DNA from: Rhizaria sp. SCN 62-66 | Lineage: Eukaryota | Assembly (NCBI GenBank): GCA_001724265.1 | Contig: MEDY01000444.1 | Coordinates: 1 to 41,704, forward strand | DNA: 41,704 bases | Direction of reading: 5' to 3' | Notes under the pieces: generated by a model | Told to the model about the DNA's origin: nothing | What the model saw: the letters and a program-made list of their open reading frames with translations, nothing else | The model's database searches: none | Program-made: the position numbers and the translations under genes | In this document: positions 1-41,704 of the stretch, piece after piece | How the letters are laid out: the number at the start of each line of letters is the position of its first letter | Position numbering within the stretch: the stretch's first letter is position 1

Positions 1-1633
1 GCTGGCGGCCGAGCTGGCCGCGGTCGCCGCGCGTGCCGGGGAGGCCGAGGCCGCACTGGCCGCCGCCCGGGCCGAGGCCGCGCGTGCGGGCCGCCGCGCT
101 GCCGCCGCCGAGGCCGCTGCGGCCGCCGCGGATACGCGCGCGGCGCAGGACGCCGAGGCGCGCGCGGGGGCCTGGGAGCGCGAGCGCGAAGCCCTGCTGG
201 TGCAGGTGCGCGCCGCCGCCAGGGATGCCGCGGCCGCCGAGGCTGAGGCCGCGCGCGCGCTGGCCACGGAGCGCGAGCGCGCGCGTGGCGCCGAGGAGCG
301 GGCGCGTGCGCAGGCCGAGGCCGCCGCGGCGGCCGCGGCGGCGCAGCAGGAGGAGCTGGCCTCGGTCGGGGAGCGCGTCCGCGCGCTCGTGGGCAAAAAG
401 GACGCAGTCATCGCGGCGCTTAAGGCAAAGGTGCGTTGTCAGGTTATAGGACAAGAGACAGCTGTGAGGGTATATGTATTTGAAAATAGGATATGCAAGT
501 AAAGTGGGATCAAGTGTTTATGAGATTTTGTTTAAATAACTTGGAGATGTGGGTTTTATGGTTTGATTTTATGAAGATATTTCATTTACTAATGAGTTTT
601 TGTTTGTTTTTGTTTTTTGTTTTTATGTCTCTCACATCACATCTCGCAGATATCCGAGTACGAGCTAGTCCTCGGCGACCTGTCCACGTCGATGGGCGGC
701 GCCACTGGACCAACTCCGGCTTCGACGTCGGCGGCGGCCGCCGCACTCGCAGCAAGCGCCCAGGTGGTTGGGAATAGTTCTTCCGGGAGTGCGCTTGGAG
801 GCGGCTTGGCTTCGCTGCAGGGCGGCTTAGCTTCTCCGCAGGGCGGTTTCACTTCCTTCAGTCCCCGCCGTGCCACGCCAATGCAGTCGCAGCACACGCA
901 ACTGTCAATCTCACAGCAAGCACAGACGCTGGCACATGCGCAGGCACAACCGAGCATCCAGAGCCAGAGCCAGAGCCAGAGCCAAAGGGGCAGAGTCGTT
1001 TTTGCGCCTGAGCCGGACTCGGACCCCGACACCGAGGCCGACAAAGCCGCGGTGACAGCATCGACATCGACAGTGACGAAGAACGCTCCAGAGTCTGCCA
1101 CTGAGGCTGAAGCCTAGTCTGCGCCGCTGCCGTCGCGTCTGGCCTTTAAGCCGCAGCCGCACCCGCACCCGCAGGCTCATCAGTCTGGCGGCAGTGGCAG
1201 TGGCAGTGGCAGTGGCAGTGGCAGTGGCATTGATGGCACCGACGGCAGTGACAGCAACGCTAGCCACGCTCACGGCAACGCCCAGGGCTTTGCGCGCGCC
1301 AGCGCCTGGGCCACGACGTTGCCCGCCGCCGCCCTCTCGCAGCCGCAGCCGCAGGCACCGGCCTCAAGCAGCAGTGGCGGCGGCCTCGGCGCCGGGGGCA
1401 TGAACCTGATGGGCTCGTTTGGGGCGCCCGACAGCGTCTACGGGCCCCCGGCCGCAGTGGACAGGAGCAGCGCGGCTGGCTCTGGTTCCTCTGGCGCTGC
1501 CACTGGCACTGGCGCCGCGGGTTCTGGTGCGGCTGCTGCCGAGACTGCGATTGAGGAGGAAGCTGGATACGACGACGCGTTCGACGCCGCTGGAGGCGAA
1601 GACGACGATTTTCAGGTCTATTCCGCGTTCTAA
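1..1633 (+). CDS. 3' part of a coiled-coil centrosomal protein, CEP131/AZI1-like. Exons <1-430 and 650-1633; in-frame TAG at 1115-1117; stop TAA at 1631-1633
   Basis: The frame reads ...QQEELASVGERVRALVGKKDAVIAALKAK|ISEYELVL across a phase-0 intron (aag|gtgcgt at 431; tcgcag|ata at 649/650), resembling the CEP131 C-terminal ELxxVxxRVKxxLxKKExxIxxL motif. After the TAG the same frame stays open for 171 sense codons, includes ORF 1319..1633, and ends at TAA where GC content drops. Confidence 0.6.
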
Positions 1634-2525
1634 GCACGATATGCGCGCTATTGTGTCATAAGGAGTCGCAATCGAGCGGCGGCACGTGGAACCGAGGTCC
1701 GTTACAATAACGGCGCGGAACAAACTAAGTCATTTTGAGCTAGATTTTCACGAGTTATCGGGAAATATAGACGTTTTTTACAAAGTTATACTTATCATAT
1801 TTCAGATTTATACATATGTTTGAAATTCAGATATTAGCCGATCGATAAAACTGAGTGAGCGTGATTTTGGCCGTGTGGCGACGTGCCCGCCCAAAAGCGG
1901 CTCCTTGTCAGCCGTCCACCGCAGTCACGAAATTAGACTTTCTGGCTTGAAGACGCACTTCCGAGGAGTATAATTCACAAATATTGTCAATATTTGGAGC
2001 GTAAATACTATGTATTTTCAATTTGGTCATTTGACGATTAACTAAAGCTACAGCGGTTGGACCGAAAGTCAACCACAAAGCACATGCTTTAACGAAGTCG
2101 TTCAAACTCTTTTTCGGGGAACTATATTCGATCTCGCGAAGCTTTCGTTGACATAAAAGTATGCCTATCCGGAGACTTGACACTGTTTGTCACTTATATT
2201 TAAGTGCTTGCAACTAGAAACCGTTTTTGGTGCCCTTGCCGAGCTCATTTTCATCTCCCCTCAAGTGGCCTTGGAGTCGGCGAATAAGCCCGTGCATTCG
2301 CCTTTCCCGTGGCGTGACCACGCAATAATGTTGGTTAAAATCACGACAATTTGCCTCAAAACATTCCTTTAATTTTTATTCTCGCAATAATTTCCCAAGT
2401 TTCTTTTCACAAGCGTCTCTACGGCGGCTCTCCCCCCAGCGCCCTACCCTCTCAGCCCTCTTCTGCCAGAGTCGCGCCTCCCGACAGCTCCCGCGCACCT
2501 CGCTGCGCCCGCCCGCGCACCCCGC

Positions 2526-5045
2526 ATGTTTTCGCGCTTTTTCAACCCCGGCTACGACGGCGGCGCCGGGCCACCGCGACCGCCGCGCTCCCCCCACCCC
2601 CCGCGCTCGCCGCGCGCCTTCTTCGACCCCTACTGCCCTGACTCGGCGATGCTCTTCTCGTCGTCGAGCGCCGCCGCAAGCCCCACGGTAAACTCAGCAA
2701 ACATAGCAAACACAACAAGCGCTCCTAAAACGGCGACGGCGATGAAGTTAGCGTCGGCGACGGAGCTGGCCGTCTCGGCCCACACGGCGACCCCTGTCGC
2801 GTCCACCATCGCGCCCGCAGCGCCCCTGCCTATGCCCCTGCCCCCGACAGCGCCTGCGACCGTGCCTGTGACTCTGCCAATGACCGCGACGGCGCCCGTC
2901 AAGCTCCCGGCGCTGCCCACGATCTCTGCGCTCTCTCTCAATACAAGCGCCCCCACCACCAGCAGCCCCACTACCAGCAGCACCGGCGTCAGCACCAGCG
3001 GCGGCGGCCAGGGAGGGTCCGTCGAGACGCGCACCGAGACGCGCGCGGAGGCCGAGGCGCTGGTCTCGGCCGCCGCAGCCGCCGCGCGCGCCCCTCGCCA
3101 GTTCGTGGACCCGGCCCTCATCGCGTCGATGTTGGCACAGCAGAAGGAGCTGCTGGCGCGCCTGGCGCAGCTCGAGGCGCTGCAGCAGCAGGCGCAGGCC
3201 CCGCCGCCGCCGCGAAACAAGAAGGCCGCGGCGGCTGCCGCGGCGGCGGCGGCGGGTCAGGCTCAGACACAGCGATCGCAGGCGCAGGCGCTGCAGTCGC
3301 AGGCAAAGCTGTCTCTGCCGTCTCTGGCGTCGCTGCCGTCGCTCTCGGACCCGTCGCCCGAGCCCCTGCAGTCGCCGACGGCCGCGGCGGCCGCCGCGTC
3401 GCTGTCGGACGCGGCCGCGGGCGGCGGGCTGCTGGGCGCGGCGCTGATGACGACGAAGCTGTCGACGGACCGGCAGGCGGCCGAGTTCGCCCGCTCGCTC
3501 CGGTCCGCAGCCGCGCGCGTCGCCGGCAGCCTCGCCCGCCCCGCGAAAGCGCCGTCGCTGCCACCGCAGGACCGCAACGCCGCGGCAGTGACGGGCACTG
3601 ACACGGGGGCCGCCCTCTCCGGGGCCGCCTTCTCCGGGGTCACCTTTTCCGGGGACGCGTCGCCCGGGGCTCCCTCACCCGGGGCCGGGGCCATCTCGCC
3701 GCTGGCCGGGACGGCGCGCGCACTGCGGCTGCGGCTGCTGACGAAGCGCGAGCGGGCGCTGGCCGCGCTGGGCCGCGGCGGCAACAGCAGCAGCGGCAAT
3801 GCGAGCGCAGTGACCGTTGGCAGCGACGGCGAGACTGCCGCTTCACAGTTGCAAGCACAACCACAGGCCCAGCCACAGGAGCCGCAGGCGCAGCCACTGC
3901 GCCGGCCCGAGCGGCTTATGCTGCGGCTGATGCCCTGGTTTGCCCCCAGCACGCACACTGGCACCAGCGGCGACGCTGCCAGCGGCGACGCCACCGCTGC
4001 TGCTAGTAGCAACAGCAACAGTAACAGCAACAGCAGCAGTGATGTGGGCGGCGCCAGCAGCGCAGCGACAGCGGCTGCGGTGGCCTCAGTGCCGGTAGCC
4101 TCAGTGCCGGTGGCCTCCGCGTTGAGCCTGACTTTGGACGGCAGCAGCAACGACAATGATGACGACGACGACGAAGACAACAACAAGAGCTTGGCGCTGG
4201 CCACCCTGGTCCAGGAGACCCGCCCGCATCGCTTCAACCGCAACAGCAACGGCGACGGCGCTGCGAGTGGGCTGGCCGCGACCGCTGCAGTTGCTGTGAG
4301 CGCTGCTATGGCCGGCGTGCCGGTGCCCGTGTCCGTCCTCCCTGCTGCCGCGACCACTCCAGCGACTGCGTCTGCAATTGCGTCTGCCACAGACTCGAAT
4401 ACTACCCCGCTGCTGCTGCTGCCGCAACCTCTGTCCCGGGCTACGAGCCACAGCAACAGCAACAGCAGCAACAACAGCAACAGCAACGGCAGCACGAGCG
4501 GCGGCGGCGACTCTGGGAGTTACTTGGGCCGCTTCCTGCGCCGTCACCGCCAGTGGGCCGCTCGCACGAGCATCAGCAGCAACAGCAGCATGAGTAGTGT
4601 CGGCGGCGTCGCACTGCCTGCAGACGCGGTCATGCGGGAGATTCAGCTTGCGCCCGCGCCCGTCGCCGCGGCCGCGGTCGTGGTCACCGTTTCTGCCGCC
4701 ACCGCTGCGCCCGAGGGCGGCGGTGCGAGGGCCGTGAGCCCGAGTATCGCCCACAGCAACAGCGGCGCTGGCAACGGCGATAGTGCGCTGTCTCGTGAGG
4801 CGATGCGGTCGCTGGTCTGGGGCGCTCTCGCCGCAAGGGCTCCTCCGCCCCTGCCCCCGCCCCCGCCGTCGCAGTTGCTGTCGCTGCCGCTGCCGCCGCC
4901 GCCAAAGGCCGCGTCCCAGCCGCTGCCGCGGTCGCAGGCCGCGGCCGCAGCGGCAGCGGCTGGTAGAAACTACGGCAGCGGCGGCGGTGGCGGCGGATGC
5001 GCGGCCGCGGGTGGGGCCGAGACAGGAGCTGGCCCGCGTTTGTAA
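2526..5045 (+). CDS. Hypothetical 839-aa Ala/Ser/Pro-rich protein with a short coiled coil (LAQQKELLARLAQLEALQQQ)
   Basis: Long ATG-TAA ORF that coincides with a GC-rich block and has the same low-complexity style as neighbouring genes. No domain recognised. Confidence 0.7.
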   Translation: MFSRFFNPGYDGGAGPPRPPRSPHPPRSPRAFFDPYCPDSAMLFSSSSAAASPTVNSANIANTTSAPKTATAMKLASATELAVSAHTATPVASTIAPAAPLPMPLPPTAPATVPVTLPMTATAPVKLPALPTISALSLNTSAPTTSSPTTSSTGVSTSGGGQGGSVETRTETRAEAEALVSAAAAAARAPRQFVDPALIASMLAQQKELLARLAQLEALQQQAQAPPPPRNKKAAAAAAAAAAGQAQTQRSQAQALQSQAKLSLPSLASLPSLSDPSPEPLQSPTAAAAAASLSDAAAGGGLLGAALMTTKLSTDRQAAEFARSLRSAAARVAGSLARPAKAPSLPPQDRNAAAVTGTDTGAALSGAAFSGVTFSGDASPGAPSPGAGAISPLAGTARALRLRLLTKRERALAALGRGGNSSSGNASAVTVGSDGETAASQLQAQPQAQPQEPQAQPLRRPERLMLRLMPWFAPSTHTGTSGDAASGDATAAASSNSNSNSNSSSDVGGASSAATAAAVASVPVASVPVASALSLTLDGSSNDNDDDDDEDNNKSLALATLVQETRPHRFNRNSNGDGAASGLAATAAVAVSAAMAGVPVPVSVLPAAATTPATASAIASATDSNTTPLLLLPQPLSRATSHSNSNSSNNSNSNGSTSGGGDSGSYLGRFLRRHRQWAARTSISSNSSMSSVGGVALPADAVMREIQLAPAPVAAAAVVVTVSAATAAPEGGGARAVSPSIAHSNSGAGNGDSALSREAMRSLVWGALAARAPPPLPPPPPSQLLSLPLPPPPKAASQPLPRSQAAAAAAAAGRNYGSGGGGGGCAAAGGAETGAGPRL

Positions 5046-5825
5046 GAGCGTTTGTCAGAGCACTGCATCACGCACACACGCACAAACACAGCACGAGCAA
5101 TACATGTGCTGTCTGGCATAAACGTCTCTATAGACGTGTATTTATAATGTAACACGCGAGTGTTGTTAGATTTCTATAAGATGCACAGCTGCAGCTAATG
5201 TAGATGCAGAGGTCGCGCGGTTATCGGTTATGGGGGAAAATACTGCTTATTTAGTTCAATAAATGATAAACCAAAACACCACATTACACACGCTTGTTTA
5301 AGAGCGCGACACAAGCATTCGTATTTTGTTTCGATTTCTGTCAGTTATTCGTTATTCCCACGGCATTTCTATTGCTGTGCAAATTCCACGGATTTATCTA
5401 AATTAAGATGTGCCCAAGCACGCACATGGGCATACACACCTATAATAATGATTACCACCACAATTATCACCAATCAGTGTTGATTTACAATGTTAGCAAC
5501 ACAAAGACTATCTTGAGTCGAGCTTTGGCTGTTGCACATGTTATCGACTCCATATCTATTACAATTTTATTTTGTTGTCTGAGTACTGTTACTTTTAGCG
5601 TTAACGCAGCTTTTAATCTAGTACAAGCCTTCGTAAAAGTGTCACATCTGTATGCGTCAATGAATAAATCATGATTATTGGAAAACGACTCAGCTCGTAG
5701 TCGTTATGGCCGTCAAATTAATACCTGGAGATAAAGCAGTCCAAAGAAGCTTTTGTCTGAGCCGACCTGATACCAGGCTAGCATTCAACACTCAAGAGAC
5801 ATGTCTCCAAGAGATTCAACATTGC

Positions 5826-8158
5826 TTAATCAAAGAGCTTAGGTTTGCTGCCACTCGACGTTTCCTTAGCGCCAACAGGCACGGCGCCGCGCAACAGGCT
5901 TACCGAGCACGTGCTCGTTAAAGACGATAAACCATGGTGTGTCGAGCGGACCCTAGTTAGTGTTATCAAAGGAGACGCAGCTGTTCCCATGTCATACGTT
6001 GCGGACTTGGCTTTCTTTAGGCGCGCAACACTAGGCGCTGTATATTCGCCGTAAACGATATCACTCTCGGGAAGCTGTAAAGATTTTTGGCACACAAGTA
6101 ATTATTTTCATAACTTTCGCGATAGTGATGCATATAAAACGTGACAAGTGGCGGTGTACCTGTTTTTGATTGACCCCTTGGCACAAAACACGTGTGCACC
6201 TCAACTCAAAACATCCTACGACGCACCTCCTTGCGAAAGTGTGCAGTGTTGCAAGGAAACTTTTCGTTATCAAGTCGAATTATGCCGAAACGGGTCGACA
6301 AGTCCTGCTCAGAATCTGAAAAGTGCAGCGATATTGCCACATCTTTGTTTTTGACACTGCTGCGGAGACTGAGTTGCATGAAAAGGCGCGCTTTGGCCTG
6401 CAATATAGCTAAGACAGCTGGAGATAGCGGACCCTCAGTACGACTGGAGATGAGTTCAACGAAATAGGGATACTGACGTACTGAGACCCGCTTAGGGTGT
6501 CCGCTCTTCTCTAAAATGCAGGCGATGTGCCCGTCAAGCTCACTTCTCCAGTGCCAGCGCACTTTTGGCTGCACAAAGCCATGAAGCTCTGCAATAGTTT
6601 GCAGGCGCAGCTGCTATGTTTTGGCTGTGTCAGGTGCAATCACATCCATGCCTGCAAGCAGTGCGCGGAGCTGCGTGAGTTCACGCAGTGCGTCGCCCTC
6701 TTGCGCGCAGTCCTCGTAGCGCAGCAGGTCCAGCACCTGCAGCCCGTGGCAGTCGATGAACTCGGCTACAAACGAGTTCCGTGGCTCAACACCGCGTTCG
6801 CGCAATGAGCAGGCGGGTGAGGTGCTATCAGCACTAATCATGACTCGCAAGACGCGTAGAATACGTGTAATGCCAGCCTGTGCCAAGCCAGCATCTTCTG
6901 CTTCCTGATTGCATGCGTACAACACAACCAGCTTCAGAAATAAGCAACAAAGTCTCACAACACCGCTCACCCGAAGCTTGTGCGCTGCAGAAATAATGTT
7001 AAAAGCTGTGCTCAAAATGTTGTCGCAAAGCGTCATAAAGCTGCTAAGCAACAGCATATACTCCGTGTCATGATCATGATGAGGAGTCATCGCGCAGTAA
7101 ATGGTGTCGACAGTATACTTGAAAAACCGTGAATTCAAGATACGCTGGGCGAATTTGGGAAATTGGACTGCTAAGCGCGCAAGAATACGAAGGAGTGACG
7201 CCGAATCCTAAGATCTAATCTATTCCCATTGACAAGGAGCAATTTGTGTGTGCATTTGGGCAAGCCGATGATCAGTAAAGCCCAGCGCCAGCGCGGTGTC
7301 GTCGAATAAGTCAAGAGCGCGAACAAGCAAGCGCACTATGTCTGCGTAGGTAATCTCTGTCAAAGGCTCGAACTCATCACTGGCAGCAAAATCTGCTATG
7401 TCACCGCGGCGCCGCGCGTTATCTGCGCTGTCGTCTCCGGGGCACGAGAATATAAAGAAAAGAGCATCGTAAGCGATCATTTTGATATCGCGACTGTACG
7501 TGTCAAACGTTTCGTAAGACCTAACGACGTTCCGCAGGAGAGGAGCAAAGGTAAGCACGTCTGAATACGGAAGGCACGATGTTTCAGTAGTCTTGTTACT
7601 AGAGACAAGCGCACGGAGAGTTTTGGTGAGAGCTTTGTGGTAAATAACGCCCTGGTAGGTCGCAAAATGCGTGGGAGCACAAGTTCGTAGCTCCATATCA
7701 CGCATGTGCGCCAGCAAGTGCGTCACAGCATTAAGACGGGCGCGCATGCCAAGGGGAGACTCAATGACAATGTAGTGTACAACCTTGAGAATCTTAGAGG
7801 CGATGCAATAATGGTAGTTCTGGGGAAGATGAAGAAGAGCTTTCATCAGCATCTCGACAACATTGTTTTCAGCGAGGAGATCACTGCCTTTTGCGCAGTC
7901 AGTCACAGCTAGAAAAAAATGAAGCATGTTCTCAAAGTGTGTTGTTGCAGCGCCTGTTCTGTACGCGTCGCTGGCTTGCTCGAGCGACTGCAGAAGAAGC
8001 ATGACAACGCCGCTCTCAACGATGACTTCGATATCACCACCCTCAAACAGCTCGTCTACCGTATCATTAAGCTCCGTCAATGCAGTTTCATCTGTTACTA
8101 AAGCTGTAATCCGGCTCACAGCAACATGGAAACGATACACAGCTTTGTTGTCCTTCAT
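5826..8158 (-). CDS. Divergent armadillo-repeat (importin-alpha-like) protein with in-frame TAGs at 7220-7222, 7208-7210 and 6614-6616. Probable intron 6075-6226; 5' end uncertain
   Basis: ORFs 7220..8209, 6614..7138 and 6206..6574 share one frame and are separated only by TAG. A donor gag|gtgcgt (6226) and acceptor ttacag|ctt (6075) join ORF 5826..6095 in phase 0, ending in TAA. The protein is colinear with the 35047..36480 protein (ERGVEPRNSFVAEFIDCHG vs AEGAQPRNVFLAAFFAAGG). Confidence 0.65.
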
Positions 8159-8915
8159 TAGACAGCGTTTTTCTGAGTCCAGATGCGTAAACAAGGCGCT
8201 GTTACACAAGCTTGAAGTATAAATCTGAGTTTTCTCTTGAATAAGTGATGTGCAACCAAAATAGGCTAGTAAAATACGGAGGTGCCGCTAGTATCAATTT
8301 GCATATGGTTGAATAAGTACCAGCCAGAAAATGAGATGGTGAGAGTGGACGGACTTCAAGTTGCGAAGGCTGCTCAATTGTTGTAGATGTAGCAAGGAAA
8401 TGTCGAGCAGAATAGGCGAAATCGCAAGAGCTTATTGGGACGCGTGCAGCTAAAAGAACGTTCTGTCGCGTCTCTTCATACACATTTGTAAGCGTGGTCA
8501 AGCTGAGTCGCGTACGCCCACAGCGCTCTCTTGCCAACAGAGGAGTCTTGAGACCAGGATCACAAGGTCTCAAATAGAAGTGTAAAAGCGTTTGCAGCGC
8601 TGCAGAAAAAAGGCGGTAAGGTTGACGTTACAATGCAAGTGGCAAGTGTTGATTTTAGACTCGCTTTGACTCCCATCACTGATCGAAGTTAAGCCGCACG
8701 AGAGAGGCCGGTTGAACTTGAACTGAAATGCTGCGAGCGCTATAAAAACACGGATTAATGAAAGCCAATCTATTGCTTCAACTGAGTTTAGTCATAAATA
8801 ACAAAGGCACTTTGTTGATTTTTTGTATCGCTTTTGTGTATTTCTTGAAGTCAATGTTCTCATGTTTATATCCTCGCTTTTGACGACTCCTTCCTCCAGA
8901 TCCTTCCCCCTCTAG

Positions 8916-11900
8916 ATGAGCACTGTCCCCCCATCCTCTGGACCGAGGGTATGTATGAAACAAAAATAATGTTCTGAAATAAGAAATTTAGTATATTTTT
9001 GTACTTGAAATTCAGTATTAATGTTCTTATGCGTCTTTTATTTCTCCTTGCTTTGTCGTTCTCAGATCCGGGACAGCACCCGCACCGACAACGGCACTGC
9101 GGTGCTGCTGTCGCGTACCGGGCTGGGCGGGACTGCCAATGAGCCCGCGCTAGTCTCCACTACAACCAAAATCACTGGATCGCACCCGCTGCCGCCCACG
9201 TCGGGGCTGGGCCGCGGCGGCGACGACCTCAAGTTCGATGACGCAGACGGCGACTACAGCGCCGCCCTGGCCCCTGTGCGTCTGCCGGCCGTGCCCAAGA
9301 CGCTCCCCGCGGTCCGCACCGCGCCGGTGCCTTCGGCGGCGGCTGTGCTGGAACACGCAGAGCGCCCCACAGCGCGCGACCGCTCGCACTCGCCCGCGCC
9401 GCTGAGCGTCACGGCCCCGGGCTCGCTAGACCGCGCGCCGGACCGCGGGACCTTCACGGCCACGATGCCGCGCGGCGTGTTCTCGCCCGCGCCCGTGGCA
9501 ATGCAGCCCTCGGCGGCGCCCGGCGCGCTGCAGCCGCCGTCGCTGGAGCGCGCGGCGGCCCGCGCGACGGAGCTGCTGTCGCCGCAGGAGCTGGAGCAGC
9601 GCGCGCAGCTGCGTTTCCAGCGCGACGTAGCGGAGCGCGCGCGCGAGGCCGCTGCCGAGGGCCGCCGCAGCGCCGTGCTGCCCGTGGGCGCCTCTTCGCG
9701 CGGCGTCTCGGACCCCTTCGCGGCGGCAGGCGGCGGCGCCGTCACGCGATCTTGGGGTGGCGACCGCGCGATGGTGCCGGCAGACTCGGCCTACTCTGGC
9801 GGACCAAAGGAGAGCGTTGCGCGCTCCTGGGCGCACCATAGTGAGGACGCGGGGGCTGCGGCGCCGAGCGGACGGCCCGGCACAATCGTAAGCACGAGCA
9901 CTGCAACTGTGATGACCAAGGGCGCCAAGCCAGTGCCGGTTTCGGCGACGGTGTCCACGGTCACCGAGCCCTTCCGGCCCCAGAGCGAGGACGCGTACAT
10001 CTCGAAGAACGCGCCGTCGCTCGGCGGCACTGCCGCGCTCGACGGCGGCTTCCAGCGCCTCAGCCAGCAGCATGACAAGCACGACAAGTACGACGCCGAC
10101 AGGAGCAAGAGCTCTGGCGGACTGATGAGCTGGTTGTGGGGCGGAGGCGGCGGCGGCGGCGCGCGCGCGGGCCGCGAGAAGAGCGACGCCGACTACAGCG
10201 CCGACGGCATCGGCACTAGCACGCGGCTGGCTGTCGCGCCCGCCAGCGCGCGCGCCACGTCCTCCGCCGCCGCCGCAGCGGCCGCGGCTGCGGCGGCCGA
10301 GGCCAGTCTGGCTGAGCACGAGCGTTGGCGTCAGCAGCAGGAGCTCGGCCGGCTTGAGCAGCACCAGTACTATCAGCAGCAGCAACAGCTCCAGCACCAG
10401 CAGCAACAGCAACATCAACAGCAACAGATGCAGCAGCAGCAACAGTGGCAGCAGGAGCAGCACAAACAGTTGCGGCGCGAACTGCAGCAGCGCCAGAGCC
10501 ACCGCGCCGAGCAAGAGCAACGCGCGCGCACCGCGAGCCTCCCTGTGCCACCGGGCAGCTCCGAGGCTGAGATTGCGAGCGACCAGCGAGAGAACTCGTG
10601 GATCTGGCAGTATCGCGAGCAGGCGGGCTACGGCCACCACTCCGGCGACGCTGTCGCTGACGGCGACCGCGAGCGTGAGCGCGAGCGTGAGAGCGAGCGC
10701 GAGCGCGAGCCGAGCGCGCTGCAGCGGGCGGTGCAGACGCTGAGCGGCAAGCACCGCGAGCAGAAGCGCGAGCGCGCCGGCTGGATGGGCTACTTAAACA
10801 CGCAGGCGGACTACGAAGACAGCGACACACTGCAGCGGCGCACGCACACTGAACAGCAGCAGCAACAAGAGCAACCGCGTCAGCAGCAACAGGAGCAGCA
10901 GTACCGTGACAACAAGGCTGCCGCCGAGGCCGGCGCGCGTTACGAGCAGGGGACGCAGCCGTTTTACTTCAAACAGCAAGAACGCGAGCTGCTGCGCCAA
11001 GAGCAAATGCAGCAGCAGCAACAGCAGCAGCAGCAGCAGCAGTCGTCGTTGCAGCGGACGCGGCAACAGCAGCACGGCTCGAGTTTCGACGGCTACGGGA
11101 GCTACTTTGGCTGGCGCGGCCCGGGCCCCGCAAACGAGGGCGCGGATCCACCGTACGGCCTCTCCGAGTCGCAGCTGGGCACGCTGACGCCGGAGCAGCT
11201 GCATGACATGGCGCATGGCAGCCACGAGGCGCGCCCGCGCTGGGTGAAGCTGGCGACCGGACACGGGCACGCAGACGGGCATGTCGGCGAGGTCCACGTC
11301 GATGTGCAGAACCTCTTTCCGCCCGGCTCGACGCGCGGACGCGCGCTGCCGCTGACGCTGCTGGACCGGCTGGCTGAGGCGTCGCCCGCGGAGCCCTGGT
11401 TTGACGACGGCACGGGGCTCTTCGCGGACACCACGTCAGTGTTGGAGCGGCTGACGGCGGCCCGCACGCGCGCGGCCGAGGTGTCCGCCGAGGGTGAGGT
11501 GCAACTCGAGCAGAGCCAGAACCGCGGGCTCGCGCCCAATGAGGTCGGGCCTGCCCGCATGCGCCGCTCGGAGCCCGCGGCCGCGCGGCAGATGGCGCTG
11601 GCGCAGTCGCAGGAAGACCTGGACCAGGCCGTGCGCGCGGTGCGGCGGGCGGCGCTGGCGACTTACGCGGGCGGCGCCCCGGGGCTCGAGACGCTGGGGC
11701 TGCTGGAGAAGCCCGTGCGCTCGATCAAGGTGCGCGACGTGGCGGCCGTGCTCGCGGAGCTGCCGCAGGGCGCGGTGCCCGAGCTGGCCGCGCTGGCCGC
11801 GATGCTGAGGGAGGACGAGCTGCCCGCGCCCGACGTCGCCGTCCGCGCGGCGGCCGCGGCGGGGCGCGCGTTCGGCACCCGGCACGCGGGCGCGCAGGGC

Positions 11901-14900
11901 GGCAGCGGCATCGGCCACGCTGAGGACGGCGCAGACACCATGAGCAACTACATCGCCGCAAACGTGCTTAAGCAAGGCGCGCGCGCCAGCGACAGCGCAA
12001 GTGCCGGCGAATACAAGAGCGACACGCGTGACACTCGTGACACGAGTAGCATGCGTGACAGGAGCAGCAGCCTTGGCGAGACGGTCGCAGGCGCGGCGCG
12101 CAGCGTCAGCAGCGCGGTGGGCAACGTCGGCAACGCAGTAGGCAACGCAACGGACATGGCGCGGCGCGAGCTCGAGTTGCGCTGGGACCAGGACCGCGCG
12201 ACGTGGGAGCAGTTTCAGCGCGAGCGCGAGCGCCAGCGCCTCAGCGCGCAGCGGCCTGACTTCACCGAGGACCAGACGCTCGACTTGCGGGACCGTGAGC
12301 GTCGTGATCGCGATGGCTCAGTGCGCAGTCAAGACCAGACACGGAGCCAGGGCGCGCTGCAGCTGTGGGAGCAAGGCGAACAGCAGTGGGTCGACGGCGC
12401 GCCCGTGCCTTTCACACGGCCGCCACCCAGCAGCAGCAGCAGCGCTGCGCAGAGCTCGCACCGCGACTCGGGAGATCCCAGTCTGAGCCACCGCCACCCG
12501 CACGGGCTGTTGGAGCGCATCAGCGACACGGTGAGTGGCGCCGCGGGCGCCATCAAGGATACCGCCGCCGGCGCCGCGGCCGTGTTGCTCGGCACCGAGC
12601 CCGTCGCAAGCAAGGTCGACGCCCACTCCAAGGCCGGCGAGTCCAAGGCTGGCGAGGTTGTAGGCGACGCGGCGCGCGCGGTCAAGAGCGCGGCCAAGGA
12701 CGCCGCGGGCGCCGTCAAGGATACCGTCAAGGACGCAGTCAGCGGCAGCCCGCTCGCCGAGGTCGCGGACGATGTCAAGAGCGCCGCCAAGTCGGTTGCG
12801 CGCGACGCCAAGAGCGCTGTATCCGACGCCGTCGGCGGTGCGGCGCAGACCGTAAAGCACGCAGCTCAGGACGCCGCGGGCGCAGTCAAGAGCGCGGTCA
12901 CCGACGCCGCCGATAGTGGCGGAGAGTCTCTGAGTGAGATGGCCAGCGATGCGATCGACAGCGCCAAAGCCACTGCCAAGAGCTTTGGAAAGAGCGTCGG
13001 CAAGGCTATCGGCCTCGGCGGCGGCAGCAACACGGCGGCGGACGCAGTGGGCTCTGCCGTTGACGCCGCTAATGGCGCCGCTAAGGGCGTTGCTAGGGAC
13101 GCGTCGCGCGCGGTTAAGGGCGCCGCCGCGGCCGTAACAGACGCAGTGGGCAACGCAGTGAGCGATAATGAGGACGCGCTGGCCGATGCGCGTGATGCCG
13201 TGTCCGACGTGGCGGCCGCGGTGACCGACGCTGCGGGCACGGCAACGCGCTCGCTCTCTGCCGCGGCACGCGGGGCCGCCGAGGCGCTAGCGCCCGCGCA
13301 TAAGGACGAGGGCTACTTGGCGGGGCTCTGGCGTAGCGCGCGCGAGAAGACCGAGGACGCGGTGGCCGACGTAGCCGCGGGCTCCGCCGGCCGCCGCGCC
13401 GCGCGCGAGCTGCAGGAGCAGGCGCGCGACGTGGCTACAGCGCTTAAGACCGCTGTCGGCGAGGCCGCGCAGTCGCCCGAGGGTCAGGCGGCGGCGCGCG
13501 AGGTGGCTGCAGCCGCCAAGGAGGTTGCGGGGGCTGTGCGCGAAGCCGCGTCGGCGTTCTCGCAGTCTGCGGGCGCCGCCGCGGGGGCTGCCGCGCCCGC
13601 GCTGGCCGCCGCGGCCGGGGAGGTTGCCCGCGGCGTCACCGCCATGACTGCGGCCGCAAAGGACGCCGCTAAGGACGTCGCCGCGGATGCCGCGCGCGAG
13701 GGTGCGGGCGCGGTTGCCGCTGCGGCTCGCGAGGGCGCGGCGGCGGTCAAGGAGGGCGCGGCGGCCGTGGGGGCTGGGGTGGCGCGCGCGGCCGACCGGG
13801 CGACCGCAGCCGCGGGCGACGCGGCGCGTGCGGTGCCCAGTGACGCGCGTATTAGGGACAGCGTGGAGGAGGCCAAGCGCAGCATCGGGCACCGCGTGCG
13901 TGAGTGGCTCTCGTTCAAGCGGCCCAAGGACGCCGGCGACAAAGGCAGGGACAGCGTCATCATGCGCGACAAGGGCACCGCCGTGACGGGCGCGATCGCA
14001 GACGCCGGCGCCGCCGCCAAGGAGGCTCTGGCCGACGCGGGCAAGAGCGTCAAGAGCGTGGCCCGCGACGTAGCAGACACTGTCACCCGTAGCGGCGGCG
14101 GCGGCGACGGCAGTCGCGCCGGTGAGAGGATTTCCGAGTCCGTCAAGGACACAGTCAAGGACGCCGCCGGCGCCGCTAAGGAGGCTGCCAAGGACGTCGC
14201 GGGCGCCGCCAAGGACGCCGTCAAAGACACGGCCCGCGGGCTTGCGCGCGACGCCAAGGGCGCCATGGCCGACGCCAAAGCCGCTGTGGCAGACTCAGCC
14301 GCCGCGGTGGCCGACCGGGCCAAGGGCGCCGTGGTCAGCGCGGCTGATACAGTTGCGAGGGACGTTAAGCAGGCCGCCGGCGCAGTCGCGGGCGAGGCCA
14401 AGGGCGCGGTGCAGAGCGCGGCGCGCTCGGTGGCCGACAGCATCGACACGCACAGCCACTTCCACAACCAGCTGCCGCAGCATCAACACGGCCAGCAGCC
14501 GCCGCAGCAGCAGCAGCGCCGCATCAGCGGCAACATGGGCGTGCGCGAGGACTACAGCGATGAGAAGGCGTACCTCGACGAGTACCGACACAACTTCCGG
14601 GGCGACTCCTACTTCCCACCCGAGGGCCCCGGCGCCGCGCCCGCGGGGGCACACAAGGTTGGGCTCTGGGAGCGTGTGCGACACCCCTTCGTCGGGGGCG
14701 GACACGCCGCCAAGCCCGCGCACGATACCAGCGCCACTGCAGCGGCGGCGGCAGCGGGCGCGGCGGCCGCGGCTGCCTCGTACAACGCCGACACGGCCAC
14801 TATGCGCGCGCAACAGCAACAGCAACAGTTACAGCAACAGCAGCAGCGGTTCGGCAGCGGTCACTACGGCTTCAACGCGTCTGACCAGGCGGCCGAGCGC

Positions 14901-15575
14901 GCCGAGTCCGCGTTGGCGACCGGCGCGGCCCCGCTGCCCGCGACGGCCTCAGCGGCGCTGGCCCGCGAGGCGCGGCTGGAGGACCTGGTTTCCGCCACGG
15001 CGGCCGGCTTCGACTTCGAGCCCGGAGACGCGGTGCCCGCGGGTGCGGCGGCGCGCGGCCAGGACCCGGGCTTCGCGGCCAGCAAGGCGGGACGCCACGG
15101 CATGCAGGAGGCGCTGGCCCGGGACGCGCCCGCGGCGGCGCCGCATGTGGCATTCCGGCTGGACGAAAGCGCGCCGCTCGAGGGCGTGCAGGCGCTGCGG
15201 CCGGAGCCCGTGGCCGTGCTGCGCGTGCGCGCGCCCAAGGCGAGCCAGGCCTCGCTGGGGCTGGCGCTGCTGACGTTGCCGGGCGCCGTGCGCGCGCGCC
15301 TCGCCTCGCCAGCCCCCGCCTCGCCTCATAGTAGTGGCGGGGACGGCAGCACAAGCTCCGAGGGCAGCGCACGCAGGGCCTGGCTCGAGGCGCGTCGCGG
15401 CGGCGCTGGTGGGGTCACCGACGGGGAGTCCGACAGCGACCCTCAGCTCAGCGACTGCGTCCACGATTATCAGGCGCAACAGCAGCAGGGGCAGCAGAAC
15501 AAGTGGAGCGATGACGATGACTATGACAACGGGGGCTCGCTGTCTGTGCGCTCAGCGGGACGCTTCGAGTGGTGA
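8916..15575 (+). CDS. Giant (~2180 aa) hydrophilic protein with polyQ tracts and an extended LEA group-3-like 11-mer amphipathic repeat region. Exons 8916-8948 and 9066-15575
   Basis: First exon MSTVPPSSGPR|gtatgt splices in phase 0 to ctcag|atc (9065/9066) of the 2184-aa ORF. Repeats include VKDAAGAAKEA AKDVAGAAKDA VKDTARGLARD AKGAMADAKAA. Stop is TGA. Confidence 0.75.
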
Positions 15576-16127
15576 GGAGAAGTTAGGCCGCCACGTGCAC
15601 CCACGTGTACCGCGTAATGTAACGAGACGAGATCAGAAAAGTATGATGTTTAAAGTAAAAAGATTGATATATGATGACAACAAATGAGATTTAGATTTTG
15701 CACAGCTAAATGACGCTCCACTTATGCTGATACGAATGATTCAAACGTGCGCTTAGGTTTTGTGGTCACATAAGTAAAGTAACAATGACTGCAGCAACAA
15801 AGGCAAACGACGCAGAGCAATGGCAAGACAAGCTTGCTTGATTTTTATCAAGCATTGAAAAAGCAATACACACATTTGATTAATCCAAACGAGGTCATTC
15901 CAAAAAAACCGTTTTGTATTGTTTTGCATAGCGGCTACCTCACTCGCACCATTTAAAGTCAGGCCGGGCTTCGGCCTGACTCCATGGCCCTGTTTACGTG
16001 CATGTCAAGACGTCTTCAGTACCTCAGCACAGATCCCATATCACGGTCACCGCATGCACACGACACATCACTCCACGTGTCCTCATGTGTACCCCACGTG
16101 TACTACACGCGATCTCCACGTGTTCCG

Positions 16128-16791
16128 TCACATGAGCACTCGGTCCTTGTGCGAGTCCTTGTTGGCGGCGTACGGCCCCCCGAACGCGCTGTGCGTCGAC
16201 GTCACAAAGGTGTCGTGCGCGGGCGCGCCGATGACCGGCAGCGATGTGTTTGTGCTTACGAAGACGGTGCGGCCGGCGGGAGTGACTGTGAGCGCGCCGC
16301 CCGAGGAGTAGAGCCCCGAGCCGACGAAGCGCTCGCGCGCGCCCGCCTCGTCGCGCGGGGCCGCGTTGTGCGCCGCGATGTTGCCCGCGTTGACAAACGC
16401 GTAGCTCTTCTCGACCTTGCGCTGCCCTGCGAGTGCCGAGAGGTGGGCTTCGCGCGTGTAGTGCGCCTTGCTCGTGGTGGTCCACTGCGCGGGGGTGGGA
16501 GCGCCCTCCATCGCCAGCGGGCACGAGGACGAGCGCGCGGAGATGAAAGTCGCGGAGTCGCGCGTGGGGTCCAAGCGGCCATCGTACCAGTTGCCTGCGC
16601 GAGGGCGTGAGGGAGGAAAGCAAGAGCAGAGACGCGTCGAGAGTCAGGCGGACAGGCAGTGAGTTTACAGTCAGCGAAGGGCGATCGGTATGCTGAGGCA
16701 GGGGAGATCAAGGAAAACAATGAAGGAGATGGGTGGGCAAGGCGAAAAACGTACCAAGGAGGGTCTTGGAAGTGTAGGTGTTCTGATGCAT
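16128..16791 (-). CDS. 167-aa NWE-motif ciliary microtubule inner protein (CFAP107/CFAP68/CFAP95-like). Exons 16755-16791 and 16128-16594
   Basis: Splicing g|gtacgt...cgcag|gc gives MHQNTYTSKTLLGNWYDGR, matching the Y-S-x-K-x-L-I-G-N-W-x-E-x-R N-terminus of this family. It also has TTSKAHY and STHSAF short repeats. Stop is TGA. Confidence 0.65.
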
Positions 16792-17229
16792 CGTCGCGCG
16801 GGGCTCAGAAGCCTAGGGGAGCGACCAGGGAGCAAAGTGAAGAGAAGAGTCGTTACTGGGTGAGTGTGGCACTTACGAAGTGGTGTTTAGAGACTGATAG
16901 TGTCAATGAAAGAAAATATAATTAGGCACAAATAATCAAAACACATTGTCAATTCCACGCTAAGCGGACACTTATGTTGACGGTCATGATGCAGAGATAT
17001 GCTTACGTTTCACTCCTGGTTGAGTCGAAACGATTGCCCTCCCTACTCCACGACTTGCACTGGTTCCTCCTTTAAGCACAAGCATTTCACATCTACAAGG
17101 CATGAGAGCAACTTATATCAGCGAAACCAAGATACAAGACACTCAATTAACCACTGAACTCTTTTGATTTTACTTATAAGCTTTTTTGGGACTCGCCACA
17201 CGCACATTTTGCACCTCGCCCTGTCTGTG

Positions 17230-17688
17230 ATGTCGAGCCCCCGCCAGCGCTCACCACCTCTCGCTGCCGCAGCGCCCTCCCACAGTCGCGCGCGCCGCCG
17301 CGGCGCCCAGGGCGGGTTGTATCTCTCCACGGTTTCCATGTGCGTCCCGCGCTCGGTCCCAGACCCCGCCCGCGCGGCCGCCGCGGCCGCCTGCGCCGAG
17401 CGGTACCTGTTCAGCACGAAGCTGGCGCTGCTGGCCGAGTGGGAGTTGCGGCGGCGCGCGGCCGACGGGACGCTCACGCCGCCGCGCGGCCGCTCCGAGC
17501 GCCTCCCGTTGTCGCTCAGCGCGCGCGCGGGCGGCGCGGGCGCGCCGTCGCGGCTGCCGCCGCCGCCGCCGCCGCCGCAGACGCGCTCGCAGCTGAGTGG
17601 GTACGACTACGGGCAGGCCGCGGCCGTGCGCGGGGGCGCCGAGGCCGCGCTGCAGGCCGCGCTGGGCGCCGGCACGCTTGGGCGCTGA
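17230..17688 (+). CDS. Hypothetical 152-aa protein
   Basis: GC-rich ATG-TGA ORF (...FSTKLALLAEWELRRR...QTRSQLSGYDYG...), head-to-head with the NWE gene. No family recognised. Confidence 0.5.
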   Translation: MSSPRQRSPPLAAAAPSHSRARRRGAQGGLYLSTVSMCVPRSVPDPARAAAAAACAERYLFSTKLALLAEWELRRRAADGTLTPPRGRSERLPLSLSARAGGAGAPSRLPPPPPPPQTRSQLSGYDYGQAAAVRGGAEAALQAALGAGTLGR

Positions 17689-17854
17689 CGTCGGGGAGCG
17701 ACGGGGCAGTGTGTGGGGGCCGTGCGACGCAGTGTACACCACTGGAGGCCCGACTAAGACCGGACGGTCTGGCCTTGACCACAGAGGGATTTTGCGAGGT
17801 ATGCGCTGCACAATGATGCGACTGATAAATAGAACTCAGATATATTATTTATTT

Positions 17855-17990
17855 CAGAAAAATACACATTGTCTGCAACTGGCGCAATATATGCCGCATT
17901 ATACTTGTAAATATGGGCTCTGATGCCTCCATTGCGAGGCACGGACCGAAAAATTTATGGCTCACTTTTTGGTCGCGCTTGCTATTTGTT
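17855..17990 (+). repeat. Left inverted repeat (~135 bp)
   Basis: Blocks cagaaaaatacacattgt / tctgcaactggcgcaatatatgc / tacttgtaaatatgggctctgatgcctc / tgcgaggcacggac / ggctcactttttggtcgcg recur in reverse-complement form, with few mismatches and in mirror order, at 22527-22753. Confidence 0.85.
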
Positions 17991-18370
17991 TATTTGCTCA
18001 GTCCAAGCTTGCGCGCACCTGCCGAAAGGTGATCGTCCAGCTCAAGCTGCTGTGGGGCCTGATAGCACAACTCAGAAGAAAGAAACCATTCAGTACGAAT
18101 AAACTGTTTAATTAAAGTGTTTTCATGCGACAATAGCATATCTAACGAATGTTTGATCGAGTTTTCAAGAAAAATAATGACGTGTTCAGTGCGTGCCGAA
18201 TTATTTTTCAAGTTGACTGGGAGGGGACGAGTTCGTGGACGGGACTCTATTAGATTTCTTTAAGTGCGCCATAACTTAATGCAACGTCAGTACAGCGAAC
18301 GCCTCTTTCAAGAGACCGCCCTCTCACATTGATGTGTATGTTTTTCTACGTATGTAATAGTCCTTTCGTC

Positions 18371-19991
18371 ATGGCAAAGACAACGCTCTGGCCGTGCGCG
18401 CCCGCTCGCCTCATCGACGCAAGCAACAGCGCTGCATGCAGCTCTGCTTCGGGCCCTCGTGCCCGCCCCTCCCCGGCGTCGAGCTTGGCAAAGCCCGCGG
18501 TCGCCAAGCCTGCGGCGGCGGCGGTTGCCACTACTGCCACCATCGCTGCAAAGGCACAGTACAAGACCAAAAGCACTAAGTCCGCTGCGGCCTTTGCTAT
18601 CGCCGCATCTGTCACCGGGTGGATCCTGGTTACAGGAAGCTCCAAGAAGAGCCAAGCTCAAGTGAAGAAGCGTTGCCTCGACGCTGTTGAGGCTGACGCG
18701 GTCGCTAAGGCGACCGCTGAGAGCAACGCGGAGGCCGCGAAGGTCAAGTACCGCGAGGTGCTGCGCGCAGCCGAGCTGGAGAAAGCTACTCGTCAACAGC
18801 TGCACCTTGCTGCCGAGAGGAAATTCGCGGCCGCCCGTGCCAAGAAGCGCGAGAAGATGGTACGAACTAGACACGTTCTCAATGACATGGAATCCATCGT
18901 GAACAGTTGAACATCGTTTACCGTATTGTGTCTAAATTTAGAATAACATGTACGACTTTTGTTTGAAAGAGGACACCATTGAAGCATTGTCCATATGCCG
19001 TTTAACTCATTTCTGTTTTTGTCGTTTGTTCTCCTCCTTTTTCGCCCGTGTCGTGTCTGCGCTTCTTTTTTTTCTCCGTCTCTTTCCACACACATTCGTT
19101 ATTTCCCTCTTTCTTTTCTACGTTCTATCTTTTACGCATTATTAGGCTCTTAAGCGTGCCATTACGCGCAGCCTCGCAGATGGCAACGTGAAGGCATCTG
19201 TGCCCTTTACCAGCGTTGCCCCTGGCAAGGCTGCTGCCACCACCCTCGTTGGCTCCGTCGCCGTCTCTGTTGGCTCCGCCGCCGTCGCCACCACCGCCAT
19301 CGCCGTTACTGGTGCCGATTCTACGGGTGCTGCAACTGCTAATGGTTCGGTCATTGGCGCCTCCACCACTGGTGGTGGTGTGCTCTTGGCTGGCGCTTCC
19401 AAGCGCGCGATCAAAGCGCCGACACCGTTGGCCGTCAAGCTGCCGGCCAAGGCGCGAGCTGACCGGGCAGTCGAGGCGCGTCGCCGCGCTGGAATCTGGG
19501 CATTGCTGCGCACGCTTCCGCGCCCGGTGTACGGCTGGAGGCTCAAGGCGGGCCTGGAGCGCCTGGCGCGCCTGCGTGCCCAGGCAGAGAAACGCAACGC
19601 ACGTGTTCATACAATGCGCATCATGCCATGCAAGTCCGTGAGGGGGTTGTCTGCGTCGTATTCAAGCGGGCATACTTGCCCCTCTTCGACATCCACACTG
19701 ACCATGGACGCAGACGCTGTTATTACCACTGCCAGCCTTGGCGCCGGGCTGCGGCCTGTTTCACCCACTGGATCTGCTCCTAGCCGGAGCTGCGGTAAGC
19801 GCAAGTTGCCGGATCCAAATCCATCCGGTGCCGACAAAAAAAGTCGGCCTGCGCCGGTCACCCACGGGCGCGTTGGTGACAAAAACAATGACGATGAAGA
19901 CGGCGATGATGGTGGCAGTGGCGGCGACGACGGTGATGATGGAGACGAGGAGGACCACGGCAACGGTGGCGACGACGATGAGGACAATTGA
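18371..19991 (+). CDS. N-terminal part of the element gene: basic/Ala-rich coiled coil and acidic tract. Exons 18371-18859 and 19146-19991; probably continues into the downstream frame via a +1 shift at ~19989
   Basis: atg|gtacga (18860) to attag|gct (19145) joins KKREKM to ALKRAITRS in phase 0 across a pyrimidine-rich intron. The Asp/Glu tract runs up to AAT-TGA and resumes one base later. Confidence 0.55.
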
Positions 19992-22488
19992 CGAGGATGA
20001 AGACGAGGATGACGAGGATGAGGACGGGGTCGAGGACGAGTGTGTCGTAATCACCACTGTCACGGTCGCTGTCAGTCGGCCCGTCATTTCAGGTCCTGTC
20101 CGCACTGCAACTGATGATTCTGCGTCTGGTTCAGACTCGGTAATCGAGCTACTGTTCGACTCGGGGGAGGAATCCACGCCTGCCGCCGATGGACGTGTTT
20201 GCGCTCACAGCCGCACGGGGCCTGGTCAGGTCACGACCCTTGCCGCCCACCAGCCATCTGCTCACAGTCATGACCCGCAAGCCCATGCCCGCGGTCACAC
20301 AGGCGATGCTCACGGTCACAGTGAATGTGCACACGGCCACGGTCAGCATGCTCACCGTCACGACCTGCAAGCACACGCCTACAGTCACACTGCCCCCTCA
20401 TCAACTCGTAGCCACGACACAGCGTCGTTTGCAACGTCAAGCTCTCTGAGTCCCGTTGTGGCTAACGGTCGTTTTACGTCCTCGGTCTCTGCACCCGGTC
20501 CCGTCGCTCCCGTTGCCTCAGCTACGGCCCGCGGCTCGAGTGCTGTATCTATGAGCGGTCACAACGGGGACTTTACAACCAACGACAACTCTGGCGACGA
20601 GGACCGTGGTCTCGCTAGCCCGGTGAATTTTAATGCGTTATTGTCGGCTCACCTCGCGAAGGCCGCAGCCGCAGCCGCAAGACAAGTCGCGGGCACATGT
20701 GCAGGTGCACGTCAAGGCGCAGGAGCAGTCCAAGGCACCGCGGCTGGGAATGCGCAACGGGCAGGTCGCGCTGGTGGTCCCACTTTTGATTCACACGTCC
20801 GCTCCAAACAGTGGAGCACTCGTAACCAAGACCAGCCGAGTCAGCTGCGGCTCACCGCCGAGGTCAAGCGCTGGTTCAGGTGTGACGCATGTCCACACGA
20901 GTTTGAGGCGGCGGTATACAGCATCGCACGCGGGTCATGGTGCCCTTTTTGCGCAAGCAAGCGGCTCTGTGACGACGAGACCTGCCGGTTCTGCTTCGAC
21001 CGAAGTTTCGCCTCGCACGATCGCGCCAAACTGTGGAGCACTCGTAACCCGGTCCAGCCGCGGCAGGTAGCGCGCGGTGCCCGCGCTTTTTTCTGGTTCA
21101 GCTGCGACTCCTGTGGGCATGAGTTTCAGTCAAAGCTGAGCAAGGTCTCGAGTGGGTCGTGGTGCAAATACTGTGCTGGGCTTGCGCTCTGTGACGATGA
21201 CAACTGTCAGACCTGCCTCGACCGAAGTTTCGCCTCGCACGAACGCGCCCTACAGTGGAGCACTCGGAACCAGGTCCAGCCGCGGCAGTTAGCGTTGCAT
21301 TCCGGGACTAAGCACTGGTTCAAGTGCGACAAGTGTAGTCACTAGTTTGATGCGATTATATGCAATGTTGTGCGCGGGCAGTGGTGTCGGTACTGCGCTG
21401 GACTAGCGCGCTGCCCAGACGACTGTCAGACTTGCTTTGACCGAAGTTTCGCCGCGAACCCCCGCTCACGACATTGGAGCACTCGTAACCAGGTCCAGCC
21501 GTGGCAGGTAGCGCGCGGTTCGGCGATGAGGTGCTGGTTCGACTGCGATGATTGTCATCACTAGTTTGATGCGGAACTGAGGGAAGTCACGCTTGGCCAA
21601 TGGTGTCCGTTTTGCCGCGGTTACCGACTCTGCGACGCCGCCGACTGCGATTTCTGTTTCAATCGCAGTTTTGCCTGTCACCGCCGTTCGAAGCAGTGGA
21701 GCAGTCGTAACGTGGACCAGCCACGGCAGCTTTCACTCTACGCCAATATCAAACGATGGTTTCGCTGTGACAAGTGTGATCACTAGTTCGAATCGGACCT
21801 GGGCCACGTCGCAAGTGGGTCATGGTGCAAATACTGTGCTGGGCTGGAGATCTGCGGCGCTCGAGCTTGTCAACCGTGCTTTCAACGGTCGTTTGCCGGA
21901 GGACCGTACGCGTTGCACTGGTCGGCTCGTAACCCCGTCGAAGCGCACACCGTCAGGATTTCTAACTCCAGCGAGATGTATGAGTTTGTTTGCGACAACA
22001 ATCATAGGTTTAGGGCAACTCCCCATGGGATCACCTACATGCGCTCGTGGTGCCCTCAGTGCAGGCGCACAACAGCGGCCATGCTTTGCACATTCCTAAC
22101 TGAGTGTGGTTTCAAGCCCGAGTCAGAGAAGATGTTCCCCTTCTCCGGCAGGGCACGCTATGATTTTTACATCGAAGATCACAATATCGTCGTCGAGCTT
22201 GACGGCGCACAGCACCACGTTGCGGTCCCTCACTTCAACCGTGACCGCACACTCGAAGATATCCAGAGGATTGACAGCTTAAAAGAGCATGATCTCACTT
22301 CCAACGGAATCCGGTACGTGCGCATCGTACAGGAGTGTGTGCGCGCCAACATCGGCGAATGGAAGCGTACCCTGCGCGACTATATCACCGGCAGTGAGTC
22401 TGGACACACTCTGGTGTCGTCCCAATACCGCCACCTCCGTGCTCTCACCGAGAAGGTCCAATCGGATGAGGAATTTCGCCATTTTTAA
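19990..22488 (+). CDS. Zinc-ribbon (DUF4379-like) tandem-repeat protein with a C-terminal Vsr/DUF559-like PD-(D/E)xK endonuclease. In-frame TAGs at 21343, 21562 and 21784; stop TAA
   Basis: Five full and one partial ~74-aa repeats of WSxRN...WFxCDxCxH-x-F...G-x-WCxxC...CDDxxCxxCFDRSFA, followed by RYDFYIEDHNIVVELDGAQHH...D.LK...NGIRYVRI. ORFs 19738..21345, 21370..21564 and 21913..22488 are all in one frame, broken only by TAG. Confidence 0.85.
20782..22065 (+). repeat. Coding tandem repeat with a ~222-nt unit (zinc-ribbon modules)
   Basis: The middle codon of the H-x-F motif lies at 20899 (GAG), 21121 (GAG), 21343 (TAG), 21562 (TAG), 21784 (TAG) and 22006 (AGG). Spacings are 222, 222, 219, 222 and 222 nt. 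Confidence 0.9.
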
Positions 22489-22526
22489 TGCACTGAACAG
22501 GTCTAACCATTGATGGCCGCTAACGC

Positions 22527-22753
22527 AACAAGTAACCAAACGCGACCAAAGAGTGAGCCTGTAATTTTTGCAGTCCGTGCCTCGCACTCCCTCCTGATGA
22601 GGCATCAGAGCCCATATTTACAAGTACAATATATATATATATTCTTGTACTTGTAAATATGGGCTATGATGCCTCACCATGTACAATGCGGCAGACAGCA
22701 TATATTGCGCCAGTTGCAGACAACAACCCAAGTTAACAATGTGTATTTTTCTG
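22527..22753 (-). repeat. Right inverted repeat with internal insertions and a 32-bp-arm hairpin (22598-22676)
   Basis: Reverse complement of 17855-17990 with several insertions. The hairpin arms tgaggcatcagagcccatatttacaagtacaa and ttgtacttgtaaatatgggctatgatgcctca (1 mismatch) flank a (TA)n loop. Confidence 0.85.
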
Positions 22754-23493
22754 TTATAACCATCGGTCCTAGGGGTCCAGAGGGATTTCGTTCGAATGAA
22801 GTTGGGAACAAAATACAGATTTGTGACTTGTGACTTGAATTCTCGCTGTAACGGGCTGGAACACAAATATATTCATACCACCACATACGCCAGCGTAAGC
22901 ACTGGACCTGTTGGACCGAAAAATGATTCATTTTTTAAATATTTTATTTTTTATTTAAAAAAAAATTAAAAAATCATTAATTGGCATAGGCATTATTTCT
23001 TGTGCTGTGGTGGCGGACAGGCCAGCAGGGGCCAATCTTTGGATTTCTTGTTGGCTCGTTCAGCTGTGGACAGTGAGTATTTCCTTAAACCTATGTGTTT
23101 AAATGTTTACATTTTATCTGTTCTTTATTTGAATTGAGCTGTTCGCTTTGCTTATAGTGCAGTGTGAGTGTGCCGTTTTTTGGGGCATTGACAAAAGACG
23201 GAAAGAAGCTCTCCTTTTTTGCCCAGCGCCATTTCCGGCATCTACGCGCCGTCAGTATCTTGTTTTGTGCACCACCCGAGCGTTAATTAACTAAAAAACA
23301 CCCTGTTTTTAATTTTTATACCAATTCGCGGCTCTTGTGGCGCGTAATTTACGTCTTCGACCTCCGCTCTCATCCTCGCACCCTTTCTCTTCGTCCCCGC
23401 TCCCTGTCTTTTTTCGTCCCTGCTCCCTGTCTCTGTTCGCCCCTGTCCCCTGACCCCTGTCCTCTCACGCACCCTGTTTGCTGTGCTTTGCAG

Positions 23494-24297
23494 ATGGACA
23501 ACAAGGCCGCCCCCCCGCAGTACAGTGCTCCCCCCCAGGGTCACACCGCGCCCCCCCAGCAACAGGGCTACCCCGCGCCCCAGCAGTACCCCCAGCAGGG
23601 CTACGCGCCCCAGCAGCAGCCTCAGGGCTACGCGCCGCCGCCGCAGCAGCCGCAGCAGCAGCAGCAGCAGCAGCCGCCGCCGCAGCAGCAGCAGCAGGGT
23701 TACGCGCCCCAGCAGCAGCAGGGCTACCCTCCCCAGCAGCAGCAGCAGTACCCGCAGCAGTACCCGCAGCAGTACCCCCAGCAGGGCTACCCCCAGCAGC
23801 AGGGCTACCCGCAGCAGCAGCAGGTCGTTGTACAGACGGCGATGGTCCCCATGTACGCTCCCAACCCGTACGCCACCCAGCAGCTCTGGAAGAAGATCAT
23901 GACGAGCGAGTTCTGCGGCTGCTGCAGCGAGTGCGGCGCGTGCTGCATGGTGTTTTGCGGCTTCGGCTGCTGCCTCTTTGGCAGCACCTACAACCTCTCG
24001 GACCAAGGGCCGTGTATAATCGGAACTTGCTGTTACCCGTGTCTTTGTGGATGTTCCCGGTCGCACATCCAGCGCACGCTGGGCGTTCCCGACGACGGGT
24101 GCTGCATCGGCTGCCTGCTGCACATGTTCTGCCACCTCTGCGCGCTCGTGCAGGAGTCCCGCGCGGTCGGGCAGTGGTTCCTCGCCGGGAAGCCGCTGCC
24201 GCAGGCGCCCGTGCCGACCGGGCTCGCCATGGTGTCTACGTCGCAGCCCGTGGGCCAGCCCATGCAGCACAGCCAGTCCGGCTCCATGGCCCAGTAA
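23494..24297 (+). CDS. PLAC8-family Cys-rich protein with a Gln/Pro/Tyr-rich (GYPPQQ) N-terminus, 267 aa
   Basis: FCGCCSECGACCMVFCGFGCCLFG...RSHIQRTLGVPDDGCCIGCLLHMFCHLCALVQESR matches the PLAC8 pattern (CxxCALxQE). Stop is TAA. Confidence 0.85.
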   Translation: MDNKAAPPQYSAPPQGHTAPPQQQGYPAPQQYPQQGYAPQQQPQGYAPPPQQPQQQQQQQPPPQQQQQGYAPQQQQGYPPQQQQQYPQQYPQQYPQQGYPQQQGYPQQQQVVVQTAMVPMYAPNPYATQQLWKKIMTSEFCGCCSECGACCMVFCGFGCCLFGSTYNLSDQGPCIIGTCCYPCLCGCSRSHIQRTLGVPDDGCCIGCLLHMFCHLCALVQESRAVGQWFLAGKPLPQAPVPTGLAMVSTSQPVGQPMQHSQSGSMAQ

Positions 24298-25285
24298 GCG
24301 CGCCGCGAGGAGCGCATGAGTAACACATGAGTAACGCATCAGTAGCTAACGACACGACACTTGAGTTCCTCCGCATGAGTGACTGTGCATGAGTAAGTAT
24401 GCGTGAGCAAGTCAGTGGTCAGTCTGCCCATCAGCCTATTAGTCCATCAGTGGTGCGAGACACCTTGTCGTTGCTGCTGCCGCTGCTGCTGCTACCACAG
24501 TCTGTCTGCGTCCCAGCGCTCCAGCCAGCCAGCAACTATTCTTAGTCTCCACTGCCCGACACATAGTGCCTCCTTTTTTTTTCTCCGTTGCTGTGAGCTT
24601 TGTTTCTTTTTCACACACAGTTTTCGTTGTTGCTTGATAGAGTAAACAACAATATAAACAGTGGCAACAGCGAGGAAAGTTATAACATCACCGTTCAGTA
24701 AGTCATATCAATCTAAGTATCAATACGAATAAACCCGTATCTTTTGCGACTAATTCATTCACAATACGTCGTGTTGCTATGTTCCCAATATGTAGCGAGA
24801 ATGGATCGATCATACGAAGCATGTGTATGAAATATGTTGAAAAGTTCAAGGTGTAACGTTGATTTCAATAAATAAAACAGCGGCGTCATTATTGATAGAG
24901 AAATCAGCCACCAAATAAACAATTGAAAGCATTGAAAACCCTGTAAAATCATTGACGCATGCGTTGTCACCAGTCTAGCGCTCCTGTGTGTTGACTTCTG
25001 CTGAGAGTGCTGCTGCTGTTGCTGCTACATACGCTGATACCGTTGATGTCCTAACTGCTGCAGTCAACTCAGCACGATCCGTTGTGTTTACGCCTCCTCG
25101 TGCAAGAGACTGGCGGAGACCGGCGCCACCAAAGGGTGAGGCGCCTGCTGCAGCTGTTGCGGAACTCTATTCACGCATGTTGTGGGTCAAAATCGACGCA
25201 TTAATGCCGGTCAGAGATATGAGTAACGCAGCAGATGAAGTCACTGGCTGATCACTGGGAGACTAGTTGTAACAATAGAGCACGC

Positions 25286-26360
25286 TTACTGTTTTGGTGG
25301 CGGCGGGGCTGGGTACTGTTGCTGATGTTGAGGCGGGGACGTGTACGGCTGTGGCTGCTGCTGGTGTGGCTGTTGAGACGGCTGCTGAAACTGTTGCTGA
25401 GGATACGGTGAAGCAGGAGGTGCCATCTGCATCTGCTGCGGCATCGGCTGCTGCGCTTGTGCATACACGTACTGCTGCTGCAGCTGCTGCTGTTGCTGCT
25501 GCTGGACAAGATACGACGTCCCGTCGCGGGGCATGCTCGCGATCAAGGTGGCCGCGGAGGCCTTCATAGCCTTCTGCTGTTGCTCCCACATCACCGTCCA
25601 CTCGCTCTTGCGCCACGAGTCGACCAGCTCCTCGTCCGTGGCCGCCTGCTGCGCCAGCCACTGGCTGTGCGTGTGCGCGTGCGCCGCGAACGCCGCGTCG
25701 CGCGCGCGCTTGAGCCCGCGCTTGAGCTCCTGGCCGTCGCGCAGCAGCCGCTGGTAGGCCTGCCAGTGCGTGTCCGCCTGCGCGCCCGTCGCGGGCGGCG
25801 TCGTCACGCGCGGCTTGCCCAGCTTGGTCCAGCGCTCCACGGCGATGCTCTCCTGCGCCAGTGCACAGCTGTAGCAGCAGAGGTGGTAGCCGCACGCGAA
25901 GAGCAGGTTGTCCTGCTCCGCATTAAGCGTCTTCTGGATGGAGATGCGCGAAATGCCACAGAGTAGTGGGTAGAAGAGAGTGCCCAGCAGGCAGTTGCCC
26001 TGCTCCGAGTCGTCGAAGGTGACGCCGAAGACCATGCAGGGGCACAGACACGAGAGAATGCACGGGTCGGTGTTTTCGCAGAGGTCGCTCCACAGGTCAG
26101 CAGTGAATGCGGGCAGCAGCAGGCGCCGGTCGTTGTACATGCGGTCCGCGATCTGCTGCAGCGGCGCAGAGGCGCCCGGGTCGCCCACGTTAACGAGGTA
26201 GCGGCCGTCGCCGATCGGGGAGATGCCGAAGGGCGCCATGGTGGGCGCCGGGGAGAGCAGGCCGCTGCCGGGCAGGGGTGCGGCGGGGACTGGGCTCGCA
26301 GGCATCGCGCTGACGGGAGCAGCGTACTGCATGGCGCCGGGCTGCATCATAGGCTGCTGC

Positions 26361-26392
<32 letters not shown>

Positions 26393-26536
26393 AGGTGGGT
26401 GCTGCTGCTGAGGCGGGTGCTGGTAGTATTGAGGGTCTTGATACTGCTGCGGCGGCGACACATATCCAGTGCGTGTTTCGCCATACGTTGGCGGTGTGGT
26501 AGAAGGATGGCCAAACACGGAGGGGTCCTGACTCAT
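25286..26536 (-). CDS. PLAC8-family protein with Gln/Pro-rich termini, 416 aa
   Basis: LWSDLCENTDPCILSCLCPCMVFG...RISIQKTLNAEQDNLLFACGYHLCCYSCALAQES. ATG at 26536 follows an acceptor-like caacag. Stop is TAA. Confidence 0.85.
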
Positions 26537-27201
26537 TCTGTTGTATAGAAATAATACACGGAGATTATTACGTGTGTGTGAGTGAACAAGAACGTGACAA
26601 CAAAGGAGGAGAGTTTCACATGAGTGGAGCGGTCCATCTAGGATTTTGAAGTGGATTTTTGACATCATAAACAATGTGCAGTAGATGACACGTTTTAATA
26701 TAGAAATCATTTCACAATTAAAAACTAAATTAACATCGTTTCACTCAGATTGACGATCATTTGACACCACACATTTCTTTCAATTTGGCCTCGCCCCCCC
26801 ATCAAGCCACCACCGCCCTCGTCATAAACGACCTCTCCAGATCCTGATTTGCATCTCTGCGTCGCACTAACGCAGCGGTGGGCATTAAACATGTGCAGCA
26901 GTATATTATTCATGTTTCATCTAGGCTAACATTGGCATGTTATCTCTCCGGAGCATTTATTCAAGTGTTGTATTCCTACACCAAACTTTGCTCACTCAAG
27001 TGTCCTTGCTCAAAGTCACAATTGATTCAGCTTACAGAAGCCCCAAACACGAATACACAAAAAACACGGTACACAAAAGCAAAATAATCCATACTATTGA
27101 CTAAATATCTTTCATACGCGCAACAACAACACCAGCAACAAAGACTCTTCTTCATAGTAGCTAATTGCAAGTGTACACGCAACATCCTGCTGCCTTGATG
27201 C

Positions 27202-30200
27202 TCAGTACTGCTCCTGAACGAGCACGGAGAGCTGCGCGTTGATGAGCGCCTTGTTGCTGTTGTAGTCGGCGCGCAGGCGCACAAAGTCCATAAGCACCGC
27301 GGGCGGCAGCGCGCCCAGGCGCGTGCCCTCGGTGGCGAGCGCGCGCAGACTGGTGGCCGGGATGATAAAAAGGTCGCAGAGCGCGTTGAGGTCGCTGAAG
27401 AGTGCGTCGAGGCGCGGCAGCCGCATCTGCCCCACGGCGGCGGCGAGCAGCGTGACGTCGCGTCGCAGCAGGGGCGCGCCGAGCGTGGCGACGCCGCCGC
27501 AGTGCCGCCGCAGGTGTTCCACGGTCACGGCGTAGAGCTGCGAGCCGAAGACGGTGAGGAAAGCGTCGAGGTTCGCGCCCTGGAGCGCGAAGCACGCGGA
27601 CCCGTTGACGGCGGCCACGTGCGCCGCGACGGTCTCCCAGGCCAGGTCCGCCTCGGCCTCCATCAGCGTCGCCGTCTGGTCCGCGCGCGGGCGGTAGGCG
27701 GCCGACTTCTGCGTCGTGAGCGTGCGCCGGATGTAGGCCAGCGACGCGCCCAGCATGGCCTCCAGCCCAGCCAGCAGCAGCGCCTCGCCTTCGCGGCGCG
27801 TCGCCGTGAGCCGCGCCTCCAGGTTCGAGCGCAGCGACGGCTCGGCCGCCACGCGCGGCATCACGCAGCGCTGGCGGAAGCGCGCCTCCTGCGCCGCCAT
27901 GAGTCCGCACTGTCGCGCGATGATGAAGAAAAAGTGGTCCGGGGCCTGAAAAAAGAGAAGAGGAAAGGCGCGAAAGAGATTATATACGCAGCATTAAGTC
28001 AGAATTGGTGTTAGAAAGTATTCTCAACTAAAAGGCAACGGATTTTTAAAATAATTATGCGAGTTCGACGAGATGATCGACCAAGGAGTGTTTTTCACTT
28101 GCGTTTGAATAAACATTCTCGCTTTGCATTTTGCGTTTTGCGTACCTGTTTGGGGTCCTTGGGCGGCGCCGAGACGAGCGCGACGGCCTCGCGCAGCAGC
28201 GGCGCCATGAACCGCTCGTGCACGAACGAGCTCACGGTTACGGCCAGCTTGGTCGTGGCGTGCATGGCCGCGTCGGCGTCGGGGGCCAGCCCGTCTGAGC
28301 GGCGCACCGCCGCGGCGGCCTGGCGCCACAGCCGGTCGAGCGGCTCGGGGGCCAGCTGCGTGCACAGCCACGCGCGGTGCGTGCCGGGCTCCATCGCCGT
28401 CCGCCGCACGCGCCCAAACACGTCCTTGGTCTCGGGGCACTCGGCGTCGCGCGCCATCGACACGGCCTGCGCAGAGAGCAGCGCAAAAAGAGGGAGAAGG
28501 CAAAAATGAGTTGGTTTTTGACCAGATCAAAGTGAATTCGCAAATAAAGATCTCAAATTAAATCAAAATTTTGAATATACATCCAGATTAAATACGACAA
28601 GTTGATGTTAATAACAGCGCGCATAGATCCATGCATAGTCCGTACCTCGAGCACGTCGAGCGCCATGGCTTCGAGCACGTCGACCTCGCGGTCCAGCCAC
28701 GAGCGCGCGTGGGAGGCGAACACCGTCGCCACCAGCTCGCGCACCAGCCCCATGTCCACCTCGGCCTCCTCTCTGGAGGAGCCAGCGCCAGCGCCAGCGC
28801 CGGTACCGGCCGTGAGTGCACCGGTGGCCGCGGCACCGCCCTTAGCGCCAGCGCCGTTGCCGTTGTCGCTGCCGCCCTTGGCGCCGGCGCGGCCCCCCTT
28901 ACCGTCGTCATCGTCGTCATCATCGTCGTCGTCGCCGGCAGCGGCGCCGCGGCGGCGGTTGCGCGCGCGCGTGCGCGTGCGCTCGAACACGACGCTTGCG
29001 CCGCCGGCGACGACGCTGCCGCGGAAGCTGGCCAGCTGCTGCTGCTGCTCTTTCTCGGTGACGTAGCCAGAGCTGCCGCCGGCCCCGCCGCCGCCGCGCC
29101 GCTGCTGCCGCTGCTGCTGCAGTTGCTGCGCCTGCTGCAGCTGCTGTAGCGGCGCGATGCACTTGACCAGCTCGACCACGAGCGGCAGGACCAGCGCGTA
29201 CGCCGCGCCCAGCAGGCGCAGCACCTTGAGGTCCTCGGCGGCGGCGGCGCGGCGAGTCTGTCGCACGAGCAGCTGCGCCTGCGCCAGCGCGGCAGCGTGC
29301 TGCTCCTTGCTCTGGCCAGGTCCGCGACCCGCGCTCACGACCTCGCCCGCGGCAGTGGCGGCCATTGCGGCCGACGCGGCGGCGGCGCGGCCCGCGAAGC
29401 GGCCGATGGCGCCGTCGACGAACACCTGCACGCGCCCCAGCGCAGTCGAGGCCACCGTTTGCACGATCGACGCGGGCTCCGCGAAGACCTGCGGCGCCAG
29501 CGCGGCCTGCGCGCGCACAATCGCCAACACAGCCTCCGTGAGCCCGCGCAAAGCTTCCGTCAGCGCGCGCGGCGTGGGCAGCTGCGTCGTGCGGCGCGCG
29601 GGCGGAGCAGCGGGCGCGGCATCCGCAGCGGCAGCGGCGGCGGCAGCGGCGGCGGCATCGGGGTTGCCGTTGCCCCCAGCAGCCGTGGCGGCGGCAGCAG
29701 CGGCGGCGGCGGCGGCAGCAGCGGCGGCGGCCTTGCTGGCCTTGGAGGCCTTGGCGTTGGCGCGCTTCTCGGGCACCGCGACGAGCTTGTGGATGGCCGA
29801 TGAGGAGACGAACGCGTCGAGCGGGGCGACGGTGTCAAAGACGTAGCGCTGAAAGGGGCTGCCGGGGAAGCCCGCGAGCGAGAGCGCGCACTGGCGCGCG
29901 TCAGCGATGTTGCCGTTACGCAGCGCCGTCGCGAAGTGCTCGCGGATGGCCAGCTCCAACGCCGTTGAGATCGTCCCCAGCAGCGCCGCCGCGCGAGAGA
30001 AAGGCGGCGGACCCGTGCTCGCCACCGCCGCAGTCGCGCCCGTATTCGCGGTCGCGTTGTTCGATGTACCTGTGCCGGTGTGACTGCTGTTGCTGTTGCC
30101 GTTGCTGTGCTGCTGGTGCGCGGGGGCCAACTCGTCGAGCATTGCGCGCAGCGTGTGGACAAGCCGCGCCGCGCCGTGCACTTTGCGCGGATCCTGCGAC

Positions 30201-31148
30201 AGCAGCAGCGGGTCCACGCGCCCGATGTCTCCCGAGTCGAGCGCCAGCACGTGCCGGATGACGACCTTGCCCGCGAGCGTGTGCGCACGCAGCTGCGCGG
30301 GCGCCTCGAGCGCCGTCCCGACCGACACGGCCGCCTGCGCCGCACGCGCGATGCGCTTATCGAGCTTGCGGAAGGTCAGCGTGAGCGTCTCGATCGCGCT
30401 CGACAGTGCGGCCACGGCCGCCGAGTGCTCGGTGCGGGCCGCCGCGGCATCCTCCGAGGCCGCCTGCAGAGTGCGCAGCGTCGTCTGCTGCAGCGACGCC
30501 AGGTCTGTCGCGGCGCCTTGCAGCGCGGCCACAAACGACGCGGGGTCCAGCCGGCGCGCCTGCGTCGGAGCCGCGGCCGCAGCGGCGGCGGCGGCGGCGG
30601 CCGCGGTCGAGGCGGAGGTCGAGCTGTCACCACTGCTGGAGCTGGAGCTGGAGCTCGAGCCAACGCCGGCGCCGGGGGCAGAAACGGGGGACATGAGCTG
30701 TTGCGGGCCGCCCGCGGCGGTGCCGGGCGCGACCGAGAGCGAGAGCGAGAGTGCGAGCGCGGCGTCGGTCGAGACGCGCGGTGAGCCCACGGCCGCGGCG
30801 GCGGCGGCGGCCGCGGCGGCGGGCAGGGCGGCCGCGGGGTCCAACTCGGGCAGCGCGGCCGCGGCGCGGGACGTGATGCGGTTGATCACGCTCCGCAGGT
30901 CGAAGTTTTCCTATAGAGAGCGCAAAAGAGCGGACAGCAAGTTGTTGGAGTGAGTTAAGCGAATGATACAGAGAGCGATGTTTGTTAGAGTGGGCAGGAG
31001 CAGCGTAGAAAAAAGAGCTCAAGTGGGGACGTACGCCAAAGTCTTCGAGTTTCCAGGCGCGAAAGACGTCGACACAGCCGGCAGCAGTGCCCGGGATCGG
31101 CACCTCACCGATCGAGGCGCGCTTGGGCGGCGGCAGCGTGCTCGCCAT
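27202..31148 (-). CDS. SEC10: Exocyst complex component Sec10 (EXOC5), ~1147 aa. Exons 31035-31148, 28646-30910, 28146-28466, 27202-27945
   Basis: Three phase-0 GTACG...AG introns join the ORFs. The N-terminal FRKLDKRIARAAQAAVSVGTALE..R and C-terminal QKSAAYRP...LQGANLDAFL..FG..L...EHLRR...GAPLLRRD...LF..L..L..LF..P...F..LRAD are characteristic Sec10 motifs. Stop is TGA. Confidence 0.85.
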
Positions 31149-31800
31149 TTCGCGTGCTGGCGGAGTCTGGGGTGTGCGGGCGGCGGGCAAGCGATCTAGG
31201 CCGCGAAAGACAGGTTTTGGTTGGCTTTTTGCATAATAAAGACATAAATTAGGGTCAATAGTTAGCGTACAGTAATATATTCGTATGACCAACCAGAATG
31301 ACGTTTGTAGCTGTGATGATACGCTGATTTCAAAAGACCTCTTTTGGGGTCATCACACGCGACCGACTGGGCCTCAAGCCAAGGTGCTGTGGTGGCACTG
31401 GGAAACCATTGATATCTCCTCTTCCTCATCGTCACCACTCAATGTTTCTCTGAGAACAACAATCTATTTTGTGAGTAATATTTGGTGTTTTCAAGACTTC
31501 TTCTGCATCATTGTGTTTGTTCCCAGTCTGCCAGTACTTCGTGCTCCACTTTGCGTCCCCTCTCGCCTAGCTCGACATCTCGCTCTCCTCCATCGCAGCG
31601 CCACACAATCTTGTTTCTGTTAGAAACAGCACAACCAACCTAATACTTGAGACTTTATTTTATTATTCAACGCGTTTTCTTTTAGAAACAATAACAGGAC
31701 CCTCCTGTAGCAGCTCGTTCGCTCCGTTTCTCCCCCACAGCGGTTACTCTCTCCGCCGCCCCCGCCGCGCTTCCCCCGCGCCGTCCTTTCCTGCCGCGTC

Positions 31801-32569
31801 ATGTCGTTTGCGCCTTCGGCGTCGGACTCTCCGCCGCGGTCCTACTTCAAGAGCCAGCGCCGCCCCTGGTCCCCGATCTCGGCCTCGGACCTCGCGCTCG
31901 CACAGGCCGACCGCGCCGCCCTGCGTTCCCGCCCCTCCGCCGCCGCGGGCAACACCACCTCGTCCTCCTCCAGCCACTCGAGCGGCGGCGGCGCGGGGAG
32001 CGGGATGCCGACGGTGCACCCGCCGCGCGCGGCGCCGCATCCGCTGCACCACGGCGACCCTCCGTTCGATCTCCTCTCGCTCACGCGGCCGCGCCCGCTG
32101 CCGCCGCCCCCTATGACTCCCGCCGCCGCCGCCGTCCCCACCTCGTCCTCGTCCTCGTCGGGCGCAGGCTCTGGCGCGGGCGCGGCGCAGGGGCCAGCGT
32201 GGTGGTCCCGGCTGTACCGCGCGGACAACAGGTTGCTGGCGGAGCGCGAGGCTCTGGAACGCGCGCGGGAGGCCAGCGCATCGGCCAGGGTAGCCGAGCC
32301 CAAGTACTCGTTCGAGAAGCTATTCCCGCACCTCGCGCTTCAGCAGCAGCAACAACAGCAGCAGCATGACTACCAGGTGTGCCAGCACGGCGGGCAGGCG
32401 CCTCCAGTCAGTGGGCTCCCCCACGACCACGATGTCGGTGGCAGCGAAGGCTTCGCACACTCGCAGCAGGTACAGGCGCAGTCGCGCTCGCACTTGCACC
32501 AGCAGCACTCGCACCCACACTCTCCCTCGCGCGCCGGCTCCGTCGCCAACCCCAACCCCAGTCTCCGCT

Positions 32570-32602
<33 letters not shown>

Positions 32603-34480
32603 GCGGTGGCGGCGCGACAGGCGGCGGCGGCGGCGGCGGGCCGCGCGCGCGGCTGCACACGGAGGACGCGCACGCGGCGCTGTTCGATAACACCGACGGC
32701 GTGACCGGGCTACCCTCGCGCGGCCTGCCCATGGCCACCGTCGGCTTCGGACCCAAGGTACGACGACGTGACGAGACTGCACGAAAGCAGAGCTGTTCAA
32801 GTTTTATTCTTCATAGAGTGGCATATACTTTTATTTTTAAACGTAAATCGTTTCATTTAAACATATTATACCGTTAGATTTTTGCTAACATCACATTTCC
32901 TGCCTCTATTACTCTTTTTTGTCCCACAGGGCGCTGCTGCCCGTTCTCAGCTTGAGCAACAGCAACAACAGCAGCAGCAGCAGTTGCAGCAAAGCGCGGG
33001 CTCATCGGACCCCCACTCCGCCGGCGACTCAGCGTCCAGTGGCGGCGCCAGCGGCGGCCTGCGCGGCCCGCAGCGGCCGCACGCGGCCCTATACCCCGCC
33101 CCGTCCGCGGGCGACCCGGCGGCCACGGCGCGGCTCCAGCGTGCGGGGCTGTCGGCGGCCTCGGTCGCGCACACGGCGCGCGTGTCGCTACCCGCCGCGG
33201 CCGCCGCTACGCTCCCGCCCGCGGGCGCTGGCAGCAGAGGCGGCGACGGCGTCTGGCGCTGGGTCCGCGATCCGCGCGCCGCGCTCCCGGCGGCGCCCGA
33301 GGCTCGCGCGGCTGCGGCGGCGGCCGCGGCCGCTGCGGAGGAGCGCGAGGCGGCCCAGCGCAAGTGGCTCGGCACGCGCGCGCTCGCTGCGCTCAAGCAG
33401 ACGCGCGCTATGAACGCATCATTGAGCAATAGCAACAACAGTGCTAACAATGCGAGCAGTGGCTTCAGCAACACGAACTCGATGATGAGCAGCACCGCGA
33501 CTCCGACGACCACGCTTAGCATGACAGGAAGCAGCTCTCTTGCGACAACAGCAGGCTCCGCCTCCGCCGCCTCCGCCGGGGGCGCTGGCGATGGCGTTTC
33601 CTCTGCGAGCGGGCTGCCGCTGCAGCTCGAGCGCCGCCTGCGCGCCGCGGGTGTGACGGTGGGCGTGGACCGCGAGCCGCCCAGCCGGCGCGCGCGGCCG
33701 CTCTCGCTCGGCACCATGGACCCCGTGTCGCGCCGGCTGGGCTTTGCGCTGGACCAGGACCTCGCGGCGATGCCATCGGCAGCCAACTACTCGCAGCGCG
33801 ACCTCTACGCGCTCTGGCTGCGCTTCAAGGCGCTCTGCGGGCTCAGCGGCCGCGCAGACGGCGTCAGCAAGGAGGTTTTCCGCCGCGGCGTGCTGCGCCT
33901 GACGGTCGAGGACGACCTCTTTGTGAGCCGCGTGTACGACCTGGTCGACGAGGACGGCAGCGGCGTTATCGAGTGGTCCGAGTTCCTGTTCGCGCTGGAC
34001 GCGCTCGAGAGCGGCTCGCTGCACACCAAGTGCCGCTTCTTCATGCAGACCTACGACCTTGACGGCGACGGGGCCGTTTCGCGCGAGGACCTGCGCCGCA
34101 TGTTTACGTCCTCGTCGCTGCTGCTGCACGATAAAGAGGAGAAGAAGCGCCGCCGCGCCAACGAGTTGCTGTCGCTGGCGCACGGCTTCTTCCGGCCCTC
34201 AGACCGGCCGCGGCTGCTGCAGTTCAAGCGCGACGTGCTCTCGCTCGTTGAGTCGCTGCCCGAGGACGAAGACGCCGAGGAGGCCGACGCAAACCGCACG
34301 GCGCGGGACGTCGTCGACACCTTCGTCGGCAAGGTCTTCGCGCGGCTGGGCAAGACCAAGGAGGACGAAGTCATCACTATGGACGAGCTGGTGGCCTTCA
34401 TCCAGACACTCGACACTGGCGAGGACGTTTGGGACGTCTTCGGCCGCTCCATGCTCAAGGACTTCGACGGCCGTAAGTGA
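31801..34480 (+). CDS. EF-hand calcium sensor (calcineurin B/NCS/calaxin-type core) with a long disordered N-terminus, 835 aa. Exons 31801-32757 and 32930-34480
   Basis: Phase-0 intron aag|gtacga...gctaac...cacag|ggc. EF-hand loops DEDGSGVIEWSEF and DLDGDGAVSREDL, with the GS..xKxxFxFxxYDxDGDG-like linker of this family. Stop is TGA. Confidence 0.85.
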
Positions 34481-34694
34481 GCCTAAAACGCTTATCGGTA
34501 AGGGGCGACGTACGTACGCACACACACACATGATGGATTGTGTGGCAGTGACGCACACATACGTAGCCATTGATTAAATGCAAAAGCAAGCTCATTAAAA
34601 AAGGGTATATTTAAAGGACTTTTAATACACTTTTAATGCATTTTAGATCATATCTGGATCGGCTAACGTCGTTTTACATGACGCAAAAAACATC

Positions 34695-34720
34695 ACACAT
34701 GCATGTGCACATGCATGTGT
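34695..34720. repeat. Perfect 26-bp palindrome acacatgcatgtgcacatgcatgtgt
   Basis: The sequence equals its own reverse complement and lies between convergent genes. Confidence 0.9.
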
Positions 34721-35046
34721 AACTTTGGGAAGCGGTTGTTTATCTCGTTCTTAACGTAAGGAGGTGGTTCAGCCGATGGAGTAAGAAAAGCAAGAGAGCG
34801 CGTTCATGTTGGCAGCAGCTGAATGTGCTTGCGCGCGCGACGTCGCGCTCAGCCTCACTAAGCCTCGCTTTATCGACGACCGAGTGTTGATATCACGTCA
34901 GTGCACTTTCGCTGCCATGTCGTTGTCGCCCTCACATCGATGTCATTCTCACTTTCTCATTGTCGTTTGTGACATACAATAGAGCAAAACAAAATTTCAA
35001 CTCACTTACTAACTCATGCGACGATGAGCAATCCGGGGTCCTCACG

Positions 35047-36480
35047 TCACGTGCTTATGTCGCCAACAATATCGATCACACACTTGTTTAGACTTGCCAC
35101 GTCAGCGTTCTTCGATTTAGTCCTCGCAAGAGCGTCGCGGCCGCCCGCCGCAAAGAACGCCGCCAGAAACACGTTGCGCGGCTGTGCGCCCTCGGCCTGC
35201 ACCGCTGGGTCGGCGCCCGTATCGCCGCACTGGACCATGAGTTGCACCGCCTTACAGATCCTGGCGGGCGGCATGTCAATCGCGCCCGCGGCAATGGCGA
35301 GGATAAGGGCGTAGTAGCGGAGCACGCCGGCGTCGAGCAGCATCTGCGCCCGGGCCAGCCGGGCCTGCGGGGTCAGGGCCCTGGCCAGAAGCTCAGTCGT
35401 GATCGCGGACAGCGGTGTCGTCACTTGATAGCCGATGAAGTCGTTGCTGATGGAGCCTCGCGTCATCTCGGCCAGGCGCATAATCGCCGTCTGCAGCACG
35501 TTTGACTCAAGCACACGCGCCTCCATTTCGGGGCCCTTAGCCACGAGATGCGAGAGCATGTCGACCAGGTCGAAGAGCGCGTAGATCACCATGTATTCCA
35601 GCGACGCTGCGAGCCGCTGCAGTCTCGCCAGCACGTCCGGCGTGAACACGAGCGCGGCCTTGTCACCACGGTACTGCGCCATGCGGCGGCATAGACGTTG
35701 TGCAGGCATGTGCGTCGCGGACTTGACATGAAGGTGCGAGACAACGCAGCGAATGACGCTGTTTTCGCCGCCGCTGACGAGGTCTGCGAAGCTGCCATCA
35801 TCACGATCGAAGTTGAAGATCAGCGTTAGGGAGTTTGTCGCATTGATGAGCGCGTCCCGGAGATCGGGAAAGCCTTGGAAGTGCCGCAGCGCAAATGCTA
35901 GATGCGGCACCATGGGCGCCACGACGCAGTAGGTCAGCTGTGACGTCAACCGAGTCGTAAGTCCGTCGTGCATGACCGCCGAGAGCGTTGTGATCACCTT
36001 GGGGTCCACAGACGCAAACCTCTGGTACACAGCGCCCATGTAGGCGTATAAGTGCGCAAGGATGCCTCGCTGGACGATTGCGTCGATTGGCGCGCGCTCA
36101 TTTTCGACGATGCTGTTGAGAGCCTTGAGCGCGGCAATCACAACGGCGTCGGGCGTGTCAAGGCAAACCATGCTGCAGAGCTTCTCAGCAACGCCGTGCT
36201 CAAGCAGCACGCCAGCGGACAGCGAGGCAAGATCTTCAATCGCTTTCACGGCTTCCCTGTGACGCTTTTCTTTGTCCGCGTCTGCTGTGAGATCGAATGA
36301 ACGCAAGAGCGTGTCAATCACGCCGTGGTCGAGACATGCCTCAGTGAGCGCCTCAGTCTTTTCTGTATCTCGAGTATATGACATCCACCGCAGCCTTTGA
36401 ACTCCGCCCAGCGACTCTGAAAGCTCCATCAATTCCGCAACAGCCCCATGAAATGATTCGTAGTCGAGCTGGTCGGACAT
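35047..36480 (-). CDS. Intronless divergent armadillo-repeat protein, importin-alpha-like but lacking the IBB domain, 477 aa
   Basis: ARM-like helices (LLEHGVAEKLCSMV, ALKALNSIV..., AIVQRGILAHL, LLDAGVLRYY). The C-terminus CGD...RNVFLAAFFAAGGRDALA...N..VA....VIDIV resembles the atypical last ARM of importin-alpha. Stop is TGA. Confidence 0.7.
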   Translation of the reverse strand: MSDQLDYESFHGAVAELMELSESLGGVQRLRWMSYTRDTEKTEALTEACLDHGVIDTLLRSFDLTADADKEKRHREAVKAIEDLASLSAGVLLEHGVAEKLCSMVCLDTPDAVVIAALKALNSIVENERAPIDAIVQRGILAHLYAYMGAVYQRFASVDPKVITTLSAVMHDGLTTRLTSQLTYCVVAPMVPHLAFALRHFQGFPDLRDALINATNSLTLIFNFDRDDGSFADLVSGGENSVIRCVVSHLHVKSATHMPAQRLCRRMAQYRGDKAALVFTPDVLARLQRLAASLEYMVIYALFDLVDMLSHLVAKGPEMEARVLESNVLQTAIMRLAEMTRGSISNDFIGYQVTTPLSAITTELLARALTPQARLARAQMLLDAGVLRYYALILAIAAGAIDMPPARICKAVQLMVQCGDTGADPAVQAEGAQPRNVFLAAFFAAGGRDALARTKSKNADVASLNKCVIDIVGDIST

Positions 36481-37058
36481 CGCTCAGCTGAACAGAACAC
36501 GGATCTATGACAATTGTGAAGTGCGACATGAGTCCAAGTCATAATGCAGATAGATGCGGTTGAGAAATAAAACACACATATGCAATCACTAATACAACGA
36601 CATATCGCGAATTCCACACGGAGAGTTACGTATAGTCTCATTTCTGTGTTGAATTTCGAGTGTCAAGTGGGGAGGGCGAGGCCCCGTTTCTTTGAGCCTC
36701 GTTTGCGTTAAATTCACATTTTTGAAAAGTTCCACACTAAAATAATGTAAAAAACATGCCATACTTAAACATACTTGAACGCCACTTTGTCTGACGATCC
36801 AATACATCGTGTAATATCATCCCTTAATCATGCATGCAAAACAGTTCTTTTTGAACTCGTGGTGACAGTAATTTTTTGACTTGAAGTGAATATTTTTTTC
36901 ACTTTGTTGCACGTAATTCTTCTTATTCAAAATAAAAGGCAGAAGTAATAAGAGGAAATACAATCATGTTATGTGTATTCCATGTCATCTATTCGTCTTG
37001 AGCTACTCGTAAAGCTATATAAGCTCGCACTTTCATCGCCACTTCGTACTGATGTCGC

Positions 37059-39827
37059 TTATGCATTCATATCGAGGATGAGCGGCTTCCCGTCCTCCCC
37101 CGCGCACACCGCGCCACCCACCCAGACCTCGAGACAGCTCACGGCGCGGCCCCCGCTGCCGCCGCGCACGACTGCCGCGGCCTCCCCGCCGTCGTCGCAT
37201 CCCTCCGGCCCCGCGCTGACGCACATGCCCCAGCCAGGCCCGCGACGCGGAATCGGAGACACCGCCTCGACCGCGCCCGTCACGACCGCGCGCACCGGCA
37301 CGCGCTCGCGGCAGTCCCAGCCGTAGCACGCGCCGTCGGCCGTGGTGGCGAGCACGTGCCGGCCGCCTGGCGCGAACCGCACGGCCATCGCAGGCGCGCG
37401 TGGCCCCAGCAGCGACAGCGACGTCGCCCAGCCTCGCCGCGGGTCCACCAGTGCCACCGCGCCGTCGGTCAGCGCCAGCGCCACCAGATGGTCGCCTGGG
37501 GCGCGCGCCACGCCCGCGCCGCCGGCCCCGGAAAGGTATGTCGAGCCTTCGGCGTGCGCGGGCCCTCGGCGGGAGTAATCCTCCGAGAAGTGGCCCGCGC
37601 CGTTGGCGGCGTCATTCGCAGCATTGGCTTCGTCGCCGTCGTCGCCGTCATTGCCATACGCGTTGTCGCCATCGCCACTCGCGCTCTTGGAGTTGCTGTT
37701 GTTGTACGCGCCCGCGTGCGCCAGCTCGCTATCGACGACGTCGGGCCGCGCTTCGGCCGCGCCGGCGCCCCAGCCCCAGGTGGCGATGTCGGCAACTGCA
37801 CCCGCGCCTTGCCGCCCCGCAGAGACGCGGCGCTGGCTCACCGCGCGGTCGCTGCGCGTGTCGTAGACCCGGAAGTAGCCGTCCGTGCCGCCCGATACGA
37901 TCATATGCGGGGCCGGGTTCGCGCAAAAGGCCGAGCCGGAGGCCGCGGTGTCGTCGCCGTCGCCCGAGACAGAAGTCAAAAACTGTATGGAAGTGACGAC
38001 GGCGCCCGGGTGGCCCGTGAGCACGGTCAGCGGCTGCGCGGTTTCGATGTCCCACAGGTGCAGCGCACCGCCGCGCTCGGCCGACACGACGCGCGTGCCG
38101 TCCCAGCGGAAGGTCGTGACGCCCTTGCCGTGGGAACCGTAGCTGCACAGTTCGCGGGGCGCAAAGCTGGAGCGGATGTCCCTGATATATCGGCGCAAAC
38201 GAAAAAAAATACAGTTGATAATGGTGAGCTTAGCATCTTGCACAATGTTGTGCGTCAGGGCAATATTGATTCGACTTCAAGCACTCTAGCGATAACAAAC
38301 AAAGAGATCATATCGGGCAGGTGAGCTTCGTCGCACATTACTATGTTTAATATTGAGTGACGTACCAAAGCTTAATGGTGCCGTCCATAGAGGAGGTAAG
38401 GGCCCGCCAGCCGTCGTCAGCAGAGACTTTGGTCACAGGGCCATCGAAGGGACCCAGGAAGCCACACTAAGCGCAAGATGGAACAAAACAACAATTATCG
38501 AGAAATGTAAGATACAATTTGTTGAAAATACATATTAACACGACATATACACTTGTGCTCGAGATATACAAACTTTCCACTTCACCAATCAGCGCAACAT
38601 CACCATGCTCCGTACCTTTGTGCTGTTGGGCTCCCACACGCAACCGACGAAGTCCATGCCGCCGGACAGCACGCGGCCCGAATGGTGCACAACATCGACC
38701 GTGGTGACCCACTCCTTGTGCCCCGCCGTCTTGGTGAAGAGCTCGCGTTGCATGCGCCCGGTGCGCAGGTCGAACACGCGGAGCCCGTGATCGGCCGAGG
38801 CAGTGACGGCGAAGCCGTTGCGCGGACTCAGCGCCAGCCCGAAGACGGGCCGCGCGTGGCCCGGGACGCACACGCGCGTCACCCCGGGGCCGCGCGCCCA
38901 GCGGGAGCGGTCCGACGACGTGAAGGAAGCCAGGCCGCCTGCGGAGGAAGTTTGGCCGCTGCTAGAGTCGCCGGGGTGGCCGCCACCGCCGCGACAACGG
39001 CTGATAACAGCAGCATTGCCACTGGGAATGAAGCCAGAGCCAGAGCCAGAACCGGAGATTGATGTTGAGGTTGAGGTCGATCCATCGTCCCAGGCTGGCC
39101 GGTTGGCGATGCTGCGGCTGCTGCTGCCGTAGGTGCTGCGAGACGCCCCCGTGCCAGTGCCAGCGCCAGCGCCACTGCCGCTGGCGCTGCCGCTGCGGGC
39201 TGTAGCGGCGCTGCTGCGGGCTGTAACTGCGCTAGTGCCATAGCCATGACCAGCGCCAGCACTCACGCTAGAGCTAGTGGAGCTAGAAATAGGGACGCGA
39301 GCGCGCGCGGTGCCAGCGCCAACGCCAACGCCACTCCTAGAGCTAGAGCTGTAGGTGCTAGAGCTGGAGCTAGTGGCACTGGGGTTGGATTGGGCAGCGC
39401 GCGAGCGGGCTGTCGCGGCGGCGGTGGGAACCGATGACGCTGCCACTGCCGACGTGTAGCGAGATGCTTGCCCCTGGCCATAGCCGTTACTGACGCCGCC
39501 CAACCCGCCACCGGAGCTGCCGCCTCCGCCGCCCCCGCTGTAGCTGTTACTGTCGCCGCCGCCATACCCGTCGTCGTCGTTGAGGGCGTCGTACGCAGCC
39601 GCATACGCGCCTGCGCCGCTGCCGCCGCCACTGCCGCGGCCGGGGACTGCGCCGTAGCCGCCATATGTGCTGCCGCTGCTGCCGCTGCCGTAGCCGCCGT
39701 AGACGTCAGCGTTGTTGTTGTTGTTACTTTGCTGCGACTGCGGCGGCGGTTGCTGCGAGTAGGGGTCGCGGGCAGAGCCAGCGGGTGCACGGGCGCCGGG
39801 GCCGGTGCGCGGAGGGAAGCGGGACAT
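37059..39827 (-). CDS. WD40-repeat protein with a Gly/Ser-rich N-terminus, 811 aa. Exons 38616-39827, 38366-38466, 37059-38181
   Basis: WD repeats GHARPVFGL...TASADHGLRVFD, GHKEWVTTV...SGGMDFVGCVWE, TSSMDGTIKL-W-D (the W is formed across an intron) and GHPGAVVTSI...SGGTDGYFRVYD. Both introns are GTACG...AG. Stop is TAA. Confidence 0.88.
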
Positions 39828-40377
39828 TGCAGAGGCGCGTGGGGGCCGGCTGGTAGGAGCGGGCAGAAGCTGGTGAACACAGACAGAGCAAGGCGTTACC
39901 TTGACGAGTTTGACTGGCGAAGGAGGCTGCGGAGAGAAATGAGAAGATATGCGCGAGACAGCGACATGTTAAAGAGAAATCGAAAAGGATTCAAGTAATA
40001 TGTCAACTTTTAAACCGTTATACACTACTCTTAATGCGATATGCAGTCTTAATGTGTCTCTGAGCACATCCTTTGTTAGACTTGAGAGGGCGCGCGAGGT
40101 GTGGTGGACGAGAGCCCAGAGCGAAAGAGGAAAAGTAGCATAGGAGTCCATAAAGAGCTCTCTAGAATATATAATTTTACGATTAAATATATTTCCATGC
40201 AAAATGTATTTGGCCTTAACCATGCATGCGCTGACGGTCACACTCCCTATATTCAGCATGTAATGCGTCACTCCTAAGCTCATCCCTCTCGAACCCTTCC
40301 GCTTCACACATTCCTCACCACAGCACAGCCTTACACCAACTCTACACACACGAGGCCACTCCACGCAGTCAGCCCCG

Positions 40378-41234
40378 ATGCCCCCGAAGTGCGGCGTCTG
40401 CAGCGAGCAGGAGTCCCGCTACAAGTGCACCCGCTGCCGCACCCTCCGCTAGTATGTACCCCGCAGCCCAACCGCTCTCTATCCCACTTTGCACTCATTA
40501 ATTCCACGATATAAAGCAATATTAACACGACTCCACAACATTACTTTTATACGCGCTAACCAATCATTATTTCAACTTTTTGTATTCTTTTGCGCCAATA
40601 TAGCTGCTCCAAGGAGTGCTTCGCCGTTCACTGCGAAACCTGCCTCCCCCCCTCTGCCCCCTCCGTCTCCACTGACGCTGCCTCTGACGTTGACGCTACA
40701 CCTGCTGCGACCGCGACTGCGACTGCCGCCGCTGCCGCCGCGCCCCCGCCCGAGGCCGCCGCGGCCGCCGCCGTGGCCGCTGTGCCCGCGGTGCTGCGCG
40801 GCTGCGCGCGCGTGGCGGCCCCCGCCGCGTCCGCTGCGGCCGCCGCCTCGCTGGGCCAGCTGCCAGAGGAAAACCTGGCCCGCATGCGGCACCACGGCGG
40901 GCTGCGCGCCGCGCTTAGGGACTCGGGGCTGCAGCACATCATCACGGCGATTATCAGCCCCGCGCCTCCTGCAGCAACCATGGGGCACAACAGCAACAGC
41001 AACAACCGCAACAACAATCGCTACAATGGCTATAACAACAGCAGCAAAAGCGAGAGTGTGGAGCAGCAGCAGCGGCGCCTGCTGGCCGAGCTGTGCCAGA
41101 CGGAACCGCGCTTCTCGGACTTCCTCGGGGAGATGCTCCGAGTCGTCGACGACAGCGCCGTCGCGCAGGCTGCGCGGGACCGGCGGGACCGCGATGAAGC
41201 CGTCAGCGCGCTGCTCCGGGGCGAGCGACCGTGA
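40378..41234 (+). CDS. ZNHIT3: Zinc finger HIT domain protein (ZNHIT3/HIT1-like box C/D snoRNP assembly factor), 234 aa. Exons 40378-40451 and 40604-41234
   Basis: Spliced MPPKCGVCSEQESRYKCTRCRTLRYCSKECFAVHCETC is a zf-HIT (intron gtatgt...gctaac...tatag). The C-terminal LRAALRDSGLQHII...EPRFSDFLGEMLRVV matches the ZNHIT3 C-domain. Stop is TGA. Confidence 0.85.
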
Positions 41235-41630
41235 GCAGTCAGTGACCATGAGCAGCGAGGACACATGTGACTGTGAGCAGCTGAGGCATGAGGCCGACAG
41301 TGCGTTGAGTGATGCCATAGACACACAGTGATCTCGTTGATATACTCGATGCTGTGTAAGATGGCCGAAGCTAAGTTGCTGTATTTTTGTCACAATAGTC
41401 ACCAGGCCAAAAAAGAGAGCAGAATACAAACAGTTCTCGCGTGTGTTAGTCATATAATCGCACTTACATGTGATTAGCGATGAAGCCTACGAACGCGAAC
41501 TGCGGTGGAGTATGAAGATATGAATTGTGTATTCGCTTGCAAAATTAATGGTTACATAGGTTAATAGCAGGAATAGTAGTGGTTTATACAAAACAAAGAA
41601 AACACAGTAGTATGGGGGGGAGCGGACTAT

Positions 41631-41704
41631 AACTCACACGAACAAAAATGAACTATCACATAAGTCATCACAACTCACACGAACAAAAATGAACTATCAC
41701 ATAA
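41631..41704. repeat. 41-bp tandem repeat, truncated by the window end
   Basis: aactcacacgaacaaaaatgaactatcacataagtcatcac (41631-41671) is followed by an identical copy of its first 33 nt (41672-41704). Confidence 0.85.

Follow-up and report, generated by a model that had tools for sequence, protein, structure and literature searches.

Reassignment of UAG alone is rare and breaks the coupling between UAA and UAG, and each case tests ideas on the coevolution of eRF1 and suppressor tRNAs. According to the available text of Panek et al. (2017, PMC5304391), UAG encodes leucine in Rhizaria sp. exLh and glutamine in Iotanema spirale. In these two organisms, UAG terminated none of 71 and none of 119 transcripts, and was found in frame 384 times in 71 genes and 204 times in 126 genes, respectively, including conserved housekeeping genes. 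In phyllopharyngean ciliates, as described in the accessible part of McGowan et al. (2024, PMC11687900), UAG is leucine or glutamine and the UAA stop is kept; the cases come from metagenome-derived genomes, with suppressor tRNA-CUA genes and widespread UAG. UAG is read as glutamate in Oligohymenophorea sp. PL0344, in which UAA is lysine and UGA the stop (excerpted text of McGowan et al. 2023, PMC10553269), and peritrich ciliates and Blastocrithidia have UAR = Glu codes (PMC11687900 and PMC12153298, in the parts available).

The window analyzed here is a contig of 41,704 nucleotides (MEDY01000444.1), for which a first-pass annotation had proposed that UAG is a sense codon while UAA and UGA remain stops. 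This proposal stands as the best explanation, although on different and narrower grounds than those originally given: we consider it probable that UAG is read as an amino acid, probably glutamate, with UAA and UGA as stops, which one contig cannot prove. Compared with the systems above, as far as the available text of those papers goes, the window resembles exLh and Iotanema in being non-ciliate, in having UAG alone as the putative sense codon with UAA and UGA ending genes, and in having been noticed because UAGs stood in frame in sequence of environmental or contaminant origin. It differs in having only seven UAGs, all in three genes with weak codon bias, while 12 or more other genes have none. 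It shares with the phyllopharyngean ciliates the reassignment of UAG alone and the metagenomic origin; however, UAG is rare here and the likely amino acid differs, and the contig is GC-rich, has introns of 117-219 nt and ends its genes with TGA and TAA in similar numbers. No feature assigns it to the ciliates. With PL0344 it would share glutamate as the meaning of a UAG uncoupled from UAA, but UGA is the sole stop in PL0344, whereas 6 of 15 genes end in TAA here and the clean ORFs contain no in-frame TAA. A stop of the UAR box is likewise read as glutamate in peritrichs and Blastocrithidia, where both codons are reassigned; here, UAA behaves as a stop. The introns and the genes on both strands also do not fit trypanosomatids.

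Codon checks found all seven in-frame TAGs where the annotation had placed them, at 1115, 21343, 21562 and 21784 on the forward strand and at 7220, 7208 and 6614 on the reverse strand. Gene 1, at the 5' end of the window, has one; the gene that the annotation called ARM and a zinc-ribbon nuclease gene have three each. Where compared, the TAGs are not assembly errors. We compared the stretch 2501-22500 with 4 of the 13 listed independent runs. A contig from run X2 showed no differences from the window over 4972-9259, which covers TAGs 6614, 7208 and 7220, and one from run X4 showed none over 6872-10169, which covers TAGs 7208 and 7220; among the listed contigs, TAG 6614 was covered by X2 only. 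A second X2 contig was identical over 20961-21541, including TAG 21343. The metagenome scan yielded one further contig, JGI contig L001, identical to window positions 6901-10308. Read or assembly error, which the annotation had named as a possible source of the TAGs, is thus contradicted by identical independent contigs at 6614, 7208, 7220 and 21343. TAGs 21562 and 21784, which no listed piece spans, lie in a bin with X2 and X4 depth and no listed difference. Wherever they could be compared, the TAG alleles were identical across runs from different studies. Two genome_contigs scans and one viral_contigs scan returned no further sequence of the organism.

The TAGs do not lie in introns either: the GC content is 52-69% around the TAGs vs 27-48% in introns, and homology is continuous across them. 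An RNA contig over 20651-21015 that is colinear with the genome also argues against intronic TAGs. This contig and a second one over 19890-20228, both from the polyA RNA run X5, map to the zinc-ribbon gene; none of the listed RNA pieces crosses a TAG. We also considered and rejected RIP-like mutation as the source of the TAGs, since the dinucleotide indices are not RIP-like (TpA/ApT 0.78, (CpA+TpG)/(ApC+GpT) 1.36), and local recoding RNA structures behind the TAGs (z between -0.56 and +1.74 in six folds).

The 14 gene ends that the annotation had listed are all TAA or TGA, as it said, but TAA 5826 is not a gene end, and homologues align past it. A recount gave 6 TAA, 9 TGA and no TAG ends (n = 15, a small sample):

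TAA gene ends: 1633, 5045, 22488, 24297, 25286, 37059
TGA gene ends: 6203, 15575, 16128, 17688, 18910, 27202, 34480, 35047, 41234

No genuine TAG terminator was found among the 15; the coding-like frames that do end in TAG are all antisense or off-frame to better-scoring genes. TGA and TAA are found in frame only where the ARM-family gene is truncated and beyond that point, amid three or more frameshifts. (An open frame of 149 codons behind TAA 39969 was considered as a case of in-frame TAA, but rejected because it reads as random AT-rich leader sequence.) The restriction of the interruptions to TAG says little on its own, because about 68% of the possible nonsense mutations in this codon usage give TAG: of 1618 codons that are one step from a stop, 1100 are one step from TAG, including 368 CAG and 229 GAG codons. 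The same figure favours a standard code with three dead or dying genes, in which TAG would dominate because the most frequent codons that a single change turns into a stop are CAG, GAG, AAG and TCG. We regard this explanation as unlikely. It would make gene 1 a victim of a recent nonsense mutation, the ARM-family gene a copy that died some time after an ancient loss of its C-terminal domain, and the zinc-ribbon gene a decaying selfish gene. The count of 0 TAG ends in 15 speaks against it.

Gene 1 consists of the following parts:

2-430, forward strand: exon 1, open at the 5' end of the window; Ala/Glu-rich and coiled-coil-like, of no family; GT at 431 follows a complete codon
431-649, forward strand: putative intron of 219 nt, GT..AG, 27-48% GC, predicted from the DNA; splicing would keep the frame
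650-1633, forward strand: exon 2, ending in TAA 1631-1633 and containing the in-frame TAG 1115-1117
1115-1117, forward strand: TAG within the low-complexity run GAA-GCT-GAA-GCC-TAG (E-A-E-A-*)

There was no Pfam match in gene 1, and the name CEP131-like given to it by the annotation is unsupported. Read as glutamate, the TAG completes an E-A-E-A-E run. The coding signal runs through TAG 1115. In a codon model trained on ORFs of the same window, which has to be kept in mind in reading its scores, the 95 codons directly behind the TAG, ahead of any ATG, scored +20.7, a value reached by 0.03% of 2885 off-frame or antisense windows and corresponding to the 27th percentile of true frames. The whole stretch 1118-1630 scored +41.6, and the remaining five frames scored between -10 and -70. 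The GC content behind the TAG is 0.72, vs 0.36-0.55 behind 12 accepted stops, and drops only after TAA 1633. Exon 2 contains no frameshift and no in-frame TAA or TGA.

The ARM-family gene and its surroundings were resolved as follows:

6203-8158, reverse strand: region A, from ATG 8158 to TGA 6203, 650 codons that are intact except for three TAGs
7220-7222, reverse strand: TAG, residue 356 of P0001; variable column in homologues (S 13, D 6, P 5 of 37)
7208-7210, reverse strand: TAG, residue 360; alignment-dependent column (E 7, A 5, D 4 of 40 in one alignment, L/I majority in another)
6614-6616, reverse strand: TAG, residue 558; homologue column E 17, D 11, A 6 of 44
5781-6202, reverse strand: region B, a decayed remnant of the C-terminal domain of the family, with at least three frameshifts and an in-frame TAA at 5826-5828
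35047-36483, reverse strand: intact, distant, GC-rich paralogue of 478 codons, with no TAG and ending in TGA

Region A is a member of a eukaryotic family without a name; the designation ARM has no Pfam match to support it, and we keep it as a label only. With six of the 59 homologues, tblastn gave one HSP each, spanning roughly 8143 to 6113, that stays in a single frame across all three TAGs. The end of the gene, which the annotation had put at TAA 5826, is at TGA 6203-6205. This TGA falls at a conserved Gly column and precedes region B, in which the frameshifts lie between 6134 and about 5900. The paralogue is 23% identical over 332 residues (E = 2e-8).

The two regions provide an internal comparison. 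Region B has the signature of a pseudogene relative to homologues, frameshifts and mixed stops, its roughly 140 codons holding 3 frameshifts and 1-2 stops, and this signature is absent from region A. The annotation had named in-frame TAA and TGA as frequent as TAG, the mark of pseudogenes, among the findings that would refute it; the 3' part of the ARM-family gene does show TGA, TAA and frameshifts, which goes part of the way to that refutation, but the TAG-bearing frames do not. Because a clean frame of 650 codons adjoins a remnant with frameshifts and a TAA, decay in this genome looks unlike the TAG-only pattern. On a standard code with dying genes, seven nonsense codons would have to accumulate in about 2,000 codons with no frameshift, in contrast to the rate in the remnant, even though the TGA, the TAA and the frameshifts at the 3' end are themselves what such decay leaves behind. 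(The depth of X5 polyA RNA over the ARM-family gene is almost nil, a weak hint in the direction of a dead gene that we did not use as evidence.)

The zinc-ribbon nuclease gene has the following features:

19623-22488, forward strand: six DUF4379 repeats and a terminal Vsr/DUF559-like part; about 954 codons when read without the extra T at 19989; ends in TAA
19989, forward strand: extra T, in the window only, which shifts the frame; absent from X5, X4, X2 and protein P0011
21343-21345, forward strand: TAG in repeat 3, at the H-x-F column of the zinc ribbon
21562-21564, forward strand: TAG in repeat 4, at the same H-x-F column
21784-21786, forward strand: TAG in repeat 5, at the same H-x-F column

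DUF4379 (PF14311), a treble-clef zinc ribbon, matched in six stretches (E = 4.9e-40, 136 bits vs a cut-off of 24.5), while the C-terminal match to DUF559 (PF04480) remained below the Pfam cut-off (E = 0.0057, 16.9 bits vs 20.6). There are 250 homologues at E ≤ 0.001, many of which carry PF04480. The nearest named ones are from two ochrophyte algae and from pacmanviruses, and do not place the organism. A search for Sec10 gave no indication of its placement either. Apart from the TAGs, the gene has no other stop in its approximately 954 codons, and all three TAGs precede its conserved nuclease motif. At the column where repeats 3-5 have TAG, repeats 1 and 2 carry GAG, and the same column is E in 145 of 467 homologous positions. 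The database protein P0011 ends at the first TAG. No paralogue cut at the TAG column was found among 120 near-length and 17 shorter matches, except for the window's own fragments.

Recent gene conversion of whole repeats was rejected, as the repeats are only 57-71% identical in DNA. Conversion of short tracts is possible, and there are identical runs of 23 nt; the longest identical run between repeats 3 and 4 and that between repeats 4 and 5 both contain the TAG. The shared TAG column may therefore represent one event copied twice. If the gene is decaying, a single GAG-to-TAG mutation would have been copied to two further repeats in this way, and the conversion tracts and the extra T 19989 both suit that account. 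The extra T is the sole exception to the absence of frameshifts, TAA and TGA from the three TAG-bearing frames.

Over the TAG columns, the log-odds were 5.7 for D, 5.0 for E, 2.5 for S, -1.0 for Q, -11 for L and -20 for W. The informative columns are acidic, with GAG in the sister repeats and E or D in homologues, so that an acidic residue fits best and glutamate is most probably the amino acid, judging from these alignments. Trp and Leu are disfavoured by the same columns, with Trp in 0 of 467, 0 of 44, 0 of 40 and 0 of 37 sequences. The code would thus differ from that of exLh, since Leu is strongly disfavoured (-11), and from that of Iotanema, with Gln mildly so (-1.0), as these codes are given in the available text of PMC5304391. 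Acidic, GAG-type columns also fit poorly with nonsense mutation in dying genes: among the 1100 neighbours of TAG, only 229 are GAG and 368 are CAG, and the ordinary route would be a transition from CAG.

Some filamentous fungi are known to restore UAG codons by A-to-I editing. Repair of the TAGs by RNA editing, either A-to-I, giving UGG (Trp), or U-to-C, giving CAG (Gln), would account for clean frames that are interrupted only by TAG and never by TAA. It would, however, restore residues that the columns do not call for, Trp being absent and Gln at -1.0 against about +5 for D and E, and no base difference is listed at a TAG in the RNA runs (for which coverage at the TAGs is not shown). We consider editing very improbable.

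A similarly slight chance attaches to recent acquisition of the three genes from an organism or virus with TAG = Glu, followed by mistranslation in the present host. Their GC content is below that of their neighbours, and the zinc-ribbon family is common in giant viruses, judging from the names of homologues. Gene 1, however, has a host-type intron and a GC content of 0.6-0.8, and the ARM family has its intact GC-rich paralogue in the window. Moreover, Glu-type donors also read TAA as Glu, as far as the available text of PMC11687900 describes them, and there is no in-frame TAA in the clean frames.

Support for UAG as a sense codon comes from the clean frame next to the remnant, the coding signal behind TAG 1115, the acidic columns and the lack of TAG among the 15 gene ends. 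The existence of the TAG codons, the reading frames that run on past them, the lack of genes ending in TAG and the acidic residues of relatives at the TAG columns are observations; that ribosomes read UAG, which amino acid they insert, and that tRNA and eRF1 have changed is what we infer. The distribution of TAG weighs on the other side. Of the 92 Glu-or-TAG codons in the three genes with TAGs, 7 are TAG, vs none against 266 Glu codons in ten other ORFs, and none of these ten continued upstream across a TAG. A fixed neutral Glu codon should spread more evenly, and the uneven use therefore argues against a sense codon. A further point against it is that the TAG genes are the three with the lowest GC3 (0.52-0.70 vs 0.73-0.86), since relaxed selection would give the same pattern. 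Both the low GC3 and the absence of TAG from the other ORFs would be expected of dying genes as well. In addition, one TAG gene has lost its C-terminal domain and another is frameshifted in the window's version, and none is a conserved housekeeping gene, of which the window has none. There are no tRNA genes, no Rfam matches and no eRF1 in the window. Three disabled genes out of approximately 16 in a compact contig would nevertheless be required if the genes are dying, with identical TAG alleles in runs of different studies.

Alternatively, UAG could be a leaky stop, read by a near-cognate or low-level suppressor tRNA, with ambiguous decoding in a few dispensable, weakly expressed genes. The rarity of TAG, its confinement to low-bias genes and the lack of a local RNA signal are consistent with this, and avoidance of TAG as a terminator (0 of 15) would be expected if it terminated poorly. 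Three serial readthroughs in one gene would, however, leave little full-length protein unless reading were efficient. We consider a leaky stop improbable, but it and a sense UAG cannot be separated by the present data.

The source of the contig is an uncultured eukaryote of wastewater and bioreactor communities, GC-rich and with introns. Under the preferred reading, UAG as a sense codon, UAG would be an inefficient terminator that is translated, most probably as glutamate, presumably by a tRNA with anticodon CUA, while UAA and UGA would be retained as terminators. It would be a rare codon, tolerated only in genes with weak codon bias; such rarity and confinement suggest a young or inefficient reassignment. 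A non-ciliate eukaryote with UAG = Glu and with UAA and UGA as stops, maybe at an early stage and only in weakly expressed or dispensable genes, is a tentative proposal, somewhat less likely than not. We found no report of this combination in a non-ciliate in the literature on stop reassignment, within the portions of those papers available.

In practice, gene callers cut such genes short, as happened to P0011 at its first TAG. If the three genes are instead dying, they are a warning that decay in GC-rich codon usage yields mostly TAG stops. If the proposal is true, a GC-rich non-ciliate that reads UAG as glutamate in a few genes would provide a snapshot of early or ambiguous codon capture.

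All seven in-frame TAG codons, and all 14 of the TAA and TGA codons taken as gene ends, lie where the first-pass annotation had placed them. The window was compared with 4 of the 13 listed independent sequencing runs over 2501–22500, a range that has TAG 1115 outside it. DNA-type contigs from run X2 (4972–9259 and 20961–21541) and run X4 (6872–10169) showed zero differences from the window and confirm TAGs 6614 (X2 only), 7208, 7220 and 21343, and over 6901–10308 a JGI metagenome contig (L001) matches the window exactly. For TAGs 21562 and 21784, the surrounding bin has depth and lists no difference, but no listed piece spans them. The original observation stands, with some faults in its modelling.

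The 41.7-kb window is of eukaryotic origin. Both strands carry genes, and exons of 60–88% GC alternate with AT-rich introns and spacers of 27–50% GC; this contrast is unusually sharp. Pfam matches were obtained for Sec10, WD40, EF-hand, two PLAC8 genes and a DUF4379 zinc-ribbon protein. Within the window, neither tRNA genes nor Rfam families were found, nor a RIP signature, nor an unusual RNA fold behind the TAGs. Sequence from 19000–28999 was found in runs labelled bioreactor, wastewater or activated-sludge metagenome, part of it in 11 of the 13 listed runs and at least half of its words in 4.

8948–9064 (joint 8947>9065), + strand: intron of 117 nt, GT..AG, spliced out in RNA run X6
16594–16753 (joint 16593>16754), − strand: intron of 160 nt, GT..AG, spliced out in RNA run X6
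23287–24297 (+ strand) and 25286–26740 (− strand): two Gln-rich genes in convergent orientation, each matching PLAC8 weakly (30 and 28.8 bits, under the cut-off of 34.4)
39972–40418, − strand: AT-rich open frame of 149 codons upstream of the WD40 gene, with a TAA between

The 149-codon frame resembles a random leader, yet its length is high for an open frame arisen by chance.

Gene 1 encodes an Ala/Glu-rich protein for which a protein family search was empty, leaving its earlier name, “CEP131-like”, unsupported.

431–649, + strand: predicted intron of gene 1

Under a codon model for which ten other ORFs from this window (6681 codons) served as training set, the frame behind TAG 1115 scored +41.6, and the other five frames −10 to −70. 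The 95 codons between this TAG and the first ATG scored +20.7, a value reached by 0.03% of 2885 control windows. GC behind the TAG was 0.72, dropping only behind TAA 1633, while GC behind 12 accepted stops was 0.36–0.55. Thus, coding passes, or passed until very recently, through TAG 1115.

The “ARM” gene had no match in Pfam or in a word-indexed search. An exhaustive HMMER search returned 62 proteins, comprising three of its own window fragments and 59 homologues of ≈24–40% identity; alignments were made with 21 and with all 59 of these, and tblastn was run with six. The homologues align in a single frame from ≈8143 to ≈6113, across all three TAGs, and the homology also crosses TGA 6203–6205, at a conserved Gly column. 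Past this TGA it resumes in another frame (6080–5781), across TAA 5826–5828, while a third frame (5952–5875) holds the conserved stretch D-T-P-W-F-I-V-F. Since homologues align across both stops, the gene end that the first-pass annotation had set at TAA 5826 is wrong.

ATG 8158 to TGA 6203, − strand: region A, 650 codons with three TAGs and no other disruption
5781–6202, − strand: region B, decayed remnant of ≈140 codons with at least three frameshifts and one TAA

An X2 contig carries both regions unchanged. Region B has the pattern of neutral decay in this genome, in which frameshifts outnumber stops, and region A is unlike it: either the truncated gene is still translated through its TAGs, or it was inactivated very recently, by three nonsense mutations and no indel. 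The ARM family itself is eukaryotic and unnamed; it has 59 homologues, no Pfam domain and a conserved C-terminal domain marked by F-P-C-N-A-A-H-F, H-T-C-F-V-P and R-G-A-V-P-V-G-R-V motifs. Of its two members in the window, one (5781–8158, − strand) has lost this domain and the other (35047–36483, − strand) is a distant, intact paralogue.

The zinc-ribbon gene (19623–22488, + strand) comprises six DUF4379 repeats, r1–r6 (E = 4.9e-40), and a Vsr/DUF559-like end that is under the Pfam cut-off; a conserved D-F...E-L-D-G-x-Q-H stretch is nevertheless present. One column (H-x-F) holds all three TAGs, in repeats 3, 4 and 5, with GAG in repeats 1 and 2 and AGG in repeat 6. Despite overall divergence (between-repeat identity of 57–71% in DNA and 45–60% in protein), the repeats (20776–22104) share identical runs of up to 23 nt (r2–r3, r2–r5). 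Repeats tend to group by protein in a tree including those of seven other proteins, and r3 joins (r1, r5), so that the TAG repeats form no exclusive clade (few columns and rough support in each case). The identical runs and the clustering point to concerted evolution by short-tract conversion between otherwise diverged repeats. The longest identical run contains the TAG for r3–r4 (16 nt) and for r4–r5 (10 nt), and the best reading of the shared column is therefore a single TAG patch that spread by copying among repeats, which could occur in a live or a dead gene. The database products of this gene are P0011, ending at the first TAG, and P0185, a C-terminal fragment; among the database homologues examined, no other protein ends at the TAG column. 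The window has an extra T at 19989 relative to X5, X4, X2 and P0011, which puts the N-terminal part out of frame in this assembly only and reflects either a rare allele or a mistake in assembly. Contigs of the polyA RNA run X5 cover 19890–20228 and 20651–21015, with none listed across a TAG; RNA contigs are no proof of translation.

The homologue columns bear on the identity of the amino acid. At TAG 6614 (n = 44) the residues were E 17, D 11, A 6, and at TAG 7220 (n = 37) S 13, D 6, P 5. The column at TAG 7208 gave E 7, A 5, D 4, R 4, S 4 in the 59-homologue alignment (n = 40) and L/I in that of 21 homologues, and is unreliable because the two disagree. The zinc-ribbon column, in 467 repeats of 119 homologues, gave E 145, S 78, D 63, T 56, Q 14, L 5, W 0. 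Log-odds over the ARM and zinc-ribbon columns were D 5.7, E 5.0, S 2.5, T 0.1, Q −1.0, L −11 and W −20; A-to-I editing of UAG to Trp is excluded by these columns. Glutamate is the probable meaning, favored because GAG is one step from TAG and occupies the same column in sister repeats, and because the TAG in gene 1, if Glu, would finish an E-A-E-A-E run.

Under a standard code, the three genes would instead be decaying. We consider this less likely, with the caveat that the window is one contig carrying no housekeeping gene, tRNA gene or eRF1. In the codon usage of the window, one-step neighbors number 1100 for TAG (CAG 368, GAG 229, TCG 150, AAG 133, TAC 98, TGG 57, TTG 40, TAT 25), 287 for TAA and 231 for TGA. 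Random nonsense mutation would thus yield TAG in about two of three cases, and that only TAG interrupts genes is weak evidence. By the same count, random decay would draw only ≈1/5 of TAGs from GAG (229/1100, unweighted), or fewer if transitions dominate, so the acidic TAG columns also count against decay. Recounted gene ends (n = 15) were 6 TAA, 9 TGA and no TAG; coding-like frames ending in TAG were rejected as antisense or off-frame to better genes. In GC-rich eukaryotes TAG is the stop in about a quarter of genes, and on that assumption the chance of 0/15 is ≈0.013.

The main difficulty for a sense UAG is its distribution, since a long-fixed neutral Glu codon should spread more evenly. TAG made up 7/92 of Glu-or-TAG codons in the three TAG genes, versus none among the 266 Glu codons of the other ten ORFs, for which no upstream continuation across a TAG was found. 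GC3 was also lowest in the TAG genes (0.52, 0.66 and 0.70, versus 0.73–0.86). Two readings fit this unevenness: UAG may be a rare and mildly harmful codon that persists only where selection is weak, or selection on the three genes may have been relaxed. Ordinary purifying selection can be seen in the data through run X6, of a slightly different strain.

9009–15575, + strand: big ORF of 2188 codons, low-complexity and Ala/Gln-rich

X6 differed from this ORF at 16 positions, 11 of them third-position and 10 synonymous; the ORF is under purifying selection, and a second strain exists. Only two X6 differences fell within the ARM-family gene.

Among the listings and parts of papers searched, UAG = Glu with UAA and UGA as stops was not found outside ciliates. 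As far as these sources extend, UAG alone has been reassigned to Leu in Rhizaria sp. exLh and to Gln in Iotanema (PMC5304391), and to one or other of these two amino acids in phyllopharyngean ciliates (PMC11687900); one ciliate has UAG = Glu alongside UAA = Lys (PMC10553269), and UAR = Glu occurs in peritrichs and Blastocrithidia (PMC11687900; PMC12153298). The first-pass annotation had proposed that UAG is a sense codon while UAA and UGA remain stops; one of its gene ends was wrong and its “only TAG” argument was weak, but the proposal is still the most likely reading. On the evidence of this single contig, the organism probably reads UAG as a sense codon, with glutamate as the probable meaning.

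Follow-up and report, generated by a model that had tools for sequence, protein, structure and literature searches.

UAG is probably translated as glutamate, while UAA and UGA remain stops, in the host of the nuclease cassette analyzed here; such a nuclear code would be unreported, and it was not found described in the literature searched. The host is a flagellated protist, apparently of the wastewater type, in which UAG is a sense codon and most likely specifies Glu; protein matches revealed no close named relative (best named kinesin matches ≤67%, best eRF1 matches 72%). The cassette (positions 17855–22753 of the window, i.e., of the whole 41,704-nucleotide stretch analyzed) is probably an immobile, host-adapted relic of giant-virus origin, and not a new active jumping gene. 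Taken as a whole, this two-layer explanation (the UAG=Glu code plus an immobile non-autonomous TIR relic) is the account that we somewhat favor. The reading of UAG as sense is drawn from TAG read-through, a tRNA(CUA) gene and changes in eRF1, all three seen directly in sequence.

The nuclease gene and its in-frame TAG codons

The cassette has a GC content of 57%, and the gene that it encloses has host codon use and a predicted intron of the host type, whose donor resembles those of host introns. The following features were distinguished:

18371–18859, + strand: predicted exon 1 (163 aa, Ala/Lys-rich, no family match)
18860–19145, + strand: predicted spliceosomal intron, phase 0, GTACGA...TTAG, AT- and pyrimidine-rich
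19146–22488, + strand: predicted exon 2, comprising a low-complexity N-terminal part, zinc modules and nuclease, with TAA at its end
19731–20092, + strand: segment shared at 80–94% with a rearranged fragment of contig C161 (61859–62389)
20797–22065, + strand: five DUF4379 treble-clef modules of 73–74 aa, plus a short sixth
21343–21345, + strand: in-frame TAG in module 3, at the H-x-F position, where modules 1 and 2 have GAG
21562–21564, + strand: in-frame TAG in module 4, same H-x-F position
21784–21786, + strand: in-frame TAG in module 5, same H-x-F position
22054–22389, + strand: Vsr/DUF559/EDxHD-type PD-(D/E)XK nuclease domain, its D...ELDGAQH motif preserved

The preliminary description had reported one long gene ending in 5–6 zinc-ribbon modules and a Vsr/DUF559-like nuclease, with no transposase motif. 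Its domain content was borne out: besides the five DUF4379 modules and the short sixth, the nuclease domain carries the D...ExDGxxH motif of the Vsr/EDxHD (DUF559) group, with a weak match to the DUF559 profile, and its fold matches Vsr (1vsr) and I-Bth0305I (3r3p), with TM values of 0.59–0.77 by target length. By analogy with the presumed role of accessory nucleases in viral Mariner-Fanzor transposons, the treble-clef array would bind DNA and the Vsr/EDxHD domain would cut it. No transposase family matched any frame of the gene, and IS630/Mariner transposase and Fanzor genes were absent. The N-terminal parts had no match in the ESM Atlas or Pfam, and the fragment on C161 lies ∼3 kb from a DDE_3 remnant. 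The single long gene itself stands only if TAG is sense, since it is interrupted by the three TAGs, by a frame break of one base near 19988 in exon 2 of this assembly and by the predicted intron. The frame break, if real, would truncate the protein ahead of the zinc array; the public proteins P0015 and P0121 read through it and end at the first TAG.

The zinc modules are 62–71% alike in DNA, with pN < pS in all 10 pairs. Those with TAG differ by 29–38% and have kept every cysteine. At the module sites of 160 related loci, no stop was found (0/461). Origin of the three TAGs by C-to-T hypermutation was rejected, as none of 55 other codons one step from a stop (CAG, CAA, TGG, CGA) in the zinc-nuclease region had changed to a stop.

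TAG is read through in host genes

Coding-like reading frames in 642 kb of host DNA ran on past TAG in 20 of 26 cases, past TAA in 3 of 67 and past TGA in 4 of 51; the corresponding values for the first 442 kb were 11/32, 1/55 and 1/50. One or two of the 6/26 frames that do not run on past TAG are possibly true ends. TAA terminates the eRF1 gene and two ubiquitin genes. TAG is thus almost certainly a sense codon in the host, whereas TAA and TGA have kept their usual function as stops. The frequency of TAG is 0.46 per 1000 codons. Standard gene callers truncate host proteins at TAG.

Lone TAGs within Pfam matches were treated separately. Four were discarded as splice acceptors, and those opening the match in kinase C77, dynein C390 and kinesin C108 were presumed to be such; UCH C108 and helicases C13 and C132 were left out of the tally. 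SNF2, DHC_N2 and ABC searches revealed no lone TAG, and the Pfam matches obtained for 3 of 66 TAG windows were all uninformative. Inflation of TGA by antisense frames led us to discard a symmetric long-ORF count (TGA 220 vs. TAG 60).

A tRNA(CUA) gene and an altered eRF1

One tRNA(CUA) (Rfam, 58 bits) was identified among 42 tRNA pattern matches, of which 38 were cut out and scanned, the other four being duplicates of Ile/Leu type. Of its 73 positions, 47 agree with the host Glu(CTC) tRNA, 40 with Glu(TTC) and 33 with Gln(CTG). Its acceptor stem, TCCCA/TGGGA, is common to both host Glu tRNAs. Pyrrolysine was rejected for this tRNA, since ARAGORN so labels any CUA anticodon and the stems are of Glu type. 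No tRNA(UUA) was present among the 4 of 14 pattern matches that were cut out.

The only eRF1 found in the host carries an in-frame TAG at a column occupied by E in 120/120 homologues. Four residues that are each present in 120/120 homologues, T32, G57, T58 and K130, are replaced in the host by S, S, K and Q, respectively. Thr32 forms a hydrogen bond with the UAG guanine, and Iotanema has a change at this residue (PMC5304391). Host eRF1 also deviates at 7 of a further 100 invariant columns, and an E-to-Q change at the TAG column is therefore possible.

These observations suggest how the code might have changed. A copy of tRNA-Glu may have acquired a CUA anticodon, and the T32S, G57S and T58K substitutions may have weakened recognition of UAG by eRF1. 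TAG could arise from GAG and, by C-to-T change, from CAG, a dual origin that would explain mixed Glu/Gln contexts. As UAG occupies an invariant Glu position of the only eRF1 gene, release-factor supply would depend on UAG read-through. A feedback loop through this codon, like that of bacterial RF2, might even govern eRF1 supply, a refinement that we regard as rather improbable.

Glutamate or glutamine

The residue inserted at TAG is probably glutamate. The alternative, that UAG is sense but encodes Gln (its meaning in Iotanema and two phyllopharyngean ciliates), is ambiguously Glu/Gln, or was formerly Gln and is now Glu, is unlikely; its pure Gln form and its mixed or shifted form are, to about the same degree, each distinctly improbable. 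The alignable TAG sites are divided, with five acidic, four Gln and four uninformative. The acidic sites, which argue against Gln, include the zinc modules, D in SUV3, D and D in kinase, and E in one paralogue, and the single invariant site, that in eRF1, is Glu; the Gln sites, which argue for it, are in NEK1, the host ubiquitins, paralogues (Q, Q) and a further kinase, for which six of 16 close homologues carry Q and one carries E. At the zinc-module TAG column, homologues have E in 177/480 and Q in 14/480. The Glu-type stems of tRNA(CUA) likewise speak against a Gln reading, which is nevertheless the commoner known variant for UAG and would suit the several TAGs located within poly-Q runs.

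Sequence context points both ways. Gln is more frequent among TAG neighbors than around Glu codons (p 0.001), as the Gln or mixed readings would predict, but its count is far under that around Gln codons (p 0.009), and acidic residues are more frequent than around Gln codons (p 0.019). An all-residue context score gave Leu the top rank and failed to distinguish E from Q. For kinase L327, nothing was found in the PDB, and no polyubiquitin junction was recognized among nine matches.

The inverted repeat and neighboring elements

The cassette lies in an intergenic, repeat-rich gap, in which the following features were mapped:

17758–17792, + strand: family B end-like stretch with cagagggattt, outside the inverted repeat; weak (24 of 2000 shuffles gave an equal score)
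about 17849–17990, + strand: left inverted-repeat arm, CAG at 17855; without another match in the assembly
18023–18256, + strand: 230-bp 3′ end remnant of family C, a separate dispersed repeat, inside the cassette
about 22527–22759, − strand: right inverted-repeat arm, with insertions, CTG at 22751–22753
22595–22679, no strand: hairpin with 35-bp arms within the right arm, in which the sub-terminal motif occurs a third time
22759–22876, + strand: degenerate terminus of family B, a separate transposon family of pogo-like (DDE_1) type; adjoins the right arm

The arms pair in five gap-free blocks of 24–33 nt (85–100%), and their gapped alignment scored 161, compared to a maximum of 64 in 200 shuffles. 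The degenerate inverted repeats described earlier as enclosing the gene are thus confirmed, together with their CAG...CTG termini and the lack of a clear target-site duplication: the junctions are TT/CAG ... CTG/TT, with TT and not TA on both sides, and inspection of both revealed no TA duplication. The arms carry repeated sub-terminal motifs. Large indels separate them, and the right arm is ∼90 nt longer than the left.

DNA, protein and pattern searches of the 34.9-Mb assembly found no second copy of the gene or of the inverted repeat, nor an autonomous partner with the same ends; the TIR motifs occur at this locus alone, and none of seven DDE_3 remnants in the genome shares them. The preliminary description had conceded that a single-copy gene, syntenic in relatives, between two independent insertions of a common dispersed repeat would speak against an element; the gene is indeed single-copy, but the arms are not copies of such a repeat. 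As neither a target-site duplication nor a second copy was found, it is by shape that the arms qualify as transposon ends, an assignment that we consider rather probable.

Two short direct matches, cagagggattt at 17782/22778 and ggaccgaaaaat at 17943/22913, had been proposed as further end-related sequence, and both were rejected as cassette ends. The cagagggattt copy at 22778 belongs to the end of family B, which is dispersed over 10 further places, one copy with a DDE_1 remnant; the copy at 17782 is weakly similar to this family by a test on a motif picked after the fact. The 17943 copy of the second match sits within the left arm. The family C remnant is 70–82% like five other loci, two copies ending in CTG followed by TA, and the family is putatively Tc1/mariner-like.

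Origin and mobility of the cassette

The homologues of the gene are giant-virus proteins. DUF4379+DUF559 “restriction endonuclease” proteins of Pacmanvirus, Terrestrivirus, Port-miou virus and marseilleviruses are 30–42% identical to its product. Among 73 distinct flanked loci, seven have the viral homologue bordered by short TIRs of one family, in elements of 4.6–5.9 kb; transposase-like ORFs from these elements matched DDE_3 in 4/4 scanned, and a TnpB/Fanzor zinc-finger domain was above the cut-off in 2/4 long ORFs. The cassette ends do not match the TIRs of the viral elements, and its exact TIR motif was not found in IMG/VR (0 matches). When 70 of 225 sequences were used for a tree of the nuclease region, the gene fell on a long unsupported branch with no close donor (best 37%), and a single-protein scan of viral contigs yielded nothing.

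Of the two routes suggested earlier, carriage as cargo of a TIR element or viral remnant agrees with the giant-virus homologues and with Mariner/IS630-Fanzor cargo in viruses. Because the same gene is cargo of such transposons in giant viruses, the cassette is probably the immobile relic named above. It would be an old non-autonomous TIR element, with a giant-virus-type zinc-array nuclease placed behind a low-complexity N-terminus, that moved only through a transposase acting in trans. The host-like GC content, the intron and TAGs common to three modules that have since diverged suggest long residence in the host. With the recoded codon in three of its modules, the captured nuclease would not be translatable any more under the standard code.

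A doubtful but serious alternative is that the arms are not transposon ends at all: a horizontally acquired, domesticated viral nuclease would have come to lie within a repeat produced by local fold-back duplication in a transposon-littered gap. The single copy, the missing duplication, the intron and host codon use are compatible with this, as are the hairpin within the right arm and the palindromes of 90–140 bp and local fold-backs at other repeat-rich loci of the genome. Arms 4.5 kb apart that enclose a gene, begin with CAG and repeat sub-terminal motifs are harder to reconcile with it, as is the carriage of the same gene family by viral TIR elements of 4.6–5.9 kb.

The relic is very probably immobile now. 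The other suggested route, a new element spreading by its own nuclease, is not supported, in view of the single copy, the absence of a target-site duplication, the arm indels and the unmatched ends. That the cassette is nonetheless active, by homing-like copy repair with its zinc-array nuclease or by mobilization in trans, is very unlikely. The intact nuclease motif, purifying selection among modules and fold kinship to the homing endonuclease I-Bth0305I would be expected of an active element; near-identical sequence occurs in runs of three studies (share 0.83–0.99), one possibly the source, runs with smaller shares (0.05–0.14) and an RNA run (0.27) being set aside as evidence, and short-read assemblies collapse repeats. 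Nevertheless, the arms are degenerate, the frame is broken in this assembly, no search detected a second copy, and an active repeat family of the same genome appears at many contig ends, unlike the cassette arms. Finally, a standard-code pseudogene with one nonsense change copied between modules, which the frame break and public gene calls ending at the first TAG might suggest, is largely refuted and hardly credible, given TAG read-through in host genes, the tRNA(CUA), the TAG inside the only eRF1 found and the divergence of three TAG modules that retain all cysteines.

Comparison with known systems

Module architecture, catalytic motif and fold are alike in the cassette nuclease and in giant-virus DUF4379+DUF559 proteins, Vsr and I-Bth0305I; unlike the viral genes, the cassette gene is nuclear, GC-rich, predicted to be spliced and uses TAG as sense. 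The PGv-1-like viral Mariner-Fanzor elements are likewise TIR elements of ∼5 kb with an accessory endonuclease, of the GIY-YIG or EcoRII-like type instead of DUF4379+Vsr. The cassette differs in lacking a transposase, Fanzor and TA duplication, in its much longer arms of unrelated sequence, and in the intron and long N-terminal extension of its gene. It is likely a relic that connects the Mariner cargo nucleases of giant viruses with the nucleus of a protist, and matters less than the code.

UAA and UAG are almost always reassigned together; in the few UAG-only cases reported, the residue is Leu, Gln or Ser (PMC11687900). They comprise the rhizarian exLh (Leu), Iotanema spirale (Gln), phyllopharyngean ciliates (Leu, Gln), Protocruzia tuzeti (Gln) and Scotinosphaera (Ser) (PMC5304391, PMC11687900). 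Like the host, these read UAG as sense with a CUA-anticodon tRNA and keep UAA as a stop, and Iotanema shares the change at eRF1 Thr32. The host differs in its residue, most likely Glu, in the recoded codon within its eRF1 gene, and in the rarity of TAG, as 78–91% of genes use UAG in the UAG-only ciliates. If true, a UAG=Glu code with its tRNA gene, Thr32 change and very low codon frequency would provide a natural system in which to examine how UAG alone is lost from eRF1 recognition, as well as an early, ambiguous stage of recoding; eRF1 residues blind to UAG alone may also bear on amber-suppression engineering.

UAG is known to encode Glu in peritrich ciliates and Blastocrithidia (UAR=Glu) and in Oligohymenophorea sp. 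PL0344 (UAA=Lys, UAG=Glu) (PMC10553269, PMC5304391). These organisms resemble the host in reading UAG as Glu through a tRNA-Glu-like tRNA(CUA); in all of them UAA is also sense, whereas TAA and TGA act as ordinary stops in the host.

Structure of the nuclease gene and its in-frame TAG codons

The nuclease gene, which is single-copy in the assembly, was modeled as follows:

18371-18859, predicted exon 1
between predicted exons 1 and 2, intron with a host-type donor
19146-22488, predicted exon 2

The frame is broken by one base near 19988. The matching public proteins P0015 and P0121 (five contigs in all) read through this break, perhaps because they come from other assemblies or because a gene caller corrected the frame. 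For the C-terminal 563 residues (pLDDT 90), the predicted fold is a series of treble-clef modules plus a nuclease domain resembling Vsr and I-Bth0305I, in agreement with the zinc-module array and Vsr-type nuclease of the preliminary description. Relatives are giant-virus proteins (30-42% identity), with a few in algal genomes; the region in the window has a GC content of 57%, versus 19-45% in the viral loci.

Three TAG codons occupy the same H-x-F position in modules 3-5, where modules 1 and 2 have GAG; of 480 such sites in the homologues, 177 are E and 14 are Q. The modules are 62-71% alike, retain all cysteines and show pN < pS in 10 of 10 pairs, and none of the 55 other one-step-to-stop codons of the zinc-nuclease region is a stop. 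These observations drew attention to the host code.

A 695-codon frame at 6209-8293 (minus strand) also has three in-frame TAGs, and is one of a paralogue family with other members on contigs C89 and C23.

The host and its setting

The window is one entire contig of a 34.9-Mb eukaryotic assembly (714 contigs), with GC-rich genes and AT-rich gaps. Profile matches identified host Sec10, WD40 and EF-hand proteins, as well as 17 dynein AAA_6 matches across 11 contigs, and these genes suggest a flagellated protist. Four runs from three studies are listed with near-identical sequence; three of these carry a bioreactor or wastewater metagenome label, and one may be the source.

The window also holds a low-complexity ORF of 2184 aa (9021-15575, plus strand), Gln-rich with 11-residue Ala/Lys/Asp repeats, in which neither a Pfam match nor a TAG was found. 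The host ubiquitins (L351-L354) are unusually divergent and begin MSMQ, a start that we take to resemble the rhizarian polyubiquitin insertion; no polyubiquitin junction was found for them. Elsewhere, a ubiquitin-like domain with an in-frame TAG (L348, G000:C681:2862-3377) is fused to a second domain, presumably resembling a viral intramolecular chaperone. Inverted pairs of tRNA genes surround transposon debris in L047 (G000:C161:60522-61590) and L050 (G000:C704:20453-22684); the C704 gap contains many TACTAGTA runs.

Evidence that the host reads TAG as sense

Coding-like frames from 642 kb of host DNA stayed open beyond 20 of 26 TAGs, compared with 3 of 67 TAAs and 4 of 51 TGAs. TAG occurs at 0.46 per 1000 codons; of the six frames that did not continue beyond it, one or two may end there in a true stop. 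Two relevant genes were located:

L267:1489-1561 (contig C84), minus strand, single tRNA(CUA) gene with Glu-type acceptor and T stems
L295 (G000:C63, about 102,970-103,740), minus strand, the only eRF1 gene found

The tRNA(CUA) is identical to host tRNA-Glu at 47 and 40 of 73 positions, versus 33 of 73 for tRNA-Gln. The four of 14 pattern matches that were cut out included no tRNA(UUA), the remaining ten being judged by eye. Two other eRF1-type matches appear, on reading, to be pelota-like. The eRF1 carries T32S, G57S, T58K and K130Q at positions invariant in 120 homologues; Thr32 is tied to the G of UAG in the portion of PMC5304391 consulted. The in-frame TAG of this eRF1 gene, possibly a self-regulating read-through site, falls where Glu is present in 120 of 120 homologues.

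Residue encoded by TAG

Five alignable in-exon TAG events were acidic (eRF1, the zinc modules entered as a single event, SUV3, a kinase and a paralogue family), four fell at Gln positions and four were uninformative. Over 39 sites, the acidic neighbours of TAG were consistent with those of Glu codons, and its Gln neighbours lay between those of Gln codons (p 0.009) and Glu codons (p 0.001). We interpret these tallies as probable Glu decoding, with some TAGs derived from CAG by C-to-T change at sites that tolerate it. The alternatives, that TAG means Gln, is read as both, or shifted from Gln to Glu in the past, would be in line with the four Gln positions and with Gln neighbours more numerous than those of Glu codons; the five acidic events and Gln neighbours fewer than those of Gln codons speak against them, and we regard them as together less likely. 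The best single site for Glu, that in eRF1, carries less weight because this protein also differs from its homologues at 7 of 100 other columns that are invariant among them.

Inverted-repeat arms and neighbouring repeats

The inverted repeats first described around the gene are confirmed by five blocks of 24-33 nt that align at 85-100% identity (score 161, versus at most 64 across 200 shuffles). Insertions of about 16, 7, 57 and 10 nt set the two arms apart, and a hairpin lies in the right one. No other occurrence was found in the assembly by BLAST or with two 23-26-nt patterns allowing three mismatches, nor any exact match in IMG/VR. The flanks read TT/CAG and CTG/TT with no TA duplication, in agreement with the earlier failure to see a clear target-site duplication. 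Two further repeat families crowd the site:

from 22759, family B, also at 10 other places in the assembly
18023-18256, 3' end remnant of family C

Eight of the 10 other family B places are contig ends, identical over 96-97 nt (L030, L037-L043). Copies are usually preceded by T-N-A, and one carries a DDE_1 remnant (L056:7432-7848, minus strand). Family B is young and pogo-like, its body collapsed or missing in the assembly; the cagagggattt at 22778, previously considered end-related, is part of it.

Viral homologues and transposon cargo

Among 160 related loci, 73 were distinct with both flanks, and 14 of these had some inverted repeat around the gene. One short TIR family is common to seven loci (spans of 4.6-5.9 kb) and occurs in at least 134 IMG/VR stretches. 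All four transposase-like ORFs scanned matched DDE_3, one of them testing as IS630; of four long ORFs, two scored above the TnpB zinc-finger cut-off. IMG/VR contigs L091, L096, L097, L099, L101, L133 and L072 represent this giant-virus TIR element family, which is widespread and has an IS630 transposase, a Fanzor-like gene and, as accessory gene, the DUF4379+Vsr nuclease. Its TIRs bound stretches of 139 bp to >5 kb, a size range that suggests MITE derivatives. The layout agrees with the three-gene viral Mariners in the part of Bao and Jurka (PMC3627910) consulted; from these loci and this match, the nuclease gene family is known transposon cargo.

The proposal that the cassette was cargo of a TIR element or viral remnant fits the gene family; the arms in the window are unrelated to the viral TIR. 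By analogy, the cassette would work like an emptied cargo element. With real arms, known cargo and one copy, a new mobile element is an unlikely reading.

Comparison with known systems

The cassette differs from Tc1/mariner elements in having no TA duplication and arms at one locus only, and from the PGv-1 type, the viral Mariner-Fanzor element, in its unrelated arms. As a case for a new mobile element it is weak; as a pointer to a nuclear genetic code that is probably new, in a protist of unplaced lineage, it is strong. The UAG-only recodings catalogued in the consulted part of PMC11687900 are Leu, Gln and Ser, and UAG=Glu with UAA and UGA as stops was not found in the literature searched, mostly non-subscription papers. 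In the consulted parts of PMC10553269 and PMC5304391, UAG=Glu is reported only alongside sense UAA, whereas the present host uses UAA and UGA as stops.

Follow-up and report, generated by a model that had tools for sequence, protein, structure and literature searches.

Three in-frame TAG codons in a zinc-ribbon nuclease gene suggest a probable nuclear code with UAG as glutamate

How does a gene stay under selection across three in-frame TAG codons, and are those codons translated? The question is raised by a 41,704-nucleotide stretch of DNA, hereafter called the window, which is an entire contig of a eukaryotic assembly of 34.9 Mb in 714 contigs. A gene for a zinc-ribbon nuclease on its plus strand contains TAG triplets at 21343-21345, 21562-21564, and 21784-21786, in the contexts CSH*FDA, CHH*FDA, and CDH*FES. 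A first-pass annotation had placed them at the identical H-TAG-F site of repeats 3, 4, and 5, and we confirmed all three, each of which most likely encodes glutamate. The same column reads CAC/CAT GAG TTT in repeats 1 and 2 and AGG in repeat 6 (NNHRFRA). With TAG taken as sense, the frame is open from 19702 to a TAA at 22486-22488. A reading of the three TAGs as intronic or as splice acceptors was ruled out, because the repeats are collinear at 222, 219, and 222 nt.

The gene was found at a single locus in the assembly. It is apparently spliced, with a 5' exon and an intron, and all of its parts lie on the plus strand. The predicted exon 1 (18371 to 18859) is Ala/Lys-rich; it starts with an ATG at 18371 and has an open frame up to a GTACG donor at 18860, in phase 0. 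The predicted spliceosomal intron (18860 to 19145) runs from that GTACG through a pyrimidine-rich stretch to a TAG acceptor. The 5' part of exon 2 (19146 to 20811) encodes a low-complexity N-terminal extension. It is followed by zinc-ribbon repeats 1 and 2 (20812 to 21255), which consist of DUF4379 and a CxxC spacer and contain H-GAG-F, by repeats 3, 4, and 5 (21256 to 21918), each with H-TAG-F, and by repeat 6 (21919 to 22071), a shorter terminal zinc ribbon with H-AGG-F. The Vsr/DUF559-type PD-(D/E)XK nuclease domain (YDF...ELDG.QH) and the TAA stop occupy 22072 to 22488.

The first-pass annotation had also found no other stops or frameshifts. This stands for the repeats and the nuclease, which share one open frame, but not for the extension upstream of them, where the frame breaks near 19989. 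The related protein P0050, from other public assemblies, matched the window over 122 aa in the frame upstream of the break and over 451 aa in the frame downstream of it. Both P0050 and a second such protein, P0363, run unbroken over the matching position. Therefore, the probable cause of the break is an indel of the assembly, or else an allele.

The six zinc ribbons matched PF14311 (DUF4379) in five stretches (E 1e-38), and the nuclease domain matched PF04480 with an E value of 2e-4 (21.7 bits against a cut-off of 20.6). A structure model of the nuclease domain had a pLDDT of 85, and its top Foldseek match was E. coli Vsr (1vsr; E 8e-5); a PDB sequence search with the domain gave no match. The family-invariant D, E, D, and G are retained, and the motifs D..F and E-x-D-G-x-x-H are present. 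The homologues are 30 to 40% identical over most of the length, and the four named by organism come from Insectomime virus (AHA45956.1), Cannes 8 virus (AGV01494.1), Terrestrivirus (AYV76646.1), and Hyperionvirus (AYV84624.1). Databases annotate the giant-virus homologues as "restriction endonuclease" or as very-short-patch-repair endonuclease, and these names describe a putative activity. The present protein would bind DNA through its six zinc ribbons and act as a nuclease.

As in the giant-virus family, tandem 74-aa DUF4379 zinc ribbons precede a DUF559/Vsr-fold nuclease. However, the present gene is a single-copy, apparently spliced nuclear gene amid ordinary eukaryotic genes, and its product has a long low-complexity N terminus and a shorter N-terminal loop in the nuclease. 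The locus is not part of a viral genome or provirus: it is the only one in the assembly, and the window genes around it encode Sec10, two PLAC8 proteins, an EF-hand protein, and WD40 proteins. GC content is high in the coding regions and lower in spacers and introns. Within its giant-virus-type family the zinc-ribbon nuclease is unexceptional, and it shows the probable TAG reassignment by chance.

Under the standard code, the three TAGs would either mark the decay of a virus-derived gene by nonsense mutation or be errors of assembly or DNA damage. Such an explanation can draw on the giant-virus type and single copy of the gene, on the frame break upstream in the window, and on TAG being the likeliest nonsense product in GC-rich genes. 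However, P0050 (two contigs) and P0363 (three contigs) end at the same CSH, at the first TAG, so this stop is not unique to the present assembly, and the frame break is missing from those other assemblies. Repeat-versus-repeat dN/dS was 0.27 to 0.64 in the nine of ten pairs for which it could be computed. Repeats 4 and 5, both entirely 3' of the first TAG, gave a dS of 2.0, a dN of 0.55, and a ratio of 0.27. Moreover, 25 of 74 positions are invariant in repeats 1 to 5, and 12 of these 25 vary synonymously between repeats 4 and 5. These values fit continued selection 3' of the TAGs, as the first-pass annotation had suggested. The standard code would also end the organism's only eRF1 at residue 106, and would leave the skewed stop usage and a CUA-anticodon tRNA, both described below, unexplained. 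We consider it highly improbable and largely refuted.

The three repeat TAGs are probably one mutation that spread by repeat duplication or conversion, rather than three of independent origin. If so, and barring a recent conversion, the TAG would have outlasted about one synonymous change per site under purifying selection. At the H-x-[FWY] position of 516 repeats from 119 homologues, Glu is the commonest residue (176), followed by Ser (92), Asp (86), and Thr (51), with Gln in 9. Because of the likely single origin and the variable column, the repeat TAGs are not the strongest evidence for UAG as sense, which they had been taken to be. Stronger evidence comes from codon 107 of eRF1, from stop-codon usage, and from the tRNA.

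The window contains a second gene with three in-frame TAGs, on the minus strand at 6206 to 8158 (TAGs at 7220-7222, 7208-7210, and 6614-6616). It ends in TGA and encodes a helical protein that has no Pfam match and no internal stop besides the three TAGs. The region over which it resembles a paralogue at 35047 to 36480 (E 2e-8, 23% identity) includes the first two TAGs. The GC3 values of the two TAG-bearing window genes are 0.65 and 0.53, compared with 0.85 to 0.87 for typical genes.

To follow UAG through the rest of the assembly, we scanned thirteen families besides DUF4379 and read the context of stops reported inside the matches. Ten exonic TAGs lay in Pfam matches, in eRF1, six kinases, a SUV3 helicase, a Ras-like GTPase, and a ubiquitin fusion, and a coding-model scan added an in-frame TAG in UBC6. 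All 17 TAA and TGA codons inspected inside Pfam matches were intronic; the count leaves out three matches, namely the TGA-bearing HSP90 on C101 and kinase on C118, and an intron-spanning kinase on C77. Raw counts of TAGs inside matches overstate the signal, and 18 TAGs that were intron acceptors or intronic were dropped. The scans of the ABC, AAA, kinesin, DEAD, and EF-hand families found no exonic TAG. A comparison of dynein paralogues gave no usable exonic site, the candidates being antisense frames or apparent intron edges (two confirmed). When the top 50 candidates for each codon were tested for a Pfam stretch over the codon, 6 TAG, 0 TGA, and 0 TAA were found, at loci that are kinase-enriched and not random. 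TAG is the outcome of 73% of the single-step routes to a stop codon in these GC-rich genes, and its excess over TAA and TGA within genes is therefore weak evidence alone (0.73^9 = 0.06).

Stop usage is stronger evidence than this internal contrast. We applied a codon-position Markov model to about 840 kb of DNA and took as likely gene ends those stops that follow coding sequence, precede noncoding sequence, and have no donor-like motif upstream. At the strict threshold, the 70 likely ends comprised 39 TAA, 31 TGA, and 0 TAG; at the loose threshold, there were 50 TAA, 48 TGA, and 1 TAG. Donor-like cases had been excluded from both sets (36 and 53, respectively). TAG makes up 205 of 1,066 stop triplets in the flanks (19%), which gives a binomial p of 3e-7 for its absence at gene ends. 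TAA ends the genes for HSP90, GRP94, eRF1, and the ubiquitins. Codons with a coding signal on both sides were GAG 4,537 times, GAA 473 times, TAG 9 times, and TAA or TGA never. TAG thus forms 9 of 5,019 Glu-type codons in clear coding context, which makes the sample of sites small. The two sets of counts show that UAG is here no stop but a very rare sense codon.

The assembly contains one eRF1 gene that we could find, and two further matches resemble pelota. This gene terminates with TAA, and its codon for the residue aligned with human Glu107 is an in-frame TAG. In 117 homologues, this column holds Glu in 106, Asp in 10, Val in 1, and Gln in none. The 85% identical relative P0126 has Val at 107 and retains T32, which counts against the proposed code. 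The TAG exon is identical in L205, a metagenome contig that was assembled separately, although L205 may share a sample with the assembly. The N domain carries three changes, T32S (Thr in 117 of 117 homologues), G57S (Gly in 117 of 117), and T58K (Thr in 116 of 117), and it retains E55, NIKS, L69, S70, and YxCxxxF. According to published reports, the G of UAG is contacted by T32, which Iotanema has changed to Gly (PMC5304391), human eRF1 with T32S terminates largely unaffected at all three stops in vitro (PMC3632111), and in yeast eRF1 E107A decreased readthrough while L69A increased it, most at UAG (PMC4381064).

A tRNA gene with a CUA anticodon is present in the assembly (contig C84; L137, positions 1489-1561, minus strand; Rfam 58 bits). 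It is identical to tRNA-Glu(CUC) at 47 of 73 positions, compared with 40 for Glu(UUC), 39 for Asp, 33 for Gln(CUG), and 29 for Gln(UUG). The first five pairs of its acceptor helix (UCCCA/UGGGA) are common to both tRNA-Glu isoacceptors, its T-stem is shared with tRNA-Glu(CUC), and its variable arm is short, whereas tRNA-Ser and tRNA-Leu of the organism have a long one. Since the identity to tRNA-Glu(CUC) is only moderate, the gene appears to be an old tRNA-Glu derivative and not a fresh anticodon mutation. Its product would be charged with Glu. By pattern search, the assembly has this one CUA gene and eight copies of tRNA-Glu(CUC), and no tRNA with a UUA or UCA anticodon was found.

The eRF1 TAG, the exonic TAGs of other conserved domains, the gene ends, and the CUA tRNA together make the explanation genome-wide rather than gene-specific. 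We are therefore close to certain that UAG is decoded as sense. The other possibility raised by the first-pass annotation, programmed readthrough of this one gene with nested isoforms, is disfavored, because TAG is not a normal stop elsewhere in the genome.

To identify the residue, we scored ten Pfam domains with each of eight residues at the TAG. Glu gave the highest sum (605.9 bits), followed by Gln (602.0), Lys (600.8), Asp (598.9), Ser (595.0), Tyr (586.3), Leu (583.0), and Trp (580.5). Leu, Trp, and Tyr are excluded by these scores, with Glu ahead of Leu by 22.9 bits, of Tyr by 19.6, and of Ser by 10.9. The margin of Glu over Gln is modest (3.9 bits). A single kinase supplies 2.4 of these bits, and its nearest relatives of solved structure (KSR) carry Ser at the site. 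Tyr had been considered on the basis of two Tyr columns in the 23% paralogue alignment; in addition to its score, the CUA tRNA does not have the C1:G72/A73 of the organism's tRNA-Tyr.

In another reading, UAG stands for Gln, its meaning in Iotanema, Hartmannula, and Trochilia, or for a residue such as Ser. Gln is second in profile score, close paralogues have CAG or CAA facing the TAG at three sites, and two TAGs lie within poly-Q tracts. Paralogues of the ubiquitin fusion have Gln opposite the TAG, as do those of one kinase-associated helical region; the facing residue is Asp at one kinase site, Asp or Gln at another, and Glu or Thr at two more sites. Solved homologues have Asp or Ser at the sites of UBC6 and SUV3, with Ser in KSR, UBE2J2, and one Suv3. 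However, CAG to TAG is a transition, which would be expected at tolerant sites under either reading, Gln is absent from eRF1 column 107 and rare at H-x-F, and repeats 1 and 2 have GAG. The CUA tRNA is Glu-like: it resembles the Gln tRNAs least and does not have the long variable arm of the Ser and Leu tRNAs. A reading as Gln or Ser is therefore very unlikely. Glu is favored by eRF1 position 107, the H-x-F column, the GAG of repeats 1 and 2, and the tRNA, and efficient decoding of UAG as Glu is, in our judgment, highly likely.

A further alternative, a genome-wide form of the readthrough option of the first-pass annotation, is that UAG is ambiguous, with eRF1 terminating a sizeable fraction of the time and the suppressor tRNA reading the rest, to give nested zinc-finger-only and nuclease products. 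It would fit the avoidance of UAG in highly biased genes (the 9 of 5,019 above), the single CUA tRNA gene against eight for tRNA-Glu(CUC), the neutrality of T32S in human eRF1 (PMC3632111), and the intact E55, NIKS, and YxCxxxF. However, none of the 70 gene ends uses UAG, although a GC-rich genome should favor it. Programmed readthrough typically occurs in a C-rich context, and the base 3' of each of the three repeat TAGs is U. Moreover, with three leaky stops in series only a small share of the protein would be full-length, and yet conservation extends over the repeats and the nuclease that follow. We regard an ambiguous UAG as quite unlikely.

Our preferred reading is that UAG is Glu, and that UAA and UGA are the stops, in the nuclear code of the host; we hold this to be very probable. 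A dedicated CUA tRNA, descended from tRNA-Glu and charged with Glu, would decode UAG, and eRF1 would have lost most of its UAG recognition, so that UAG has gone from gene ends. The codon would persist as a very rare Glu codon, most frequent in weakly codon-biased genes. In the zinc-ribbon nuclease gene, which may have been acquired from giant viruses or be shared with them and then fused to a host N terminus, a GAG to TAG change in one repeat would have been silent and then been copied to repeats 3 to 5. The product would be one full-length protein with six zinc ribbons and a Vsr-fold nuclease. A bolder proposal joins three parts: the new code, a genome caught midway through codon capture (UAG purged as a stop and barely used as sense), and a feedback switch at the UAG of the eRF1 mRNA. 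In that last step, abundant eRF1 would lower its own synthesis by residual termination at UAG; the frameshift of bacterial RF2 is an analogous autoregulation. At the background rate, a chance TAG in a gene the size of eRF1 would be expected in only a few percent of cases, which hints at such a role but does not prove it. All three together are unlikely.

The host itself could not be tied to a named lineage by HSP90, eRF1, or SSU rRNA. Its HSP90 is 65 to 71% identical to the best matches, and three of the five named protist matches checked are rhizarian (Mataza, Leptophrys, and Lapot), the others being Euplotes and Ploeotia; an HSP90 tree joined the query to unnamed sequences only. The SSU rRNA is very divergent, with four group I introns, and since the assembly is binned its source could be a different organism. 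The large number of dynein heavy chains points to a flagellate. The ubiquitin N terminus, MSMQIFVK, is reminiscent of the cercozoan polyubiquitin insertion. Our guess is a divergent rhizarian. Rosculus vilicus differs, with 37.7% GC and no flagella (PMC10770858). Four public sequencing runs from three studies each contain at least half of the locus's sampled words. Three of them record a source, in each case a bioreactor or wastewater metagenome, and one of these may be the origin of this DNA. In a poly(A) run from activated sludge, 0.31 of the words were present, which indicates presence and no more than partial expression. Runs with small shares of the words did not count as evidence.

The observation itself is real, and it suggests a probable new form of stop-codon reassignment in a nuclear genome. 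It would add a combination absent from the literature searched, in a GC-rich protist that groups with no named lineage. A suppressor tRNA gene and an altered eRF1 were both identified in the same organism, so two old questions become testable: which eRF1 changes lose UAG yet keep UAA, and whether reassignment proceeds by codon capture or through an ambiguous stage. Standard gene calling shortens the organism's proteins, as P0050 and P0363 illustrate by ending at the first TAG. For genetic-code expansion, interest would also attach to a natural amber-Glu tRNA of eukaryotic origin and to an eRF1 putatively weak at UAG.

To our knowledge, UAA and UAG are almost always reassigned jointly, and only a handful of nuclear codes split them. 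In the literature searched, in which most subscription journals are lacking, we found no report of UAG as Glu with UAA as a stop. The available part of a giant-virus catalogue describes alternative codes in sludge-derived viruses, and a UAG = Glu code is not among them (PMC13524828). Reassignment of UAG to Glu is known with UAA also as sense: published reports list UAR as Glu in peritrich ciliates and as Glu or stop in Blastocrithidia, where UGA is Trp (PMC5304391), and UAA as Lys with UAG as Glu in Oligohymenophorea sp. PL0344, which has tRNA-Glu-like CUA tRNAs (PMC10553269). The present organism shares with these the reading of UAG as Glu, and with PL0344 also the type of tRNA. However, UAA is here the commonest stop, and none was exonic among the inspected matches.

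Another close class is that of nuclear codes in which UAG alone is sense. Its members, as given in two reports, are the rhizarian exLh (Leu) and Iotanema spirale (Gln) (PMC5304391), and phyllopharyngean ciliates (Leu, but Gln in Hartmannula and Trochilia), Scotinosphaera (Ser), and Protocruzia tuzeti (Gln) (PMC11687900). In the present organism, too, UAG is sense, UAA and UGA are stops, the CUA tRNA cannot wobble onto UAA, and in-frame UAG is found at conserved positions of unrelated genes, at few sites. Its eRF1 is altered at T32, as in Iotanema (T32S here, T32G there). In contrast to exLh, which has L69A, it combines T32S, G57S, and T58K with a retained L69. Its UAG makes up about 0.2% of Glu-type codons, whereas 78 to 91% of phyllopharyngean genes use the codon (PMC11687900). 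Finally, unlike these codes, the present one is found in GC-rich coding regions, and its residue is very probably Glu rather than Leu, Gln, or Ser.

Within the six-zinc-ribbon nuclease gene, the frame of window positions 19146 to 20811 is broken near 19989 when compared with P0050 and P0363, the related proteins from other public assemblies. This break is probably an assembly indel or an allele. The nuclease gene region is flanked by a short palindromic element (22580 to 22680) and a related sequence at 17880 to 17945.

Two helical proteins, both on the minus strand, are distant paralogues; the one at 6206 to 8158 has three TAGs and the one at 35047 to 36480 has none. Neither paralogue matched Pfam, nor did the plus-strand ORF of 2184 codons at 9021 to 15575, which carries long Ala/Asp/Lys-rich repeats. 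Two PLAC8-domain genes with P/Q/Y-rich N termini form a convergent pair at 23494 to 24297 (plus strand) and 25286 to 26710 (minus strand).

Elsewhere in the host assembly (G000), TAG is unusually frequent in a kinase family with a C-terminal helical region, with four exonic sites over three genes (L071, L072, and L073 on contigs C148, C49, and C9). The ubiquitin genes L148, L149, and L155 (C3, C651) are monomers that begin with MSMQIFVK and end in GGHPQ or GGHSQ. We found no polyubiquitin in the assembly. A long ubiquitin-fusion ORF (L150, 1 to 2088; C681) combines its ubiquitin domain with an internal repeat and, at the C terminus, a further segment. It has two in-frame TAGs, and a related copy has Gln opposite both. 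The C-terminal segment resembles an intramolecular chaperone domain and has the GFIAEE motif of such domains.

The very divergent SSU rRNA (L147, 1501 to 5945; C706) contains four group I introns. The ORF in the first looks like a homing endonuclease, judging from its His-Cys-rich motif.

The host eRF1 CDS itself has the reassigned codon at the E107 position (L064, C63:103370-103699, minus strand), and apart from this TAG the gene has a strong GC bias. A TAG within eRF1's own CDS may reflect autoregulation. The metagenome protein P0126 is an eRF1 with 85% identity to that of the host. Both share T58K, whereas P0126 retains T32 and G57. Its source organism may show the code change at an earlier point.
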